A program made the translations under genes and the position numbers. A stretch of DNA of 64,000 bases from Desulfatiglandales bacterium (GTDB lineage: Bacteria; Desulfobacterota; DSM-4660; Desulfatiglandales; Desulfatiglandaceae): NCBI GenBank assembly GCA_963662465.1, contig OY759599.1, positions 3,744,001 through 3,808,000 on the forward strand. The letters run 5' to 3'. The notes beneath the pieces are model-generated. The model did no database searches and was not told the DNA's origin. It saw nothing but the letters and a program-made list of their open reading frames with translations. Positions 1 to 64,000 of the stretch are shown here, one piece after another. Positions within the stretch are counted from its first letter, which is position 1, and every line of letters starts with the position of its first letter.

Positions 1-1760
1 AGCTTAGTAGATGTAGTCACCGTATCGCCGTCCTCAAGATTGATATAGTTCGCCGTGTCAGCCGGGGTGAGATTTGGTCTGATAAAATGGCTCGGGTTTC
101 CTTCAGCTATGGTCCGCTGACCATATGCGCAAGGATTATTCCAATTATACTCTGATACCAGTATACTGCCATCAGCGTTGACCTTTTCCACATAGGCCAC
201 ATGACCATAACAGACTGTCTTGTCATTTTCGGTATAACATGCAACGTTGTTCCATTGTGCGACGTCGCCTGCTTGAGGCTTGCTGGTGAGTTCAAACCCA
301 TTTTTTACGTTATCGTCCCAGTTGCTCCCGTTACCCCAATGCCCGCCATCCATGTAATTTGAAAAATTTCCTTCACCAAGCGCCTTGTTTAGGCGCCATG
401 CGACATAAGATGTACAGTTTTTGATATAGAAATCCCAAGGGTCCGAACCACAGGGCTCCTCAACACAATTAGAACAGGCCTTTTTCCTGTATGGATAATC
501 ATCAATGTAGCCCTGACCTAGTGTGCGAATATAATCGATTGTGCAACCAACCCAGTCACATGTTTTCCAATAGGCGAAATACGCATTACCAATTGCCAAG
601 GTATTTGGTCTTAAATCACTCGCTACAGGGCCTCCTACCAAATCTCCATTTAAATAAACATAGAATTTTCCAGCAAGGTATTTAAGCTTCAATGTGAAAA
701 ATTCAGATGGATTTGTTATTTTCGATATGTAATTACCCAAAAGGTAAAGTCGACCACTGCTAAAATCACACCAAACCTGTAAAACCCTGCCGTCCTCTGG
801 TATCCAGGGATTATTACCTGAAGTATCGGTATTGGGATTATAAAAAACAATCATTCCTTCTCCATTGCAGCCTCCAAGAGAATCGAATCTCATCCTTACT
901 TCCAGAATGAAGTCGCCACTTTCTGGAAATGGGGTTTGTCGGCTAGGAGGACCAGCCCAAACATATGGAAAAGTATCAGAATATCCGGAGCTAAAACTTG
1001 CCAGCCCATTTTTCACGATAACTTGACCATACGGCGATTCTCCGGTATGCCCGTAACAAGTCTCGCTCTCTACATTTACCCAATTCCCAATGGCACTTGA
1101 ATGATTTGGGTAAGCCGCAGTACACCACCGTTTGGAAGCTGTAGCGATGTCCGTATTCCATTTCTTGCTGTCTAAGCTCAAACCGTCAAAAGCATCATAC
1201 CAGTATTGGATATGAGGTTCTTGACGGTAAATAAAACCAAGAAAATCAGGATCGTCCACGGGTCTGGTTTTATAATCGTCCGTTTCGCTTGTGAACTGAT
1301 ATGGGTATGCTGCGCTACAATTCATTTCAGTTGAATAAACCGTGTTTTCTTCAATCCGAAAGACATACCCAACATGTCCTGAACCCTCAGAAGAAACGAA
1401 AATACAACCTTCACGTGCTCCATCCTCTGGAGTTCCCGTGGTAAAGCCTGCTTGTTTTGCAGCCGCCAGCCATCCCGTGCCAGCATTTCCCCAACTTGCA
1501 GCCTGGTAGCCCCAGCGATCAGACATCATTTTCCAAGCCCACCATGTGCAGTTGCCATCCTCGTGTTCACCATTAGGGCAACAATCATACACATTTCCGG
1601 TGCTGGTGAATCCATCACATTTATCGCTTCCAGCTGCCATAACGTTTGTGCAAAAAGATGTTGAAGAGAAAAGGAGAAAAATGATGGACATCAAGATCCA
1701 CTCTAAGCGATTCTTGTAACTCTTGCTTATCAAGAATGATCTCATGAGTTTTCTGCACAT
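1..1760 (-). CDS. Secreted protein with two CHAP (cysteine/histidine amidohydrolase-peptidase) domains; 3' end runs off the window
   Basis: Not in the ORF track because there is no stop in the window; translated by hand. ATG at 1760 (alternative 1745) after a G-rich RBS, with a signal-peptide-like N-terminus. CHAP motif set 1: GNCTWWAW..WGNA..GHVGYV..STEMN. Set 2: DPWDFYIKNCTSYVAWRLN..WGNG..GHVAYVEKV..VSEYN. The central region is beta-rich. Confidence 0.85.
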   Translation of the reverse strand, partial: MCRKLMRSFLISKSYKNRLEWILMSIIFLLFSSTSFCTNVMAAGSDKCDGFTSTGNVYDCCPNGEHEDGNCTWWAWKMMSDRWGYQAASWGNAGTGWLAAAKQAGFTTGTPEDGAREGCIFVSSEGSGHVGYVFRIEENTVYSTEMNCSAAYPYQFTSETDDYKTRPVDDPDFLGFIYRQEPHIQYWYDAFDGLSLDSKKWNTDIATASKRWCTAAYPNHSSAIGNWVNVESETCYGHTGESPYGQVIVKNGLASFSSGYSDTFPYVWAGPPSRQTPFPESGDFILEVRMRFDSLGGCNGEGMIVFYNPNTDTSGNNPWIPEDGRVLQVWCDFSSGRLYLLGNYISKITNPSEFFTLKLKYLAGKFYVYLNGDLVGGPVASDLRPNTLAIGNAYFAYWKTCDWVGCTIDYIRTLGQGYIDDYPYRKKACSNCVEEPCGSDPWDFYIKNCTSYVAWRLNKALGEGNFSNYMDGGHWGNGSNWDDNVKNGFELTSKPQAGDVAQWNNVACYTENDKTVCYGHVAYVEKVNADGSILVSEYNWNNPCAYGQRTIAEGNPSHFIRPNLTPADTANYINLEDGDTVTTSTK

Positions 1761-1848
1761 TGTTGCCCCCCGCTTGGTTTTGTTCTGCCCGATGGGTCAG
1801 AGAATGCTCAGGTCAAAAAAGGCCAGCTAAACTACATGAACCCATGCA

Positions 1849-1980
1849 CGCGAACGTTTTAGTTAACAGGCGAACGGGCAAGAAAGAAATATGCGACCAA
1901 TCCACCCGGAAGCGTGATACGGAAAAATCAATTTCAATTTGCTCCAATGACCAGTTTGCCTGTTCAACGGCTGGTTGGAC
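1849..1980 (-). other. Integron attC recombination site (132 bp)
   Basis: Minus strand: R'' GTCCAAC, 5-nt spacer, L'' GTTGAACAGGCAAAC ... L' GTTCGCCTGTTAAC (pairs with L'' leaving one extrahelical base), 6-nt spacer, R' GTTCGCG. The middle is an imperfect palindrome. The next gene starts about 90 nt after the GTT. Confidence 0.8.
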
Positions 1981-3485
1981 AGACCCGCGGGTCACACGCA
2001 CATAGGTTAATGGGAGCAGGATCGCCGCTATGGAGATTAAACGATCTTTGCAGCTACCGCATGACTTCTTTTTGACCCATCATTCCGGCCTAAGCCAGTT
2101 AAAAATGATAAAATTTCTTTTTTTGATCGCATGGTCCCGCTAAAAATGCCAAAATATCGTGTTATTAGGCAGTTTACCAAACACCTCGACATCAAAAACC
2201 TTTCACTCGACTAAAGACCTTTCGACTGCGCATGCTTAATCTATGCTGCTTGGGCGTGTATCATGTCCTGGACTTTATTGAACCTCGGAAGCTCTCTTAA
2301 CTTTTTGACCGGCGTCAATATTTCCAGAGTTATGAGGCGTTTCCCGCAAACAGGGCAACAATCCGGTCGCTCGTCGCTTCGCTGTTGCCAGAGACTCTGC
2401 CAATCCAGGAATCCCAGACTTTCAAGAGGCGGTTGACCCAGTATTTCCCGGCAGAGTGCCAGTTCTTCTTTTGAGCTGTGATGATAGAGTTCGTATGAAC
2501 GCACCATCACGGTATTTGCTAGGGGGACGTGTTGCAGATAGCGGCTGATAAAGGTTTGAATCGGCAGGGAGATGAGTTTTACCTTCTCACGACCGTAATT
2601 GAAGGTCACGTTCCCGTTTTCAATGCTGTAGATGCGTTTGTTTGAAATTGCTCCGCCTCTCAAGTAACGCGCCAGGTAAATCAACACGCCTTCACCGTAT
2701 GAATAGGTCTCTTTGAGCTTGACGTTCCATTTTTTGCGGCGGCCCAGTTTATTGAAGAGGTTCCGGGCCTGCTGAGGCCCCATACCCTCGGGCAGAACCA
2801 GTTCGTTCCGATCCAGGGCTTTTCTCAAATAGTAGAGGTACTTGCCTCGAAATACCGCCCGGACGATGCCAAAGGGCAAAAGGAATTTTTTTGATGAAGC
2901 GATCCACTCGCCGGCGATCAGCCCACCGGCCGTTACCAGACAATGCAGATGCGGATGAAAGTCCAGTTTTCGGCTCCAGGTATGCAGTGAGGCGATGATG
3001 CCGACTTTGCCCCCCAAATGCTTCGGATCTCCAAGGAGTTCGGAAAGGGTTTCAGTGGCGCTTTTGAACAGCAGATTGCCCATAAGCTTGCGGTTCAACC
3101 GCCATAAGTCGTGCAATTCATCGGAGATGGTGAAAATAACATGGAAATGTTCGGTGTTTAAGATGCGAGCCTTTTGTTTTGCCAGCCAACGTTCCACCTG
3201 GGTAAAAGCGCAGAGGGGGCACATGCGATGTTTACACGAGTTGTACCAGTGCCTTTTGAAGTGACCGTCCGGGCACGCCTGCACGTGACCCCCCAGAGCA
3301 GATGTGCGGCAACTCATCAGACGGTGTGCCGCTTCACGAATATGTTCCGGAAGAAGATGGGTCTGATCATAGAGGGCATAGCCTATAAGAAAGATGCTCT
3401 GAATCGTCGCTTCCACTGAAACCTCCTTTATTTACTGGGAGTTACGACGTTAGTTCCCCCGCTGTCCAGCGGGTCTGTCCAACCA
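1972..3485 (-). mobile_element. IS91-family element / transposase cassette with 17-bp perfect inverted repeats
   Basis: TGGTTGGACAGACCCGC at 1972-1988 and its reverse complement GCGGGTCTGTCCAACCA at 3469-3485 enclose a single transposase gene. Confidence 0.75.
2241..3416 (-). CDS. IS91-family (Y2 HUH) transposase
   Basis: N-terminal Zn-binding region (CRT..GGH..C..H..YNSCKHRMCPLC), HUH motif HPHLH, YLARY tyrosine pair. GTG start with AAGGAGG RBS. Confidence 0.92.
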   Translation of the reverse strand: MEATIQSIFLIGYALYDQTHLLPEHIREAAHRLMSCRTSALGGHVQACPDGHFKRHWYNSCKHRMCPLCAFTQVERWLAKQKARILNTEHFHVIFTISDELHDLWRLNRKLMGNLLFKSATETLSELLGDPKHLGGKVGIIASLHTWSRKLDFHPHLHCLVTAGGLIAGEWIASSKKFLLPFGIVRAVFRGKYLYYLRKALDRNELVLPEGMGPQQARNLFNKLGRRKKWNVKLKETYSYGEGVLIYLARYLRGGAISNKRIYSIENGNVTFNYGREKVKLISLPIQTFISRYLQHVPLANTVMVRSYELYHHSSKEELALCREILGQPPLESLGFLDWQSLWQQRSDERPDCCPVCGKRLITLEILTPVKKLRELPRFNKVQDMIHAQAA

Positions 3486-3567
3486 TTGATTATCAAGTTA
3501 TTTTGCCCTGATAAACCTTTAGGTCGTCAATATAAGGGCATTAACGCCCTGATATTTTGATATCAAG
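3477..3567 (-). other. attI-like site (putative)
   Basis: On the minus strand, core GTTGGAC (GTTRRRY) is preceded by a non-palindromic region with direct repeats (TATCAGGGC x2, CTTGATA x2). No attC-type hairpin is present. No intI gene is adjacent. Confidence 0.4.
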
Positions 3568-4043
3568 GCAACACCCTCGATATGTTTATTTTCGGCACCC
3601 AATGCTTCACTATCGACATGTTTATGAGAATTCCTGTAACAAGGAAAAATGTCAAAAAAATACGTTGGTTTTTTGAGTCCAGTCGGTGCGACATTTTTTG
3701 GGGGACCCGCTAAATGTATAATGGCTGAAACGCTCTATTCTTTCATCATAAGCCACGTATCTGAATGACCCGTACCGGTGTTGACCAAAGGCAGTATTCC
3801 CTGAGATAGAATCCAAATTCTCAACTATTTTGAGCCATCGAGACCTGGTAAGCCTCACATTCTTCGGCGAGAATATTGCCTCGGATTTTAGAGAAGACCA
3901 GCCTTACCTTGACTCAATTTTTATACCAAAACCCAAAATATCGTAAAGCCCAAAAAAACTGTGATATCATCAAATCAGCGTGCTTGACCGAACTTTGAAA
4001 CTGATTGCATCTCTCAGGGTCGGTCGCTCTGGGTATATATTGA

Positions 4044-4527
4044 GTTATGTTGTGTGTTGGCCTAACCTATCGAAATAATAAGGGAGTTCGGATCTGGCTT
4101 GAGAAATGATGATTTGGTAAAGATTCCGATAGTTTACCTCCAATTTCCAGAAACGGTTTGAAGGAACTCGCAACATAATAATAATCCTTTAAACATACTT
4201 CTGTGTTCTGATCCAGGGGTTAAACTGCTCCGGGGAGGGTTACTGGATCAAGCGAGCGGGCCTACATCTTTCATAAAGTCTCATATCGCAAACCTCCTAT
4301 AAGGAAGGTAATTCGACGTGGGGTAGGACATAACAGACAGCTTGCAACTTCTAAAATCAATCATAATAATAATATGAGAAAAACCATAAAATCAAGCTTG
4401 GTGTAATATATACCATGCTTGTAAGGCAAAGTCACGCTCAGAATGATAAGAATTATATAGATATTTCAATTCTAAATATGAATTAAATGAATTAAATACA
4501 CACAACATAACCAAACTCGCAACATAA
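4044..4527. repeat. Degenerate element with CAACATAA-box repeats (possible RIT-like tyrosine recombinase element remnant)
   Basis: 14-bp inverted repeat GTTATGTTGTGTGT (4044-4057 / 4498-4511) and 14-bp direct repeat AACTCGCAACATAA (4165-4178, 4514-4527). An internal AGGAGG RBS leads only to a 14-codon ORF. Confidence 0.45.
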
Positions 4528-4743
4528 ATTGAGAGTATATGCAAAAAAGGGCACCCTCAAAAACTTGTGATATTCCTTTCATACCATCAGAACTAAAAAT
4601 TCACACTATCGCCCCTGAGCTTTCCACATCTTGTACCCAATTATGTATTATTAAATTCTACGCAATTTATCACAGCACAAATTTCGATGCAAGCCAAAGT
4701 GACAATTCCGAAAGGAGATTCAATGCCCCAGATATGGAACGTG

Positions 4744-6664
4744 CACGGTAAATTTGTTCTAACAGGTATCACGCTTGGGGCACTGAATTTTTGGTCATCT
4801 TGAGATAGTCGAAGACACCCCTTACGTTCTGCGTGAGCTGGCGCATTTTCTGGGCTACACTGCGAACACCTTTCGCCTTAATGACGCCCACCGCGAATCT
4901 ACGCAGCCTGGTCATGTTTTCAGGACCATTGCCGGTTCTTATTCGGCTTCGATCTTCGTCGTAGTTCCAGTCGATGATGTAATGGCACTCGTTTTCAATG
5001 CTCCAGTGACCGCGATTGATAGAAAGTACACGTTCGGGATTCGCCTGATCAGGTGATTGACTCGTTATGCCGTAAGCAACCTCAACTGTGCATTTACCGG
5101 TTTTCTTGTTTGTAACTTCTCTCTGGATCATAAAAGCCTGGCCGACATACGGGAAATCCAGGTATAGGTTAAGTTCGGTAGTCGTCCATATTTTGCGCAC
5201 TTCGATGCGACCATGATCGGGAGCATCGTGTTGTATGAAATCAGGATCGTTGCAGCCCTCAAAATACAGGGAAATGTCTTGAAGTAATGTGGGCTGGTTG
5301 TTTTTGGCGATGAAATGGTAATGGGCGTTGCGTTGCTCGACCAAATATTTAGCAAAAGTCCTTTGGGTTAGCAGTGCGTCAGCTGAAATGACTTTGCCTT
5401 CGATATCGATCGCGTCCAGTAAAGGGGCAGCCGTTTTGATTTCATTGGTTCGCTTGAGTTCGTCTTTGCCTTCTACAGGGAGAGAACCGACTTTTTTTGG
5501 GTGTAACAGGTCTTAGTTTGATGGCCGACAGCACTCATGATGTGAGTCTGATAACCTTGTTCATCGATGGCATTACACATGGTTTTTCCATCGATGGCCA
5601 AGCTTTCGTCCTGTTCACCGTAAAGCAGATTCCAACGCTGGAGAGCTTTGTCGAGTTCTGTGGGGTCAACGCGAACCAGAACATCACGGATAGTAGACTG
5701 ACTGGGAGCTACATAGCGCTTATTTTCATATCGGCAACGGAAACGCTCAAGGGCTTTTTGTCCAAGACCATTTACCCAATCGGATATCGCCAGATAACCG
5801 CGCATTCCGCACAGTGTTGCGGCGGTGGCAATGGCCAGAACAGTGGAGAGCCTGTGACGTCGTCCCTGGGATCGACGCGGGTCGGGAATTTGAGCAAAAA
5901 AGTCGGGTAGAGATTTCATATGTTCCGCACTGAGCATGATTTTGTAACCTCCTGTAAGATATGGTTTTTTGAGAACAGGTCGGGATAACAGTGCTTGAAC
6001 ATTGGAAACCAATGGTTTAAGAAAAACCATTTTCGGTGAATCCGCTTTATCGCTGTAGCCTTGGCGAGTTCGATGAAAACCCTTTGTTTTACCAACATAT
6101 ATCCAATTGGACGCTCGATATACGGTTCCGTGGAATTGCTTTGGGTCCACAAAGGTTTCCAGGAGTACAACCGGATGCCCGAAACGCTCCTGCCAATCAG
6201 CCTGCATTCGCTTCCGGCATAATGAAAGGATACGGGATGCGAGATTCGGAATATGCCATTCGGGCAAAATTAGAAAACGACTGTTATTGGTTACCAGTTT
6301 CAGTCGATCGTATTGATGGCGAAAATTCCATCCGATCCAGCTGTCCCTTGGTGTACATTTCAAAGCGGGAGCAGAAAAACTGACAAGCGCAATCCACTCA
6401 CTATTTAGTCTAGCTGTATACCAGAGGGTTTCGCTGATCTTGGGAAGAGCGCCCAAATAATGATGCGACTGCATCAGATGCTGAAAGCGTTGTTCTTCAA
6501 GCGGGCGGACTATTTGAATGCGGACTTGCTTAACGTTCAAGAATTTAAACCCCGAATTGGTTTGGTGCCTGTCACAGTATATACACCATCCGAGGGTTTC
6601 TGTTCATAATGTAGCGCAACTTTTATATTTTATTTGGATAATTCGGAAGAATAAATTCACCCTG
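4744..6664 (-). mobile_element. ISAs1-family insertion sequence, complete
   Basis: TIRs CACGGTAAATTTGTTCT / CAGGGTGAATTTATTCT (14/17 match). Perfect 10-bp target duplication ATGGAACGTG at 4734-4743 and 6665-6674. Confidence 0.93.
4769..6540 (-). CDS. ISAs1 transposase with N-terminal DUF4338-like domain; two frames joined by a -1 frameshift at A7G (5491-5498)
   Basis: ORF 5473-6540 has HHYLG..NNSRFLILP..LLETFVD..GTVYRASNW, then DPRRSQGRRH and AIDGKT. The -1 frame continues TNEI..ISADALLTQ..HGRIE..RGHWSIEN..EDRSRIR. Confidence 0.88.
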
Positions 6665-6676
6665 ATGGAACGTGGC

Positions 6677-6711
6677 TTGACATGGTATTAAATAAATACT
6701 ACTTTAGTATT
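6677..6711 (+). promoter_or_regulatory. sigma70 promoter with overlapping operator palindrome for the TA operon
   Basis: TTGACA-N17-TACTTT. Perfect inverted repeat AATACTA-CTT-TAGTATT (6695-6711) covers the -10. Confidence 0.7.
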
Positions 6712-6742
6712 CCATATGGAGTATTGGAAGGGAGGATTTGTT

Positions 6743-6973
6743 ATGAAAGTGAAAACATCCATCACCCTTTCGGAAGAAATTCTGAAGGAAGTCGATCGCC
6801 TGTCCTACGGATACGGAAACCGGTCAGCCCTTATTGAAAAGGCGATTCGAGAATTCCTGGCCGCAGGGGAAAAGCGGAGGCGTGATCGTAAAGACATTGA
6901 AATTCTTAATCAACGGGCGGATGCTTTGAACAAAGAAGCGGATGAAGTTCTTCGCTATCAGGTAGATTTATGA
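6743..6973 (+). CDS. Ribbon-helix-helix antitoxin
   Basis: [42 protein letters not shown] before ATG 6743. Overlaps the toxin start. Confidence 0.85.
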
Positions 6974-7521
6974 AGCGCGGGGAACTCTACCGGGTGTACA
7001 AAGCATCTTCTCATGATCCGAAGGCTTACAGGGTGTTTGTGATTGTGAGCCGCCAGGTTCTGCTTGACTCCCGTTTTTCAACCGCCGTTTGTGCGCCGGT
7101 TTATTCCACCCATGACGGCCTTTCAACCCAGGTACCCGTTGGGGTTGACGATGGTTTGAAACATGACAGCAGTATCCATTGTGATGAGTTGATCAGTATC
7201 CCCAAATCGGCTCTAACTCATTTCATCGGCACACTCAGCCCACGCAAAATTGAGGTTCTGAACCAGGCCTTACGGGTTGCTCTGGGGTTGGATTGTTTTG
7301 ACGAGATCTCTATCAAAAAATCCATTGACAGACAACCGTATTCATGCAGAAAAATGGTGCCTATGTCAATTTACATGTATTTCCTCGGAGAAACGCGCTA
7401 TGTATACAAGACTATTGTGGTTCCCCGCCAACCCCAGGCGAAGTTTTTTCCTATGGGGACCCAGGCAAACCGGAAAAACCACCCTGTTGAAGTCTGTTTA
7501 TCCGAAAGGGCACCGCATTGA
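6970..7521 (+). CDS. mazF: PemK/MazF-family toxin (C-terminal read-through extension)
   Basis: [50 protein letters not shown]; the family domain ends near residue 107. Confidence 0.85.
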
Positions 7522-7965
7522 CTTGCTGAAAACCGATGAGTTGATGCGGTATTTGCAGCGTCCCTCATTGTTACGCGAAATCGCGGCTGCGCTACCCAAA
7601 GGAAAAACGATTGTCATTGACGAAATTCATTATCTGATTCAGGCGCAAGGAACCGTCTTCGCACTCTGCGGTTCTCCCAGATGCACTACGATATTTCCTA
7701 CTGGCGCTTGTCAAGTGGTATTGAGGTCGATTTTATCCTGGGGCCTGGTACCGTAGCCGTGGAGGTTAAAGCAAAAGTACGCGTTACCGAGAATGATTTG
7801 GGAGGTCTCCGCCACTTTCGCCGGGAATACCCAAAGGTTTTTCACCTGATTGTGGTTTGTCTGAAAACCCGGCACCGCGGGACTGAAGATGGTATCCATA
7901 TTCTGCCCTACCGGAAATTCATTCAGTCCTTTTGGGAAGGCACATGGGATGGAATACTGCCATAG
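7400..7965 (+). pseudogene. Internally deleted, frameshifted AAA+/DUF4143 ATPase
   Basis: Walker A GPRQTGKT and Walker B IVIDEI in one frame. C-terminal YWR..GIEVDFI..AVEVKA in another frame. Most of the middle is missing. Confidence 0.8.
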
Positions 7966-9155
7966 TCCATTCCGCTCCTGGGCATCAAAAAGACCAAAAC
8001 AAACGCCACAAACGCCAACAGGCCGCAAATGCCGAACAACACCTCAAGCCCCCAGTGCGCCACAATCACGCCGCCCACGAAGGGGCCCGCAAAAAAACCG
8101 GCCTGCTGCATCTCCATCAGATAATTGGTGTTGAGACCGCGCAATGCCGGGGGGCTGTTCTGAAACATCAAGGCGTTGCACAGGGGGGAGGTCAGGCCCC
8201 AGCCCGCGCCCAAAGCCATGGCCAATAAAAAAAAAGGGATTTGCCCGTGTACCAGGCCCAATAAAAGAAGCGAGACGGCGAGCAGCCCCAGGGCCGCGGC
8301 AAATAGATGACGCGCCCCCACTTTGTCGGCCCAGGGCAAGGCCAAAAGCCGGGTGCCGACCATGCTCACCGTTACAACGGTAAAGAAGAGTCCCGCATGG
8401 GCCAGGCTTCTGCTTTCGGCGAAGGTTTTAATAAAGTAGAAAACCGGCGCATAGCCCATGTAAATCAGAAAATAGATCATCAGCAGAATCGCCACGGGTC
8501 TTTGGGTTAAATTCCGTCGCAGACCTTGCGCACTCAGTCTTTCAAAAGGACCTTCCTCCTGATTTGCGCCCCGGGTCGGCGGTTTGGCCACCAGTAACAA
8601 GGGAAAAACAGCCAGCATGCAAAGGGCAACCAGCTTGAGCACGCCTGGGAATCCGCCCATTTCGGCGGATAGAAACCCCATCAGTGGGGGGAGCACGGCA
8701 TAGGGCAGGAGGTTTATGTTCATTACGAAACCGAAAGCGCTGCTGCTTTTTTCTTTGGGGATATAGGCCATCAAAAGAGCGGTCAGGGCCGTGACCAAAA
8801 AAACATGCCCCAGGCCATGGACCACACGGACCGCCAGCAGACCTGAAAAATTCTGAAAATAGCCATAGGCGAGAAGGGCCGCCATCATCAGTGCCGCACC
8901 CAGCGCCATGTAGGGCCTAGCATTATCCGGATGGAACATCGGCGCGATAAACGGGCGCACCAAAAGGGACGTAAAAGAAAAAACGCCGATAATCAAGCCA
9001 AACCATCGTGGGTCAAGATCCAGGGTTCCCAGATAGGTGTAAAACTGGAAGAAAACGGCCATGTTGCAAAAGGCCAAAAAGAGAATGCCATTTAAGGCAA
9101 AGAACGCCTTGTTCATGAAACCGGGACGGGTTGGATTCTGTTTTTCTGTTTTCAT
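7923..9155 (-). CDS. MFS transporter
   Basis: 410 aa with about 12 hydrophobic segments; VRVVHGLG and ADKVGAR motifs. Confidence 0.9.
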   Translation of the reverse strand: MKTEKQNPTRPGFMNKAFFALNGILFLAFCNMAVFFQFYTYLGTLDLDPRWFGLIIGVFSFTSLLVRPFIAPMFHPDNARPYMALGAALMMAALLAYGYFQNFSGLLAVRVVHGLGHVFLVTALTALLMAYIPKEKSSSAFGFVMNINLLPYAVLPPLMGFLSAEMGGFPGVLKLVALCMLAVFPLLLVAKPPTRGANQEEGPFERLSAQGLRRNLTQRPVAILLMIYFLIYMGYAPVFYFIKTFAESRSLAHAGLFFTVVTVSMVGTRLLALPWADKVGARHLFAAALGLLAVSLLLLGLVHGQIPFFLLAMALGAGWGLTSPLCNALMFQNSPPALRGLNTNYLMEMQQAGFFAGPFVGGVIVAHWGLEVLFGICGLLAFVAFVLVFLMPRSGMDYGSIPSHVPSQKD

Positions 9156-9168
9156 GTCGGCGAAAAAA

Positions 9169-9360
9169 TTTGGGCAGGTTTATGACGATCCGTTTTCAAC
9201 AAGATACGGCTTTCTTCGGTTCCATGTCAAACAGGCCTTCCACCGTTGTTTGGACAGCGGGATTCTACATAATGGCCTTGCAGGGGTCAAATGTAAAAAA
9301 TGCATTTACGAATTATTACGCACATTTTCATGCGAACATCGCTTCGGGGTTTCCGTCTAA
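9169..9360 (+). pseudogene. Remnant of an IS91-type transposase zinc-binding domain
   Basis: FGQVYDD.F..RYGFLR..V..AFHRCLDSGILHNGLAGVKCKKC..ELLRTFSCEHR is a decayed match to the YLDCG..GFARV.C..C....AFSCK.R pattern. Confidence 0.65.
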
Positions 9361-9433
9361 ACCTCAATTTAAAGCTTGATTTTAAGTAAATCCGAAGTTA
9401 AGATTTGCAATATCATAAATACAGGAAGAGGAT

Positions 9434-10603
9434 ATGTGGGTAAAACGCCAGCTAAAAAATAGAATTCTTCAAATGACGGCATCCAGGCCCGCCCTGCTGT
9501 TAACCGGGGCCAGACAGACCGGGAAGACATCTTTGCTTCAACGGCTGTTTCCTGACGTGGAATACATTACCTTTGATTATTTGCGGCAGGTGGCGGCCGC
9601 TAAGGAATCTCCGGAACATTTTCTCAGCCAATTTGAGAAGCAGGTGATTCTCGACGAAATTCAATATGTACCCGAATTGTTCCGGGAGCTGAAAATCGTT
9701 ATCGATAAAGAGCGGCGGAATTACGGCAAATGGATCATGACCGGCAGCCAACAGTTCGGACTCATGGAAAATATCAGTGAAAGCCTGGCCGGAAGAATCA
9801 CTATCTGCCACCTTGAAACGCTCAGTGCCGCTGAACTGAGAAATGAAAAAATTGACCCTGTCCATGATTTTTTGTGGAAAGGGGGCTACCCGGAACTCTG
9901 GTCAAATCCATCCCTTGAAATATCGGATTTTTTTGAAAGCTATATTCGAACCTATGTTGAAAGGGATCTGAAAACAATTATCGATGTAAAAAACTTGAGC
10001 GATTTCAGACGGTTTATTAGAATGATCGCTGCCAGGTGCGGTCAGCTTTTAAATTACAGGAGCCTGTCTTTGGATGTGGGGGTATCGGATGTCACCATCA
10101 GAAAATGGACCCACGCGCTGGAAATCAGCGGATTGATATATCTGTTGAATCCATACTACGCAAATATCGGAAAACGGCTCATAAAGTCTCCCAAAATTTA
10201 TTTTGCCGATCATGGACTGCTGTGTTACCTGCTGGGAATCGAAAACAGCGGGGACTGGCACGCCCACCCTCTGAAAGGGAGTTTATGGGAGAACCTGGTC
10301 ATGACGGAGCTGGTCAAGAATCATCATCTGGTCCCGGGAAACAATCTGTTTTTCTACAGGGATCAAAACGGCGTTGAAATCGATTTTGTTATAGAAAAGA
10401 AAGGGAACTTGTTTTTCATCGAAGCCAAGGCAGGGGAACGCATTGATCCCAAAAAGCTTCATTTTCAAAAGGTCGCGGCACTGTTCGGCAATCAATTTCA
10501 TATCGAAAAAGCACTGGCGCAAAATATCAATGAAACAAGCGTCATGCGGCAAAAAAACTATCGGACGTATAACCCATTGTATTCAACGTTAGATTTTCTG
10601 TGA
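9434..10603 (+). CDS. AAA+ ATP-binding protein with DUF4143 domain
   Basis: GARQTGKT, VILDEIQ, TGSQ, ESLAGR, GGYPE, KSPKIYFAD.GL, YRDQNGVEIDFV motifs. Confidence 0.9.
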   Translation: MWVKRQLKNRILQMTASRPALLLTGARQTGKTSLLQRLFPDVEYITFDYLRQVAAAKESPEHFLSQFEKQVILDEIQYVPELFRELKIVIDKERRNYGKWIMTGSQQFGLMENISESLAGRITICHLETLSAAELRNEKIDPVHDFLWKGGYPELWSNPSLEISDFFESYIRTYVERDLKTIIDVKNLSDFRRFIRMIAARCGQLLNYRSLSLDVGVSDVTIRKWTHALEISGLIYLLNPYYANIGKRLIKSPKIYFADHGLLCYLLGIENSGDWHAHPLKGSLWENLVMTELVKNHHLVPGNNLFFYRDQNGVEIDFVIEKKGNLFFIEAKAGERIDPKKLHFQKVAALFGNQFHIEKALAQNINETSVMRQKNYRTYNPLYSTLDFL

Positions 10604-11442
10604 GCAAACCGGGGTTCGAGCAGACGCAAAAGAAGCCGGCCGGCCACCCTGCGGCGGTATTCGGCCCCTGCCCGCAGGTCTGTTATGGGCTTGATCATAC
10701 TGCTCACCAAACAAGCGGCTTCATCCAGCGTTATGCGATCCAAACGATGACCCACAAGGGTCTCTTCCACCCCGGGCACGGTCTGAATTGTGGGACCCAC
10801 ACTGCCCCAGGCCAGACGCGCCGCTCTGATGATCCCCCGACGGTCCAGATGAAGCATGGCAGCCAGGCTGACCAGCGAAATGGCTAGCACGTTTCTTTGT
10901 CCTACTTTTTCATAATATTGCAGGTTGTACCTTTCCGGTTCCTGGATCCAAACCGTCTTGAGTATTTCACCCCGTCTCAGGGTGGTGGCGCCGGGACCTG
11001 TTATGAATTCGGAAAGGGGGATATGGCGGATCGCTTTTTCACTCACCAGTTCCAACCGTGCGCCCAGCGCATACAGGGGCGGCAGCGTGTCTCCCGCGGG
11101 AGAAGCGGTACAGATATTGCCGCCCAGGGTGCCCATGTTGCGAATAGGCGGCGAACCCAGAACCCACAAGGCCTGGGCAAGTACGGGCAGTTTGTCCCTG
11201 ACCAGGGGTTCCGTCAACAGCCGGGCATGGGTGCATCCGGCGCCCAGGCCGATCCTGTCGCCTTTCTGAATCACGCCCTTAAGTTCCGCAACCCTTTCCA
11301 GGCAGATCAGATCAGGCAATCCGCTTTGTCCTTTTTTGGCCGCCAGGACATCCGTCCCCCCGTTATAGATCATGGCGCGGGGCATCTGTTTCAATTGCCT
11401 CCAGACTTCGTCCAGGCTTTGGGGGAGCGCCAGATGATTCAT
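10558..11442 (-). CDS. Xanthine dehydrogenase family FAD-binding subunit
   Basis: GGTDV, IRNMGTLGGNICTASPAGD, DLRAGAEYRR motifs. Confidence 0.92.
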   Translation of the reverse strand: MNHLALPQSLDEVWRQLKQMPRAMIYNGGTDVLAAKKGQSGLPDLICLERVAELKGVIQKGDRIGLGAGCTHARLLTEPLVRDKLPVLAQALWVLGSPPIRNMGTLGGNICTASPAGDTLPPLYALGARLELVSEKAIRHIPLSEFITGPGATTLRRGEILKTVWIQEPERYNLQYYEKVGQRNVLAISLVSLAAMLHLDRRGIIRAARLAWGSVGPTIQTVPGVEETLVGHRLDRITLDEAACLVSSMIKPITDLRAGAEYRRRVAGRLLLRLLEPRFAHRKSNVEYNGLYVR

Positions 11443-11915
11443 TGCTTGCTTTCCCCGTCCGGTTGCAGGGATGCTGAAAGAATGGCATCAACAATCTTTG
11501 TATACCCCGTGCAACGGCATATATTGCCCGAGATGGCCCGTTTAATCTCTTGCTTATTGGGTGAAGGATGTTTTTCCAAAAATGCATGGGCGGCCAGAAT
11601 CATTCCCGGCGTGCAAAATCCGCATTGCACCGCGCCCTTGTCTTCAAAGGCTTTTTGCAGGGGGTGAAGCGTCTTTTCCTGCCCCAGACCTTCTATGGTA
11701 ACCACCCGGCGTCCGTGGAGCTGGCCGGCCAGCATGAGGCAGCTAAGCTTTTGTTCTCCATCGACCAGAATGCTGCATGAACCACATTCGCCGCTTCCAC
11801 AGGATTCTTTCGTACCGGTGCAGCCCAGGTCATACCGGAGCAGATCAATGGCCCGTCTGTCCGGCCGAATGTTCAGGGTCTTTTCATGACCATTTAACGT
11901 AAAGCGTATTTTCAA
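11439..11915 (-). CDS. Xanthine dehydrogenase family (2Fe-2S) subunit
   Basis: GTKESCGSGECGSC, QCGFCTPG, GNICRCTGY motifs. Confidence 0.93.
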   Translation of the reverse strand: MKIRFTLNGHEKTLNIRPDRRAIDLLRYDLGCTGTKESCGSGECGSCSILVDGEQKLSCLMLAGQLHGRRVVTIEGLGQEKTLHPLQKAFEDKGAVQCGFCTPGMILAAHAFLEKHPSPNKQEIKRAISGNICRCTGYTKIVDAILSASLQPDGESKQ

Positions 11916-14215
11916 GGCTCGTCCTTTCCCTGATTTTCCATCAACGCCCCGAGCACGCGTTCAGCGGTCAGCGGCGCCCTGTACACACGCACGCCCAGGG
12001 CATCGGCCACACCGTTGGCCACGGCGGGCAAAGGCCCGCAGATGGGGAGCTCGCCCACGCCTTTCAAACCATAAGGGCCGCTCGATTCATGGGTCTGAAT
12101 TGCAATGGAGATCATCTCCGGCACATCCAAACTGGTGGGCAGGATATAAGTGGCAAAATCCTCTGTCTCAATATGACCGTCACGCACTTTAAAATCTTCT
12201 AGGAGCCCATAACCCAACCCCTGAACAATGCCGCCCTGCACTTGTTGTTCAAAAATATGGGGGTTGATCACTCTTCCGCAGTCTGAGACGGCCAGGTATT
12301 TGGCAACCTGCACCCGGCCCGTGATTTCATCCACCTCCACCAGGGCCATATGCGCGCCGTAGGAAAAGAGCCCATGTCCCATGCCCAAACCCGACATCCT
12401 GAATTGGGCCCTCGATACATCCGGCGCGGTGGGGGCCCTGAAATATCCGGTGGCCGTACGCTCCGACCGGGCCATGTAACCCGCTAAGCGGGTCAAGGGA
12501 ATACGGTTCCCGGTGGGCAGATGGCGGATCGCCCCCGGCAACAAAACAAAATGGGTTAAATGATCATCCGCATTCAGGAAAGCAGCGGCTCGTTCCAGCA
12601 AGGCTTTATTCAGGTTTTCGGCCGCCTTGATCAGTGCATTGCCGAAAATATACGTGGTACGGCTGGCCGAGGCTGAACCGGAGGGAAGGGTTCGACCGGT
12701 ATCGGGCAAAACCAACTCCAGATCAGCTATTCTTTGGTTAAGGCGCTCGCCTGCAATCTGCAGATAGGTGGGGGCATTGCCTTGCCCCATATCCACAATG
12801 CCGGAATAGACCCGGAACCTGCCCTCCCGGGTCAATCTGATTTTGGCGGTGGCATAGTCCGGCACCTGGGGTCCAAAGCCCACGGAATGAAGAATACAGG
12901 CCAGCCCTTTACCCCTTTTTCGAAAAGGCGGCGCTTTTTTTTTCCAGGCTTCAGCCGTCTGCCACAGGGGATGATCCGCCAGTTCTTCAATACACATGCC
13001 GATGCCGGTTGACGTCTGCAGGGTTAGACCCAAACTGTTTTCATCCCCCCGCTCAAGCGCATTCATCCGCCTGAGATACAAAGGATCCATATGAAGGCGG
13101 TGAGCCAGAATATCCATCATCTGCTCCATGGCAAAAGCGGCCTGGGGCACCCCGAATCCTCTGAAAGGGCCCGAAACGGGGTTGTTGGTGTAAACGGTTC
13201 GGGCATGAAGACTCACATTGGGTATGCGATAGGGCCCTCCGGCACTCTCCAGGCATTGACTGAGCACCTCGGCGCCCAGGTTGGCATAGGCCCCGTTGTC
13301 CATATGAATATCGCATTCAAGGGCCAAAAGCCTTCCCTGGTCGTCCGCTCCCAAACGGTATTTCAGCCTTCCGCCAAGGCGCTTGGTACTGGCAGTGAAA
13401 CTCTCCTTGCGATCCCAGATCATCATGACCGGTCGGCCACGGGTATTCAGAGCGGCCAGAGCCAATAGGCACTGAACGGAAGCGCCATCCTTGCCGCCGA
13501 AACCGCCTCCCATGGCGGGCGTTTTGATTCTGATCCGCAGGGGATCAAGACCCAGAGCCTGAGCCACTTCCAGGCGATCCCGAAAGGGCGCCTGGGTGGC
13601 GACGGTCATGACCAACTGACCATCCGGCTCCAGACGGGCAAAACCGGCTTCGGTTTCCAGATAGGCGTGTTCCTGGCAAGGGACCCTGAACTCGCCTGTC
13701 ACCACGGCCTTGCAGTCGACAAAGGCCCTGCTTCCTTTTCCGGTTTCATGATTCAACCCCACCAGCAAATTGCCCCCTTCGTGTTCCGGATGGACCAGAG
13801 GGGCATGGGGTTCAAGTGCATCCAAGGGATCAAAAACGCCCGGCAGTTGATCGATGGTAAAGGAAATATGGTCCAATGCCTCTTTAAGGCCCGACTTGTC
13901 TTTGGCCACCACAAGGGCCACGGGGTCACCTGTGCGATGAATGCGATCCTCAACAAGAACCGGTTGATCTTTGTGTGTGATTCCCTGCCGATTGCTTCCC
14001 GGTACATCCTGGGCCGTCAAAACAGCGACTGTTCCCAAAAGGGCTTTGGCGGTTTTGGTCTCAACTGAAAGCAGCCTGGCGCAAGGCACATGGGCCCGCT
14101 TTACGCCGGCCCAGAGCATGTCGGATTGAAACAGATCGGCCGTGTATTTTTCTTGTCCCCGAACTTTTTGATGGGCATCGACGCGTATCAGGGATTGACC
14201 TATTTCTATTGCCAT
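11912..14215 (-). CDS. Xanthine dehydrogenase family molybdopterin-binding subunit
   Basis: GGGFGGK, FRGFG.PQ, DMGQG, ASRTT, GLKGVGE motifs. The start is placed at MAIEIGQ..RVDA..KV.G, the typical N-terminus, not at the ORF-track start 14368. Confidence 0.9.
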   Translation of the reverse strand: MAIEIGQSLIRVDAHQKVRGQEKYTADLFQSDMLWAGVKRAHVPCARLLSVETKTAKALLGTVAVLTAQDVPGSNRQGITHKDQPVLVEDRIHRTGDPVALVVAKDKSGLKEALDHISFTIDQLPGVFDPLDALEPHAPLVHPEHEGGNLLVGLNHETGKGSRAFVDCKAVVTGEFRVPCQEHAYLETEAGFARLEPDGQLVMTVATQAPFRDRLEVAQALGLDPLRIRIKTPAMGGGFGGKDGASVQCLLALAALNTRGRPVMMIWDRKESFTASTKRLGGRLKYRLGADDQGRLLALECDIHMDNGAYANLGAEVLSQCLESAGGPYRIPNVSLHARTVYTNNPVSGPFRGFGVPQAAFAMEQMMDILAHRLHMDPLYLRRMNALERGDENSLGLTLQTSTGIGMCIEELADHPLWQTAEAWKKKAPPFRKRGKGLACILHSVGFGPQVPDYATAKIRLTREGRFRVYSGIVDMGQGNAPTYLQIAGERLNQRIADLELVLPDTGRTLPSGSASASRTTYIFGNALIKAAENLNKALLERAAAFLNADDHLTHFVLLPGAIRHLPTGNRIPLTRLAGYMARSERTATGYFRAPTAPDVSRAQFRMSGLGMGHGLFSYGAHMALVEVDEITGRVQVAKYLAVSDCGRVINPHIFEQQVQGGIVQGLGYGLLEDFKVRDGHIETEDFATYILPTSLDVPEMISIAIQTHESSGPYGLKGVGELPICGPLPAVANGVADALGVRVYRAPLTAERVLGALMENQGKDEP

Positions 14216-14360
14216 GAAAACATTCGAACCCCTTAGGGAGTTGATAATTGATGAGGTAATAAGGCATTGCTTTTTCCAGCGATGAGAATAGAAAAAAATC
14301 GTTTTGTGGGTCAAGAGAAAAGGAACCGACACATGTAATGGATATTCTTCATAGCTCCCA

Positions 14361-14520
14361 TTAGGCAACCGTTAAGGCTAATTCCCCCGTTTTAAAGCAT
14401 AGATTTCCATTTATTACAGCTTTTACAATCTTCTTAAAATTGTGAACCGCGCAAGCCAACGAATATTCATTTTCCATTTGCCTTTGCATGCCCCAGCAAA
14501 TTGAAATCTCTAAATCCGCT
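14361..14520 (-). pseudogene. C-terminal fragment of an IS1182-like transposase
   Basis: GMQRQMENEYSLACAVHNFKKIV resembles the IS1182 C-terminal 'E..L.C.A.N.KK' helix. No catalytic core is present. Confidence 0.45.
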
Positions 14521-14592
14521 ATCCTCGATTTGACCAAAACATTCAGCAATTTAAAATAATTGTGATCAATATAGGCTTGAAAGATTGGCTGA

Positions 14593-14907
14593 TTATGAAT
14601 TAATTGTCCAATGGTATTCAGATTTTTCTTCTTCATTCACTGCATCAATGGATGGTTGAATTTTTGATAATGCCTTGAAAAGTACGACATCCTTCATGTT
14701 ACGATGTATTTTCGCAATGGACGCATTCGATTGAAGGGCAGCATTTGATACGACCAACGGATGATTATAGATTGTGCTGGTCAGGTGGGTGAGGGTACGG
14801 ATTTCATATAGGGTAAACAGACCAAAAACTAAGAATATGGTAATCAATGCAGCAAAACTCAATACCAATCTTCGCGTAACGCTTACTTGTTTTGGTTTCC
14901 CCATCAT
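14593..14907 (-). pseudogene. Truncated sensor (TM plus four-helix-bundle start) of a kinase or chemoreceptor
   Basis: RRLVLSF..TM..LT..IYNHPLVVSNA..KIHRNMKDVVL, ending abruptly. Confidence 0.55.
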
Positions 14908-15215
14908 ATGTCTCCATTATAAATCATTTTCAACAAGAATAAGGAAACAGGAACCTTGTATTTACTTGAGTTTTCGAAAAATAATTCTTTCCAAATCGCC
15001 AACGTTGGCATAAAACATACTGAGACAGTAATTTACAACAAAAATCAATGGCTTACGATTTTTCAATTCGATGATCTAAATTCTTCTTGTGATTTTCACA
15101 CTGGTGTTTTTTATTTTCGAAAACACGAAAAATTCGATCTGCATGCTAAGTGTTTAACAATAAAAATTTTTTACCTGCGTCAACTATCTGAAATGACAAA
15201 GCGAATAAAGTTTCT

Positions 15216-15231
15216 AGCAATTTTTATGCCA
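15216..15231 (-). promoter_or_regulatory. sigma54 (-24/-12) promoter
   Basis: TGGCATAAAAATTGCT (GG-N10-GC) facing the truncated sensor gene. Confidence 0.6.
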
Positions 15232-15297
15232 ATTATCTAAGTTTTGCGCAAACCAATTTTCGAAAACTCAAGAACTTAAAACCTAAAACTTAAAACC

Positions 15298-15326
15298 GTG
15301 CCTGAACGGGGTTTTCGTTCAGGCAC
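15298..15326 (-). terminator. Hairpin at the end of hemC
   Basis: Perfect 11-bp stem GTGCCTGAACG/CGTTCAGGCAC followed by GGTTTT. Confidence 0.5.
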
Positions 15327-16245
15327 TATACAAACGTTTCAGAACATCGCCCGCGCCCGTGGACAGGAGTTTTTGGGCCAGGCGTATTCCCATTTCTTCG
15401 GCCTGGTCCCGCTTGCCGGTCACGGTTTCCTTGAAAATTTTTGACCCGTCCAGCTCCGCCACCAGACCTTCAATGAAAAGGGCATCCCCTTTGATTCGAG
15501 CGAAACCGGCGATGGGCGCCTGACACCCGCCTTCAAGGGTTTTCAGAAAAGCCCTTTCAGCGATAACCTCGGTTTGAGTATCCGCATGGTTTAAAAAATC
15601 GAGCAGACCTATGGTCTTCCGATCCTCTCGCCTCACTTCAAGCCCCAGCGCCCCCTGACCGACGGCCGGCAGTACCTGGTGAAAGGGGATGGCCTGGGTG
15701 ATTAGATGGGAAAGTCCTAGACGGTTGAGACCGGCAGTTGCCAGTATGATGGACTGGATATCCCCTGATTGCAGTTTGTTAAGCCGCGTATCCACATTCC
15801 CTCGCAAGGATACCAGCGTCAGATCCGGGCGAAAATGAAGCAACTGCGCTCCTCTTCTGAGGCTGCTGGTCCCCACACGAGCGCCTTCCGGCAATTGATC
15901 CAGCGGTTTTTGTCCTTGGGAAATCAGCGCATCCGATGGGTCTTCCCGCAGGGGAAATGTGGAAAGCACCAGACGCTCCGGTAATTGCGCGGGTACGTCT
16001 TTCATGCTGTGAACCGCCACATCGACTGTTTTTTCCAGGAGCGCCTCTTCAATCTCTTTGACGAAGAGGCCTTTGCCGCCGACTTTGCTCAGCGGGACAT
16101 CAAGGATCTTATCCCCCGTTGTTTTAATCTTTACCAGATCAACGCGGATGCCGGAATGCCGCCTCTCCAATTGTTCCTTGATCCATTCACTTTGTACAAG
16201 GGCCAGTTTGCTGCCCCGTGTGCCGATTCTGATGTCCACGGTCAT
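15319..16245 (-). CDS. hemC: Hydroxymethylbilane synthase
   Basis: IGTRGSKLA, GGKGLFVKE, VHSMKD, GTSSLRR, LEGGC motifs. Confidence 0.97.
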   Translation of the reverse strand: MTVDIRIGTRGSKLALVQSEWIKEQLERRHSGIRVDLVKIKTTGDKILDVPLSKVGGKGLFVKEIEEALLEKTVDVAVHSMKDVPAQLPERLVLSTFPLREDPSDALISQGQKPLDQLPEGARVGTSSLRRGAQLLHFRPDLTLVSLRGNVDTRLNKLQSGDIQSIILATAGLNRLGLSHLITQAIPFHQVLPAVGQGALGLEVRREDRKTIGLLDFLNHADTQTEVIAERAFLKTLEGGCQAPIAGFARIKGDALFIEGLVAELDGSKIFKETVTGKRDQAEEMGIRLAQKLLSTGAGDVLKRLYSA

Positions 16246-16946
16246 TTCACCAAAGGATGTTTTAATTTTAACAGAAATTGGGCCAGCGCCAGGTCATGGG
16301 GAGTGGTCACCTTGATGTTATCTTCCGACCCTTTCACCACCCTGACCGGTATGCCCAGTTTTTCGATGAGATGGGCGTCATCGGTGGCGTCCGTCAACCC
16401 TTGAGCCAGGGCTTCCCGGTGAGCTTTAAGGATATCTTCATAATAGAAGGCCTGAGGCGTTTGAACCATCCATACCTTTGTTCTGTCATAGGTGGTGGTC
16501 ACCTGGCGGTAGTTCACTTCCTTGACGGTTTCCTTGGCGGGAAGGGCGGCGATGGCGGCGCGGTGTTTGATGGCGGTTTGGATAACCATTTCCACCAGGT
16601 CCGGTTCGATTATGGGACGAACCCCATCGTGAATCAGAACGAGATCATGCCCGCCGTTTACGGCTTCGAGACCCAAGCGAACCGAGTCCTGCCTCAGTTT
16701 GCCCCCGGGCACCACTTTCACGACTTTAAAAATGCCGAATTTTTCGACAATCTCTTTTCGGCAGTAATCCACATCTTTTAAGGGGACAACCAAAATAATG
16801 GCATCCACCATTGTGCAGTTCTGCAGTGCGCCAAGGGTTACCGCCAGAATGGGCCGGTCTTCCAGATGAAGGAATTGCTTGGCGCGATTTCCGCCCATTC
16901 GAACGCCTGCGCCTGCCGCCGGAACGATTGCCACGGTTTTAGACAA
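16242..16946 (-). CDS. ispD: 2-C-methyl-D-erythritol 4-phosphate cytidylyltransferase
   Basis: PAAGAGVRMG, RQDSV, IHDGVRP, QTPQAF, TDDA, NIKVTTP motifs. Confidence 0.96.
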   Translation of the reverse strand: MSKTVAIVPAAGAGVRMGGNRAKQFLHLEDRPILAVTLGALQNCTMVDAIILVVPLKDVDYCRKEIVEKFGIFKVVKVVPGGKLRQDSVRLGLEAVNGGHDLVLIHDGVRPIIEPDLVEMVIQTAIKHRAAIAALPAKETVKEVNYRQVTTTYDRTKVWMVQTPQAFYYEDILKAHREALAQGLTDATDDAHLIEKLGIPVRVVKGSEDNIKVTTPHDLALAQFLLKLKHPLVK

Positions 16947-17022
16947 TGTTTTACCATGAAAATACAGCCGTTAGCAGTTAGCTATTAGCCGTTAGCTTAA
17001 AAGCGGTAGATATTATTTTCAT
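16947..17022. repeat. Dispersed ~70-bp MITE-like repeat, copy 1
   Basis: Nearly identical to 60009-60077. ATGAAAATA..TATTTTCAT inverted ends enclose TTAGCNN heptamers. Confidence 0.75.
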
Positions 17023-17125
17023 CCGCGGGGGTGGCAAATCCTCTTGTCATGAGGGTTTACCTCGAAACAACAAAAGCAGGCAGAAGACCCGAAAACCCCC
17101 GATACCTGCTTATTGAAGCTGAACA

Positions 17126-17503
17126 TCAGGCGATGGCGGCCTTTCGGGTCAATTTTTTCAGTCGATTGATCCTGCGACGCAAAATGTTGACCGCTTTGGG
17201 GTCGCCTGCTCCCCGGACCTCTCCTTTTTTTCCTTTCAGGTTGATGATCTTGCCTTTCAGCTCTTTAAGGCTCAACTTAGGCTTGGTTATTTTCACTTTT
17301 CTCTTTGGTTCAACCACCTCTTCTTCAATGCCGTAGTATTCTCTGATGCTGGAAAGCAGATCGGCTTTCTCCATGGCGGTCACCCCGACGGCGCCGGGAA
17401 TTTCCATGGCCACTTCCTTTAATTCCACTACCGTCATTTTGTTCAGGGGTTTCTTGAATTCGGGTACTGCTGGTTTGGTTTCTTCTTTAATCTCTTCTGC
17501 CAT
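17126..17503 (-). CDS. Basic hypothetical protein with Rho N-terminal-like helical domain
   Basis: LNKMTVVELKEVA..I.G..AMEKADL resembles the Rho_N helix bundle; the C-terminus is Lys/Arg-rich. Confidence 0.65.
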   Translation of the reverse strand: MAEEIKEETKPAVPEFKKPLNKMTVVELKEVAMEIPGAVGVTAMEKADLLSSIREYYGIEEEVVEPKRKVKITKPKLSLKELKGKIINLKGKKGEVRGAGDPKAVNILRRRINRLKKLTRKAAIA

Positions 17504-17614
17504 TTTCTTTGTTCTCCTGGTTTATATGATCTGGTGAGCCATTTTTTTTACCTGAATGAAGTATCCTTAATATCACAAACGGTCTGAAAAATGCAATAGG
17601 CCACCGCTTTTTTC

Positions 17615-18352
17615 CTACCCTTTCTTGAGAAACGGCGCCAAAAGATCGATGGGGAGAGGGAAAAAGGTAGTGGAATTCCCTTCAGACGACATTTCTCTCA
17701 TGGTTTGCAGGTACCTCAACTGAAGGGCTTCAGGGTGTTTCTGAATAATAGCCGCGGCATCCGCCAGCTTGTTGGCGGCCTGGTATTCCCCTTCCGCGTT
17801 GATAATCTTGGCCCGTCGTTCACGCTCCGCTTCCGCCTGTCTGGCCATGGCCCGCTGCATTTCCTGCGGAAGATCAATGTGTTTGACCTCCACGGTGGAC
17901 ACCTTGATGCCCCAGGGATCCGTGTGTTTATCCAGAATATTCTGAAGGCGGGTGTTGATTTTGTCCCGTTCCGCCAGGAGTTCATCCAATTCCACCTGGC
18001 CGCATACGCTTCTTAAAGTGGTTTGCGCCAGTTGGGACGTGGCGAAGAGATAGTTTTCCACTTCAACGGTGGCGTTGTTGGGATCCATGACCCGGAAGTA
18101 GATCACGGCATTGACTTTGACGGAGACATTGTCCCGGGTGATGACGTCCTGGCTCGGCACGTCCATGGCCACGAGCCTTAAACTGACCTTGACCATCTTA
18201 TCGATAACGGGAATCAGGATAATAAGGCCGGGGCCTTTGGTTTTAATCAAGCGACCGAGCCGAAAAATTACGCCGCGTTCATATTCCTTTAAAATCCTGA
18301 TGGCGGATGCCAGAAAGAATCCAATAAAGACCACTGCCACAATATAGAACAT
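17615..18352 (-). CDS. Stomatin/slipin (SPFH) protein
   Basis: [44 protein letters not shown] motifs. Confidence 0.95.
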
Positions 18353-18371
18353 GATTTTCCTCCTAAAAAGG

Positions 18372-19679
18372 TTAAGGGTTCCGGTTCGGGGCTTTTCTCA
18401 CCTTTAGGAGCAGACCCTCTATGCCGACCACTTCCACTCTCTCTTCAGGTTCAAATTTTTCATTGGAAAAGGCGCGCCAGTATTCGCCATGCACAAAAAT
18501 CAGCCCTTCGGGTGCGATCGCTTCCCTGACCACGCCGATTTCCCCCATGAGACCATCCACCCCTCCCATGGGCTTTCCGCGAAGGGCTCGAAAGGCAATG
18601 CCCGCCACTATGACAAAAAAACCACCCACCAAGAGAATTGTCGGCATCATGAGTTTAAGGGAAACCCGCATGTCTCTAAAGAGCATCAGGGACCCCAGGG
18701 TCAGGGAGATCAGGCCCCCGATAGATAGAATACCATAACTTGCCACTTTGACTTCGGCAATGAAAAAGATGATGGCCAGAAAAATCAGCACAACCCCCGC
18801 ATAGTTCACGGGAAGGGTTTGGAAAGAGAAGAAGGCCAGGATCAAGGATATGGCGCCGACGACCCCCGGAAAGATCGCCCCCGGATGGGACAGTTCAAAA
18901 TAGAGTCCGGCCAGGCCGATCATCATGAAAATGTAGGCAATATTGGGGTCGCTGATGATTTTGAGTATTTTGTCCCGAAGGTCCGGCTTGTAATGGACTT
19001 TTTTGAGGTTTGCGGTTTTGAGGGTGATTTTTCCGAAAGGCATGTCAATGACCCGGCCATCAAGAGATTTCAGAAGATCGTCAATGTTTTCCACCACCAG
19101 ATCCACCACTTTTTTCTCAAGGGCTTCCTCGGCGGTAATAGATACGCTTTCTCGGATGGCTTTTTCCACCCACTGGCCGTTTCTTCCCTTTTGCTCCGCG
19201 ATCCCCCGTGAGTAGGAGGCCATGTCGTTGACCACCTTTTCGTTCATGGTTCCCCCGATGTCCTTGCCGTCGGCATTCACCGGGTGTGCGGCGCCGATGT
19301 TGGTGCCTTTGGCCATGGCGGCCACATGCCCCGCCACGGTCACCATCACGCCGGCGGACGCTGCCCCGGCCCCGCGTGGTCCCACATAAACTACCACGGG
19401 CACGGGTGAGTTCAATATGGCTTTGACCATGGTTCTCATGGAGGAGGCCAGTCCGCCCGGGGTGTCCAGCCGGATGACGGCGAGAGACGCCCCCATATTA
19501 ACGGCATTTTCCAGGCCCCTGACCACATAGTTGGCGGTTCCGGGATTAATGGGGCCTTCCAGTTCTATGATAAGAATCTCCGTTGGAGCTGAATCGGCGG
19601 GTGTCGGCAAGAGAAGTAAAGGGACTGAAAAACAGAAAAATGAGAACAGGCAAAGCATTGATTTGGATAGCCTAGCCAT
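18372..19679 (-). CDS. nfeD: NfeD-family membrane serine protease
   Basis: LDTPGG, AASAG, NIGAAHP, TM bundle and C-terminal OB fold (VHGEYWRA); paired with stomatin. Confidence 0.93.
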
Positions 19680-20451
19680 TGCGACTTACCTCCAGCCCCA
19701 GTTTTTGCATGATCTTTTGAACATCTTCCCAGACCGGGCGTTTTGCCGAGGCGTTTCTCAGCAGATAGGCTGGATGAAAAGTGGGCATGAGGGGAATGCC
19801 TTCGTAGGTCTGCCATTTCCCCCTTCCCTTGGTGATTTTAAAATCGGTTCCAAAAAGGGCCTGACAGGCCACCCGGCCCAGGCAGCAGATGACCCGGGGC
19901 TTTATGATATCGAGCTGGCTTTTCAGGAAGGGGAGGCATATTTTGATTTCATCGGGATTCGGGTCTCGATTGCCGGGAGGGCGACACTTGACCACGTTGC
20001 AAATATAAACCGCATCCCGGGTAAGCCCCATGCCATTCTCGATAATTCGGGTCAGCAGTTTCCCTGATTTCCCCACAAATGGTCTTCCCTCGCGATCTTC
20101 ATCGAACCCCGGTCCTTCGCCGACAAAGACAAGTTTTGCGTTGGGATCGCCTTCTCCGAAAACCAGGTGGTTCCGATCCTTGTGGAGATCGCATCGTCGG
20201 CAGTCGCCTATATGGGTTCTGAGGGTTTCCAATGATTCGAAACGAGGCGGAAACAGCTTCTTTTCAGGGACTTCCAGGGGTGCTTCTCTTTTGGGCTTTG
20301 GATGTGCCGAGGGTGGGGAGGGGCTTTCCCTGTCGGGGAAGTCAAGGGCGTTCTTTGGCAGCATGGGCGGTTCCAGCCCCATTTCCTGGTAGGCCGTCAT
20401 CAACTGCCTTGTTTGAAAAAAGATCTCTTTAAGTTCCTTTAAATCGTTCAA
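19672..20451 (-). CDS. Uracil-DNA glycosylase, family 4
   Basis: CRRCDL, GEGPG, GRPFVG, NVVKCRPP, TFHPAYLLR motifs. Confidence 0.95.
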   Translation of the reverse strand: MNDLKELKEIFFQTRQLMTAYQEMGLEPPMLPKNALDFPDRESPSPPSAHPKPKREAPLEVPEKKLFPPRFESLETLRTHIGDCRRCDLHKDRNHLVFGEGDPNAKLVFVGEGPGFDEDREGRPFVGKSGKLLTRIIENGMGLTRDAVYICNVVKCRPPGNRDPNPDEIKICLPFLKSQLDIIKPRVICCLGRVACQALFGTDFKITKGRGKWQTYEGIPLMPTFHPAYLLRNASAKRPVWEDVQKIMQKLGLEVSRNG

Positions 20452-20521
20452 GACCGTTCATCCTTTTTCTCTTAGTGAAAAGTGAAAAGTAGGCCGCCAT
20501 TCACTCTTCACTCTTCACTCT

Positions 20522-21718
20522 TCATTCTTCACTCTTCAGCGCCTTGGCCCGGTCCAGAATCAAATACGCCACCTCTATTTTTCCCATGAGCGGGGAATCT
20601 TCCACCCGACCGTCGGCGTAGATGATTTTGACCGCATTGGTGTCGGTTTGAAACCCTGCGTCCTTCCTGGAGACATCGTTTGCCACAATCATATCCAGGT
20701 TTTTGGCCGTTATCTTTTTTTGCGCGTTTTTTAGGAGATCCTCCGTTTCCGCCGCAAAACCCACCAGTATGCAGGGATGGTCCTTTTTGGTTTCTCCCAG
20801 AAGCGCCAGGATGTCCGGATTTTTAACCAGTTCCAGGGAAAGGGCATTCGCCCCCTTTTTGATCTTCTGTTCCGCTTTGTCCCTGGGCCGGTAATCCGAC
20901 ACGGCGGCGGCCTTGATGATGATGTGGCAACCCTTTCGATGGTCAAAAACAGCTTGCTGCATATCGTAAGCGGTGTTGACGGGACAAAAAATGATCCCGG
21001 GCGGCGGTTTCAGGGCTGTGGGGCCGCTCACGAGAACCACTTCGGCGCCCCTTCTAACGGCGGCTCGGGCCAGGGCGTAGCCCATTTTTCCCGACGATCG
21101 GTTGGTGATGTATCGCACCGGGTCGATAAATTCCGTGGTGGGACCGGCCGTTACCAGAATTTTGAAACCCTTGAGGTCTTGTTGCGAGAGCAGAATCAGG
21201 GCCTGTTCCAGGATATCGGCGGGGTCTGGTAACCGCCCGGGTCCGTTGCTGCCGCAGGCCAGTTCGCCGCTGCCGGGGGGCATAATGAAAAAGCCCCGTT
21301 TTTGGAGTAGGTTCAGGTTATCCTGGACCGCCGGGTTCATAAACATGCGATCGTTCATGGCAGGGCAGATCAGGATTTTTGCGGTTGCGGCCAGCATGCA
21401 GGTGGACAGAAAATCATCGCCGATGCCGTGGGCGATTTTTCCGATGATGTTGGCAGTGGCAGGCGCGATGATGACAAGATCCGAATCCTGGCCGCATCGA
21501 ATATGGTCCATGGCCATGTCTTCCCGATCAAACATGCCGGCGATCACCTTGTTCCCGGAAAGGGTCTCAAAGGTGAGCGGCGTCACAAACCAGGCGGCGC
21601 TCTGTGTCATGGCCACTTCCACCTGAAGATCCGCTTTGATGAGGAGCCGTACCAGCTCCGCTGCTTTATAGGCGGCGATGCCGCCGGTAACCCCTACCAG
21701 AACTTTTTTTCCTTTCAC
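20522..21718 (-). CDS. coaBC: Phosphopantothenoylcysteine decarboxylase/ligase
   Basis: TGGIAAYK, APATAN, PAMN, TAGPT.E.IDPVRYITNRSSGKMG, GFAAET motifs. Confidence 0.97.
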   Translation of the reverse strand: MKGKKVLVGVTGGIAAYKAAELVRLLIKADLQVEVAMTQSAAWFVTPLTFETLSGNKVIAGMFDREDMAMDHIRCGQDSDLVIIAPATANIIGKIAHGIGDDFLSTCMLAATAKILICPAMNDRMFMNPAVQDNLNLLQKRGFFIMPPGSGELACGSNGPGRLPDPADILEQALILLSQQDLKGFKILVTAGPTTEFIDPVRYITNRSSGKMGYALARAAVRRGAEVVLVSGPTALKPPPGIIFCPVNTAYDMQQAVFDHRKGCHIIIKAAAVSDYRPRDKAEQKIKKGANALSLELVKNPDILALLGETKKDHPCILVGFAAETEDLLKNAQKKITAKNLDMIVANDVSRKDAGFQTDTNAVKIIYADGRVEDSPLMGKIEVAYLILDRAKALKSEE

Positions 21719-21928
21719 GGTTCTCCTTCATTTCAACTCTTGTCAGCTTGATCCAGATATGACTTCAGTGATTTTAAAAAAATAACGGCGTCAGTTTAGA
21801 AGACTGAGAACTCAGTGTCAAGATGCAGAACATGCCCTGTCGCAATCCAACAAAAAATTTTGCCCTTGAGGGTTCTAAAGCGAGCCACTATGATGTCATG
21901 AAATTGTTTTTTAAAGTGAGGTGTTTCA

Positions 21929-22834
21929 ATGGAAAAGATTGATTTTGATCTGAAGCAATATGAAGCCGATTTCGAAGCGCTTCAACAGTATGAACATCAT
22001 GCGGTTGAAGACCTGAAACGGGTGGCAGGCCTGGCAGCCTGGCTCCCCACCAATTATGAGAGATACTATTTGTCCCGGCTTCGCCTTTCAGGCATCAAGG
22101 ACAAAAACCGGATTGTACTGCAGAATGTGGCGGATCTGCACATGCACACCCAGTGGTCTGACGGCGACGATCTCGACAGGGTGCTGGATCGAGCCCTGGA
22201 AGTGGGACTGGATGCCATCGCCATCACCGATCATGATGAAATCGAGGGGGCCTTTGAGGCCCGGCGGCGGGTCCATGAGCGGCGTTTGCCCCTGGCGGTG
22301 GTTCCGGGAACCGAAGTCTCCTCCCTTGATGGGCACATCGGCGCACTTTTCGTGATGAAGAAGATTCCAAGGGATCTCAGCGCCGCCGAAACCGTGGATC
22401 TCATTCATGAGGCAGGCGGCATTGCCGTGGCCCACCATCCCTACTCGCCCAAATGGTTGAACACGCTGCTCCGAGTGCAGCTGGGGTGCGGAGATTTGAT
22501 TAAAAGCGTCCCCTTTGACGCCATCGAGTGTACCAATGCGGTGCCGGGATCCGGGGTCAAATATAATATTGCCGCCATTGACGCCATGCGAAAACAGCAC
22601 ATCAGCGTGGCTGTTACCGGGGGAAGCGATGCTCATTTTGCCGGGTTTGTGGGTAAGGGGAAAACCTACTACGGCGGCAATGAGGGGATCTTATCCCTGT
22701 ATTACTCACTCACCCTGGGGTTTACCCGAGGGGCCGAGGGATATTGGCGGACCCGGGAAAAAGGCTATTATTACCTCCGGCTGATCAGGGCCATGATTCG
22801 CAATGCCTATCGAAAAACCGGCTCGGTAAATTAG
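21929..22834 (+). CDS. PHP-domain metal-dependent phosphoesterase
   Basis: DLHMHT..SDG, AITDHD, AHHP, GGSDAH motifs. Confidence 0.88.
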   Translation: MEKIDFDLKQYEADFEALQQYEHHAVEDLKRVAGLAAWLPTNYERYYLSRLRLSGIKDKNRIVLQNVADLHMHTQWSDGDDLDRVLDRALEVGLDAIAITDHDEIEGAFEARRRVHERRLPLAVVPGTEVSSLDGHIGALFVMKKIPRDLSAAETVDLIHEAGGIAVAHHPYSPKWLNTLLRVQLGCGDLIKSVPFDAIECTNAVPGSGVKYNIAAIDAMRKQHISVAVTGGSDAHFAGFVGKGKTYYGGNEGILSLYYSLTLGFTRGAEGYWRTREKGYYYLRLIRAMIRNAYRKTGSVN

Positions 22835-22995
22835 CGTCTGAACGAAAACCTCGTTTCGTCCAAAGGCCAAGCTGGAGCCGCCATCCGCAACATTAGAAAA
22901 AATATGAAGACTGCATTGCAGTTGATTTCCGCGCCGGCGGTAGATATTTCCTGCTATCTCGGCAAGACCCGTTGCAACTCAAAATTGTTTTGCTT

Positions 22996-24457
22996 TCAAT
23001 GTTTAATCTCTTGATGCGCATTGTATTTTTTTATCCGGTGCCTGAGGGTATTCCGGCTGATACCCAGCATCGCAGCGGCCTTGACCTGATTGTTTCCGCA
23101 CTCTTCAAGAACTCTGGAGATAATGGTTTTTTCAACGGTTTCAATAATATTGGCATAAATGCCCTGATGTTGAAGTTGCATTATGTCCGGCAGAATGGAT
23201 TGCACTTTTTCTTTCAGCCGGTTCATCACCTGTTCATGGCTTACAGACTGAGCATTCTTCTCATCATGTTCTTCCAGCACTTCAACATGTTCTTCCGTGA
23301 TCAGGTCCCCGGCACAGAGAATGACTGCTCGACGGATACAGTTTTCCATTTCCCGAACATTTCCAGGCCAGGAATAGGCGCTAAGTTTTTTTAAAACGCC
23401 TTCAGAGACATGCCGGATGGGTTTGTTGTATTCCAGCCCGAATCGGGCGATGAAATAGTCTGTTAATTCCTTGAGGTCTCCCTCTCTTTTTCTCAGGGGC
23501 GGAAGATCAATGGTGATGACCTTCAACCGCCAGTAAAGGTCTTCTCTGAAATGACCTTTCCGGATGGCCAAAGGAAGATCTTTGTTGGTTGCGGCAATAA
23601 TTCGGGCATCCACTTTTATGGTTTTTCTGCCGCCGAGTCTTTCGAATTCGCCTTCCTGCAGAACACGGAGCAATTTTGCCTGCATGGCCATCGACATGTC
23701 CCCGATTTCATCCAGAAAAAGCGTGCCGCCATTGCATCGCTCAATTTTACCGATTTTTGTCATATGGGCATTGGTAAAGGCGCCGGGCTCATAGCCGAAC
23801 AGTTCGCTTTCAAAAAGCTGTTCCGGTATAGCGGCACAATTAACAGCAAGAAAAAGGCCTTGCTTTCTTCGGCTGTGATGATAAATGGCTTTTGCCGCCA
23901 GTTCCTTGCCGGTGCCGCTTTCGCCGCAAAGTAAAACCGCTACATCCTTTTCAGCAATCTGGCCGATGGTTTTATAAACATCTTGCATGGGTTTACTGCG
24001 GCCGATCATTGTCAAGGTCCCTTTTTTGGGGGGGGGCTGCCATGGGCGATAGCGAATTCTCAAGACAAACGACTTCCTTCATCCGGCGGTTTAATTCCAA
24101 GGCTTCGCTGACAATGCGGCTGAGTTCCTTTCTTTCAAAAGGCTTGTTCAGATATTCATAGGCGCCTCGCTTCATGGCTTCGATGGCGGTATCGGTATCG
24201 CCATAGGCGGTCATGATAATAATCGGAGTCTTTACCTGTGCTTTCTTAATTTTTTCCAAGGTCTCCAGTCCATTGAGCCCCGGCATTTTATAATCGAGCA
24301 TAATTAGATCAAAGCCGTCATTAGCAATGATTCGGATAGCGTCTTTACCGTTAAGACAGCTGGTAACCTCGTACCCTTTCCTGTTAAAAAAGCGGCTTAG
24401 AAAATGGGTCAATCCTTCGTCGTCGTCAATAAGTAATATCTTTTCAATAAGCATCAT
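22996..24457 (-). pseudogene. sigma54-dependent response regulator (REC-AAA-HTH), frameshifted at a C9 tract
   Basis: The REC domain (ORF 23993-24457) and AAA-HTH (ORF 22996-24063) join in frame if one base is removed from the G9 run at 24028-24036 (+ strand). Confidence 0.85.
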
Positions 24458-24458
24458 T

Positions 24459-26288
24459 TTATTCCGGTTTGACCGGGAGAAAAAGCGAGACCACAGCGCC
24501 GCAGTTTTCCCGGTTTTTTACACGGATTTCTCCATGGTGTCTTTTGACCGTGTTTAAAACCATTGGCAGCCCAAGACCCGTGCCTGAAGATTTTGTTGTA
24601 AAAAACGGCTCAAAAATAGAATTAATGTCTTCCTGCAAAATTCCAGGACCCGAATCGGAAATATCGATCCGGATACAAGCGACCTTATTTTTTCCGGAAC
24701 CCAATGCACCCATTCGGGCAGTCACTTGAATCCCGCCTTTCTTCGGCATGGCTTCCAAAGAATTGATAAAAAGATTGATGATTGCCTCTTCCAGTAATTT
24801 TTTATCTGCATCCATCGGCGGCAAATCCGCATCTACACGGACTTTGATTTCACATTCCTGTTTGTTGGCCAAGGGTCGTATCAAAGACACGATACCGGCA
24901 ATCAGGTGGTCAATATAAAGTTGAGAAAAATCCAGTTCCTTTGGTTTTGTATACTCCAGCAATCGGTTGATCGCTCTTTCAATCCTTGAAATTTGATCCA
25001 TTGCCACCATAAAATCCTCTACATATTCCCGTGAAATTTCAATTTCATCCTGGATGGATTCCAGAAACAGTTTAAGCGAGGTTATCGGCGTCCTTATCTC
25101 ATGAGCTACCGCCGCTCCCAGGCGACCTATTGTAGCAAATTTTTCCGAACGTTCAGCAATGAGTTTGAACTGGCTTAATGTATGATCAACTTCTTTGAGT
25201 TCAGCCGCCTTTAAATTGAATTTTTCTTCCAGGAAGTCGTGCCGCTGTTGAATCTTTTGGGCCATGTCCACAAAAGCTCTGCACAGGACGCCGATTTCGT
25301 CCCGGCGGCTGGTCTGGATCATTTCCGAATTAAAATTGGCCATGGCAAGCGTACGGGCCGATCTGCTGAGATTGCGCACCGGCCTTACAATATGATAAGA
25401 AATCACCCAGACCAGAATCAATGCGCTGCCGATGGACAGAAAGATTGTGAAATAAACATGATCTTTCAGGATGTTCATGCTTCCAAAGGCTTCCTCACGG
25501 TCCTGCTCCACCACAAGATACCAATCCGTATCCCCGACTTTCCTGGAGGCGCCCAGAACTTCAACATTTCGATAGTCTAGATAAATTTTTTCCCTGTCCC
25601 TGCCGCCGAAAATATTTTTGAAGCTTTCAGACTGGGAGATGTTTTCCGTCAATATGCGCCGGGGTTCTTTGTGGGCAAGAAAGGTTCCGTTATTGTCTAC
25701 CAGATAACATTCACCGGTTTGCCCCAACGAAACCTGCAAAATGATCGTGATAATTTTATGGGTGCCCACAGTGCCTATAACTCTTCCCACAAGGGCGCCG
25801 TTGTTGAAAATTGGGACGGCAATCCGGAAGGTGGATTCTCTTTGCCTGGGTAAATAGGTGATGGAAGAAATGATCAGGGGGTCGCCGGCGCCTGAGACCG
25901 GAGGGCAATGCGCCACGGATGAAACCGGGGACTGGGTGCTGAAGATTATTTTATTTTCAGCGGAAACAACGGTGAGCGTGTCGTACACTTCATAATGGGT
26001 TTGAACCAGTTCAAGATAGGGCTTAATCACCGACGGATCCATGGATTGAACCAGTGATGTTCCCGCAACCACCTGTAGGTCTTTTTTGCGTTCTTCCAGC
26101 CATCGGTCCAGGATGATGACTTTGTCGGCCGCAACATTTTCAAGCTGGCGCATTACCAGGTTACCGACGAGCGATTCCGTGGTCATGATCGAAAAAATGC
26201 CTATGGTGGCCAGAGGAGCAAGGACGAGAATTAGAAACAGAATAACCAATTTGGCCCTAAGGGTAAACAGGGTTTCTAAAAAACTCAA
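24459..26288 (-). CDS. Membrane sensor histidine kinase (Cache-HAMP-HisKA-HATPase)
   Basis: Two TMs, HAMP (RRDEIG), AHEIRTP, N/G1/F/G2 boxes. Confidence 0.92.
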   Translation of the reverse strand: MSFLETLFTLRAKLVILFLILVLAPLATIGIFSIMTTESLVGNLVMRQLENVAADKVIILDRWLEERKKDLQVVAGTSLVQSMDPSVIKPYLELVQTHYEVYDTLTVVSAENKIIFSTQSPVSSVAHCPPVSGAGDPLIISSITYLPRQRESTFRIAVPIFNNGALVGRVIGTVGTHKIITIILQVSLGQTGECYLVDNNGTFLAHKEPRRILTENISQSESFKNIFGGRDREKIYLDYRNVEVLGASRKVGDTDWYLVVEQDREEAFGSMNILKDHVYFTIFLSIGSALILVWVISYHIVRPVRNLSRSARTLAMANFNSEMIQTSRRDEIGVLCRAFVDMAQKIQQRHDFLEEKFNLKAAELKEVDHTLSQFKLIAERSEKFATIGRLGAAVAHEIRTPITSLKLFLESIQDEIEISREYVEDFMVAMDQISRIERAINRLLEYTKPKELDFSQLYIDHLIAGIVSLIRPLANKQECEIKVRVDADLPPMDADKKLLEEAIINLFINSLEAMPKKGGIQVTARMGALGSGKNKVACIRIDISDSGPGILQEDINSIFEPFFTTKSSGTGLGLPMVLNTVKRHHGEIRVKNRENCGAVVSLFLPVKPE

Positions 26289-26336
26289 AATAATAACACC
26301 TTCCTTTTTATCCTTTGCTCGTTTGCCGGTGATGAA

Positions 26337-28925
26337 TTACCGTCTGTAACATACCAGCTCCTGGGTTACCACATCAGATTGAACAATTAATTCACGATTT
26401 TTCAGATCAAAGACTTTCACCATCGGGGCAAACCGCTCTTCCATGGGAGAAATCCGGTCAAGGGTATTGGGCAGGGATGAAAGCCATTCCGGATGGAATG
26501 CCTCATCGGTGTTTTCCGGATAGACCGCTGCATAGAAAATTCCCGTTTCCGTAAGATCATGAAAAAAATGAGTGCCAAAGGATAGATCCGGCACCATACT
26601 GCCTGCCTGGTAGCTGATTTCCGCAAGGGCTGTCATGCGATTGATTTCCGAGAAGGTCACGGGGACCCCCATGGCCGGGGTTTGCGTCCCCCACCTTCCC
26701 GGTCCCATGAGCATTGTGGGATTGTTCCTGGGGTCCGCAATTTTCTTATTGAGTTTGCCGATCAGTCGAGCCACGCTGTATTTCTCCGACAGAGAAGCTG
26801 TTGCATAATTTTGCGGGTCCACCCAGATAATGCAGGCAATGGGCAAAGAGACATTTCCTCCCATGAAATGGCCCTTGGCTCGAATAAATATTTTTTCAGG
26901 GTTTATGGTTTCAGGGACGTCGATGTGGAGAGTGTTTCGGATGATTTTAAACGGCCGGCATTGCAGAAGATTGATCTGAATTTCATCCGCGGGGTTGTGG
27001 TTGACTGTAAATTCAATCTCTACGGGTACTCCGTAGGCATTCTCAATGGTTTTGAGCATCCGGCTCATGATGGGAACAAAGGGAGTGTTTGTCAAAAAAT
27101 CATCAAAGGTCAGAATCCATCGATCTTCCTGAAGCATACCTGTTTTGGCGCCATAGCTTGCGGCTTGACTGTCCTTGATTGCATAGGCTGCCAGACGAAT
27201 ATCGGATTTTTTCCCGACAAGTTCCCACAGAGACAGGGTTTCAAGCGTATTGGCGGTCAGGTCCAGATAGTCTACATAATGCTGTGAATATTTTTTAATA
27301 TCCTGAATGCCGGCCAGAGGTTTTGTCGTAGGGTCATCCATTGCCACAATGCGTGGATAATCATATTCAACCCGGTTAACAGCCCGGGTCCCGAGTCCCA
27401 AGACCAACCGCAGCATGCCGGCGTCAGCATTCATGCTTTTTTTCCAGACATAGGGATTGTGGGAAAGGCCCACTCCGGCAAGTTCCGGAAAAAAACAGTC
27501 CTGATGTTCCGCACCCGAAACCCTCTGAACCATGATGGCCATCTGTTCGTCCATCTGGTCGAGACCGCGTTGGAGGCGATAGGCCAGGGCATCCTCATTC
27601 ATGGTTCCGGCAAAGATGCGCTTGATTGATTCTTCGAAAATCTCATACCGTTTTTCCGGAGATGTCTGGTTGACGCAAAAAAAACTGTCATACCGGCCCG
27701 CAAAAGCGCTGCCGAAGGAATCCTCCAGAAGACTGCTGGATCGGACAATGATGGGCGACTGGCCAAAGTATTCGAGCATGAGTCGAAAACGTTCCCGGAT
27801 TTGTTCAGGAAAGGTCCCCCCAAGGATTTTATCTTTCAGTTCCGAAGCTTTAGAAAAATAGCCTTCCTGGGTTTTCTGCGCCATAAATATCTTCCACCAG
27901 CCGTTTTGAACAATATAAGAATAAAATACATCCGAGCCTATATAAAATGAGTCATGGCGCTCTAAAATGGATTCCCAGCCGAAAGTCCCGTCTTTGAGGA
28001 GCATTTGTCGCGACAGAAGCATCCCGAGGGCTTTACCGCCTATAAAACCTGTTCCGATCAATCGTTCTTTTATGTAAAGCAGATCCTCTAACGTCAGGAA
28101 CCGTCTAATCAATAAAAGAAGCTGTTTATTGCGGCTGAGCAGGAGACGGCTGAGCTGCTCTACCTTATCCTCTTTTTCCCCGGGATCGGCCGGGCTTTCC
28201 AGAAGATTTTGCGCCTCAATGAAAAGATGGTCCCAGTAATCGAGTATTCTTTGAGAATTTGTGGTTTTTTCGCGCAAAAGGCCGGCGAACAGCCGGGTGG
28301 CCTCCATACTGTTTATCAACGGCGCCAGGATATTTTTTTCCTTGATGTGGGGAAAGTACATGGTGGCGGAATACCGATCCTTGATTTTTATGGGATGCAC
28401 GCACAGTTTGCGCTTATAACTGTAGACATCAATGAGTACCTGTGTGGTTTCCCGAATGCTTGCAATAGCCTTGAAGGAATGACGGTTTCGTAAAATTGCA
28501 AAATAGGCAATGGCATTGAGTTCAAACAGGTAGGGGCAGGTGACAAAAAAGAAATTGATGATCATCAAATCAGTGGCCCATTCATGGAGCAGATCGGAAA
28601 GGGAGTCAAATACATAAAAAATATTTTCGCCTTCCCGGGTGATAATGCTGTGTACCTGTGCGGTAAAGGATTCAAAGCCGCTGGTGACATCCAAGTCGTA
28701 TCTTCGGATATTGCGTCGTGATACCAGCAAAGGCGAGTGACGGGCAAACCTTATGTAAATCACCTTCTCATTGCCGGCTGCCGCGTTATTTACAAAATAT
28801 GAGACCAGCTTGCGATAGGCGTCCAGGTCGTCCACCTGCCAGACCACGTTGTCTCCCCAGCGCAGATGGTCGATGATATTGTCCAGGCTCTCCCAGCCCG
28901 TGCTCACATGTGAGTAGTATGCCAT
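26337..28925 (-). CDS. PEP/pyruvate-binding (PEP-synthase-like ATP-grasp) domain protein
   Basis: IGGKALG, VRSSSLLED...FAG.Y.S, GLGTRAV, LLQCRP, SFGTHFF motifs; this family is commonly next to gdhA. Confidence 0.82.
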   Translation of the reverse strand: MAYYSHVSTGWESLDNIIDHLRWGDNVVWQVDDLDAYRKLVSYFVNNAAAGNEKVIYIRFARHSPLLVSRRNIRRYDLDVTSGFESFTAQVHSIITREGENIFYVFDSLSDLLHEWATDLMIINFFFVTCPYLFELNAIAYFAILRNRHSFKAIASIRETTQVLIDVYSYKRKLCVHPIKIKDRYSATMYFPHIKEKNILAPLINSMEATRLFAGLLREKTTNSQRILDYWDHLFIEAQNLLESPADPGEKEDKVEQLSRLLLSRNKQLLLLIRRFLTLEDLLYIKERLIGTGFIGGKALGMLLSRQMLLKDGTFGWESILERHDSFYIGSDVFYSYIVQNGWWKIFMAQKTQEGYFSKASELKDKILGGTFPEQIRERFRLMLEYFGQSPIIVRSSSLLEDSFGSAFAGRYDSFFCVNQTSPEKRYEIFEESIKRIFAGTMNEDALAYRLQRGLDQMDEQMAIMVQRVSGAEHQDCFFPELAGVGLSHNPYVWKKSMNADAGMLRLVLGLGTRAVNRVEYDYPRIVAMDDPTTKPLAGIQDIKKYSQHYVDYLDLTANTLETLSLWELVGKKSDIRLAAYAIKDSQAASYGAKTGMLQEDRWILTFDDFLTNTPFVPIMSRMLKTIENAYGVPVEIEFTVNHNPADEIQINLLQCRPFKIIRNTLHIDVPETINPEKIFIRAKGHFMGGNVSLPIACIIWVDPQNYATASLSEKYSVARLIGKLNKKIADPRNNPTMLMGPGRWGTQTPAMGVPVTFSEINRMTALAEISYQAGSMVPDLSFGTHFFHDLTETGIFYAAVYPENTDEAFHPEWLSSLPNTLDRISPMEERFAPMVKVFDLKNRELIVQSDVVTQELVCYRR

Positions 28926-29036
28926 TTATATTTTTTCCCGTAGGCTTGCCGGCCCGTATATAAAAAGAATGACTCGAAGACCTGCTGACTGCCTTGCGAA
29001 TCATTCTTTTCCCGGTTCAAATAGAGGATGTACCCT

Positions 29037-30404
<1,368 letters not shown>

Positions 30405-30411
30405 TTATTTG

Positions 30412-30957
30412 TTAGTTTGCGTATTGATATTCCATGACATCATAATTTCCGTCCTGTTTAATCGTGTATATCTTTGCCGATTTCTGACTGCTTTCCTGGG
30501 AAGAATGCTTCATTTTGTAGTAGGCAATATCGTTGCTGGTAATGCCATCGATCCCCACAAACTCCCTTTCAAGTTCTTTAAGACTGTCAAACCCGCTTCC
30601 AAAAAACGGCAGCTTGGAAAAATAGGGCTGTGGGCTTTTTATGTCCGCCACAACGGCAAAATGGCTTGGAAACATCGGATCCCCTATGACCAGAAGAAAT
30701 TTATCCGCGGATTTTGCAATCTGATAGTCAGGCGGAATTTTTTCTTTTTGGATCTCAAAAAAATATTCCCGCAAAATGGATCCAGCCTCCACAAAATCTA
30801 CGTCATCTGCGGATAAAAGATCCGAGCACGAAAAAAAACCGAATACATACAATGCAATGCTGAAACTGCTGATCTGTTCATAAATGGGTTGTTCTCTATC
30901 GCACATTGTTGTGATTTCTTTCATTCGTTCTTTAATAAGAAGCCCGTTCCGATTCAT
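30412..30957 (-). CDS. Hypothetical protein, first gene of the gdhA operon
   Basis: Start moved to ATG 30957 (AAGGGGG RBS) because the ORF-track start lies upstream of the sigma54 promoter. Confidence 0.65.
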   Translation of the reverse strand: MNRNGLLIKERMKEITTMCDREQPIYEQISSFSIALYVFGFFSCSDLLSADDVDFVEAGSILREYFFEIQKEKIPPDYQIAKSADKFLLVIGDPMFPSHFAVVADIKSPQPYFSKLPFFGSGFDSLKELEREFVGIDGITSNDIAYYKMKHSSQESSQKSAKIYTIKQDGNYDVMEYQYAN

Positions 30958-31057
30958 GATAATCCCCCTTCTCTCCAAATGGATCATGCTAATGCCTTCT
31001 GTACAGGAGACTGTTGCAATAGCCTTTGTACGAGTAACGCGTCTTAACAAGAAGCAG

Positions 31058-31074
31058 AGCAAGAGACATGCCAA
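31058..31074 (-). promoter_or_regulatory. sigma54 promoter for the hypothetical-gdhA operon
   Basis: TTGGCATGTCTCTTGCT, a close match to the consensus. Confidence 0.75.
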
Positions 31075-31354
31075 ATTCAAAGAAAAAGAATGTGCGATGT
31101 AACACATTTAAATTATGCAATAATTTGCAATCTTATCGTAACTGCGCCGATAACGGTGGTAAAAATTCAATCTGCTTATTTTGTGTCAGGACTTGAATTT
31201 TCCGGGATGAGCTCTGTAGAAAAGGATATACGGAGGGATTCGACAATATGTTCAAAATTTGCACAGGATGGTGGAAATACAGCACGGAATCGAAAAAAGG
31301 GGGGTTCATCAGGTTTTCTGTAACAAAAAACAAGAAGTTCATTGACAAAAAAAC

Positions 31355-32773
31355 TTAGCCCATTTTCGGGTCTGGGACGTTTTGATAGCGCTTAATCTTT
31401 CGAAGCAGTGTTTTGTAGTCAATCCCAAGCCTTCTGGCGGTTTCGCTTTTGTTGCCGCCCGTCTGGATCAGGGTTTGCCGGATGGTTTTTTGTTCGATAT
31501 CGTCTCGGATGCGGCCGATGGTTATTTTGAGGGGTTCTTTGCCCTCATAGGGTTCAGAAAACGGGGAGGGTTTTTCTATTGGCTCATCTGCCGGATGAGT
31601 ATTGAGGGTCAGGTGAACCGGTTCGATGGCCATGTTCTCTTCGCACAACAGCACGCTTTGGCGGATAGCGTTTCGCAGTTCCCGAACGTTTCCCGGCCAA
31701 GCATAGGCTGATAATGCCGCCAATGCTGCTTTGGACAGCCCGGCACATTTTTTGTTCAGCTCCTTTTCCACTTCAGTTTTAAATTTTGTGGCCAGATAGG
31801 GGATATCTTCGGTCCTTTCCCTGAGAGCGGGAATTTTGATGGTAAATTCATTGAGGCGAAAATAGAGGTCCGATCGAAACTTGCCGCTTGCCACATCCTT
31901 TTCGAGGGACTGGTTGGTCGCCGCCACGATGCGACTTGAAATGGGCGTCGGTTCTCCACCTCCCAGGCGTTGGATCTTTCGTTCCTGAATCGTTCGAAGC
32001 AGCGTCTGTTGTACCGAATAGGGGAGATTTCCCACTTCATCCAGGAACAGTGTTCCGCCTTGCGCCAATTCGAAATGTCCGATTTTGTCCGTATGGGCGC
32101 CGGTAAACGCTCCCTTCCGATAGCCGAAAAGTTCACTTTCAATGAGGGTTTCGGGAATGGCCCCGCAATCCACTGCCACGAAAGGCCCGTCCTTGACCCT
32201 GCTCAGATCATGAATGGCGCCGGCCACAAGTTCTTTTCCCGTACCGCTCTCCCCCTCGATCAGGACCGTGAACGCGGTTGGCGCGACCTTTTTTACGTGC
32301 CGAACCAGGGTTTTGACGGCATCGCTTTGCCCCATGCGCTCGTAGAGGGGGGGGCGATCGTTCAGCATGTGTTTTAAGTGTGCTACTTCCTGCTCAAGGC
32401 CCTGTTTTTCCAGTGCCCTTTGAATGGCAAACATGAAATTGTCCGGGTTAACCGGTTTGGTAACGTAGTCGTAGACGCCCATTTTCATGGCTTTGACGGC
32501 GATTTTGATCTCTGCGTATCCCGTTATAATGACGATGGGCGCTTTCGGCGACAGGCGTTTGATTTCTTCGGCAATTTGAAGACCGTCCCGTCCCGGCATG
32601 CGGTAATCCAGCAGGACCAGATCCGGGCGATCATTTTTAAAGCGTGAAAGGGCTTCTTCTCCGTCCCGGGCCTGAAGGACCTCGTAATCCGTTTTTTCCA
32701 GCATTTGGGTTGTCAGCCAGAGGAAATCCTCATTGTCATCCACCAGCAGTATTTTCTTTTTGGGTGTACTCAT
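31355..32773 (-). CDS. sigma54-dependent response regulator (NtrC/AtoC family)
   Basis: REC domain, GESGTGKE, GAFTGA, WPGNVREL, Fis HTH. Start MSTPKK overlaps the stop of the upstream gene. Confidence 0.93.
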   Translation of the reverse strand: MSTPKKKILLVDDNEDFLWLTTQMLEKTDYEVLQARDGEEALSRFKNDRPDLVLLDYRMPGRDGLQIAEEIKRLSPKAPIVIITGYAEIKIAVKAMKMGVYDYVTKPVNPDNFMFAIQRALEKQGLEQEVAHLKHMLNDRPPLYERMGQSDAVKTLVRHVKKVAPTAFTVLIEGESGTGKELVAGAIHDLSRVKDGPFVAVDCGAIPETLIESELFGYRKGAFTGAHTDKIGHFELAQGGTLFLDEVGNLPYSVQQTLLRTIQERKIQRLGGGEPTPISSRIVAATNQSLEKDVASGKFRSDLYFRLNEFTIKIPALRERTEDIPYLATKFKTEVEKELNKKCAGLSKAALAALSAYAWPGNVRELRNAIRQSVLLCEENMAIEPVHLTLNTHPADEPIEKPSPFSEPYEGKEPLKITIGRIRDDIEQKTIRQTLIQTGGNKSETARRLGIDYKTLLRKIKRYQNVPDPKMG

Positions 32774-34749
32774 CCCTGTCCCCCGCAAAACACGGCATCG
32801 CTTATTTCTTCTAATTGCGCCACGCCACGAACCGGATTGGGAAAAAGGGGCGCCCGCACGATGGTCCTCTGGTGAAAACGGGATTGGATTTCCCGAATAC
32901 AGTCTTGCTGCTCGTACCGTTTGAGGGTACAGAACCCGCAATCCGTCGGGGGCAGCACCATATTGACGATAATATGTTCGCACGGTACGTTGGCTTTTAG
33001 AAGGGCGTTCATGAGGCGTTCCAACTCCAGAAAGCCCATCCGTTCGGGAATGGTGACGCTTACGAACCGGGTCTTTTGCGTATCGATCAGCGCTTCCTGA
33101 ATTTGCCGCACATTTTTTGAAAGTGCCAGCGCTTTCTCCGCGGCCCCCGTTAAACGGACCACCCCCTTATATTTCATCAGGAGTCTGAAAAAGACCCGAA
33201 GCCATTGTCTCACCAGGTGGGGCAGTTCCAGAAAACGCAGGAGATGGCCCGTGGGCGAGGTGTCCAAAACAAAAATGTCAAATTGATTTTCCTTTCGTAA
33301 ATCCATCATCTTATCAAGACTCATGATTTCATCCAGTCCGGGCGGGGCCATCTCGAGGATTTCGGTCATCACCTGGCGATCGAATTGGATATCCGTCCCT
33401 TTGGACAGAAAATGGTCAAACAGATCTTTCACCTCCTGCTTAAAGGTCTCTTTGAAATTGAACCATAGCTGTTCCGGATCAATTTCAAGGGCATGGAGGT
33501 TGCTGTCGGCATTAGATGCTGGATTGTATGGTATGGGCGTCAGACGGTTGCCAATGGGGATATCAAAGGAATCGGAGAGGGAATGCGCGGGATCGGTAGA
33601 GAAAAGCAGTATCTTTTTCTCCGGATGCCGATGGGCCAGATGGAGGGCCGCGGCAGCGGCAAGGGTGGTTTTCCCGACGCCGCCTTTTCCCCCGAAAAGA
33701 ATGAATTCCAGGTCGGAATTTAAGGAAACGCAGTCATCGGATTCCGGAACGGATGCTGTGATTTTAACCGGGTTTTCCGATACGGGAAGTCCAACGAGAT
33801 AATCCGCTGTTTTTTTCAGGGCCGAAACACCGTTTATTTCATGGGCAAAAAGGGGGACCTGAATTTTTTCCAAACCGGAAAACGCCGTATCTATTTTTTG
33901 AAGCGCCTGTTTCTGATTTTCCTTTCTGGACCTGCAAAATGGACACGCATCACCTTGCGCCACACGGTTGACAAGCATTTCCCGAACTGGAACGTTTATT
34001 TTTTCGAGGGATTTCAACAATCTTATGGTTTCAAGGACGCTCATCAGTTCCGGAATCAACACGGGAACAAATCGTGTGCTTTCCCGGTTGGAAAGCATCT
34101 TTCGCACCATGTTGATGTCTGAGGAGAGGTTGATTAAAAAAAGGTCGCATTCATCTTTGATATACTTCTTTCCCGTGAAGTGCCTGAACATATAGCGATG
34201 TTTATGCTGCATCAGGTCCATCACGGCAATCCACTTTTTCATCTGGTTTGGCAGGTCAAGCATCCTGACTGTGTGTCCCGTGGGCGCCGTGTCTACAATC
34301 AGGGTGTCGAAGGCGTGTTCTTTTAAGAGTCTCGCCATTTCAATAATGGCCATGACTTCATCCATGCCGGGCAGGGAAAGGTCCAGAAAGTCGGCGATGT
34401 CCTCCTGGTCGAAATACGTCCCCCGTTCCGCCAGTTTCCTGATGACCTCCTGGTTTTTCTCTTTGAAATGGTTCATGAGTTGGGCCGCATCCAGTTCATG
34501 GGCGAAGAGGTTGGACGTGGGGCCTGCCACGGGGGTGATATGATCCCCGATCTGAATGCCGAGGCTGTCCGACAGGGAATGGGCCGGGTCCGTGGAGATG
34601 ATGAGGATTTTCTTCCGTCCACGGGAATTTTCGGCAAGATAAAGGGCCGTCATGGCGGCCATGGTGGTTTTGCCCACGCCGCCCTTTCCACCGAAGAGAA
34701 TGAGGCGGAGGTCTTTGTTTTGCAGGAATTCAGGGATATTGTTCGTCAT
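32770..34749 (-). CDS. Tandem-duplicated ArsA/GET3-family ATPase
   Basis: Two copies each of GGKGGVGKTT, STDPAHSLSD and DT(A/S)PTGH, with CPFC and CGFC motifs. Confidence 0.9.
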   Translation of the reverse strand: MTNNIPEFLQNKDLRLILFGGKGGVGKTTMAAMTALYLAENSRGRKKILIISTDPAHSLSDSLGIQIGDHITPVAGPTSNLFAHELDAAQLMNHFKEKNQEVIRKLAERGTYFDQEDIADFLDLSLPGMDEVMAIIEMARLLKEHAFDTLIVDTAPTGHTVRMLDLPNQMKKWIAVMDLMQHKHRYMFRHFTGKKYIKDECDLFLINLSSDINMVRKMLSNRESTRFVPVLIPELMSVLETIRLLKSLEKINVPVREMLVNRVAQGDACPFCRSRKENQKQALQKIDTAFSGLEKIQVPLFAHEINGVSALKKTADYLVGLPVSENPVKITASVPESDDCVSLNSDLEFILFGGKGGVGKTTLAAAAALHLAHRHPEKKILLFSTDPAHSLSDSFDIPIGNRLTPIPYNPASNADSNLHALEIDPEQLWFNFKETFKQEVKDLFDHFLSKGTDIQFDRQVMTEILEMAPPGLDEIMSLDKMMDLRKENQFDIFVLDTSPTGHLLRFLELPHLVRQWLRVFFRLLMKYKGVVRLTGAAEKALALSKNVRQIQEALIDTQKTRFVSVTIPERMGFLELERLMNALLKANVPCEHIIVNMVLPPTDCGFCTLKRYEQQDCIREIQSRFHQRTIVRAPLFPNPVRGVAQLEEISDAVFCGGQG

Positions 34750-34802
34750 TATAACCGCCCAAAAACATTGATTTACGCGCCTAAATGTGTTAAGCGGCAA
34801 AC

Positions 34803-34988
34803 ATGGAGATAACAGATGATAGATTAAAAAACTTGGCTAAATTAATTTACGATGTCGGTAAATTGACGTTTGGTGCGCTTGTCCTTGGTAGTTTGATCTC
34901 AACGGATCCTTTTAAGCTAAAGTATTTCATAGGTGGCTTGACCTTATTCATAATTTGTTTTGCCATCGCATTCATTCTTGACAGATAG
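34803..34988 (+). CDS. Small two-TM membrane protein (DUF6722-like)
   Basis: LAKLIYDVGKLTFGALVLG pattern with two hydrophobic helices; AT-rich. Confidence 0.6.
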   Translation: MEITDDRLKNLAKLIYDVGKLTFGALVLGSLISTDPFKLKYFIGGLTLFIICFAIAFILDR

Positions 34989-34997
34989 GAGATTCTT

Positions 34998-35096
34998 ATG
35001 GATGGTCTGACCCTGCTTCTTTTTGGTGGTTCATTGTTCATCTTAGTATTTGGTCTGTTCGTTTACTATTTAAAAAAACACCAACAGGCTCAATAG
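34998..35096 (+). CDS. 32-aa single-TM peptide
   Basis: AGGAG RBS; MDGLTLLLFGGSLFILVFGLFVYYLKKHQQAQ; below the ORF-track cutoff. Confidence 0.55.
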   Translation: MDGLTLLLFGGSLFILVFGLFVYYLKKHQQAQ

Positions 35097-35097
35097 C

Positions 35098-36024
35098 TCA
35101 AGAAAGTACCGAACCGAAAGAATCCTTGTTGAATCTTATTTCCAGCAGGTTGTTTCGAATCCGCAGTTCATAGCCTTCCGGGCTGACCCTCGCCCCCAGG
35201 GAAAGATCCACCCGTAATGAAGCACCGATTTTGTGGCATCTGACCGTGACATGGTCGCCGTGAAAATCAAGCTTCAAATCGTCCGGCAAAACCCCTTTGA
35301 TCTCCATGATGACCCGGATTTGTTCTCCTTCGTCAAAAATGTCCACCAGTCGATCCCCATTGGGCAGGAAACGCTCTTTTCTTCCAATGAGCCACCAGCT
35401 GAAGGTGATGATTTCTCCGGTTTCCGGATCGGGTTTTCTTTTTTCAAAGGAGAGGATAGGGCATCCCAGCTCTTTTTCGGCAATGGGATTGATGGTTTCG
35501 CGAATGACCAGCAGGACATGCATATGATTGGGGGCCTGGATTACCTCAGCCAGGCGGTTGATCGTGGAGTGCCCGTTTTCCCAGAGATGCCATAAAATAT
35601 CCCGACCGTCGGAATCCAATTGTCCTGAAATTTTTTGAATGGTTGCCAGATCCACCTTCAGGAAACGAAGCTGCAGTATTTTCTTTTTCCATATATGGAT
35701 CTTGTTGGTGACAAAAAGAACATTGCCGATTCTTGAACCCGTTTTACCCTGATAAGTGATTCGCAGGGTGGGCCTGGTTTTCAGAACGTAATAATGCTTT
35801 TCATCGTGCAGCTTTTGAATGTCTTCAAGGGAAACCTGAAATCGAATCTCGGGTCTCAAAAAAAAGATCAGCCGTTTGTTGGTCAGAAAACACTCCACGG
35901 GTCGCCAGCCGGCCCGATGGGTTTGCCGAAAGCCGCCCTGATCCGTGAGAATGACATCCTCCCCGGGCAGAAACTCAGGTTTTGATCTGGGCAGCGGCGG
36001 CATGCTTCGTTTGGCCTGTCTCAT
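35098..36024 (-). CDS. Gas-vesicle-cluster protein: PH/GRAM-like + wHTH-like + Hsp20-like domains
   Basis: GEDVI..W..CFLTNKRLIF; ILWHLWENGHSTINRLAEVI; VDIFDEGEQIRVIMEIKGV..IRNNLLEIRF. Confidence 0.65.
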   Translation of the reverse strand: MRQAKRSMPPLPRSKPEFLPGEDVILTDQGGFRQTHRAGWRPVECFLTNKRLIFFLRPEIRFQVSLEDIQKLHDEKHYYVLKTRPTLRITYQGKTGSRIGNVLFVTNKIHIWKKKILQLRFLKVDLATIQKISGQLDSDGRDILWHLWENGHSTINRLAEVIQAPNHMHVLLVIRETINPIAEKELGCPILSFEKRKPDPETGEIITFSWWLIGRKERFLPNGDRLVDIFDEGEQIRVIMEIKGVLPDDLKLDFHGDHVTVRCHKIGASLRVDLSLGARVSPEGYELRIRNNLLEIRFNKDSFGSVLS

Positions 36025-36051
36025 AGGTCCTCAAATGGATTTTGGGTTAAA

Positions 36052-36077
36052 GGGCAACCACAGGGGGTTGCCCCTAC
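36052..36077 (-). repeat. GTAG-type REP palindrome
   Basis: GTAG-GGGCAACC-CCCTGT-GGTTGCCC; its TAG is the dnaK stop codon. Confidence 0.6.
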
Positions 36078-37786
36078 GCCTCTTTCAAAAGCTCCCGTAA
36101 CTGCCCGGTCAAGTCTTTTATGATGCCGGGGTCGCCTTCAAACAAGGCCTCTTTCAGATCAAAAACAACGTCTTCGATTTTATTTTCATAAGCCTTTGAC
36201 ATGCCCTTTTTTTCCGTCAGGGTGCATTCCGCCGCACGCATCATGCTGTCGGCCCGAATGTTGATCTCGGTTTCTTCCCGTCTTTTCATGTCCTCCAGAA
36301 CAGCGACTTCCGCTTCCCCAATAGCCCTGGCCACTTCTTCGTCGGACAACAGGTGTGAGGCGTCGATTTCGATGCCCGTTTGTTGTTCCGTATAGAGGTC
36401 CGTGGCGGACACGTGAACAATGCCGTTCACATCAATTTCAAAATTGACCTCTACCTTGCCTTTTCCCCTGGGAAGGGGCGGAAGTCCGGTCAATTTGAAC
36501 TGGCCGAGGCTGATGTTGTCTTCGGCCATTTCCCGTTCTCCCTGAAGCACGTGAAAATCCATTTCCACCTGGTTGTCCTCCGCGTTGGTGAAGATCTGTC
36601 CAGCGGAGGTGGGGATGGTGGCATTTCTTTCAATGATTCGGGCAAAAAGGCCCCCTTCCGTTTCAATTCCCAGGGAAAGAGGCGTGACGTCCACCAGAAC
36701 CACATCGTCAATTTCCCCCGTGAGAACGCCGGCCTGAATAGCGGCGCCGATTCCCACCACTTCATCGGGGTTGATGCGGATAAAGGGCTTTCGGTGAAAG
36801 GTCTTTTCCACCATACGTCGTATGGCGGGCATCCGTGTGGCGCCGCCCACCAGAACAACCCGATCGATTTGCTCGGGGGTCAACCGGGCATCTTTCAAGG
36901 CCTGCAGGGTTGGGGGCAGGAGTCCATCGCGCAAATCAGCGGTGATGGCTTCAAAGGTGTCCCGCTCCAGGGAGATGGTTTCCGTGTCTCCCGTATGATG
37001 GGCTATTTTCAGGAAATGCAGGGGGATATCGATGCGCGGTTTGAAAGAAAGGTCCCTCTTGGCTTTTTCCGCCACTTCCTTCAACTGTTCCATTTCCATT
37101 GCGTCGGAACGGATGCGGCGTCCGAATTGATGCAAAATCTGGTCGGATAGATGGGCGACCAGCCTTTCATCCCAGTCGTCCCCGCCTAGCCGGGTATTGC
37201 CGTTGACCGCTTTTACGTGAAAGATGCCGTCTCCCAGCTCCAGAATGGATACATCAAAGGTGCCGCCGCCCAGGTCCCATACCAGAATGGTTTGAATGTT
37301 TTCGCGGTCCAGACCGTAGGCCAAGGCGGCGGCCGTGGGTTCATTGATGATGCGCATCACATCGAGGCCAGCCAGGATTCCCGCCTCCCGGGTAGTTTGG
37401 CGTTGGGCGTCAGTGAAATAGGCGGGCACGGTAATGACTGCCTTTTTAACTGGCATTTTCAGGTAGGTTTCCGCATCGGTTTTTATTTTTCGCAGGATAA
37501 AAGCGGAAATTTCCTGGGGGGAATAGGCCTTGCCATTAAGGGAGACCCTGTGATCCATACCCATATATCGTTTAATAGAGCTGATGGTATTGGCTGGATT
37601 GGCCGCCGCCTGTCTTTTAGCCACTGAGCCCACCAGGCGATGTCCGAGGGCTGTTTCCGCCACAACGGAAGGCGTCAGATTTTCGCCTTCAGCGTTGGGA
37701 ATGACCCTGGCCCGTCCGTTTTCTATTACGGCAGCCACCGAATAGGTGGTGCCCAGGTCTATGCCGATTGCTTTATCCATGTCCAT
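36074..37786 (-). CDS. dnaK: Hsp70 chaperone DnaK (cluster-specific paralog)
   Basis: GIDLGTT, TVPAYF, INEPTAAALAYG, DLGGGTFD, LVGGATRMP, DVTPLSLGIE motifs; short C-terminus. Confidence 0.92.
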   Translation of the reverse strand: MDMDKAIGIDLGTTYSVAAVIENGRARVIPNAEGENLTPSVVAETALGHRLVGSVAKRQAAANPANTISSIKRYMGMDHRVSLNGKAYSPQEISAFILRKIKTDAETYLKMPVKKAVITVPAYFTDAQRQTTREAGILAGLDVMRIINEPTAAALAYGLDRENIQTILVWDLGGGTFDVSILELGDGIFHVKAVNGNTRLGGDDWDERLVAHLSDQILHQFGRRIRSDAMEMEQLKEVAEKAKRDLSFKPRIDIPLHFLKIAHHTGDTETISLERDTFEAITADLRDGLLPPTLQALKDARLTPEQIDRVVLVGGATRMPAIRRMVEKTFHRKPFIRINPDEVVGIGAAIQAGVLTGEIDDVVLVDVTPLSLGIETEGGLFARIIERNATIPTSAGQIFTNAEDNQVEMDFHVLQGEREMAEDNISLGQFKLTGLPPLPRGKGKVEVNFEIDVNGIVHVSATDLYTEQQTGIEIDASHLLSDEEVARAIGEAEVAVLEDMKRREETEINIRADSMMRAAECTLTEKKGMSKAYENKIEDVVFDLKEALFEGDPGIIKDLTGQLRELLKEA

Positions 37787-38399
37787 TGCTATCGCTTTCC
37801 TGAAACTGGTTGAGGGTCTGAAGGATTTTTTCTTCCGTGAAGGGTTTATCGATAAAGCTGTGAACCCCTTTTTCCTTGGCGTCCACCATCCGGTCCTCGC
37901 TGCCGTATGCGCTGATAATCACCACAAAGGTTTCAGAGCATTTTGCCTTGATGACGGGAAGCATGTTCATTCCGTCGCCATCGGGCAGTTTCAGGTCCAG
38001 CAAGATGAGATCGGGTTTTTTTCCCAGGGATCGAATGCCCTCACGAATGGTGTTGGCGGTGCATACATTGTAACCCTTTTCCTTCAAGGCGATCGACAGG
38101 AGCCAGCACAGATCTTCCTCATCGTCTACGATCAGAATATTTCTGATCTTTTTTTTGTGAATGAGGGGAGGGGCTTGTTCGGCCTGTTTTCTTCTCAGCC
38201 GTTCTTTTTCTCGCTTTTCAAAATATGGTTTTAATTCTTTCAATTCTTCGGGCTTGCGCCACCCGGAAAGGCCGCTTCGCCATACAAGGGCCTCGTCCCG
38301 CTTGATGATTCCCTTGAGTATCCAGCTCTTGAGCCTGGCATGATACACCGCGCTGTAGGTGTCCGCTCCTCGCCTCACATCGTATTTGAATTCTCGCAT
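37773..38399 (-). CDS. Response regulator with N-terminal GYF_2/DUF4339-like domain
   Basis: G.I..DEALVWRSGLSGW....L.EL followed by REC (LIVDDE, LLDLKLPDGDG, KPF). Confidence 0.78.
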   Translation of the reverse strand: MREFKYDVRRGADTYSAVYHARLKSWILKGIIKRDEALVWRSGLSGWRKPEELKELKPYFEKREKERLRRKQAEQAPPLIHKKKIRNILIVDDEEDLCWLLSIALKEKGYNVCTANTIREGIRSLGKKPDLILLDLKLPDGDGMNMLPVIKAKCSETFVVIISAYGSEDRMVDAKEKGVHSFIDKPFTEEKILQTLNQFQESDSNGHG

Positions 38400-38408
38400 A
38401 AGCCTTCT

Positions 38409-39143
38409 CTAATGCATGGGTAGCGAAATGGTAAAAAGTGCCCCTTTTCCCCGTTGACTTTCGACGCTGATGGTACCGCCATGACTGACCACGGTCCCAT
38501 AGGTCACGGACAATCCAAGACCGATTCCGGAAGCCTTGGTGCTGAAAAACGGGTCGAATATGCGAATAATATCCTCTTCCGGGATGCCGAGCCCCGTATC
38601 CTTGATTTTGATCACGAAATAGCGTCCTTCAATCCCGGTCTCAAGGGTCATGACGCCCCCGTCGGGCATGGCGTCCAAGGCGTTGATCATGACGTTTGAA
38701 AAGACCCGGGTAATCTGTTCCCGGTCCACGTTGATGACCGGGAACCCCGGGCAATAGGCTTTGCGGATGCCGACCTGTTGGGCGGTAATCTTGGCTTTGA
38801 TGGAATCCAGCGTGTTTTCCAGGATGCCGTTGATGTCATGGGGTTGAATATTGAGCTTGGGGGGCCTTGCACAGTTTAACAATTCGGTAATCAAAAAATT
38901 GATCCGTTCCGTATTCCGAACCAGGATTTCGATATGTTTGGCCCAGGGACTATCCTTAGGAAAGGCTTCCCTCAGTTGTCTGACCGACATGGACACATTG
39001 GTCAGGGGATTTCGGATTTCATGGGCGATGCTGGCGGCGATTCGCCCTGTAAAGGCAAGCCTCTCTGAGAGAACGAACTCTTCCTTTCTGGTTTTTCGTT
39101 CTTCGCTGTCGGTTGTAACGGGTGCGTCCATTTTTTCCCTCAT
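38409..39143 (-). CDS. Cytoplasmic histidine kinase with no sensor domain
   Basis: AHEIRNPL about 40 aa from the start, then HATPase boxes. Confidence 0.88.
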   Translation of the reverse strand: MREKMDAPVTTDSEERKTRKEEFVLSERLAFTGRIAASIAHEIRNPLTNVSMSVRQLREAFPKDSPWAKHIEILVRNTERINFLITELLNCARPPKLNIQPHDINGILENTLDSIKAKITAQQVGIRKAYCPGFPVINVDREQITRVFSNVMINALDAMPDGGVMTLETGIEGRYFVIKIKDTGLGIPEEDIIRIFDPFFSTKASGIGLGLSVTYGTVVSHGGTISVESQRGKGALFTISLPMH

Positions 39144-39157
39144 ATGAAAGTGGCGGG

Positions 39158-39880
39158 TTAGACCGATGCCCTGATCTCCGGAATTTTTCCAGCTGAAACA
39201 GGACTGCGCCAGCCACATTCGGCGCAGCCGTTTTCAAGCAGTATTTGAACCAAATCAAGCTTCCCGCATTGGGGGCAGGTCTCTCTTTCTTTTTCCGAAA
39301 GGTCCTGAACATCGAAACCTGAATCGAGAATGGCGGCTTCCAGGTTTTTGCGCAATTGCCGAATATGCAGCGATGTCAATCGGCGCCACCGGTTCCCTTT
39401 CAACAGAAGATGCAGTTCCCGTCGCGGTTTTTTCCCGGGAGATGCTTCTTCCTCACTGTGCGCCAGGCCCCGTATTTCGGCAAGGGGCGTTTCGAACAGG
39501 ATCTTTTGGAAATCTTCATGATAAAGGATCAAACGCCCGGGCGTCAGGTAAAAGCGGCCGTACTGCCAGGTATTGAACAACCCGTCGGTCGAGTGGCAGG
39601 CGCCCGGTACTTTGAGGAGTACTTTTTCCCCGGCGATCAAATCATCCTGCTTCTCCTGTCTGTTTTTCCGTTCCCACTCCCTGGTTTTCTCGTCCCACGC
39701 CTGCATGACCCCGTATTTCAGCATGGTTTCCATGCCTGCCAACGCCGCCCGGAGATTGACGCCAATGAGCGGAATGCCCGCAACAGATACGATGAGGTCC
39801 GCATGAATGACCAGGCCCTTGTCCAGAACGCGATCCAGGAGGTCGACTAACGTTGCGTGGGTATTTCGTTTGGGGATCAT
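39158..39880 (-). CDS. GvpA/J/M-family protein fused to a PH/GRAM-like domain and a Zn ribbon
   Basis: LVDLLDRVLDKGLVIHAD..VSVAGIPL..LRAALAGMETMLKYG; then GRFYLTPGRLIL; then CPQC-x13-CAECGW. Confidence 0.85.
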   Translation of the reverse strand: MIPKRNTHATLVDLLDRVLDKGLVIHADLIVSVAGIPLIGVNLRAALAGMETMLKYGVMQAWDEKTREWERKNRQEKQDDLIAGEKVLLKVPGACHSTDGLFNTWQYGRFYLTPGRLILYHEDFQKILFETPLAEIRGLAHSEEEASPGKKPRRELHLLLKGNRWRRLTSLHIRQLRKNLEAAILDSGFDVQDLSEKERETCPQCGKLDLVQILLENGCAECGWRSPVSAGKIPEIRASV

Positions 39881-39960
39881 AATATCAGTTTTCAGTGGTC
39901 AGTTGTCAGTTATCAGAAGTTTCTATTCAGTGATCCCTGTCCCCTGATCCCTGCCCCCTT

Positions 39961-40965
39961 TTAAACAAAACTGTACGGTGGCCATGGGCCGGTGTAACGA
40001 ACGGAAAAGCCTTCCCGCCCGTCAATTTTTTCCAGCGCTTCGCCCAGTTTTTCACTTTGATCTTTTGGGAGCAGGCAGGACAGGTTCAAGAGCATCTGCC
40101 GCTCTTCATCATCGGTTTTTTTGGTCTTTTCAACCCGAATATCATCGGTATAATTTCTGATCTCTTCATAAAATTCCTGAAAGCATTGATCCGCCTTGTT
40201 TGCCATCTCATTTTTCAGCAGTTCTTCCAGTTTTTGGCGATACATATAGGCGATTCCTTTGGGTTTTGTTTTGATCTCCTCCCGCAATTGGTTTATTGGG
40301 GCGCTCTCATCGCTGATTTGTTGGGCCATGGTCTTCGTTTCCCAGAAGATTTGTACGCCGTATTCGGCTTTATTCCTGATTTTGGTCATTTTCAAGGTCA
40401 AATTGTCGTAATCGCCTTCAATCCATTGTTGCATATTCTTTTTCGGGTCTTGATCCCCTTTGCCGCAAATGATGGTGTCAAAGCCCATGGGAATGATGGT
40501 CCCGAATTTTTCCCCAGCCGCATCCACCACCTTCTGATGGGTTAGCACCCAGACTTTGACAATGTCTTGGTCGTCAGACTGATAGGGTTCGGCGGTGCAG
40601 TTATGGACGATTGCGGAGAGGTTGCCGAAGGGAATGGTGTAAACTTCATTTGCTTCAAGTCCCATATTGCCGAGGGTTATTTCGTGGTCGCCGTCGGCAA
40701 TGCCGTAAAGATAAAGGCCGATTGCGGATTGCGGATTGCGGATTGCGGATTGCGGGTCTCTCAACTCAGGCTTCCGGGTTTCCTCCTTTTCATCTTCAGG
40801 ATTCCATTCCGGTAGTTCACCCAGGGTATGGGTGATTTCCGCTCGAATGGCCGCTCTGAGTTGCGGCAGAAGGGATGTTGCCACAATCTCTTTTATGGTT
40901 TCCCTGTTTTCCGAAAGGATGGCGTTGATTTCCTCTCGTACCATTTTTTCGATGATTGCTTTCAA
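39961..40965 (-). CDS. gvpL: GvpL/GvpF-family gas vesicle protein
   Basis: LYLYGI, HQKVV, IIPMGF, EYGVQI, TGPWPPYSFV motifs; N-terminal extension. Confidence 0.87.
   Translation of the reverse strand: MKAIIEKMVREEINAILSENRETIKEIVATSLLPQLRAAIRAEITHTLGELPEWNPEDEKEETRKPELRDPQSAIRNPQSAIGLYLYGIADGDHEITLGNMGLEANEVYTIPFGNLSAIVHNCTAEPYQSDDQDIVKVWVLTHQKVVDAAGEKFGTIIPMGFDTIICGKGDQDPKKNMQQWIEGDYDNLTLKMTKIRNKAEYGVQIFWETKTMAQQISDESAPINQLREEIKTKPKGIAYMYRQKLEELLKNEMANKADQCFQEFYEEIRNYTDDIRVEKTKKTDDEERQMLLNLSCLLPKDQSEKLGEALEKIDGREGFSVRYTGPWPPYSFV
40721..40755. repeat. (ATTGCGG)5 heptamer array inside the gvpL coding sequence
   Basis: Five perfect units encoding PQSAIRNPQSAI. Confidence 0.9.
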
Positions 40966-40983
40966 TTGACGGCTTTTCGCTCC

Positions 40984-41295
40984 CTAATGATCTCTATCTT
41001 CCCACCTTTCCGGGTTGATGATTTGATCCAGTATATCGTCCACAATGCTGTCCAAACCGTCCCGGACCGACTTAACCGATTCCGTGATGCCCTGTTCGAT
41101 CTTCATTTCTTCGATGGCCGTGTCCAGGTCCATCAGGGCTTCACCCAGTCGATTGGTTTCCTCTTCCGTCAGGGTTCCCCCTTCCATGCGTTTCAGGGCC
41201 TGCAGCCTGAGCGCGTCCTTGATGATTTCCACCAGGGCCACCACCAGGCCCAGCACCCCGTGCTTGAGGTTTTTTTCGTCAATGTCGATGGACAT
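40984..41295 (-). CDS. gvpK: Gas vesicle protein K
   Basis: GVLGLVVALVEIIKDALRLQALKRMEGGTLTEEE..RLGEALMDL. Confidence 0.92.
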   Translation of the reverse strand: MSIDIDEKNLKHGVLGLVVALVEIIKDALRLQALKRMEGGTLTEEETNRLGEALMDLDTAIEEMKIEQGITESVKSVRDGLDSIVDDILDQIINPERWEDRDH

Positions 41296-41354
41296 TTTAG
41301 TGAAAAGTGAAAAGTGAAGAGTGAAGAGTGGGTGGAACTGCCGGCCACTGCTTA

Positions 41355-41729
41355 CTAGTCACTGATCACTTCCTTTGCCTTGGCACTGATCCAGCCGCAC
41401 CAGGGACAGCCGGTGGTGATAAGATCCTCCAGTACAACCCTTTTTTCGCATTGGGGACAGTGCTCCTTGGCGATGACCGCGTCTTCCCAGGCGGGGGTTT
41501 TCAGACTGGTCCCCGAGGGAAATTCCAAACCGTATTTGGCGGCGGTTTCAAAGGACGCCAGCGCCGCCCTGATTTTGATGCCCAGCAGTTCAACGCCCAC
41601 CACCGATACGGTGATGTCCGCATTGATGACCAGGCCTTTGTCTAAAATTCTGTCGATGACGTCCGCCAGGCCGCCGGCCCTTTCGTCTCGGGAAGGTTCC
41701 ATGGCCATTGCGTTAGTTTCTCCCGCCAT
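41355..41729 (-). CDS. gvpJ: Gas vesicle protein J with C-terminal Zn ribbon
   Basis: LADVIDRILDKGLVINADI.VSV.GVELLGIKIRAALASFETAAKYGLEFP; CPQC-x13-CPWCGW. Confidence 0.9.
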   Translation of the reverse strand: MAGETNAMAMEPSRDERAGGLADVIDRILDKGLVINADITVSVVGVELLGIKIRAALASFETAAKYGLEFPSGTSLKTPAWEDAVIAKEHCPQCEKRVVLEDLITTGCPWCGWISAKAKEVISD

Positions 41730-42489
41730 TGCTTCCGGCGATGTGATTTTCTCTCACATGAACAACGCCCTTGCCGCTGCATTTGAGACAGGTCAGGCCG
41801 GTTCCCTGCTCGGTTCCCGATCCTTTACAGTCGCTGCACGGCGCAATAGGGGGGTGAACCGAAACAACGCCTTTGCCGCGGCATACGGGGCAAGTTCGTC
41901 CTGATTTTCGTTCCATGCCCCGGCCTTTGCAAAAAGCGCATGAAACGGCCGGAGGAGCGATGCCGACACTACCGCTTCCCCGGCAGATGGGACATTTGGC
42001 CCCCTTCTCTTTTTTCCCGGTTCCCCCGCAAAATCCGCATGCGTGGGTGTTTTCGGTCATCAGGCGTGTTCCGCCGTTTCCACCGGCCCTTCCCGACATG
42101 GTTCCATTCCCGTAGGTCATGGTGTTCCAACCCACCTCATCCTGGCCCGGTTTAAAAAAACTGTTTGGGGACTGGTTGGGGTTTGCCTTGAAGGTTCTGA
42201 AAGACCGCCATTGGAATTCTTCTCTCTGGAGACTTTTAAAGGGGACCCTCTGTTCCGTTTCGATGGTTCTTTCTTCATGGGACCAACCCAGCGCTTTTTT
42301 CCCCTTTGACGTGATTTTAAAGCGACCCCGGTCTTCCTGATCAAGATGTTTGCTTTTGATGAGGTTCGTACATAGAACCGTTGCGTAGTAAGCGTCAATC
42401 CCCAATTGTCGGCTCACCAGGCGAGTGGTTGTTTTGCCGTGTTCCCTGCTTACGGTCTTCAATGCCTTCATTTCGCTCCCTGAAACCAT
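41713..42489 (-). CDS. wHTH-like + DnaJ-type CxxCxGxG zinc finger protein
   Basis: Six CxxCxGxG repeats at the C-terminus; helical N-terminus ending GRFKITSKGKKALG. Confidence 0.78.
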   Translation of the reverse strand: MVSGSEMKALKTVSREHGKTTTRLVSRQLGIDAYYATVLCTNLIKSKHLDQEDRGRFKITSKGKKALGWSHEERTIETEQRVPFKSLQREEFQWRSFRTFKANPNQSPNSFFKPGQDEVGWNTMTYGNGTMSGRAGGNGGTRLMTENTHACGFCGGTGKKEKGAKCPICRGSGSVGIAPPAVSCAFCKGRGMERKSGRTCPVCRGKGVVSVHPPIAPCSDCKGSGTEQGTGLTCLKCSGKGVVHVRENHIAGSNGGRN

Positions 42490-42501
42490 CAGAAATGTCT
42501 C

Positions 42502-42768
42502 CTACTCCGACGCCGATTCGGTATCAATACGCCTTCTCATGCCGGTGCGCCGAAAATCCAGCATATTGCCTTCCCCATCCAGCCGGGTTTCGTAGGCGGC
42601 CAGGATATCCATACTTTCGGGGATAGAATGTTTTTCCACCACTTCAAGGACGACCCGCCATTCATCTTCTTCTCTGGCGACTTCGATGGTGGATGAGACC
42701 TCCAAACCCGTTAGGGCATTCAATTCGGACCTTGCATTCTTGACGATTTGTGCCATGCCGACAGCCAT
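42502..42768 (-). CDS. gvpO: Gas vesicle protein O
   Basis: L..LTG..VSS....R...W.V.LEVVE...IP..DILA.YE..LD..G....FRR...RR pattern. Confidence 0.9.
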   Translation of the reverse strand: MAVGMAQIVKNARSELNALTGLEVSSTIEVAREEDEWRVVLEVVEKHSIPESMDILAAYETRLDGEGNMLDFRRTGMRRRIDTESASE

Positions 42769-42874
42769 TTTTTTCTCCTTTAACGCTAGATTCCAAAAAG
42801 CTCAATTATTCAATTTTAATGACAAAAATGAAATCTACATGAATCCGCAATCCGAAATCCGCAATCCGAAATCC

Positions 42875-43114
42875 CTATCCCTCTTCCTTCATCTTCCGGA
42901 TCATCTCAAGTTGTTCCATAAGGCGTGTTTCCTGTTTCTCATATTCTTCTTCGCTGATTTCATCCATTTCAAACTGCATCTGGAGATGAAGCAGCCCTTC
43001 GTGGATTTTTGATTCATCCGTCATTTCGTTGTAAGCCGCGTCCCGCAATTTTTGACCCAGCCAGATGGTCAGCTTAAGGGGTGAAAAAAGAATGTCATCC
43101 AGAATAAAAGCCAT
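42875..43114 (-). CDS. gvpG: Gas vesicle protein G
   Basis: FILDDILFSPL....W..., EI.EEEY...E..L motifs. Confidence 0.9.
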   Translation of the reverse strand: MAFILDDILFSPLKLTIWLGQKLRDAAYNEMTDESKIHEGLLHLQMQFEMDEISEEEYEKQETRLMEQLEMIRKMKEEG

Positions 43115-43159
43115 AACCTAGCATCCTCCCCCTGCACCCTGCACCCTGCACCCTATTTT

Positions 43160-43912
43160 CTACCATTTCACCACGATTTCCACGAAATTGCAGGGCGGAA
43201 TAGGCCCCACATACTTCAGCGTCATTTTTCCCGCATAAAGGTCCTTGACTTTTTCAACCGCAAGATCGAACGCTTTTTCCTTTTCTTTTTCTATCAGAAA
43301 TGCCGTGTTGGTAATCATTTGATCTCCGAAATGATTATTCAGTTTTCTTTCCACCCAGAGCCCTTCAAGGGGGACCAGGATGGATTGTTCTTTCTGTTCT
43401 TTCCAGGCCTCAAGGGCCTTTTTGACCATCTCTCCCAGGCGGACCTGATCCCGCTGAACGCCGCCCCGGCGCTTAATCAGTCGGTCGCGCAGTCGACTGA
43501 TATCCGTGTTCTGGGTGGCAATTTCATCGAAGACGGGCTTCATGTCTTTCCAGATGGCCTTGATGCCCAATTCAATCTTGCCGTGCATATAGGCTAACGC
43601 TTCAACCAGTTCCCCTCGCCTGTCTTTCAGGAGTTTTTCCCGGATCGGAAGCAATCCCTCGCTGACCGTTCCGAATCGTACCGGGAGCATGGGATATTCC
43701 AGCATCACCCTTTCCATGACTTTCTGATGGGCCATGGTATTGGCCCGGGTAACCGGGTATTGCTTGATGGGAGAATCGCTGACCACCGCCCCGAGCCCGT
43801 CCTGAACAATGGTATAGATTTCGCTGTTGTGTTTGCCGACGCCGGCGTCGCCGAAATGTGCTTCCCGATCCGTTTCAATGATGGCGTAGATGTATTGTCC
43901 TACCTCGGTCAT
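43160..43912 (-). CDS. gvpF: GvpF/GvpL-family gas vesicle protein
   Basis: YIYAII, AHQKVME, LPVRFGT, ELGIKAIW, VGPIPPCNFV motifs; directly upstream of gvpG. Confidence 0.88.
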   Translation of the reverse strand: MTEVGQYIYAIIETDREAHFGDAGVGKHNSEIYTIVQDGLGAVVSDSPIKQYPVTRANTMAHQKVMERVMLEYPMLPVRFGTVSEGLLPIREKLLKDRRGELVEALAYMHGKIELGIKAIWKDMKPVFDEIATQNTDISRLRDRLIKRRGGVQRDQVRLGEMVKKALEAWKEQKEQSILVPLEGLWVERKLNNHFGDQMITNTAFLIEKEKEKAFDLAVEKVKDLYAGKMTLKYVGPIPPCNFVEIVVKW

Positions 43913-43931
43913 ATCAGTGGTTCCCTTCCCC

Positions 43932-44951
43932 CTAATTGCCCACGGTCGTTATGGAGACCCAGCTTTTGATATCCGTTTCCCGAAAGGAACAAATCGGGTC
44001 TCGGCAGTAATCATTTACCAACTTGTAGGCATGGCTGATTTTTTCGAAATGCTTCTGGGCGTCCCGGTCGCCCGGGAATTTGTCCGGATGGAATTTTTTG
44101 GTCAGTTGCCGGTAATTATCCCGGATCTCCTGTTGGGTGGTTTCTTCTTCCAGTTGAAGCAGCTTCCTGGCATCGTTCAATGGCGCATATTCGGCGGTTT
44201 TGATCTCAAAGGTATGAAAACTGTAAGGGGGCAAAGGGCCGATGATGCGAAAATTGATCCGGTCTTCATAACGCTGGTCCAGTCCCGAGACGATGCCTTC
44301 CAGCCGGGGTGCATTTTCCTTTCTAATCAGGAAAGCGGCGTTCATGATCATGCCATCGTCCATGAGGGAATGAATGCAGTGCTTTTCCGCGATGCTCAGC
44401 AGGGGGGGCAAAATGACGGATTTCAGGGATTCCCGTTTTTGGTCCAGCAGGGCCTTTACCTGTTTTCCGGCTTGGATCCTTAGTTCCAAACCATTGCCGT
44501 CCGATTCGGCAGCTGCGGTTTCCTTGAGCGCCTTGATCTCCTCGGTCTGTCCAATTTCCGCCAGTACGGCATTCAAGTCCGGCCAGAGCGCCACCACGTC
44601 AAGCTCGATCTTGTTTTCCATTTCGTTCAGACTTTTAACAATTTCATCCTCTCCCCGTTTCAAAATCCGGATGACCGCCTCATCCCCTTCAAGCAGTGCC
44701 CCGAATTTGACGGGGATCACCGGATGCGCGTTCATCACCTGCTCAATGACCGATTGGTAAACCGTCAGATTTCGCAGGAGGGTTTCCTTGGGCAGCGCCT
44801 CAAACCCCTGGCGGGGCAGGTTACTGACGATGGCGGATATGCCCTCAATCGGCACGGTGTAAACTTCCCTGCCGTCAATTCCGATGGCGCCGAACCCGCG
44901 GGGTTCATTCCCTTCGATGAGTCCGTAAATGGTTCTCCCTTCATCCGGCAT
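43932..44951 (-). CDS. GvpF/GvpL-family protein fused to a C-terminal J-domain
   Basis: IYGLI, IPVKFG, IGPLPPYSF, then ARKLLQL...EIRDNYRQLTKKFHPDK...F..IS.AY.. Confidence 0.88.
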   Translation of the reverse strand: MPDEGRTIYGLIEGNEPRGFGAIGIDGREVYTVPIEGISAIVSNLPRQGFEALPKETLLRNLTVYQSVIEQVMNAHPVIPVKFGALLEGDEAVIRILKRGEDEIVKSLNEMENKIELDVVALWPDLNAVLAEIGQTEEIKALKETAAAESDGNGLELRIQAGKQVKALLDQKRESLKSVILPPLLSIAEKHCIHSLMDDGMIMNAAFLIRKENAPRLEGIVSGLDQRYEDRINFRIIGPLPPYSFHTFEIKTAEYAPLNDARKLLQLEEETTQQEIRDNYRQLTKKFHPDKFPGDRDAQKHFEKISHAYKLVNDYCRDPICSFRETDIKSWVSITTVGN

Positions 44952-44985
44952 TCCGGTTCCTCCATTCTGGTTCTTTTGGGGTGAA

Positions 44986-47118
44986 TCAGGGCTTGTTTAT
45001 CTCTTCAAGAGCATTCTGAAAATGTTTTCCCCGTATTTTGAATTCGGCATAGTCGCTTTCTCCGCTTTCGATGAATTCCCGAATGGCCTTCATGGCCGCC
45101 TTTTTGCAGATGGATTCCAGGTCGGCCCCCACCAGATTTTCGGAAGCCTCAGCAAGGACTTCAAGGTCCACGTCTTCGGCCAGAGGTTTTTGCCGGGTAT
45201 GCACTTTCAGGATCTCCAGCCTGGCCTTTTTGTCCGGAAGCGGGATTTCAAAATGAAAATCGAACCTTCCCGCCCTGAGCAGGGCCTCGTCAATGATATC
45301 CGGACGGTTGGTGGCGGCCAGAACCATGATCCCTTTCAGTTCCTCGATGCCGTCCATTTCCGTTAAAAACTGGCTGATAACCCGATCCGCCACATGGGAA
45401 GATCCATCCATCCCCCGCCTGGGGGCCACACTGTCGATCTCATCGAAAAAGATGATGCAGGGGGAGGCCTGTTTGGCCTTTTTGAAAATTTCCCGGATCC
45501 CTTTTTCGCTCTCCCCCACCCATTTGCTCATGAGTTCAGGCCCTTTGACGGAGATGAAATTGACTTCCGATTCCGATGCCACCGCCTTGGCCAACAGGGT
45601 CTTTCCGGAACCGGGGGGACCGTATAGCAGGATGCCTTTGGACGGCGTGGTTCCGGCGTGTTCGAATAAATCGTTGTATTTCAGGGGCCATTCAATGGTT
45701 TCCTTGAGAACCCGCTTGACCTCTTCCAGGCCGCCCACGTCGCTCCACTTCACGTCGGGAACCTCGGTAAAAACCTCCCGAATGGCGGAGGGTTCCACCT
45801 CCCTGAGGGCTTCCCTGAAGTCGTCCATGGACACCTGGAGCTTCATCAGGGTTTCGTAGGGAATTTCTTCCAGCTCAAAATCGATTCTGGGAAAGATTTT
45901 TCGAAGGGTTGCCATGGCCGCTTCCCTGGAGAGCGCCTCCAGATCCGCCCCCACAAATCCGTGAGTAATTTCAGCGAGTCGGTTCAGATCAACGTCCTCT
46001 GAAAGGGGCATGCCCCGGGTGTGCACATTCAGAATGGCCAAACGTCCGTTCATGTCCGGAATGCCGATTTCGATTTCCCGATCGAAACGGCCCGGTCTTC
46101 TGAGTGCCGGATCAAGGACATTGGGAATATTGGTGGCGCCGATAACAATGACCTGGCCCCGGGACGCAAGACCGTCCATCAGAGCAAGCAGTTGGGCTAC
46201 CACCCGCTTTTCCACCTGTTTCTCTCCGCCCATCTCCTCCCTTTTGGGAGCAATGGCGTCAATTTCGTCCAGGAAAATGATACTGGGGGCTTTGGCCGTG
46301 GCCTCGTCAAATATTTTACGCAGGTTGGCCTCGCTCTGGCCATAGAATTTGTGCATGATCTCCGGGCCGCTGATGGTCCGGAAAAAGGCGTCGGTCTCGT
46401 TGGCCACGGCGCGGGCAATGAGGGTTTTTCCACAGCCCGGAGGCCCGTGGAGGAGTACCCCCCTTGGGGGATCAATGCCCAGCCGTTCAAAGATCTGGGG
46501 ATATTTTAGCGGGAGTTCGATCATCTCCCGGATTTTTCGAATTTCCCGCCCCAGGCCCCCGATGTCTTCATAGGAAATGCGGGTTTTTCCTTCGCCCGGT
46601 TCCTTTTGCTGCTGAACTTCCATTGCCGTCTGGGGATGAATCATGACCACCCCCGATGGGCTTGTGGCAACCACTTTGAAATCCTGGGTTCGGGAACCAA
46701 TGAGCCTGGCCCGTACCAGATCCCCTTCCACCAGGGGAAGCCCTTCCAGAAGGCTTCCGATATAGCGGGCATCGTAGGATCGCATGACGGTGAGGGGCGC
46801 CACCACAATTTTCCGGGCCGGCTGAAAGTCGCAGGCGGCGATTTTCACTTTTTCATCGATGCCCACTTGCGCATTTTCCCGGGTAATGCCGTCCAGCCGG
46901 ATCAACCCTTGTCCACGGTCCTCCATGTAAGCGGGAAGCACCTTGGCAACGGTTTTTCGTTTGCCTTCCACCGTCACCACATCACCCACCTGAACGCTCA
47001 GTTTTTCAAACTCCCCCGGGTCAAACCGGACAATGCCGCGACCCACGTCCTTGGTGACCGCTTCCGCCACCTTGAGGGTCAGGGGTTTTGCCGTTGTTGT
47101 TTTCTTTTCAGAAGTCAT
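44986..47118 (-). CDS. CDC48/p97/VAT-family AAA+ ATPase
   Basis: N-domain DVGRGIVR; D1 [26 protein letters not shown]2 [23 protein letters not shown]. Confidence 0.95.
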
Positions 47119-47145
47119 GGGTAATCCTTGTTGGTTATTAGAAGG

Positions 47146-47898
47146 TTACAGCTTCATCTCAATGCTCACGAAATTGAAGGGGGGCGCCGGTCCCACAAGC
47201 TTGAAATCCGCTTCGTTGCTGTATTCATCCGCCAGGTCTTCCACCAGGAAATCAACCTGTTTTTCTCTGGTTCTGTCGATGAGGAATACGGCGTTTAAGA
47301 ACATGTCGTCTCCCATCACGTCGTTTTGGTGCGTATCCAGGGTCAGCCTCTTGAATTGGCGCAGGATTTTCTCGGCGAGTTGCTTCTTTTTTTCATCCAA
47401 AGCCGCCTTCACTGCTTTTCCCAGATCGACTTTTTCATTGCCGTCGGCTTCTTTGCCGTGTTCCGCAACCTTCTTTTTGAGTTCTTTCACGTCGGGGTCG
47501 GTTTGGGCGATTTCCTCAAAGATCTTTTCCATGTGGGTCCAGCGGGCTTTGAGTCCCATTTCCACTTTGTTGTCGAGATCATGAAGCAGCCCTTTGAATT
47601 CAGCATGTTGTCGTCTGAGAAATGTGCGAACCTCCTCGGCGCTGTTGGCGATGGTGCAGAATCTCACCGGCAAAACCGTGTAGTCCTTCATAACTTCTTC
47701 GATGACCTTTTCATGGGCCATGAGATTTTCGGGGTCAATTACGTACCGGGTGATCGGCGAGCTGCTGATGACCGCGCTGATGTCGTTGAACCCGATGGTG
47801 GATACAATGTCGCCCCGTTTGCCGATTCCCATGGGACCGAAGTTTCTGCCTTCATCGCCGTTGATGATGCAGTATATGTATTTACCTTCTTTGGCCAT
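47146..47898 (-). CDS. gvpF: GvpF/GvpL-family gas vesicle protein
   Basis: GKYIYCII, AHEKVIEEVM, VLPVRF, VGPAPPFNFV motifs. Confidence 0.87.
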   Translation of the reverse strand: MAKEGKYIYCIINGDEGRNFGPMGIGKRGDIVSTIGFNDISAVISSSPITRYVIDPENLMAHEKVIEEVMKDYTVLPVRFCTIANSAEEVRTFLRRQHAEFKGLLHDLDNKVEMGLKARWTHMEKIFEEIAQTDPDVKELKKKVAEHGKEADGNEKVDLGKAVKAALDEKKKQLAEKILRQFKRLTLDTHQNDVMGDDMFLNAVFLIDRTREKQVDFLVEDLADEYSNEADFKLVGPAPPFNFVSIEMKL

Positions 47899-47917
47899 AA
47901 TCTCTCCACAGTCGCTG

Positions 47918-48232
47918 TCAATAATCCATCGTCATGACCTTCATGTTGCCCTTGGGCCTGATTTTCCGGGCATCGTTGCCTTCCAGCAGTTTTGCCTTTT
48001 TTTCCAATTCCTGGGCATCCAGCTCCGCGATCCTGTTTTCGATATCTTCAATCCGGGTTTCAATCACTTTTTTTCGCTGGCTGACGCTTACCAGTTCTTT
48101 CCTGGAAAGGGAGAGGTTATTTTTCAAAAGGTAGATCTCGGCGTCATTTGCCCGATCCGCCTTGGGGAGGGAACGGTGTTTCATTCCCATAAGCGTTTTG
48201 ATGTGACCCAGCGAACGAATCTCTTTTCCCAT
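47918..48232 (-). CDS. Coiled-coil gas vesicle accessory protein (GvpV-like)
   Basis: Follows gvpN; central coiled coil; C-terminus MTMDY. Confidence 0.6.
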   Translation of the reverse strand: MGKEIRSLGHIKTLMGMKHRSLPKADRANDAEIYLLKNNLSLSRKELVSVSQRKKVIETRIEDIENRIAELDAQELEKKAKLLEGNDARKIRPKGNMKVMTMDY

Positions 48233-48252
48233 GAAATCTCTCCTTATGATCG

Positions 48253-49167
48253 CTAACAGATTTGATCGATTAATTCGTTGATGACCCTTTTAACCCTTTT
48301 CTGGCTTCCGGCGGTGCCGATGCGGCTGGTTTCGGATGATAGGATATCCATACAGGTCTGCCTGAAAATCGGGTCATTCTTGTCTACCGCCGCCTCGCGG
48401 ACCACCAGGGTTTTGGCGATCATGATACATCCCCGGATGGTTGGGGCGAACTCATAGACGTCGGATTCGCGCAATCCTCTCACGATGCGGACAATTTTCG
48501 TCGCATCCCCATCCAGCAGACCGGATTTGAACTCGGTGATGCGAATTTCCGTCTCTTCATCGAAATAGTCCACATCCAGGGTGATCATTCGGTCGCGAAG
48601 GGCGTCCTGACTTCGGTGAACCCCCGCATATTCTTCCGGATTGCTGGTGAAAATGGCTGTAAAATCAGGGTGGACCTTGAGATAATTCCCTTCTCCCTGT
48701 CTGGGGGCCGGCAGATCCAGCATCCTTTCCTGAAGCACCGACAGCAGAATGTTGTTGGCCTCGGGTCTGGTTCGGGTGAACTCATCATAAATGAGGGTAA
48801 ACCCGTTTTTACAGGCCACGGTGAGACGGTTGTCGGCCCATCTTTTCTGCATGTCCTCTTCAGTTTTCTTGACCGTGTGAATATAATTGTCCACCACTTT
48901 GCGTCTGTGAAAACCGGTCTCTCCGCCCACAAGGTCCGATGTAGAAAACTCCTCGTCCCCATGAATCATGACTACGGGTCGCCCGATCATGGCCGCCACA
49001 TGCATGGCCAGGGTGGTTTTGCCGGTTCCCGAGATGCCTCGAAAATGGATGGGAAAGCCCGCAGCGATATAGGCCATGGCTCTTTCCGCCATGTCCTGGA
49101 CATAGGGGGTTTCTACGAAGTTCGGCAGAGAGCGAGGCTCCAGAACCGTTGTACTGTTAGTTGACAT
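48253..49167 (-). CDS. gvpN: Gas vesicle AAA+ ATPase GvpN
   Basis: TTVLEP..NFVETP, GTGKTTLAMH, VVDNYIHTV.K, YDEFTR.RPEANN, FTSNPEEYAGVH..QDAL.DR motifs. Confidence 0.96.
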   Translation of the reverse strand: MSTNSTTVLEPRSLPNFVETPYVQDMAERAMAYIAAGFPIHFRGISGTGKTTLAMHVAAMIGRPVVMIHGDEEFSTSDLVGGETGFHRRKVVDNYIHTVKKTEEDMQKRWADNRLTVACKNGFTLIYDEFTRTRPEANNILLSVLQERMLDLPAPRQGEGNYLKVHPDFTAIFTSNPEEYAGVHRSQDALRDRMITLDVDYFDEETEIRITEFKSGLLDGDATKIVRIVRGLRESDVYEFAPTIRGCIMIAKTLVVREAAVDKNDPIFRQTCMDILSSETSRIGTAGSQKRVKRVINELIDQIC

Positions 49168-49254
49168 AAAATTCTCCTTATGAACTGGATAGCGGCAGGT
49201 TGAAGGCGGAGCGCCGTTATGGATGCCGATCGCGCTCCGCCTTCTGCGTACTGC

Positions 49255-49623
49255 CTACTTTTTAGTAACCACGCCTTTGCCGCCACAGGTCAAACAGGGG
49301 AGGTATTGCCCCGGCTGTAAGCCTTTCCCTGCGCAATCAGGACATGTTTTCAGGGGTTTCACGGCTGAAACCACCCCTTTTCCGGCACAGACCGTACAAA
49401 CCATTCTTCGCTGGGGTTGGACCGCTGTGCCGTTGCAATAGGCGCACGGTCTAACCGCTCCGTATATGCTGATCCGTCCTTTTCCGCCACAAACCTGACA
49501 ACGGGAAGCGCCGTAGAGCAGTCCAAACGGGTCAATGCCGGTTCCCCGACAAAACGTACACGCCAGGGTGTTCTTTTCCTCAGTGGTCATGCTTGCTGAG
49601 TCGGTCATTGCACTTCCTTCCAT
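49255..49623 (-). CDS. Stand-alone DnaJ-type CxxCxGxG zinc finger protein
   Basis: Six CxxCxG(x)G-like repeats and no J-domain. Confidence 0.82.
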   Translation of the reverse strand: MEGSAMTDSASMTTEEKNTLACTFCRGTGIDPFGLLYGASRCQVCGGKGRISIYGAVRPCAYCNGTAVQPQRRMVCTVCAGKGVVSAVKPLKTCPDCAGKGLQPGQYLPCLTCGGKGVVTKK

Positions 49624-49699
49624 TGTCTCCGGCGGGCCATGGCGGTATCCGGATCACGTTTTCCCTTCCATCCACCGCCTTAGGCCTGTCCGAGGACCG

Positions 49700-51244
49700 T
49701 TAAATCGCAAAGTATGTTAAGTCTTCTTTTTTGACTTCGCCATCATCCAGCAATTCTCTCATAACGGAGATCAGGGAACGCCAGTTTTCCACCCCCAGTT
49801 TTTCCGCAATTTCAACCATTCGCAGCCCATCCGGGGCATCCTTCAAAATGGCGACGATGTCACTGTGTGAGGTTTGCAAATTGATTTCAGCACCGTCGGT
49901 CTGGAAGGATTCTTCCGAGGTTACTTCCGCCTCCTTTTCCTCAGCATCTGTTTCTGACGACGCTTCGCCCCGGGGTTCTATGACGTTTTCTGTTGCTTCG
50001 ACTGGTGCTTCTTCGGTTTTCTTATCCTCGACAACCTTAACTTCCCTTTCCGGCGCCGACGCCGCTTTTTCGGGGGTGGTGAGGGTCATGGTTCCGGTGG
50101 AGGAACGTACGGCTGAAAGGATTTCGTGCCAGGCCCGGGCTGCTTCCGAACGATCCTTATTGAGCTCTCCCAGCATTTGCGTCACACTGGTGGACAGATT
50201 TGAGCTGAAATCGCGCAGGTTTGCTTTGAGCTCTTCGCCCTTTTCCTTCATGTCACGCACGACGGTTTCCAGTCGTTCCTTCTCACCGTTTTCCAGATCC
50301 GCCTTGAATTGAGCCAGTCCGGTAGTAAAGGATTCCAACTCGGACTTCAAAGTGCGCCACATCTCTTTTCGAGCGTTTTCGAAGTCGTTGATCATATTGC
50401 GGGTATCTCCCTTGAGATTCCCGATATGCTCGCGGCGGTCCGCTATTTCCCGGCCCATGGTCTCTTGTCGATCCGCCTCCGCTCGGTCCAGATCTGCTTT
50501 GAATCGGGCCAATTCGGAGGTAAAGGCATCCAGTTGCCCTTTCAAGTCCGCCCACATTTCTTTTCGCGCATTTGAAAAGGCTTTCAGCATATCCTGGGTG
50601 CCGCCGAGAATTCCCCGCAGATCCTGCTTCCGTTCACCGATTTCCGCCAGCGCTTCGGCCTTCCGGTTGCTTTCAGCTTGATCCAGGTTCCCCTTGAACT
50701 GTTTCAACATAGACATAAATCCGGACAATTCGTTTCTGAGGTTATCCCCCATTTCCTTGAGTTCAGTGCGGATCGTAGCGATACGTTCTTCGTTGGCGTT
50801 AACCATCGCATTTCTGAAATTCGCCAGTTCCGACGTGAAGTTCTGCAATCTGGATTTCAAATTTCCCCACATTTCCTGCCTGGCGCCTTCGAAGTCGTTG
50901 ATCAGGCTTCGGGTGTCATTGCGCAGACCTGAAATATATCTGCCGCGATCGGCGATTTCTTCTTGGGCTTCGTTCTTGCGATTTTTCTCCGCTTCATCCA
51001 GATCCGTTTTGAATCCGGCCAGTTGGGTGCTGAAGTCCTTCAAATCGGACCTCAGGGTATCGCCCATGTCTTTCAGTTCGGCCCGGACGGTGTCGGCGCG
51101 TTCTTTATTGGATTCCTCCAGATTGTTCCTGAAATCCGCCAGTTTTTCCGCTGTTTCCGTTTTCAGTTCCGAAATGCTTCGCATCCGTTCCTCGTATGCG
51201 CCCGCAATTTCTTCAGCCAGTCTTCTCAAATCATCTGCCAACAT
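49700..51244 (-). CDS. gvpC: GvpC-like helical repeat protein with acidic linker and C-terminal wHTH
   Basis: Repeats (AR.EMW..LK..L..FT..LA.F x3; ER..T....K..G..L...L..F x3); lies between gvpA and gvpN. ATG 51244 has an AGGAGG RBS. The gvpC symbol rests on position and repeat type. Confidence 0.65.
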   Translation of the reverse strand: MLADDLRRLAEEIAGAYEERMRSISELKTETAEKLADFRNNLEESNKERADTVRAELKDMGDTLRSDLKDFSTQLAGFKTDLDEAEKNRKNEAQEEIADRGRYISGLRNDTRSLINDFEGARQEMWGNLKSRLQNFTSELANFRNAMVNANEERIATIRTELKEMGDNLRNELSGFMSMLKQFKGNLDQAESNRKAEALAEIGERKQDLRGILGGTQDMLKAFSNARKEMWADLKGQLDAFTSELARFKADLDRAEADRQETMGREIADRREHIGNLKGDTRNMINDFENARKEMWRTLKSELESFTTGLAQFKADLENGEKERLETVVRDMKEKGEELKANLRDFSSNLSTSVTQMLGELNKDRSEAARAWHEILSAVRSSTGTMTLTTPEKAASAPEREVKVVEDKKTEEAPVEATENVIEPRGEASSETDAEEKEAEVTSEESFQTDGAEINLQTSHSDIVAILKDAPDGLRMVEIAEKLGVENWRSLISVMRELLDDGEVKKEDLTYFAI

Positions 51245-51275
51245 GACCACTCCTCCTTAAAATTTTGATTTTTTG

Positions 51276-51370
51276 AAGACATGCTTGAGATTCCCGTATT
51301 CACGGAAATGCGGTTTTGCGAAAATGAGGGTAAGCAAGCGTACACTCCATCGCATCCTCAAGGACATCTT
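51276..51370 (-). ncRNA. Candidate structured cis-regulatory RNA motif, copy 2
   Basis: GATGTCCTTGAG..CGCAAA..CTCAAGCATGTC; same architecture as 52250-52330; ends just before the gvpC-like RBS. Confidence 0.5.
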
Positions 51371-51492
51371 ATAAATTTCCGTTGGCGAATCCGGCGGGGA
51401 TATGAATGGCTCCGGCGCGGATTGGCAAAGGTTTAAATTTACGGTTTACGGTTGCCGATTTCAGCAAAGGCGAAAAATCTTTCGCCGCGACG

Positions 51493-52122
51493 TCAACCCG
51501 CTACCGCCGTCTGCCATTGACTTCGAACTCTTTCCCTCACCAGATCAAGGTCTTCCAGAAGCCGGCCAACCTGATTGTCTCGAACCCCTTGCTGAACTTT
51601 GAGGGATTTGAGCATGAGCTTAAAGTCTTTGAGTTTTACGGTTTCTCCCTTAAGCAGTAGTTTCTTGAGAGCTGTTTTCAACTCTTCCTGCTCCATCTGA
51701 ATGCGCTTCAGCGCCTGAACGATTCCGGTTTCCCGTTCTTTCTGCCTTTTCAGAATATCTTCCTTGATGATTTCCATATCGTCGAGATTTGGCCGGCCTC
51801 CGGAGACAATAACGTTCCGCAATCGACCGATCATCTCTTTTTCTTCCTTATGGAAATTTTGAAAAACCCTTTCCGCTTCCTCTTCCCTGGCGTTTCGTCT
51901 GGCCGTGAGCCCACTCATCATCCGGTCAAAATCCTTCTTTCGAAGACTTTCCGATTTGGCGAGGTTATCTTTCAATTGAACCATCATCTCTTGCAGTTCC
52001 GTATGAAAGCTTTCCAGGAAATGATAAGCCTGTTCCATGAGATTGTTTACAGTTTTGACGCGCATTTCATAGGAATCAATGATGCTGTTCGCCAGGTTTC
52101 TTAAGTTTTCTTCGGTTACCAC
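51493..52122 (-). CDS. Coiled-coil protein whose N-terminus resembles the GvpC-like protein
   Basis: GTG start with GAGG RBS; ENLRNLANSIIDSYEMRV versus DDLRRLAEEIAGAYEERM. Confidence 0.75.
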   Translation of the reverse strand: MVTEENLRNLANSIIDSYEMRVKTVNNLMEQAYHFLESFHTELQEMMVQLKDNLAKSESLRKKDFDRMMSGLTARRNAREEEAERVFQNFHKEEKEMIGRLRNVIVSGGRPNLDDMEIIKEDILKRQKERETGIVQALKRIQMEQEELKTALKKLLLKGETVKLKDFKLMLKSLKVQQGVRDNQVGRLLEDLDLVRERVRSQWQTAVAG

Positions 52123-52141
52123 TTTTTTTACCTCGTTAAAC

Positions 52142-52223
52142 AAAAAAAACCGCAAATAACTCAGACAATTTGGTCTACCCATACCAACAACGGGAAGGGA
52201 GCATTGTCAGACTTATTTACGGT
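52142..52223 (-). terminator. Long stem plus U8, terminator/attenuator downstream of the gvpA pair
   Basis: ACCGTAAATAAGTCTGACAAT / ATTGTCTGAGTTATTTGCGGT (18/21 Watson-Crick pairs) ending in a T8 run. Confidence 0.55.
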
Positions 52224-52249
52224 CTTCCAGTGGTCTGATGGAGATTTCA

Positions 52250-52330
52250 GATATGCCCAAGACTTTCCTGATGAAATCCTTTGCGTCGGGAGAGGGGTTC
52301 ATGGAACGCCTCTCGGATCTCAAGGATATC
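52250..52330 (-). ncRNA. Candidate structured cis-regulatory RNA motif, copy 1
   Basis: GATATCCTTGAG..CGCAAA..CTTGGGCATATC with internal GAGAGG/CCTCTC hairpin. Confidence 0.5.
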
Positions 52331-52369
52331 CGGCAATCTCCCTTCGATTCTAAATATGCTGCTTAAGAA

Positions 52370-52573
52370 TTACGCGGTCGCGGTAAGCCCCACGGCCTCG
52401 GCATATTTGAGGTATGTCTCAACGCCGGCAACCACGGCCCTTGCTTCGATGGCCAGCAGTTCAATTCCCACGAGAGAAACCCTTGCCCATGCGTCGACGA
52501 CCACGCCCTTATCCAAAATTCTGTCGACTACTTCAGCCAAACTTGCGGATGCCATTGATTTTTCCATTGCCAT
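52370..52573 (-). CDS. gvpA: Major gas vesicle structural protein GvpA (second copy)
   Basis: [63 protein letters not shown]. Confidence 0.98.
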
Positions 52574-52641
52574 GATGAATCTCCTTTCATAAATGAGTCA
52601 GGTATGTTGCGTTACGCCCGTTGTGGTACATTAATTGCTTA

Positions 52642-52845
52642 CTATGCGGTCGCGGTAAGTCCCACGGCCTCGGCATATTTGAGGTATGTCTCAACGCCGG
52701 CAACCACGGCCCTTGCTTCGATGGCCAGCAGTTCAATTCCCACGAGAGAAACCCTTGCCCATGCGTCGACGACCACGCCCTTATCTAAAATTCTGTCGAC
52801 CACTTCAGCCAAACTTGCGGATGCCATTGATTTTTCCATTGCCAT
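52642..52845 (-). CDS. gvpA: Major gas vesicle structural protein GvpA (first copy)
   Basis: Protein identical to 52370-52573. Confidence 0.98.
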
Positions 52846-52902
52846 GATGAATCTCCTTTCTCATTTTGGGTTTTTCAGTTAAACACGATTGTTTTCTAAG
52901 GA

Positions 52903-52918
52903 TGCATTTGTCGTGCCA
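52903..52918 (-). promoter_or_regulatory. sigma54 promoter of the gvpA operon
   Basis: TGGCACGACAAATGCA (GG-N10-GC) about 57 nt before the gvpA start; AT-rich spacer and palindrome CACCCAA-N7-TTGGGTG (53016-53036) further upstream. Confidence 0.72.
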
Positions 52919-53069
52919 CAACGAGTGTTATTCTTATCTGACCGGATTTGCTATGATATTTTTTGATCCATTTAAATATGTGAGGACTTGGGGCATGAAA
53001 GGGTATGGCATTGAACACCCAATTGGGGCTTGGGTGCCATAAGCTACGTTGAAAGCCGCTTTGACTTTT

Positions 53070-55871
53070 CTATCCCACCCGCAACAAAATGCCTGAGGGA
53101 AGGGATTCCCCGAAGATCCGGCTTTCCTCCTGGCTTGCGACGGGGATCACCTCCTCAAGAACATGAATGTAAGGCGCCGCCCACTCGTGGGGCAAAAGCC
53201 AATCGATAATCTCTTTGATGACCACAGGCGTCACATCCCGTTTTCGGTCTCCGGTAAGTCGAGCCATCTGGGACAGGGCCATACCCACGGGTCGGGGGTT
53301 TTTCCAGTTTTCAGATAGAATGGTTTGGGTCCAGGCCTCAATCACTTGGGGTGAAATGACCCGGTCAATGGGGCCGTAAAGAGGCTCCCGGGCGCCGATC
53401 CTGGACAGGGCCCACCAATGCTGGGGCCGGGCTTTCTTGGGGGACAGGCCTTTGAGCAGCTGTTTTCCCCTGGCGACCTTGTCTTCTTCTGAAATCCGTT
53501 CCAGATTGGCCAGGGTCATCCACATTTCCATTTCTTCCTGGGGGGCAAGATTGGGTTTTTTGCCGCCTTTTTGGGGTTTAACCAGGGATGAAATGCTTAA
53601 GAATACCTGGCGCTGCTGGCTCGCGGAAAGGCCGCCGGCAATTCGACGCCACAACACCCACCATTCCGACCTGACCTGAACATTTTTGACATGGTTGGGC
53701 CCATCACGGAAAAATTTCCACAATTTTTCGATGCGGTGTTCATCCAGCGCATCCCCGAATCCGGGTCTCAGACAAAATCCGATCAAATTGAGCCAACGGC
53801 TTTCGTGTTCAATGCTGAGGTTTCGGGATGAAACCAGGCTCATGAGCTCATCGGCTGCCTGGCGAATAAATCCGAGAGGCCATTTTTCCTTGGGCGTATG
53901 AACCGTTTCCGTGATGCCCTTGATGAGGCTTGCCGGCTGGTTTTTGGCGGCCTCACCCGAAAAGGTCTCCCTGATCAATTGTATGGCCTGGTTCACAACG
54001 GATTCTTCAAAAACCTCCCTATCCGAAACTGGAACAGGCTGCTCCGCGGTACGCAGTTGAAATTGGAAACGCCATCGGTGAGGACTTTTTATGGACTGAC
54101 ACCACAGGGCCAGGGTGCCCATTTCGGTATAATGGGCTTCCATTTTTACGGGAATGGAAACACCCCCCTTGGCTTTTTTTCCGAATTTGATCACCGTGTG
54201 AAGGGGGGGAAGGGTTGTCAAGGTATCATCCACATGAATGACCTTGCCTACCGTGTCTCCCGAGCGAAAACTGGAGCTGTACAGGTGAAAGCGTACCGGC
54301 TGGTTGGCCAGGACGGAAAACTGTTTGTCATGAAGTTCGTTTCGGGTTCCCTCGGGCATGCCCCGTTCCACCAGGCAGACGGCCATGGTGGGATCCCCAT
54401 TGCCGTTCTGATCGCTTTGCGTCGTGTTTTCATCCAAATGAACACCCAGATAATATCCCCTGGCACTGCCGCTGTCCACCTGGACGCCGTATCCCTTTCG
54501 AACCCGTCCGTAATAAGAAGCGCCCAGGGCCACGGCGATATCCGGATCAGGATTGGTCAACATTCGCGGCGGGAATTCTCTCGTATCATGAAAGCGCGTG
54601 GAGACAGCGGCCCGGATACGCTCCTGGAGGATGGCGGGTTTGAGGGCCGCGCCGTTGAACATGATCAGGTCCGGTTCAATGTTATCCCGATCCAGGATTT
54701 CTTTCAGGTCTCCTCGATGCTGTTCCAGAAATCGAATAAGGTGCCGTGTAATGGCGGGGTCCTGGGCGTAGGGAAGGCCGAACTCCGTCATGCCCCGGCG
54801 GGGTTTCAGATCGAGAGATTCCGTAAGGGAGACCAGGGGAAAGAACCCGTCCAGAATAACATCTTCCACGTCCGAACGATTGAGTTTGCTGGTTTTGGTG
54901 CCGGCAATCAGTTTGCGGCCTTCACCGATCAGGGTGATGGTTGCTTCATCTTCAAGCTCTCCCAGGATATTTTCCTTGGCCTGGCGGCACTGGTTGCACA
55001 GGGACTGCCAGCGACCCAGACTTAATTTTTCCTTCCGGTCTCCCTGAAGTCGGCTTTCCGAAAGATGGGCCAGGGCCAGGTCCATGTTGTCCCCGCCCAG
55101 AATCAGGTGGTCCCCCACGGCAATTCTTTCAAATACGGGATGACCCTCTTTCTCCCGCAGGGTAATCAGGGTAAAATCCGTGGTGCCGCCGCCCACATCG
55201 CAGATCAGGATCAATTCTCCGGGGCTGACCAATTGCTCCCATTCCTGTTCGTGAACATCCAGCCAGCTGTAAAAGGCAGCCAGGGGTTCTTCCAGAAGGG
55301 TGATATTGGTGATGCCGGCTTTTGACGCCGCTTCCACGGTCAGGTCCCGGGCCACCTCGTCAAAGGAAGCGGGTACGGTAATCACCACGTCCTGGTTTTC
55401 GAGGCGGGATTCTTCATCATCAACGACGCTATGGTTCCACGCGTCCTTTATGTGCTTTAAATAAGCGGCGGTGACGGTTATGGGAGACCGCTTTTCGCCC
55501 GGGTCGTCCGCGCCCCATGGGAGGATGGGGGCGCTTCGATCCACCTTCCCGTGGCAAAGCCATGATTTGGCGGAAGAGACCATCCGTTTGGGGGATTTCG
55601 CGCCCTGTTCCCGGGCCAGTATGCCCACAAAGTCCCCGTCATGGGCGGCATCCCAGGGCAGGGCCAGGGCGTCGGCGGGAAATTCGTGATCGCTGGGCAG
55701 GTAAAGGAAAGACGGCAGCACCTTCTCCTTTGATATCTCTCCGGGTCCCGTGAGTTGAGGGATTTGAAAATGCCGGATAACCGGCCTTGATCTGTCCTTG
55801 TTTGCGGCGAGATCGATATAGGTAACCGCGGAATTGGTGGTTCCCAGATCTATTCCGATAATATATTTCAT
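53070..55871 (-). CDS. Hsp70-family protein with DUF3731-like C-terminal extension
   Basis: GIDLGTTNS, SSAKSWLCH, TVPASFD, EEPLAAFY, DVGGGTTD, GGDNMD; C-terminal GFCLRPGFG..WRRIAGGL. Confidence 0.9.
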   Translation of the reverse strand: MKYIIGIDLGTTNSAVTYIDLAANKDRSRPVIRHFQIPQLTGPGEISKEKVLPSFLYLPSDHEFPADALALPWDAAHDGDFVGILAREQGAKSPKRMVSSAKSWLCHGKVDRSAPILPWGADDPGEKRSPITVTAAYLKHIKDAWNHSVVDDEESRLENQDVVITVPASFDEVARDLTVEAASKAGITNITLLEEPLAAFYSWLDVHEQEWEQLVSPGELILICDVGGGTTDFTLITLREKEGHPVFERIAVGDHLILGGDNMDLALAHLSESRLQGDRKEKLSLGRWQSLCNQCRQAKENILGELEDEATITLIGEGRKLIAGTKTSKLNRSDVEDVILDGFFPLVSLTESLDLKPRRGMTEFGLPYAQDPAITRHLIRFLEQHRGDLKEILDRDNIEPDLIMFNGAALKPAILQERIRAAVSTRFHDTREFPPRMLTNPDPDIAVALGASYYGRVRKGYGVQVDSGSARGYYLGVHLDENTTQSDQNGNGDPTMAVCLVERGMPEGTRNELHDKQFSVLANQPVRFHLYSSSFRSGDTVGKVIHVDDTLTTLPPLHTVIKFGKKAKGGVSIPVKMEAHYTEMGTLALWCQSIKSPHRWRFQFQLRTAEQPVPVSDREVFEESVVNQAIQLIRETFSGEAAKNQPASLIKGITETVHTPKEKWPLGFIRQAADELMSLVSSRNLSIEHESRWLNLIGFCLRPGFGDALDEHRIEKLWKFFRDGPNHVKNVQVRSEWWVLWRRIAGGLSASQQRQVFLSISSLVKPQKGGKKPNLAPQEEMEMWMTLANLERISEEDKVARGKQLLKGLSPKKARPQHWWALSRIGAREPLYGPIDRVISPQVIEAWTQTILSENWKNPRPVGMALSQMARLTGDRKRDVTPVVIKEIIDWLLPHEWAAPYIHVLEEVIPVASQEESRIFGESLPSGILLRVG

Positions 55872-55893
55872 GAATTATTCATTCTCTTTCTCT

Positions 55894-57723
55894 TCACTCG
55901 TCACTTTCTCTGACATTGAATTCCAGCTTGAACTTTTTGTCATCCTCCTGGGATACACACCACAGCTCCAGGGTACCCACCTCCGTTATCCGGGTTTCGA
56001 GGGTGACCGGAACGATGGCGCCGGGTTCGCCTTCCAGACGGGTTTCAAGGGTGGCAACCGGTTCAATTTCCCCTTCCCAGTCTTCAGCAACCGTGCCCAT
56101 GGCATCGTGATGCCGGGTGTTGGACCCCAGGAATTCAAATTTAACCGGTTCTCCCACCACCAGCCCGAATTCTCTGTTTTGAAGCGCCATTTCCGTCCCT
56201 TCTTCCATGCCGAAGGGCGCTACGCACAGGGCTTTTACGGGAGCGGGAATCCCCGGCACCGCCGGCATCGCCGCTTCCACGCCGATATAGTAGGTTTTGG
56301 CAAGACCGCCGCGGATGCGGATCCCGTTGCCTTTTCTCGCCAGGCCGTAGTAGGCCGCTCCCCGGGCAACGGCCAGATCAAAATCAAGGCTTTCAACCTC
56401 TCTGGGTGCGGGACAACCGGCCTCGGCGGTCCAGGAGGAGAGGATTTCCAGGATCCTGTTTCTCAGGCCTCGCGCTTTCATGACGCCGCCGTTAAAAAGA
56501 ATGGCGGTAGGACAAACAAAGTCGCCCCGAGCTGATCCGGAAGTGTCCTGCTGGTTCAGAAATTGGGCCAGATGATGGCTGATGGCGGGATCCGACGCAT
56601 AGGAGAGACCCATCTCCCGCATGCCGGTTCGGCGGTCCTCCCGGGGGCGGGAATCCCTATTGCATTTCGGGAAAAACCCCTCTTTCAGGACCGATTCGAC
56701 CTGCTCTCGCGTTAATTCGGTTTTGATAGCGCCGCCAATGAGTTTGCTGCCCCGCCCCAGGATGGCAATGGGATAGGATTGTGCTTCTACATTTGAGAAA
56801 AGATGCTCTTTGGCCGATCTGCAACCATAGCAAAGTCCCCGCATCTGGTGCGCATTGAGCTTCTGACCCGTTGCGGCCATTTTGCCGGCGATGTCGTAGG
56901 CCAGGGTCAGGTCCATGTTGTCCCCGCCTACCAGGAGATGCTTTCCGACGGAAATCCGTTCCAGGTTTAAATCGCCCTGAGCTTCGGACACCTTTATGAG
57001 GCTCAAATCGGTGGTTCCGCCGCCCACGTCCGTCACCATGATCAGATCATCTACTTTGATTTTATTTCGCCATTTGCCGCGCGTACTGTCGATCCAGGCG
57101 TAAAATGCAGCCTGGGGTTCCTCCAGCAGGGTGGTTTTGGGAAGTCCCGCCATTTCAGCGGCTTCGATGGTGAGGTTTCGGGCCACTGCGTCAAAGGAAG
57201 CGGGCACCGTCAAAAATATCTCCTGATCCTCCAGGCGCAACCGGTTGTCCTCGCGGGCAAAGGTATAATTCCAGCTTTCCCGGATGTGCCCGAGAATCGC
57301 TGCGGACGCCGCTACCGGCGAGAGTTTTTCCCGGTCGTCGGGTCCTTCCCATGGCAGAATCGGTTTGTTTCGGTCCACGCCGGTGTGACAGAGCCATGAT
57401 TTGGATGATGCGATCATGCGCATGGGGATTTCGGCGCCCCTATCCCGGGCAAAGGTTCCGACGGCCATGTTGCTCTGGGGGTCCCATGGCAGTGCCAGGC
57501 CGCCTTCCGCAACATCATGGGGACCCGGCAGCAGTATGAATGAGGGCAGAATGCTCTTTTCCCCCAGAGAGCCCGATGCCACCAGTTGAGGGATTTTGAA
57601 AATTCGAATATCGGGTTCCCTTTGATCATTTACAGCAGCTTCCGTATAGGCCACCACGCTGTTGGTGGTGCCCAGGTCAATGCCCACCACGTAGGTGGGA
57701 TTTGGATTGGTTTCGTTGGTCAT
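55894..57723 (-). CDS. Atypical Hsp70-family protein
   Basis: GIDLGTTNS, SSKSWLCH, TVPASFD, EEPQAAFY, DVGGGTTD, AVARGAAYYG motifs. Confidence 0.9.
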   Translation of the reverse strand: MTNETNPNPTYVVGIDLGTTNSVVAYTEAAVNDQREPDIRIFKIPQLVASGSLGEKSILPSFILLPGPHDVAEGGLALPWDPQSNMAVGTFARDRGAEIPMRMIASSKSWLCHTGVDRNKPILPWEGPDDREKLSPVAASAAILGHIRESWNYTFAREDNRLRLEDQEIFLTVPASFDAVARNLTIEAAEMAGLPKTTLLEEPQAAFYAWIDSTRGKWRNKIKVDDLIMVTDVGGGTTDLSLIKVSEAQGDLNLERISVGKHLLVGGDNMDLTLAYDIAGKMAATGQKLNAHQMRGLCYGCRSAKEHLFSNVEAQSYPIAILGRGSKLIGGAIKTELTREQVESVLKEGFFPKCNRDSRPREDRRTGMREMGLSYASDPAISHHLAQFLNQQDTSGSARGDFVCPTAILFNGGVMKARGLRNRILEILSSWTAEAGCPAPREVESLDFDLAVARGAAYYGLARKGNGIRIRGGLAKTYYIGVEAAMPAVPGIPAPVKALCVAPFGMEEGTEMALQNREFGLVVGEPVKFEFLGSNTRHHDAMGTVAEDWEGEIEPVATLETRLEGEPGAIVPVTLETRITEVGTLELWCVSQEDDKKFKLEFNVRESDE

Positions 57724-57752
57724 AGCTCACTCTTCACTTTTCACTAAAAAAA

Positions 57753-58493
57753 TCAAGGAATCTCCACTTCCGCGGGTGCAATAACGCCGGGGTCCGGAGA
57801 ACCGGAAAGGGTCGGCAGGTCAAATTTTCCCACCCGCCAGCCCCGGTGTTCCAGAGCGCCCTTGAAGGGCGGTTCTCCGGATACATTGCCCGTCAGCTTT
57901 ATAGCGGAAGCGTCAAAGCCTTTTTCCACCGTAATCTCTTCACCTTCTTCCCGATCGATAACAGCTTCCAGGGACAGATATTTTTTCAGGGCCTTTTGAC
58001 AGTTCTCTTGAATATTTCGAACAGCCGCGCCGATCTGAGCGTCTTCATAGCCCTTAAGGTCTTCCGCCAGAAAATCCACCAGGCGCCCCTCTCTTTGAAG
58101 CAGGCTCAACAGATGCAAGGACCTGCGCTGGTCTTCCCTGGCGCGGACTTCTTTTTCCTCCGGCGTTGGGCGGTGCGGCTGGGCTTTCGTCACTTTTTTC
58201 GGAGTGGGCGCAACGGGTTTGGGCTGCGCCATTTTTGCCAGGCTTCGCCCAATGGAAGCGCGCAGGGTCAACCAGAGGAGGATTCCAAAAATCACCAGGC
58301 TTCCCCCAAGGACCTGCAGGGATAGTATTCCACCGTTTTCCAACAGCAGTATTAACCCTTCCAGGCCAGCTTTCCCCGGAATTTGCTGCTGAATTTTCCA
58401 GTAACTGAAGCCGGCAAGGGCCAGACCCAGCAGAAGAAGCCACACGAATATCCAAAGGGATAATTTGCTTGAGATTTTCTTTTTCGTTTCCAT
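57753..58493 (-). CDS. DUF2760-family membrane protein
   Basis: Two TMs, then LLSLLQREGRLVDFL.ED...DAQIGAAVR..HRGWRV..IAPAEVEI. Confidence 0.85.
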   Translation of the reverse strand: METKKKISSKLSLWIFVWLLLLGLALAGFSYWKIQQQIPGKAGLEGLILLLENGGILSLQVLGGSLVIFGILLWLTLRASIGRSLAKMAQPKPVAPTPKKVTKAQPHRPTPEEKEVRAREDQRRSLHLLSLLQREGRLVDFLAEDLKGYEDAQIGAAVRNIQENCQKALKKYLSLEAVIDREEGEEITVEKGFDASAIKLTGNVSGEPPFKGALEHRGWRVGKFDLPTLSGSPDPGVIAPAEVEIP

Positions 58494-58548
58494 GATTGCA
58501 TCCTTTCTCTTTGCTGAGGTCCTTAAACCCATAAATTCGTCTCAACGT

Positions 58549-59985
58549 TCAATAATTAATGGCCAGACCTTTGACTTTTCGAAGCAATGTTTTGTAATCC
58601 ATTCCCAGCTTTCTAGCCACCCGGCTTTTGTTTCCATTTGATTCCTTCAAAACCGTTCCGATGATTTGTTTTTCCACGGCTTCCACATGGGCGTTGACGA
58701 TTTCCTTGAGGGATTTTCCACCATTAAGCGGCTTTCCGGAAACGGCGTTTGTATTTGTTGATGCAGAGGCAAAAAATGTTTTGTCCCCACATTGCGTGCT
58801 GAACATTAAGTGCTGTCTTTGAATGGGCACATTTTCTTCACAAAGGAGTACGGCCTGGCGGATCACGTTTCGCAGTTCTCGCACATTTCCAGGCCAATGA
58901 TAGGCATCCAGCGATAGCAAGGTTTCCTTGGAGAATCCACCGCATTTTTTGTTCAGCTCTATCTCCACCTCATCCACGAACTTCTTGGCCAGATAGGGGA
59001 TATCCTCCACTCTGTCCTTGAGAGCCGGCATTTTCAGGGAAAATTCATTTAATCGAAAGTACAGATCCGATCTGAAATTCCCCGATTTTATGTCCTTTTC
59101 CAGGGACTGGTTGGTGGCGGCAATGATTCGGACCTTCACGGGCACGGAATTTTTGCCGCCCAACCGCCTGATCATCCGTTCCTGAATCGCCCGAAGAAGT
59201 TTCTGTTGCACGGCATAGGAAAGATTTCCCACCTCGTCCAAAAAAATGGTCCCACCATGGGCCAGCTCAAAATGGCCCGGTTTGTCACTGTCCGCACCGG
59301 TAAAAGCGCCTTTCATGTAGCCGAACAGCTCGCTTTCGATGAGCGTTTCGGGAATGGCGCCGCAGTCCAGGGCCACAAAAGGGCCATCCTTTACGTGGCT
59401 CGCGTTGTGAATGGCGCGGGCAACCAGCTCTTTGCCCGTACCGCTCTCGCCTTCTATGAGAACCGTGAACAGGGTGGGCGCTACCTTTTCCACGTGACGG
59501 ACCAGTTTTTTGATGGGATCGCTGTTCCCCATCAGTTTGTAGAGGAGGGCGCGTTCATTCAGAACCGTTCTCAGATGTTCCACCTCCTGCACCAGATCCT
59601 GTTTTTCCAGGGCCCGTTTGATAGTAAACAGGAGATCGTTGTTGTCAATGGGCTTTGTAACGTAATCGTAAATGCCCATTTTCATGGCCTGGACTGCGGA
59701 ATCAACTTCCGCATAGGCCGTGATCATGACGATGGGCACCGCCGGTATTTTCCGCTTTATCTCAGCACTGACCGTTAATCCGTTCTCCCCGGGCATCCGA
59801 TAGTCCATGAGTACCAGGTTGGGGATATCCCTTTCCAGAAAGTTCAGCGCTTCATGGCCGTTCACCGCATCAATACATTGGTATCCTATGGCGCCCAGGA
59901 TATTCCCCATGGCCCATCGAAAGTCTTCGTCGTCATCCACCACCAGTATTTTGATTTTGGGTTTAATTTCCGTTTCAGCGGTCAT
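58549..59985 (-). CDS. sigma54-dependent response regulator, paralog of 31355-32773
   Basis: REC domain, GESGTGKE, GAFTGA, WPGNVREL, HTH ..LGMDYKTLLRK. Confidence 0.93.
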   Translation of the reverse strand: MTAETEIKPKIKILVVDDDEDFRWAMGNILGAIGYQCIDAVNGHEALNFLERDIPNLVLMDYRMPGENGLTVSAEIKRKIPAVPIVMITAYAEVDSAVQAMKMGIYDYVTKPIDNNDLLFTIKRALEKQDLVQEVEHLRTVLNERALLYKLMGNSDPIKKLVRHVEKVAPTLFTVLIEGESGTGKELVARAIHNASHVKDGPFVALDCGAIPETLIESELFGYMKGAFTGADSDKPGHFELAHGGTIFLDEVGNLSYAVQQKLLRAIQERMIRRLGGKNSVPVKVRIIAATNQSLEKDIKSGNFRSDLYFRLNEFSLKMPALKDRVEDIPYLAKKFVDEVEIELNKKCGGFSKETLLSLDAYHWPGNVRELRNVIRQAVLLCEENVPIQRQHLMFSTQCGDKTFFASASTNTNAVSGKPLNGGKSLKEIVNAHVEAVEKQIIGTVLKESNGNKSRVARKLGMDYKTLLRKVKGLAINY

Positions 59986-60008
59986 AGCGATGCTCGGTTG
60001 TTTTGTCC

Positions 60009-60077
60009 TGTTTTACCATGAAAATACAGCCATTAGCTGTTAGCCGTTAGCTTAAAAGCGGTAGATGTTATTTTCAT
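60009..60077. repeat. Dispersed ~70-bp MITE-like repeat, copy 2
   Basis: Matches 16947-17022 with one fewer 7-bp unit. Confidence 0.75.
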
Positions 60078-60079
60078 GT

Positions 60080-61615
60080 TTAGGGGTGAATCCCGCGTAA
60101 TTCATGAGTGTTTACCGGTAGTTTTACAGTGATTCGGGTCCCCCCCTGTTCTCCGCATTCCACAGTGATGTTTCCATGGTGTTGTTCCACGATGGCGTGG
60201 CAAATGCTGAGACCCAGACCCGTGCCGCCATCCTTGGTGGTAAAAAACGGGTCAAATATCCGCTGTCGGTACTCCCGGGGGATCCCCGGGCCATCGTCCG
60301 CAACGCTGATTTCCAGCATTTGATCCCCTGTGGGGGCCACCCTGGTTTCAAGGCTAATGGTTCCTTTTCCGGGCAGGGCCTGAATGGCATTTTGGATCAG
60401 ATTAAGGCAGATCTGCCCCAGTTTTTCCTCATCGCCCGGGATCTCGGGCAGCCCCTCTTCAAGCCGCTTTACAAAGGTAATACGGGAAGAATCCACCTCC
60501 AGTTCAGCCATACGCAGCATTCTTTCAAACAGTGGGTTCAGGTCCACGGATTTCAAGTTAAGGCGGTCCGGTCGGGCAAAGGCCAGCAATTCGCTGATAA
60601 GCTTGCCGGCCCGCTGACTGTTTCGATGAATGACCTGGAAATTTTCAGCGACCAGCCCTTCAGGGTTCATGTTTTCCATACAGAACTGGGCACATGAGCT
60701 GATGACCGCCAGTGGATTCCTGAGTTCGTGAGCAAGTCCCGCTGAAAGTTGTCCCAGGGAAGACATTTTTTCCGACCGGATCAGCATCTCTTCCATGCGT
60801 TTCTGTTGCGAGATATCCCGAAGAAAATTGAAGGTAGCCGGTCTGTCCTGCCATGTGGTGGCCACTGTCTGGCACACCACCCATAGAAAAGAACCGTCCT
60901 TTTTCCGTATTCTGAATTTGTTTTCGGTGGGCAAATGCTTCCCTGCCATTCGCTGACGGTATCGTTTTAGGGCTTCGGTACGATCATCGGGATGAAGCAG
61001 GGTTGAGAGGGGCGTATCCAGAATTTCGTCTCGGGAAAAACCCGTCAGTTCCACTCCCCTTTTATTGACAAACTTCAAGAGACCATTTTGAAGGACCACG
61101 ATGGCATCCGTGGAGTTGTTGACGATATTTTTATACTTGATCTGGGATTCCCTCAACCGAAAGGTTTTTTCCTTGAAGTCCCGTTCCAACTCAACAATAC
61201 GGTTTCTCAGTTCCTTCAGAACGGAGGTGTTTCTTAATGTCTGCTCCCTGTTGTTCAGTGCCCGTTGAACCGTCAGTTTGAGTTCCATCATATCGAAGGG
61301 TTTTATCAGGTAATCAATGGCGCCGTAGCGAAAAAATACCTTTTTGAGACCTCCCAGTTCAATGTTCCCGGTAATCATGATCACTTGAATATAGTGATCA
61401 ATTGCCTTGATCTGCTTGAGTGCTTCCACACCGCCCATTTTCGGCATGGCCACATCCAGGATGGCCACGTCGATGGGGTGCTTTTGGGTAAGCGCTACCG
61501 CCTCTTCGCCATCGCATGCGAAAAACAGGCTGTAGGCATCGTTTCGAAGCAGCTTTTCAAGCATTTTTCGAATACTCGGTTCGTCGTCGGCGATCAGGAT
61601 GTTTTTTTCAGCCAT
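60080..61615 (-). CDS. Hybrid kinase REC-PAS-HisKA-HATPase
   Basis: ILIADDE/ILDVAMP REC, PAS (LHPDD..RKKDGSFLWV), AHELRNPL. Confidence 0.92.
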   Translation of the reverse strand: MAEKNILIADDEPSIRKMLEKLLRNDAYSLFFACDGEEAVALTQKHPIDVAILDVAMPKMGGVEALKQIKAIDHYIQVIMITGNIELGGLKKVFFRYGAIDYLIKPFDMMELKLTVQRALNNREQTLRNTSVLKELRNRIVELERDFKEKTFRLRESQIKYKNIVNNSTDAIVVLQNGLLKFVNKRGVELTGFSRDEILDTPLSTLLHPDDRTEALKRYRQRMAGKHLPTENKFRIRKKDGSFLWVVCQTVATTWQDRPATFNFLRDISQQKRMEEMLIRSEKMSSLGQLSAGLAHELRNPLAVISSCAQFCMENMNPEGLVAENFQVIHRNSQRAGKLISELLAFARPDRLNLKSVDLNPLFERMLRMAELEVDSSRITFVKRLEEGLPEIPGDEEKLGQICLNLIQNAIQALPGKGTISLETRVAPTGDQMLEISVADDGPGIPREYRQRIFDPFFTTKDGGTGLGLSICHAIVEQHHGNITVECGEQGGTRITVKLPVNTHELRGIHP

Positions 61616-61800
61616 GGAGATTTTTTTCAAGAAATTGGGTTCAGGTCCGTCGACGCCCGTTCGGGCACAAGGGAAAACCGAGGTTTAAATTTTAATAACT
61701 TGCCCTGCAAAATGGCTGCAACATGCTGGAATAGCAGATTTAGTCAGCTTTTCGAGAGGACCAGGAAATAAAGAATGCTACTCCAGTTTTGTCGAGGATG

Positions 61801-62475
61801 TCAAGAAGAGATGTGCGAGACCATATAGTCGGACAATATTGCCTGTTTTTCCCGCAGCCCTGGCGTGTACAGGGTTTTGAAATAATCCCGCACCTTTTTG
61901 ATTTCTTTGAGTTCCAAAACATCTATGTCGTCTTCAAGATAAGACTTCACTCGATGGAAAGCCCCCATAAACAGAACGCCGCGACGTTCCAGGGTTTTGT
62001 TGATGCTTTCAGCCGTAAAGCGATCCCGATCCGCCATTAAGCGATCGCCGGTGAGACGCTTCCGAAAGGTTGACATTTCTGCTTTCCCATGGGAATTTTC
62101 CCGGGAAAGTTGGCGTGTTCGTTGGAGTTCCTGTTGAAGTAGCGCAAGGTCTTCGGTTTTTTTGATGATGCCGCCCCGGTTCATCAAGTCAAGGACAATC
62201 CGGTAATTGATACTTCCCCTTTTCACGCCTTCCCGGATAATTCTGTGGGCGAGTTCCCCGCCCACGGGAAGGCCGTCCTGAAATATTTCCAGACCATTGG
62301 CATCCATTTTAGCAAAATAGTCGGAGATTCGATCCCAGAACAATGCCACGGTTTTTTGGTGGTTTTGCCATTTACTTTCCCCGCATATTTCAAGTCCTTT
62401 TTCATTGGCAACGGCTGCCAGGCTTCCCAGGTCCGCTTCCTCGTGAATGATCGGAACATAAATCAAGCTTCTCAT
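61801..62475 (-). CDS. Conserved-looking hypothetical protein
   Basis: LIYVPIIH..DLGS, FQDGLP, RDRF.A..I, LFMGAFH motifs; AAGGAG RBS before ATG 62475. Confidence 0.65.
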   Translation of the reverse strand: MRSLIYVPIIHEEADLGSLAAVANEKGLEICGESKWQNHQKTVALFWDRISDYFAKMDANGLEIFQDGLPVGGELAHRIIREGVKRGSINYRIVLDLMNRGGIIKKTEDLALLQQELQRTRQLSRENSHGKAEMSTFRKRLTGDRLMADRDRFTAESINKTLERRGVLFMGAFHRVKSYLEDDIDVLELKEIKKVRDYFKTLYTPGLREKQAILSDYMVSHISS

Positions 62476-62532
62476 GGAGCGAATCTCCTTTTGATCAAGG
62501 GTCGGATGCAGGCAGCCGTAAACATTCGTCAA

Positions 62533-63621
62533 TCAATGCTTGCCCGTTGGCATTTTTATTTCCAGCATGCCATTCTTATAGGACCAAGTCATCTGATCGG
62601 CAGTTGCTTCGCGGGAAAGAAGAATTTCTTTCTGGTATTTTCGGTTGAGCCCGTCAGCAGTAATATTCAGGATGTCTCCCTTGATTTCGATGTGGACATC
62701 CTTTTCATCGATCCCGGGCATTTCAGCCACCACATTGATTTCTTCCGGTTCATCAAAGACGTCGATGATGGGTTCGCGCATCTCTTCCACCACCGGGCCC
62801 TTGGGTGTCTTTTTAATCGTCTTCTTAATATTCCCGAAAGGCTGAACCGATGGCCTGCCGTTCGCCATGGTGCCCACCCGGACACCGTAAACACCTTTCA
62901 GATCCTGGAGTCCCTTGATTTTATCAAGGCCACTGAAATCAAATTCTCCCGATTTAGATAATCCTTCGCCCTTTTCCGCCAGTTTTGACGCCGCTTCAAT
63001 CAAGTCTCCCAGCCCTTTAAAAAGGCCGCCAAGTCCAAAGCCCGCATCCACTTTTTTTTCATCCATGTCCGTTCCCTCCTGCTTAGTGTCTGTTTGTTGC
63101 TTATGGGTTATTTCCCAAACCCCTTCTTTTTCCGCACAGTTCAGATCGTTTGCTTCAAGAATCGCTTTGAGTCCCTTGACAAGTCCATATCCGGCCAAAC
63201 TTGAAAGAACTGGGACAGCGCTCACGACGGATGTGGATAGGTCCAATGATGCGCTCGCGATGGTTCCCAGCCCGGCCAGAATGCCCGAAGGCGTAAGGGC
63301 CTTCATCATATGGGTATTGATGTCATTAGCAAAATCATCAGCGTTTTCCCCGATTTCAGTCATGAACAGCGCGAATCGACCCCTGTCTAATTGAGAAAGT
63401 TCTCGAAATTTGGATAGACCGATCAGTTGAATGGCTTTGAGTCGATTTAAAAGGTCTTCCGACGGGATGCTTTGTCCCGCTTCGATCCTCATGACCGTGC
63501 TTCTCGATACGCCGAGTGTTTTGGCCAGGTCCGCCATGGACATGCTCCCGAACCGCTGCCGTATTTCTTTCAGGGTTATGCCACAGTTGTCACGCGTTAC
63601 CTTTTGGGGCATTTCTTTCAT
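62533..63621 (-). CDS. XRE-type HTH fused to an Hsp20 (GvpH-like, archaeal-type) domain
   Basis: LKEIRQRFGSMSMADLAKTLGVSRSTVMRIEAG; C-terminal GVYG.RV..PFGNI..REPIIDVFDE..VAEMPG..YKNGMLEIK. Confidence 0.85.
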   Translation of the reverse strand: MKEMPQKVTRDNCGITLKEIRQRFGSMSMADLAKTLGVSRSTVMRIEAGQSIPSEDLLNRLKAIQLIGLSKFRELSQLDRGRFALFMTEIGENADDFANDINTHMMKALTPSGILAGLGTIASASLDLSTSVVSAVPVLSSLAGYGLVKGLKAILEANDLNCAEKEGVWEITHKQQTDTKQEGTDMDEKKVDAGFGLGGLFKGLGDLIEAASKLAEKGEGLSKSGEFDFSGLDKIKGLQDLKGVYGVRVGTMANGRPSVQPFGNIKKTIKKTPKGPVVEEMREPIIDVFDEPEEINVVAEMPGIDEKDVHIEIKGDILNITADGLNRKYQKEILLSREATADQMTWSYKNGMLEIKMPTGKH

Positions 63622-63650
63622 GGTGCGAGTCCCTTCTCCGCGCCTTGTGT

Positions 63651-63712
63651 TGCAATACGTTGCATGTTGTTCCGATTGAATCCAAAAGTAACCATTCGGA
63701 AACGTGTGTCAA
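63651..63712 (-). promoter_or_regulatory. sigma70-like promoter with downstream palindromic operator
   Basis: TTGACA-N16-TACTTT (63712-63685); TGCAA-N4-TTGCA at 63651-63664. Confidence 0.5.
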
Positions 63713-63806
63713 CTTTTTTTCCTGAATTGTAACTCTGGTTTCAATGCGCTAAAGGTTGATTGCAGATTAACGTGAAATCGCGCTTTGAGACTGTTTCGGT
63801 TCGGGC

Positions 63807-63866
63807 TGTAGGTGCAACTTTAGTTGCACAGGGTAGGCTTAATGTGCGACTAAAGTCGCACCTACA
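63807..63866. repeat. REPIN: two inverted GTAG-type REP palindromes
   Basis: TGTAGGTGCAACTTTAGTTGCACA and inverted TGTAGGTGCGACTTTAGTCGCACA; the two differences are compensatory. Confidence 0.8.
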
Positions 63867-64000
63867 ATCGGCTCAGAAGCCAAATCTCACGCGAATTTAC
63901 GATGAGTCAAATGAAAGAAAGAATGCCGCTGGAACGGATTAATGTAGCTTTTGATGATCCGGATATAAAGTGGAGCAAGATGGTCATGGCGGACGCCATT

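Follow-up and report, generated by a model that had tools for sequence, protein, structure and literature searches.

Integron gene cassettes are commonly regarded as passive cargo. Their recombination by IntI takes place on the bottom strand of attC, according to the accessible part of one account (PMC2727003), and in the available text of another the only parallel named for it is the CTX case, in which XerCD is borrowed (PMC4792948). The same text poses a chicken-and-egg question, that of the I2 domain versus attC. For IS91, single-stranded and double-stranded circles have been described, of which only the bottom-strand circle inserts, and terIS is given as the tetranucleotide adjoining the subterminal palindrome upstream of tnpA (PMC13181058, in the portion available). 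ISShvi3 has been reported beside an attC, in a single sentence of the accessible text (PMC9229058). One paper names gcISKpn22 after INTEGRALL (PMC6262049) and another presents In722 with and without it (PMC12772345), and the available portions of both contain no mechanism, family or cis sites. A literature search, with most subscription papers and ISfinder notes outside its reach, found no paper on the family described below, its cis sites or its mechanism. This family is real and widespread and has been named before (gcISKpn22, ISShvi3), yet it is without explanation in the literature searched.

The window is a stretch of 64,000 nucleotides from a Desulfatiglandales genome (contig OY759599.1, positions 3,744,001 to 3,808,000). 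Close to its start, on the minus strand (3482-1855), lies a unit of 1,628 bp that comprises an intact IS91-family HUH/Y2 gene and a canonical attC and stands in an orphan attI. The features are listed in the direction of the minus strand; canonical IS91 and IS1294-like ends, taken from plasmid records, served for comparison.

3484..3567, minus strand: orphan attI-like site, with its core G at 3483 and without intI in the window.
3477..3483, minus strand: cassette start GTTGGAC, at which identity between copies begins whatever lies upstream; predicted IntI crossover G|TT.
Within 3477..3483, minus strand: terIS-like tetranucleotide GGAC (GTCC on the bottom strand), by reference to the canonical ends.
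3458..3473, minus strand: terIS-like hairpin CCCGCTG-GA-CAGCGGG, 3 nt past GGAC, in an IS91/IS1294-like ter layout.
2241..3416, minus strand: IS91-family HUH/Y2 transposase of 391 aa with a Zn-binding domain (PF14319, PF04986, NF033538).
2028..2040, minus strand: oriIS-like motif TTAATCTCCATAG, internal to the cassette and 47 nt before R''; consensus TnnAAYYYCCATAG.
1981..1988, minus strand: 3' half of the extended inverted repeat, which together with R'' makes 15 bp complementary to 3483-3469.
1849..1980, minus strand: element attC of 132 bp, recognized from directly readable R'', L'', L' and R' boxes, from its circle-form fold and from compensatory stem changes.
1..1854, minus strand: next cassette, with a gene for a CHAP-domain protein (PF05257) that starts at 1760 and runs off the window.

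The attC consists of R'' GTCCAAC (1980-1974), a 5-nt spacer and L'' GTT[G]AACA (1968-1961) with an extra base at position 4 and, on the other arm, of L' TGTTAAC (1868-1862), the 6-nt spacer TAAAAC and R' GTTCGCG (1855-1849), the TTCGCG part of which is that of the next cassette. The CHAP cassette has its own attC (R'' AGCGAAC) just beyond the window, which scores 54.9 bits with a covariance model of host attCs; Rfam gave no match within positions 1-10,000 of the window. Both heptamers that an initial annotation had placed at the ends of the unit, GTTGGAC at 3483-3477 and GTCCAAC at 1980-1974 of the minus strand, are indeed present. The perfect 17-bp inverted repeat described there can be read as well (1972-1988 with 3469-3485), but two of its bases belong to the flank and are absent from other copies, so that the repeat of the unit is 15 bp long. 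This is longer than the runs of 5-6 bases in five host cassette pairings and than the 9-11 nt given for cassette pairing in the accessible part of PMC2727003. The left arm of the ter-like hairpin alternatively pairs with the 3' repeat.

The upstream side had been described as attI-like and without an adjacent intI, and both statements hold. The sequence at 3484..3567 resembles the attI of an intact intI at G000:6792517 in the same genome (95.6% over 45 nt, 14 of which are element) and the attI beside a truncated intI at 7979771 (91% over 34 nt), and a tblastn search of the window with IntI detected no remnant of the gene (best E 3.5). Repeats belonging to other mobile DNA, at window positions 3850-4580, may mark the route of intI loss. 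Further upstream of the orphan attI, positions 4769-6540 (minus strand) hold a split transposase with a DruA-like N-terminal domain, which we take from its Pfam domains to be ISAs1-like. A PemK/MazF-like toxin gene, accompanied by a small partner upstream, lies at 6716-7521. A short frame at 9200-9360 appears to resemble the Zn-binding start of an ISCR-type transposase.

The transposase ORF (3416-2241) scores NF033538 at 347 bits (cut-off 125) and has a GGAGG ribosome site upstream, at 3426-3422. H154, H156, Y247 and Y251 are intact and invariant across 53 aligned homologues; dN/dS between variants is 0.05-0.11, and the gene is evidently under purifying selection. A promoter scan found no promoter-like site on the minus strand, the sole site being on the plus strand and below the shuffle mean. 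A PDB sequence search found no relative of the transposase, and Foldseek gave no match at E <= 0.001, the weak rows being relaxase, parvovirus NS1 and Helitron, with the best HUH match at E 5e-3.

The search of the genome for intI and other copies, proposed in the initial annotation, revealed 17 copies in 8.16 Mb, at 79-100% amino acid identity. They are preceded by the attI of an intact intI (3 copies), the orphan attI (1), a host attC (4, one assigned by eye) or their own attC in tandem (7), and two have a group II intron at +6. Eight copies stand in tandem with a period of 1,609 bp, i.e., the unit; this stack is known from the assembly alone and could in part be an assembly error. The element is the first cassette at three of the four full-length TIGR02249 genes, whereas the fourth has no evident attI within 675 nt. 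IntI-like genes with a long N-terminal extension (ORFs of 490 and 474 aa) and no evident adjoining attI are present at G000:4981289 and 6845296.

The junctions are G|TT in all cases except one G|AT. Among the 16 copies with R'', 15 read through the full attC to GTT (14 copies) or GAT (1), and seven different heptamers follow these 15 ends. In the remaining copy (G000:3355706, L006), a 280-bp cassette that also occurs elsewhere truncates the attC at the GTT of L''; this mini-cassette has recombined there and removed the rest of the site. Near-identical copies have the same attC between different flanks; hence the attC is the element's own rather than its target, and the junctions are of the IntI type. 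The attCs of variants B, C and D are homologous to that of the element, with compensatory stem changes across the four variants, and two copies have a duplicated downstream block in common. These comparisons show that the mobile unit, as delimited from the genome sequence, corresponds to the entire cassette (TTGGAC ... transposase ... attC-G), whose junctions with neighbouring DNA are integron core sites. Its movement is very probably of the IntI type, and the earlier proposal of a selfish, cassette-built element moved by IntI in trans gains support from the G|TT junctions and from the positions at attI and behind attCs.

Behind 41 host-type attCs, the only following sequences that recur are introns and this element. 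Group II introns in sense orientation lie 6 bases into the cassette start at many attC sites of G000 and also at 3354077 and 3339694; the available text of PMC7923331 holds one case of an intron inside a cassette start at +6. Four gene-less mini-cassettes retain the GTTGRAC start, the ori-like motif and the attC, two of them with a clear ter hairpin, and are likely to be non-autonomous derivatives:

G000:2362639, 4723456, 3208415 and 3355706: mini-cassettes of ~205-285 bp, each with the element start, the ori-like motif and a related attC.

Lone related hairpins are found at G000:4156203 and 296560.

Beyond this genome, 3,058 homologues were retrieved at E <= 0.001, the nearest named relatives of the gene belonging to assemblies of Desulfatiglandales and other deltaproteobacteria; within the phylum, 29 of 401 genomes have a match at E <= 1e-60, and three of 41 close relatives carry element DNA. 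For the locus comparisons, 12 short loci were extended by retrieving more DNA from the same positions and L028, which had no match, was dropped; kin are not independent, and related sequences inflate all counts that follow. A strict attC scan (score of at least 9) downstream of the gene was positive at 31 of 77 loci, compared with 2 of 231 shuffles and none of 77 coding stretches. A looser hairpin score was passed by 61 of 68 loci, yet 112 of 340 coding controls passed too, and it was therefore dropped as evidence. With the covariance model, derived from 42 shorter host sites (61-111 nt), the 132-nt site yielded a partial match of 10.4 bits over 1962-1980, and all element attCs at 13 loci were missed; an attC-model score was the check named in the initial annotation, and in this form, narrow as the model is, the site did not pass it. 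In all other cassette features examined, the element agrees with an integron gene cassette. On the 5' side, a partner of the R'' region (at least 12 of 16 bases) is present at 42 of 62 loci (15 of 310 for shuffled queries), and the two ends covary, as in TATGGAC/GTCCATA of L017 and in GAAGAAC/GTTCTTC of the four copies in G229, with GAA or GTA junctions.

The element attC itself can be split: at L033:4402-6620 an inverted, IIC-attC-like group II intron (439-aa RT, YADD) interrupts it at R'', with the remainder of the site following the intron. An element-type attC directly 5' of the element start, i.e., a tandem or circle junction, is seen in other organisms at L078, L068, L069 and L030.

The 79 classifiable 5' ends, among them 8 copies of the source genome (19 further ends were too short), fall into 21 behind a same-orientation attC, 9 behind an attI-like site and 49 behind neither, with no inverted attC; inspection by eye shows that many of the "neither" ends are half-palindromic sites of the tyrosine-recombinase type. 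These contexts bear on the alternative that the element is an attC-homing insertion sequence with its end at GTCCAAC, for which the R'' of host attCs would be the insertion site and the hairpin the target. Conservation is indeed sharp at GTYCAAC in a logo of 48 dereplicated loci, and the attC bodies differ among relatives: in L011, at 87%, the attC is of another family, and within one soil clade two types of body are interleaved, although with weak branch support. Nevertheless, we consider this alternative very unlikely. Upstream of the element stands attI or a complete attC of the same orientation rather than a gene end, and the copies within one genome, in the source genome as well as in G229 (four copies), G338 (two) and G384 (two), have one hairpin in common and diverge only beyond it. 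Moreover, both soil body types have the same right end, TCCTAATGY, and body swaps can come from top-strand recombination at R'' (PMC2727003, available part). For the source genome, in which the copies share the attC and diverge beyond it, homing is largely refuted. The earlier suggestion of ends that capture host attCs, or border on different ones, finds no support, given that near-identical copies keep one attC and that the spacer before R' is specific to the element.

This spacer specificity is seen in TA[AT] before R', which 53 of 67 element sites carry, compared with 2 of 54 host sites in the neighbourhood (after dereplication, 20 of 29 and 2 of 46); the contrast is weaker in the source genome because 6 of its 23 host attCs also carry TA[AT]. 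The ter hairpin, the ori-like motif and the TAA spacer before R' are kept in relatives down to 30% identity. Across these relatives, cassettes start with GTT-GRAC, 3-4 nt and a hairpin with a variable stem (CCGC, CCGG, ATCGC, ATAAAAT), GRAC being demanded by the search pattern and the element ends having been located independently; some ends (L059, L069) are without a strong G+C hairpin or repeat.

In principle, intact catalytic residues together with ter-like and ori-like motifs could mean that a classical IS91 entered an empty cassette on a single occasion and goes on transposing by itself from ori to ter. This is highly improbable, given that all 16 copies with the motif continue to R'' and none stops at the motif, that R'' follows the motif in 68 of 77 relatives (spacing of 16-50 nt) and that another IS91 family of the same genome, used here as a control, shows classical behaviour, having no attC and constant ends of the CTTG type. 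Also unlike IS91, the motif is followed by no conserved bases or tetranucleotide in the logo of 48 dereplicated loci. A second IS91-type family of ~1.56 kb, in which ori precedes the gene and the target, of the AACTTG type, is longer, was noted at G000:381417 and at least 10 other places.

The conserved ter-like and ori-like sites suggest that the cassette is copied by a rolling-circle mechanism rather than inserted into attC. We propose that the element is a self-amplifying integron cassette, a reading to which we assign a probability of about 55%. The HUH enzyme would no longer insert the element and would serve as a rolling-circle initiator and terminator; its role as amplifier of its own cassette is the one towards which we lean. 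IntI, acting in trans, would insert the folded bottom-strand circle at attI or at other core sites. On the bottom strand of a circle, or at a tandem junction, the order hairpin - 3 nt - GTCC^AAC - spacer would rebuild an IS91-type ter/ori junction, and a nick at this junction followed by one round of copying would yield further circles of the bottom strand, which is the one employed by IS91 and recombined by IntI. The extended repeat would stabilize the attC in the circle and not in the inserted state, so that entry would be favoured over loss. Expression of the promoter-less gene would be highest in the first position at attI, which would fit the tandem stack.

The predicted folds agree with a part of this scheme. 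For the bottom strand in circle form, the lowest-energy fold is a canonical attC with a longer stem (-36.5 kcal/mol), whereas in the inserted state, in the window, the same attC fold lies 6.7 kcal/mol above the minimum. The proposed nick site is base-paired in the folded circle and should be disfavoured by the HUH enzyme. L078, which starts inside its own attC, fits a circle or a tandem. The circle junction was not confirmed in any of 29 pattern matches in viral contigs, and homologous loci contain no terminal repeats.

Another account is that of a plain cassette with a passenger gene, in which IntI does all the moving and copying and the HUH gene is kept for a benefit to the host or for mobilizing other DNA in trans, without amplifying its own cassette. 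In the available text of PMC8024014, copy-and-paste duplicates and first-position insertions arise from IntI alone, which counts against an amplifier; the long repeat by itself could bias the cassette towards insertion; and the contigs of four runs (at most three samples, two studies), which drop rare forms, contain no circle back-joint. What makes this account rather unlikely, in our view, is that the ter-like and ori-like sites keep their position with respect to the R boxes over the whole identity range of 30 to 100% and that the gene-less mini-cassettes keep them, whereas none of the 23 host attCs of the source genome has the ori-like motif or these sites. Furthermore, no ordinary cassette start of this genome occurs more than once.

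A different division of labour would leave IntI the insertion only, with the HUH enzyme copying the element out of a single integrated copy by a bottom-strand nick at the R' boundary and a stop at ter, so that a complete cassette circle would be released without excision by IntI. Such copy-out would account for the conservation of ter, and the conserved spacer with GTT at the right end, e.g., TCCTAATGC-GTT, resembles oriIS termini such as TCCTATGC-TTT in the classical IS91 family of this genome and TCCTATAC-GT in an IS1294-like element. However, the four bases before the presumed nick vary freely, whereas nicks in the IS91 family follow a fixed tetranucleotide (PMC13181058, accessible portion), and we regard copy-out from an integrated copy as quite unlikely.

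The self-amplifying cassette would be one branch of a broader group. Type I elements, with the transposase alone, and type II elements, which add a recombinase, are sister groups in one clade, apart from IS91, the IS1294-like elements and the control family (tree support 0.985-0.988), and gcISKpn22 groups with type I (support 0.96). The repeat, the ter hairpin, the motif and the terminal hairpin are common to both types. The type II recombinase (PF13495 and PF00589) has an N-terminal domain as in IntI and is without the IntI insertion, as are IS91-linked recombinases in the available part of a preprint (10.1101/542381). The L'' bulge occurs in 40 of 49 type I hairpins versus none of 18 of type II, for 67 loci with confident calls (at least 9 of 11 pairs and R'' beginning with GT), a classification that mis-set some loci, e.g., L040, L049, L081 and L161. 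All 20 type II 5' ends belong to the "neither" class and none lies behind an attC, and type II copies within one genome have the hairpin in common and differ in the sequence beyond it.

Three identical type II copies on Rhizobium plasmids (L187-L189) have a G|ATTGAAC start, a GATTCC end and a longer post-hairpin spacer, and represent a variant core. In the soil clade L040-L081 (e.g., L047, L049 and L065), recombinase-free elements with bulge-free hairpins stand at half-palindromic sites (GACATAG-N5-GTTATC) outside arrays and may borrow a type II recombinase.

For the whole clade, we put forward, with the chances about evenly balanced, that the HUH enzyme makes bottom-strand circles and that a tyrosine recombinase inserts their folded end, in place of HUH insertion. 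Under this two-enzyme reading, the recombinase-free branch would be the self-amplifying cassette, which hijacks IntI. If correct, integrons would have a parasite of a new kind, namely a cassette that multiplies itself by supplying IntI with single-stranded circles; one member, gcISKpn22, already resides in a class 1 integron of clinical origin. A role would also emerge for the so far unexplained recombinases carried by IS91-type elements, and there would be a testable route from a double-strand recombinase to action on folded single strands. It is tempting, if doubtful, to see in type II a living model of a pre-integron stage; if so, it would answer the question of the I2 domain and attC that is posed in the available text of PMC4792948.

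Among the known systems, gcISKpn22 (fourth cassette of the class 1 integron In722, NZ_AP018758.1) is built like the element: it has a GTTGAAC start behind the aadA2 attC, a lone HUH/Y2 gene with 38% identity, an ori-like motif, a GTTCAAC R'', a bulged L'' and a TAAGC spacer; it is a single copy on a clinical plasmid, whereas the element forms a multicopy chromosomal family. ISShvi3 can be set beside type II by its description, type II having a recombinase and bulge-free hairpins. IS91, IS801, IS1294 and IS1294b share with the element the HUH/Y2 and Zn domains, the upstream ter layout and the downstream ori-like motif (PMC13181058, in the part available). Unlike the IS91 family, with its dissimilar ends, the element has a terminal inverted repeat of 15 bp and an internal ori motif, runs on through the attC and has G|TT junctions without a fixed tetranucleotide target; it forms a clade separate from the IS91 group and has no orf121.

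The IS1111-attC elements and the group IIC-attC introns are parasites of integron arrays like the element, but, in the accessible text on them, they insert into host attCs by their own enzymes (PMC9229058, PMC7923331), whereas the element brings its own attC. With integron gene cassettes it has in common the R and L boxes, spacers, extra-helical base, G|TT junctions and array position (PMC2727003, available part). It differs from ordinary cassettes in its nuclease cargo, in cis sites tied to the R boxes, in a longer R-box complement and in its high copy number. The single strand of the CTX phage is HUH-made, with a role for its Rep and for tandem prophages. In this phage, one of the elements that make use of XerCD, a single strand folds into att and is inserted by a borrowed tyrosine recombinase (PMC4792948, accessible part), as proposed for the element, in which the recombinase would be IntI and the site attC, and which has no virion genes.

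Follow-up and report, generated by a model that had tools for sequence, protein, structure and literature searches.

A gas vesicle locus of a sulfate-reducing member of the Desulfobacterota carries a conserved chaperone module with a predicted Hsp20-CDC48 contact

Among the described gas vesicle systems, the gvp/gvr cluster of Serratia sp. ATCC 39006 (Prodigiosinella) shares with the locus reported here its GvpA isoforms, several GvpF proteins, GvpG, GvpK, GvpN and GvpH, as well as a sigma54-type regulator with a kinase and a receiver (Tashiro et al. 2016, PMC4982088, where Desulfomonile tiedjei is also mentioned). Two of its genes, gvpY and gvpZ, are given as of unknown function in that paper and in PMC10344784. 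According to the same two sources, native Serratia strains deleted for gvpH, gvpY or gvpZ preserve their vesicles; in Escherichia coli, PMC10344784 reports, deletions lowered the signal rather than raising it. The Anabaena and Bacillus megaterium clusters are without gvpH (PMC4982088) and work in E. coli. Castillo and Saier (2010, PMC2963123) described, in gvp operons including that of a deltaproteobacterium, an ArsA homologue with two domains and some 640 aa, along with Hsp20 proteins, for which they proposed a chaperone role. The term cdc48 does not occur in the main text of that paper, and its available portion makes no mention of DnaK, a J-domain, a docking model or the TIKI-fold gene described below. 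The presence of ArsA and Hsp20 in gvp clusters, like the sigma54 circuit, is already published.

The window analysed here is a stretch of 64,000 nucleotides (contig OY759599.1, positions 3,744,001 to 3,808,000) from a genome of the Desulfobacterota that carries dsrA, its host being a sulfate reducer, and that has a single gvp locus. The 30 genes found between positions 31355 and 63621 are all encoded on the minus strand (Table 1), and gene identities were assigned from Pfam/NCBIfam profiles and family cut-offs. An earlier note had proposed a co-oriented gas vesicle locus from the letters alone, and the profiles bear this out: they confirm two identical gvpA genes, gvpN, four GvpF/L proteins, gvpG, gvpO, gvpJ and gvpK, together with CDC48, DnaK, two Hsp70-like genes plus DUF2760, a J-domain/GvpF fusion, two DnaJ-type zinc-finger proteins, two Hsp20-like domains, a double Get3/ArsA ATPase, two kinases and three response regulators. 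Missing from the original list were the 224-aa TIKI-fold protein, the 229-aa coiled-coil gene and the 104-aa gene after gvpN.

Table 1. Features of the gas vesicle locus, in order of transcription (positions within the window)
Feature	Coordinates	Strand	Basis
XRE-type HTH fused to GvpH-type Hsp20 protein; predicted CDC48 adaptor	62533..63621	-	profiles, alignment, complex model
224-aa protein, no Pfam family; predicted ChaN/EreA (TIKI) fold; probable Serratia GvpY orthologue	61801..62475	-	
Hybrid REC-PAS histidine kinase; GvrB-like by position	60080..61630	-	profiles
NtrC-family sigma54 activator 1, GvrA-like	58549..59985	-	profiles
DUF2760 protein, member of passenger triple	57753..58532	-	
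Divergent Hsp70-like protein, 609 aa, passenger triple	55894..57723	-	
Hsp70-like protein with DUF3731, 933 aa, passenger triple	53070..55871	-	
Sigma54 (-24/-12) promoter-like box, 59-73 nt upstream of gvpA	52904..52918	-	
gvpA copy 1, 67 aa	52642..52845	-	profiles
gvpA copy 2, protein identical to copy 1	52370..52573	-	
229-aa coiled-coil protein, weakly related to the next gene (516 aa); conserved after gvpA in this subtype	51493..52182	-	
516-aa coiled-coil protein at gvpC position	49700..51250	-	no GvpC family match
Stand-alone DnaJ-type zinc-finger protein	49255..49623	-	profiles
gvpN AAA+ ATPase	48253..49167	-	profiles
104-aa coiled-coil gene, gvpV position, without family match	47918..48232	-	
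gvpF/L	47146..47898	-	profiles
CDC48/VAT-family double AAA+ ATPase; probable Serratia GvpZ orthologue	44986..47118	-	
GvpF/L fused to J-domain with HPD motif	43932..44951	-	
gvpF/L	43160..43912	-	profiles
gvpG	42875..43114	-	profiles
gvpO	42502..42768	-	profiles
258-aa protein with C-terminal DnaJ-type zinc finger	41713..42489	-	profiles
gvpJ with C-terminal four-cysteine ribbon	41355..41729	-	
gvpK	40984..41295	-	profiles
gvpL/F with N-terminal extension	39961..40965	-	profiles
GvpM-like domain fused to GRAM/PH-like domain and zinc ribbon	39158..39880	-	
Histidine kinase without sensor domain	38409..39218	-	profiles
GYF-like domain plus receiver domain	37773..38399	-	profiles
Cluster-specific DnaK, without 24-residue insert of two housekeeping copies	36074..37786	-	
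Three-domain protein: PH-like, helical middle and Hsp20-like domains	35098..36024	-	
Fused-dimer Get3/ArsA-family ATPase, two CxxC motifs	32770..34749	-	
NtrC-family sigma54 activator 2; start overlaps ATPase stop (ATGA)	31355..32773	-	

GvpN scores 348 bits against TIGR02640 (cut-off 267) and GvpA 124 bits against NF006874 (cut-off 100), the latter also matching 8gbs and 7r1c over its full length. The accessory classes required in Serratia (gene set from PMC4982088) are all matched by class here: two further GvpA-like proteins, three GvpF proteins, GvpG, GvpK, the activator and the kinase. What had been read as a GvpA/J fusion has GvpM as its closest relative and also contains a GRAM/PH-like domain and a zinc ribbon; a PH-like domain is common to this protein and the Hsp20 fusion. 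The 516-aa protein deserves the name GvpC-like by position and coiled-coil character only, as it matches no GvpC family in Pfam or NCBIfam and an atlas search named no family for it.

The proposed sigma54 circuit is supported, the activator being conserved beside gvp genes and the box conserved upstream of gvpA, and a two-component sigma54 circuit likely drives gvpA. A box with at most one mismatch precedes 20 of 39 first gvpA copies, compared with 0 of 48 gvpN stretches. Because the pattern shows no enrichment across the window (55 found, 65 expected), only its conserved position before gvpA counts. Scans for sigma70 promoters and terminators gave counts at chance level. In one metatranscriptome, short contigs of relatives cover CDC48, gvpN and gvpA, although such contigs cannot show transcription or operon structure.

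Beside these genes stands CDC48, which scores 970 bits against TIGR01243 (cut-off 803). Like Thermoplasma VAT and archaeal CDC48 (TIGR01243; PDB 1cz4, 5g4f), it has an N-D1-D2 architecture and keeps aromatic pore-loop motifs in both rings; unlike Thermoplasma VAT, it is bacterial, lies inside a gvp cluster, has a variable C-terminal tail and presents a basic patch that is specific to its clade and is the predicted binding site for an Hsp20-type domain. Among 400 genomes of the phylum, whose relatedness means that the counts overstate independence, CDC48 occurs in 28 of 31 gvpN-positive and 16 of 369 gvpN-negative genomes. The latter 16 copies have no gvp neighbours, come from other clades and fall in separate tree groups. 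A quick tree places the gvp-linked copies in two supported groups (19 and 16 rows) with two unplaced, which is no proof of one origin. Exceptions exist: one genome (G373) has a gvpN locus without GvpH-CDC48 at the usual place, and another (G091) has a CDC48 unlinked to gvp.

CDC48/VAT proteins couple to the 20S proteasome through a C-terminal docking motif. The C-terminal tails show no conservation among gvp-linked copies, and the genome has no alpha/beta pair of the 20S proteasome, only a single 184-aa match to PF00227, so CDC48 here would need a different peptidase partner or none.

A candidate partner of another kind is the GvpH-type Hsp20 protein, whose gene immediately precedes CDC48 in 23 of the 24 phylum genomes where both are seen. 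The XRE-GvpH gene has a likely internal start at 63066, with GGAGG 8 nt before the ATG, that would yield a stand-alone GvpH of 177 aa. Its Hsp20 domain contains an alpha-crystallin domain and is closest to archaeal Hsp20. In a canonical oligomeric small heat-shock protein, the alpha-crystallin domain is followed by a C-terminal I-x-I tail; we rejected this identity for GvpH, given that all 27 of 27 aligned GvpH-type proteins end a few residues past the last strand. Modelled with the CDC48 N-domain, the Hsp20 domain scored 0.80-0.81 in each of three runs, against 0.00 for the best of three controls; at least 65% of contacts were common to the runs, and partner pLDDT was modest at 60-62. Of solved pairs, 116 of 157 attain the mark for complex models, and of mismatched pairs 2 of 215; these figures hold only roughly here because our own alignments were used. 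The interface residues R27 and K59 are present in 35 of 35 gvp-linked CDC48s versus 5% and 14%, respectively, of 22 unlinked ones. Consensus at the 19 interface positions of the N-domain is 0.74 in gvp-linked and 0.30 in unlinked copies; at the other N-domain positions the values are 0.67 and 0.36. The GvpH-type Hsp20 domain is thus predicted to dock on the CDC48 N-domain via residues specific to gvp-linked CDC48s.

The accessory gene most tightly linked to gvp is that of the 224-aa protein, found in 28 of 31 gvpN-positive and 1 of 369 gvpN-negative genomes of the same set; the single exception carries gvpA-family genes. In two methanotroph plasmids it lies between gvpH and CDC48. At the sequence level the protein matches neither TIKI/EreA/ChaN members nor any Pfam family, and an atlas search named no family. 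Its model (pLDDT 90.3), compared with 48,161 chains, has ChaN and HopBA1 as its top two matches (Z 9.0, rmsd 4.6, 163 aligned; Z 8.2, rmsd 4.1, 150 aligned) while another four members of the superfamily lie at Z 5.0-6.2; Foldseek alone gave no match at E below 0.001. A ChaN/EreA (TIKI) core fold over the whole length is therefore what the model predicts. To our knowledge, neither ChaN nor HopBA1 is known as an enzyme. The catalytic set of the TIKI/EreA/ChaN superfamily is 2His/2Glu (PMC6254334), and invariant histidines accompany the predicted fold in superfamily members (ChaN 2g5g, HopBA1 5t09, EreC 6xcq) and the 224-aa protein alike. Here, H11 and H174 are invariant in 28 of 28 proteins, their motifs recurring in 239 and 240 of 240 homologues, and they follow the first core strand and a late core strand. 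Whereas active members have a glutamate, the probable catalytic Glu position is taken by Asp67 of an invariant Gln-Asp-Gly. We regard the protein as a likely candidate hydrolase.

Less widespread components complete the set. In phylum gvp loci, many of them on short contigs, DnaK was seen in 3 of 31, the GvpF-J fusion in 9 of 31 and the Get3-like ATPase in 16 of 31. The cluster DnaK lies above the NF001413 cut-off (702 versus 648) and below that of TIGR02350 (687 versus 823), and lacks the acidic tail of the housekeeping copies as well as their insert. The HPD motif is present in 19 of 19 GvpF-J fusions. The ATPase scores 489 bits against TIGR00345 (cut-off 135); an arsenite-pump ArsA was rejected (TIGR04291, 236 bits against a cut-off of 650; its neighbours are gvp and regulator genes). 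Its best solved relatives are Get3/TRC40 proteins (PDB 5zme, 3zq6, 3ug6), from which it differs as a bacterial fused dimer in a gvp cluster; CxxC occurs in both halves, and at least one CxxC is found in 16 of 16 relatives longer than 600 aa, two in 12. Conservation beside gvp genes, as the earlier note had supposed, extends to CDC48, the GvpH-type Hsp20, the Get3-like ATPase and the sigma54 activator, and in one subtype to DnaK with GvpF-J. Since a broad taxonomic scan with GvpF-J returned 17 matches of which 4 were true loci (two left out of counts as duplicates of loci already included) and 13 J-domain-only, breadth outside the phylum comes to three plasmid loci and one metagenome contig.

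The two extra Hsp70s and DUF2760, which had been counted as part of the system, do not belong to it. The DUF2760-Hsp70-Hsp70 triple is an independent passenger module, because it occurs in 0 of 31 phylum-wide gvp loci, lies 126 kb away from the gvp locus in one close relative and is present in four relatives without gvpA. At this same place it is whole in one relative, partial in two and absent in two others.

These assignments also bear on Serratia, whose accessory set had been thought smaller: gvrABC and gvpH are present in that cluster, and GvpZ is very likely its CDC48 and GvpY its TIKI-fold protein. Primer-derived peptides of gvpZ and gene order point to CDC48. For one six-residue gvpY primer peptide, the best match among 30 window proteins is the first strand of the 224-aa protein (score 20, next 16), and gvpY and the 224-aa gene occupy the same position before the activator. 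The primer-matched locus (L158) is not Serratia itself, and a second match (L157) is a 129-aa frame that matches none of the window's proteins; homologue and plasmid searches found no Serratia GvpY or GvpZ sequence, and GvpW primers gave no recognisable ArsA peptide. Judging from these peptides and positions, GvpZ is probably a CDC48 orthologue and GvpY a TIKI-fold orthologue, and the published gvpZ deletion probably kept the second ATPase domain. We found no earlier account of these assignments or of the docking model in the literature searched. Permuting the Serratia gene order gives the commoner Desulfobacterota layout. Beyond Serratia, the present subtype has gvpO, GvpF-J, DnaK and the fused Get3-like ATPase, as well as separate zinc fingers, PH-like fusions and an additional activator and kinase.

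We favour, with moderate confidence, the view that the conserved chaperone module performs quality control on aggregation-prone shell proteins, the triple being a passenger. Its substrates and direction we infer as follows. Docked on its dedicated CDC48, the GvpH-type domain would allow unfolding of misassembled or spent GvpA, GvpJ or GvpM. In this subtype the J-domain fused to the GvpA-binder GvpF may hand shell monomers to the private DnaK, while the fused Get3-like ATPase would keep hydrophobic segments covered, and the GvpY-like candidate hydrolase might act on the same clients. That gvpY and gvpZ are dispensable in Serratia and needed for full signal in E. coli fits quality control rather than core assembly. 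Counting against the view are the Anabaena and B. megaterium clusters, which work without gvpH, and the restricted occurrence of DnaK, GvpF-J and the Get3-like ATPase. Read as obligatory, the assembly line of the earlier note is too strong, because native deletions of probable orthologues left vesicles; the module probably improves yield and keeps proteotoxic stress down without being strictly required for assembly.

It is appropriate to question whether the module mainly dismantles vesicles instead, with GvpH marking collapsed or surplus shells, CDC48 extracting GvpA and the TIKI-fold protein cutting it, so that buoyancy is reversible. We consider this unlikely. It fits native deletions without a steady-state defect (PMC4982088), the aromatic pore loops in a genome without a 20S pair, and the linkage and plasmid position of the TIKI-fold gene. 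However, the lowered E. coli signal reported in PMC10344784 runs against it, and the peptidase role is putative, with aspartate at the probable catalytic glutamate position. Somewhat less probable still is a general stress module, an archaeal-type Hsp20-CDC48 pair with DnaK, co-regulated with flotation and not Gvp-specific; import as a block would fit because the Hsp20 domain is archaeal-like and DnaK lacks the host-copy insert. The fusion of the J-domain to GvpF with its HPD motif retained throughout, the PH-like domain linking the GvpM and Hsp20 fusions, and chaperone genes that remain mixed in among gvp genes despite rearrangements in two layouts all argue against it. A Gvp-based structure that serves something other than flotation, as the earlier note also suggested, seems a very improbable product of the cluster: the extra PH-like, zinc-ribbon and GYF-like domains lie outside the model clusters and the host is a sulfate reducer, but an end-to-end alignment pairs GvpA with Anabaena GvpA at 53 of 67 identical residues (our own count), homologues of the Serratia-required classes are present, and E. 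coli given a cluster from Desulfobacterium vacuolatum, another sulfate reducer, formed detectable vesicles (PMC10344784).

We tentatively raise a bolder and rather doubtful reading. GvpH-type Hsp20 domains might be adaptors dedicated to CDC48, corresponding in prokaryotes to UBX cofactors, which with a GvpY peptidase would recycle shells by proteasome-independent extraction and cutting; the pathway would be hidden in Serratia as gvpH, gvpY and gvpZ, and would have gone unnoticed because the native gvpZ deletion left one ATPase ring in place.

These findings bear on how cells deal with the very hydrophobic GvpA and on whether vesicles are taken apart, and acoustic reporter genes are limited by GvpA toxicity. 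The Serratia cluster carrying gvpY and gvpZ is the one used for ultrasound reporters, and the probable GvpZ and GvpY assignments and the predicted GvpH-CDC48 interface are testable in existing plasmids and strains. If true, this would be the first adaptor class for bacterial CDC48, and the module would offer a candidate chaperone kit for better heterologous vesicle yield.

The locus comprises 30 co-oriented genes on the minus strand, and every item in the gene list of the earlier note was confirmed by Pfam and NCBIfam, although with refinements. The proposed GvpA/J fusion is indeed a fusion, but is nearer to GvpM and carries a GRAM/PH-like domain (GRAM match in 5 of 11 family members) and a zinc ribbon; a related PH-like domain forms the N terminus of the 308-aa Hsp20 protein (profile probability 95.7%; model and fold search). 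The ‘GvpC-like’ gene exists but matches no GvpC family in Pfam or NCBIfam. The alignment of GvpA with the solved shell proteins of Anabaena and B. megaterium covers its full length. The host genome (8.16 Mb, one contig) encodes DsrA and has this gvp locus only, and the GvpF/L–J-domain fusion (GvpF-J) is 88% identical in a relative, a Desulfatiglandales bacterium. We judge the locus to be a genuine gas vesicle cluster belonging to an expanded subtype.

Features of the locus and its surroundings (window positions unless stated otherwise)
Feature	Position	Strand	Observation
Gas vesicle locus	31355-63621	-	
GvpH-type protein	62533..63621	-	Hsp20 domain
224-aa protein	61801..62475	-	no Pfam family; predicted ChaN/EreA (TIKI) fold
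DUF2760-Hsp70-Hsp70(DUF3731) triple	53070-58532		conserved module in 9/10 congeners; truncated second copies in gvp locus of two relatives
CDC48	44986..47118	-	
GvpF-J	43932..44951	-	
7-base repeat arrays	39885-39959, 40720-40755, 41299-41330, 42842-42874, 43130-43154, 20500-20538		between gvp genes and inside gvpL
No-Pfam gene	30412-31107		immediately downstream of cluster; own sigma54-type box at 31059-31073
Sigma54 activator, apparently split	22999-24457		receiver frame overlaps AAA-HTH frame
Lower-GC stretch	1-6540		CHAP-domain gene, IS91-like transposase, DruA-like/transposase-associated frame
Fourth DnaK-like gene (host genome)	G000:C1:7625983-7627937		lacks 24-residue insert; adjoins GrpE-like gene

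The proposal that chaperones are conserved beside gvp genes holds for part of the set. GvpN scored above the cut-off in 10 of 60 relatives, and the gvp loci of 11 relative genomes, several on short contigs, held CDC48 (10), GvpF-J (8), the 224-aa protein (8), DnaK (7) and the Get3-like ATPase (6). A sample of 400 phylum genomes included 31 with gvpN, and CDC48 occurs in 28 of these versus 16 of the other 369. The fetched loci of the 31 contain CDC48 and a GvpH-type Hsp20 (26 each), a sigma54 activator (23), the 224-aa protein (21), the Get3-like ATPase (16), GvpF-J (9) and DnaK (only 3), and GvpH immediately precedes CDC48 in 23 of the 24 genomes having both. A profile of the 224-aa protein finds 28 of the 31 gvpN-positive genomes and 1 of the 369 others, and this lone exception carries gvpA-family genes, the same genes flanking its copy. 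As gvp loci were the source of the profile and the surveyed genomes are kin, these counts represent linkage rather than independent events. Beyond the phylum, gvpH, the gene for the 224-aa protein and an annotated CDC48 stand consecutively within gvp clusters on Methylosinus and Methylocella plasmids, and no CDC48 was found within the stretches examined of two other plasmid gvp clusters. A core of CDC48, GvpH and the 224-aa protein (probably GvpY) is widespread. The loci fall into two layouts, one Serratia-like and a larger one, that of the window, with gvpO, GvpF-J and DnaK.

No gvp neighbours were found within the fetched flanks of CDC48 in the 16 gvpN-negative genomes or of five second copies. 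These unlinked CDC48s group apart from the gvp-linked ones in a quick tree (2 label changes versus 19 for shuffles), which is not a proof of one origin. In several genomes (loci L130-L133, L139-L144, L152) the genes that follow CDC48 without gvp neighbours are co-oriented and of similar size, and may mark a further conserved CDC48 operon of bacteria. Separately, a second, divergent gvpN (~50% identical) lies beside a gene of 370-395 aa in relatives' loci L039/L040, L043, L047, L050 and L122.

Three model runs pairing the CDC48 N-domain with the GvpH-type protein gave scores of 0.80, 0.81 and 0.81, against 0.00 for the best of three controls, with a partner pLDDT of 60-62 and at least 65% of contacts common to the runs. 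Of 157 solved complexes, 116 attained the complex-score mark, as did 2 of 215 mismatched pairs; own alignments having been used here, these counts apply only roughly. No PDB entry is common to the 23 Hsp20 matches and the best 60 of 91 CDC48-N matches, so the prediction gives no clear sign of reproducing a solved pair, although it may still do so. The predicted interface sets CDC48 K23, R27 and K59 against acidic residues of the Hsp20 domain. Leaving out three CDC48 rows without a full N-domain, R27 and K59 are present in 35 of 35 gvp-linked CDC48s, versus 5% and 14% of 22 unlinked ones. Other Hsp20-like domains of gvp loci retain part of the same predicted surface, and therefore several of them may recruit the motor.

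The earlier note had held that Serratia sp. ATCC 39006 uses a smaller accessory set. This fits gvpO, GvpF-J and DnaK, which are features of the larger layout, but GvpH is present in Serratia, and primers and gene order in the accessible source text point to the other two core proteins. GvpV-GvpZ are listed as of unknown function in the available portions of Tashiro et al. (PMC4982088) and PMC5601083. Read in frame, the gvpZ downstream deletion primer of Tashiro et al. fits CDC48 best among 30 window proteins (score 33, next 21), at residue 456 in the opening part of the second ATPase domain and ~260 residues from the C-terminus; its peptide is identical to the motif in 7 of 36 gvp-linked CDC48s. 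The primer matches exactly within CDC48 of one metagenome locus, whose order (ArsA, gvpA2, gvpK, small gene, gvpA3, 224-aa protein, activator, GvpH, CDC48) is that of Serratia. The gvpY primer peptide, weaker evidence at six residues only, best fits the first strand of the 224-aa protein. The CDC48-GvpH-GvpY core is probably already present, differently named, in a model cluster, and databases may already annotate GvpZ as CDC48. According to the accessible part of PMC10344784, vesicles were retained in the native host after gvpH, gvpY and gvpZ deletions, and in E. coli the same deletions reduced or eliminated signal and opacity. If gvpZ is CDC48, the native deletion would have removed N and D1 and left D2.

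The 224-aa protein yields a confident model (pLDDT 90.3). Its best match among 48,161 chains is ChaN (Z 9.0, rmsd 4.6, 163 aligned), followed by HopBA1 (Z 8.2) and by PMT, EreC, BcR135 and RRSP domains (Z 5.0-6.2). A Z of 7-8 is possible from a common arrangement alone; the leading rows, however, come from a single superfamily. Two histidines, His11 and His174, are invariant. Active TIKI enzymes use a 2His/2Glu catalytic set (PMC6254334, accessible portion), whereas this family has aspartate at the likely glutamate position, and for that reason hydrolase activity is only hypothetical.

Pore loops are intact in the cluster CDC48, its tail is not conserved, and no 20S pair was found in the host genome. 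The cluster DnaK lacks a 24-residue insert found in two housekeeping copies, GrpE genes lie elsewhere in the genome, and HPD is retained in 19 of 19 GvpF-J fusions. An arsenite-pump ArsA identity for the double ATPase was ruled out, as family profiles, relatives and motifs point to Get3. A scan with the sigma54 consensus located a box 59-73 nt upstream of gvpA in the window. Allowing at most one mismatch within 250 nt, boxes precede 20 of 39 first gvpA copies versus 0/48 gvpN (overlapping duplicates included), 0/34 CDC48 and 0/24 gvpG control stretches. Short gaps and an ATGA overlap suggest co-transcription.

The two extra Hsp70s and DUF2760, which the earlier note had assigned to the gvp system, do not belong to it. 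One relative has the whole triple in its gvp locus and two have part of it there, and in two others the sigma54 activator directly adjoins gvpA with no triple between. Neither DUF2760 nor the Hsp70 pair occurs in the fetched gvp loci of the 31 phylum genomes. DUF3731 is present in 9 of 10 congeners, four of which (75-97% complete) show no gvpA; in relative G004, 126 kb separate the triple from gvpN, and no gvp genes surround three fetched copies. The triple is a passenger of the locus.

Operons of gvp genes that include ArsA homologues and Hsp20 have been known since 2010 (PMC2963123), and GvpF as a GvpA chaperone (PMC11445434) and GvpA proteotoxicity (PMC12848028) are also published, as far as the accessible portions of these papers extend. 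Neither Hsp20 nor ArsA occurs in the available text of a gas vesicle review (PMC9501494), and the titles and abstract openings found on the topic in non-subscription literature assign neither CDC48 nor DnaK nor any TIKI-fold protein to gvp clusters. We consider it reasonably probable that the core serves quality control, in which a GvpH adaptor of the Hsp20 type would deliver gas vesicle shell proteins to a dedicated CDC48 unfoldase.

Follow-up and report, generated by a model that had tools for sequence, protein, structure and literature searches.

A structured RNA with paired pyrimidine·C mismatches in one type of gas-vesicle operon: an apparently undescribed family and a possible protein-binding leader

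The gas-vesicle (gvp) operon of a Desulfatiglandales bacterium, contained in the 64,000-nucleotide stretch of DNA analysed here (the window), carries two copies of a structured RNA motif whose conserved core is built from the helices P1 and P2, both interrupted by a C·C or U·C mismatch. Sequence comparison indicates that the motif represents a real family of cis-regulatory RNAs, apparently undescribed, specific to one type of gas-vesicle cluster and placed in no Rfam family. Its structure, its conservation, its gvp-only context and the existence of two mutually exclusive folds are supported by computation. As to function, we favour, with a probability of roughly 0.55, a two-site protein-binding mRNA leader that gives negative feedback on the accessory gvp genes; that a protein binds, which protein it is, whether control is negative and what copy 2 does are what we infer. 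The first-pass annotation of this DNA had proposed a new cis-regulatory structured RNA of the gvp operon, a proposal now backed by the lack of an Rfam match, by homologues, covariation and gvp-only context, and by a conserved terminator/antiterminator pair; it did not extend to the antiterminator, to the mismatch conserved in P2 or to a hairpin upstream of copy 2.

Most knowledge of how GvpA is balanced against the accessory proteins concerns promoter regulators and mRNA stability, in work on haloarchaea, cyanobacteria and Serratia. For haloarchaea, control of the gvp ratio by mRNA stability is described in PMC4390858. A conserved, switchable RNA family would add a layer of post-initiation control in anaerobes whose gas vesicles have been little studied. 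The RNA stands between the shell gene gvpA and the accessory genes, and the stop/read-through switch to which one copy is apparently coupled suggests that cells tune the genes of a flotation organelle at the RNA level. The RNA is short and directly testable, two candidate binders can be named, and the element may provide a feedback part for engineered gas-vesicle expression.

The operon lies on the minus strand, as do all window features below unless stated otherwise, and runs in the order two gvpA genes, copy 1, terminator, Orf209, copy 2, a gene for a 514-aa GvpC-like protein, a zinc-finger gene and gvpN. The first gvpA (52642..52845, 67 aa) and the second (52370..52573, directly upstream of the leader, with matches to Pfam PF00741 and NCBIfam NF006874 above cut-off) encode identical proteins. 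This tandem pair (52370-52845) is 98% identical over 218 nt including the ribosome-binding site (RBS), which suggests a recent duplication or conversion. The core of copy 1 occupies 52250..52330 (70.8 bits against the covariance model), exactly as first annotated; that of copy 2, with a C·C mismatch in P1 and U·C in P2, occupies 51278..51368 (44.1 bits), the earlier span of 51370-51276 having the strand right and two flanking bases too many on each side. By regular expression and covariance model alike, these are the only two copies in the 8.16-Mb genome. A mobile palindrome of the REP or MITE type was rejected, there being two copies, both in the gvp operon, and not many dispersed ones.

In both window copies the closing stem consists of 11 pairs and one C·C mismatch; the shared mismatch had been noted correctly, within a helix given as 12 bp. 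The minus-strand folds are more stable than those of shuffled sequences (z -2.87 for copy 1 and -2.59 for copy 2), with weaker values on the plus strand (-1.07 and -1.86). Folded in isolation, copy 1 adopts a different register at its base, and the stem as described emerges in the folded full leader. The P1/P2 structure was set by hand and tested by pair counts on 50 aligned copies, where 92% of 1096 cells were paired, compared with 37-55% in slid controls, and double changes occurred in 84 cells at 12 of the 22 pairs. None of 500 shuffles matched the covariation score, and 47 of 500 matched the number of double-change pairs. RNAalifold on a MAFFT alignment found the outer helix P1 alone and did not recover P2. 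On a tree of 45 Orf209 proteins, we counted at least 15 switches between Watson-Crick pair types in copy 1 and at least five in copy 2.

A structural parse gave 92 candidates, of which ten were removed by eye (nine chance parses and one misparse), leaving 82 copies; it demands both helices and so misses degenerate copies, copy 2 of the window among them. Of the 82, 62 have C·C and 20 have C·U as the P1 mismatch; for the P2 mismatch the figures are 52 with C·C and 30 with U·C. Spacing between the mismatches is 15-17 nt in every one of the 82 copies, and 16 nt in 69; the 3' linker, in contrast, ranges from 10 to 43 nt and the loop from 4 to 21 nt. We looked for the conserved unpaired nucleotides of a binding pocket and found that junction and loop vary in length and sequence, with only the mismatch pyrimidines kept. 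Details first read as shared features did not hold up: the CGCAAA bulge occurs in 4 of the 82 copies, and a genome of the same genus already has a changed version in its copy 1, while the additional inner helix and the 3' hairpin embellish the variable linker in certain lineages only. Read outward from the junction, both helices present a purine-rich strand ending in G, then the mismatch, then a purine, forming a pseudo-dyad. Fixed mismatch spacing combined with a free linker and loop is, we infer, the pattern of a protein site in the helix groove and not of a pocket. G·U cells far outnumber A·C cells (219 versus 35 in the 82 parsed copies), so that this bias, together with the covariation, supports an RNA on the mRNA strand.

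Using an alignment of Orf209, we retrieved 29 loci from GTDB genomes, assigned to Desulfatiglandales, Desulfobacteraceae, Syntrophaceae, Ca. Desulfaltia, Geopsychrobacter, unclassified Deltaproteobacteria, one Actinomycetota metagenome-assembled genome (MAG) and one Patescibacteria MAG. Copy 1 is present in all 27 loci of this set with sequence at that position. Copy 2 is present in 23 of 27, once without P2, and missing in four; two contigs end too early. A scan of metagenomes by pattern, independent of any gene, gave at least 123 loci. Among the 123 matches listed, 51 score at least 30 bits and every one of these carries gvpA, Orf209 or GvpC-like sequence; the other 72 score below 20 bits and carry none of the three. 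Homologues, with compensatory changes, lie beside gvp genes in many anaerobes, mostly Desulfobacterota. Of 150 genomes of the phylum searched with the model, two had strong matches, at gvp loci already in the set, and one had a weak match inside an open reading frame. Weak matches outside gvp loci (22-27 bits; L044, L232 and L233) were dismissed as chance because they lack the P2 complement; that in L044 lies in an open reading frame, and those in L232 and L233 read like coding sequence. Five other gvp regions, from Nostoc, Octadecabacter, Thiodictyon, Halobacterium and Methylocella, gave no model match better than E 0.88. Searches of plasmids and phages with the leader (blastn), and of plasmids with Orf209 (tblastn), returned no matches.

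Genes for gas vesicles occur in 34 of 400 genomes of the phylum (Desulfobacterota), and we compared 40 cluster regions from 33 gvp-bearing genomes plus two loci already in the set. The Orf209 type accounts for nine clusters, of which six contain the motif (one on a contig that stops before Orf209), two have only a P1-like stem with the same mismatch (L179 and L201), and one, L174, has nothing clear; the last three give no model match. None of the 19 clusters without a full Orf209 has a model match at E <1, and six further clusters were uninformative. Among the 34 gvp-bearing Desulfobacterota genomes the motif was found only in Orf209-type clusters, where the groups compared are lineages and not independent trials; shared descent of one cluster type may explain the co-occurrence of motif and Orf209. 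In L179 (4472-4610) and L201 (4668-4800) the RNA is a variant: the mismatch site of P1 is retained, and a second C·C, in a basal extension, replaces P2. Another locus, L063 (1126-2525), has the order gvpA-motif-orf209-gvpA-motif, with a winged helix-turn-helix (wHTH) protein upstream of gvpA. In L025, titled Patescibacteria, copy 2 lacks P2 and copy 1 is identical to that of the Desulfobacteraceae locus L036, for which reason the contig is probably misbinned.

Searched against Rfam 15, both copies were free of matches except for a tmRNA match on the plus strand, at 8.5 bits against a cut-off of 47, in line with the initial impression that this is no known riboswitch. Ten further loci, nine of them motif-bearing, gave one unrelated match (E 0.84). 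The motif is not described in the literature searched, which excluded the supplements of PMC11109978 and PMC5737381, where it could be contained. The PMC8632094 supplement searched and the main text of bioRxiv 10.64898/2026.10.21.760802 do not mention gvp; nor does the main text of PMC11109978, which defines a class of 'protein binding candidate' RNAs. The presence of gvp genes in anaerobic Actinobacteria is noted in PMC7325909.

Copy 1 appears to sit in an attenuator with mutually exclusive terminator and antiterminator. The strand at 52334..52345 has two pairing partners: 52240..52246, with which it extends the motif as a basal helix, P0, and 52194..52206, with which it forms an antiterminator overlapping the loop of the terminator and the top of its 5' arm. 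The terminator-like stem seen after copy 1 in the first reading is a real intrinsic terminator hairpin with a U tract (52142..52223; z -4.89 by folding), missed by a simple scan. An intrinsic terminator pattern follows 40 of 48 distinct first-position leaders, the other eight having no terminator match; 39 of the 40 could be folded. Across 25 leaders, P0 is paired in 97% of cells, with changes of the G·U type only, and the terminator in 94%, with compensatory changes at 7 of 19 pairs. The antiterminator is paired in 95% of cells although its 3' arm lies mostly within an otherwise variable loop; its covariation taken alone is not significant, 19-79 of 500 shuffles scoring as high for four of five measures and 426 of 500 for the fifth. 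In leaders cut where the antiterminator is just complete, that fold is favoured in 32 of 39. Three of the seven exceptions look like register slips of the script, and others (L030, L033 and L039), from one clade, have a truly degenerate antiterminator. At full length, the minimum-energy fold of the window leader is P0 plus terminator, and in all 39 leaders the full-length minimum is lower in energy than a fold constrained to contain the antiterminator. Imposing P0 carries a median cost of 4.7 kcal/mol (37 leaders). Since the cut leaders favour the antiterminator and holding P0 carries a cost, equilibrium folding suggests read-through by default, and anything that held the base of the motif would cause termination.

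In several divergent loci the core follows directly on the gvpA stop codon with no terminator seen, and in L023-L025 the 3' arm of the terminator is displaced or lost. In one metatranscriptome, contigs from related organisms cover the region, one of them running from gvpA into the terminator loop; such contigs give neither transcript ends nor levels.

At the second position the motif stands before a genuine RBS, as had been suggested: the Shine-Dalgarno sequence of the GvpC-like gene lies at 51252..51258. From motif end to start codon the distance is 25-37 nt in 20 of 26 second-position copies and about 30 nt in the window. Comparison of these 26 copies revealed an additional upstream hairpin (51385..51426 in the window) with a third mismatch, C·C in 25 of them, and joined to P1 by a linker of exactly 15 nt in 23; its helix sequence, as we read it, is common with P0 in a permuted connection. 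No conserved switch was found at this position, and steric repression of translation by copy 2 is conjecture. P1 has an invariant 5' strand complementary to a Shine-Dalgarno sequence, so control may instead be of the opposite sign.

The most likely binder is Orf209 (51493..52122), an uncharacterised 209-aa protein encoded just downstream of copy 1. The structure model predicts four long helices (pLDDT 81), and the two halves are homologous by HHalign (probability 97.8%), pointing to an internal duplication, with a conserved basic turn motif in each. This two-fold design suggests a fit to the two-site RNA. Orf209 belongs to no Pfam or NCBIfam family; fold searches returned generic helical bundles only and no known RNA-binding fold, the Atlas matches being unnamed clusters, and its net charge is near zero. 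The second candidate is the predicted, conserved winged helix at the C-terminus (about 49703-49870) of the GvpC-like helical-repeat protein (49700..51244), a domain that is sometimes a separate gene. That protein matches Nostoc GvpC weakly (E 9e-6 pairwise) and resembles Orf209 at its N-terminus, the genes downstream of the two copies being weakly paralogous. The winged helix belongs to an unnamed family with an invariant WR motif and 432 representatives at E up to 0.001, whose members are fused to GvpC-like proteins or stand alone in gvp clusters (the window; L107 and L065, upstream of gvpA; L063, 902-1075). Fold comparison places it equally close to Z-alpha, MarR and SelB-like domains and points to no function, and the domain is acidic, with a mean net charge of -5. 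No copy of it was found in two genomes that are 100% complete and carry the full motif, and one cluster without the motif has it, which weakens it as a universal binder; because it does not always co-occur with the motif, we rank it second to Orf209. A small point in its favour is that the two loci with the reduced RNA also have an altered recognition helix.

We propose that the leader would bind a protein at two pseudo-symmetric sites, short helices that each carry a pyrimidine·C mismatch and are spaced by about 16 nt. After gvpA, without bound protein, the 5' switch strand would invade the terminator and RNA polymerase would continue into the accessory genes; with protein bound, P0 would be held, the terminator would form and only gvpA mRNA would be made, its 3' end also capped by the fold. 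At the second position, the same site with its added hairpin would sterically block translation of the GvpC-like gene beside the RBS. Most likely encoded downstream, the binder, with Orf209 as first candidate and the winged helix as second, would close a negative feedback loop, and tuning of GvpA against accessory proteins is a plausible outcome. More tentatively, and with considerable doubt, Orf209 could be a GvpC-like helical-repeat protein with a second function in attenuation, binding RNA through two basic helix-turn tips that read the two mismatch sites: growing vesicles would absorb it and relieve attenuation, and free Orf209 would turn the accessory genes off. If true, the assembly state of a protein organelle would feed back directly at the RNA level through a new RNA-binding fold.

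In TRAP, PyrR and ANTAR leaders, a trans factor chooses between mutually exclusive terminator and antiterminator, and ANTAR proteins read two repeated RNA sites. The gvp leader likewise has mutually exclusive folds and a presumed trans factor, but it contains no triplet repeats or paired hexaloop hairpins, its sites being mismatches inside stacked helices. Zinc-finger proteins of the operon match anti-TRAP only below cut-off and also occur in motif-free clusters. Autogenous protein-binding leaders, such as those of ribosomal proteins and the 'protein binding candidate' class (as defined in PMC11109978), similarly place structured RNA upstream of a possible binder gene; they too are conserved in helices and mismatches and use a terminator or the RBS as platform. 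Unlike these, the present leader has no Rfam leader match, its operon encodes a protein organelle and its candidate binder has no known RNA-binding fold.

A fold that binds no ligand, stabilising gvpA mRNA at its 3' end and the message downstream at its 5' end while its competing helices set a fixed kinetic read-through and a high ratio of GvpA to accessory proteins, is an unlikely alternative. It has a precedent in the stem-loop between gvpA and gvpC of Halobacterium, which according to PMC4390858 stabilises gvpA mRNA without terminating, and it would suit the divergent loci in which no terminator was seen. That stem-loop shares with ours its position after gvpA and its apparent purpose, much gvpA and little downstream message; it is described there as a stabiliser, not a switch. 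Neither the Halobacterium nor the Nostoc gvp region matches our model, and a stabiliser has no need of mismatches whose identity is invariant and whose spacing is fixed at 16 nt, or of a third hairpin placed exactly 15 nt away. Less probable is a riboswitch in which a small molecule or ion on the P1/P2 unit would hold P0 and terminate transcription of the gas-vesicle assembly genes. The terminator/antiterminator is of riboswitch type with a ligand-sized energy gap, the basal helix of an aptamer-like domain competes with the antiterminator as in transcription-off riboswitches, there are two platform types, and the motif spans several lineages including the MAG labelled Actinomycetota. Against this, Rfam gives no riboswitch match, junction and loops are not conserved, and the motif is seen at one gene neighbourhood only. 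The U·C replacements (20 of 82 in P1, 30 of 82 in P2) also speak against a pH sensor that works by protonation of C·C. With its variable junction, and with conservation residing in helices and mismatches, the motif is less likely to be a metabolite riboswitch than a protein-binding site.

We consider more doubtful again a processing site at which a housekeeping dimeric nuclease such as RNase III would cut the polycistronic gvp mRNA into pieces of unequal stability. A long irregular duplex with two pseudo-symmetric determinants at a fixed distance suits a dimeric enzyme, and the element lies between genes needed in different amounts; yet cleavage leaves the terminator/antiterminator unexplained, no similar site was found elsewhere in the genome with the model, and the motif is confined to one gvp cluster type. 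The first-pass annotation had kept a decayed duplication scar in reserve. The unit probably did arise by duplication, given the weakly paralogous downstream genes, but homologues in many genomes, conserved with compensation, refute decay. A mobile palindrome is countered by only two copies per genome, and a DNA operator by the G·U excess and by arms that differ systematically; scar, mobile palindrome and operator together strike us as very improbable.

Beyond the core motif, REP-like palindromes and short tandem repeats occur in intergenic regions of L003, L004/L014, L008 and L023-L025, and small AbrB-like genes follow gvpN in L057 and L063. An Rfam match to L31-Firmicutes within the window's gvpN coding sequence (49080-49105) is below threshold (E 0.007) and probably due to chance. 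The operon encodes two CXXCXGXG zinc-finger proteins (49255-49623 and 41713-42489) with sub-threshold matches to anti-TRAP and DnaJ, the longer of which may have an N-terminal winged helix. Lastly, an Xre-type helix-turn-helix fused to an Hsp20-like domain (GvpH-like) is encoded upstream of the gvp cluster (62533-63621).
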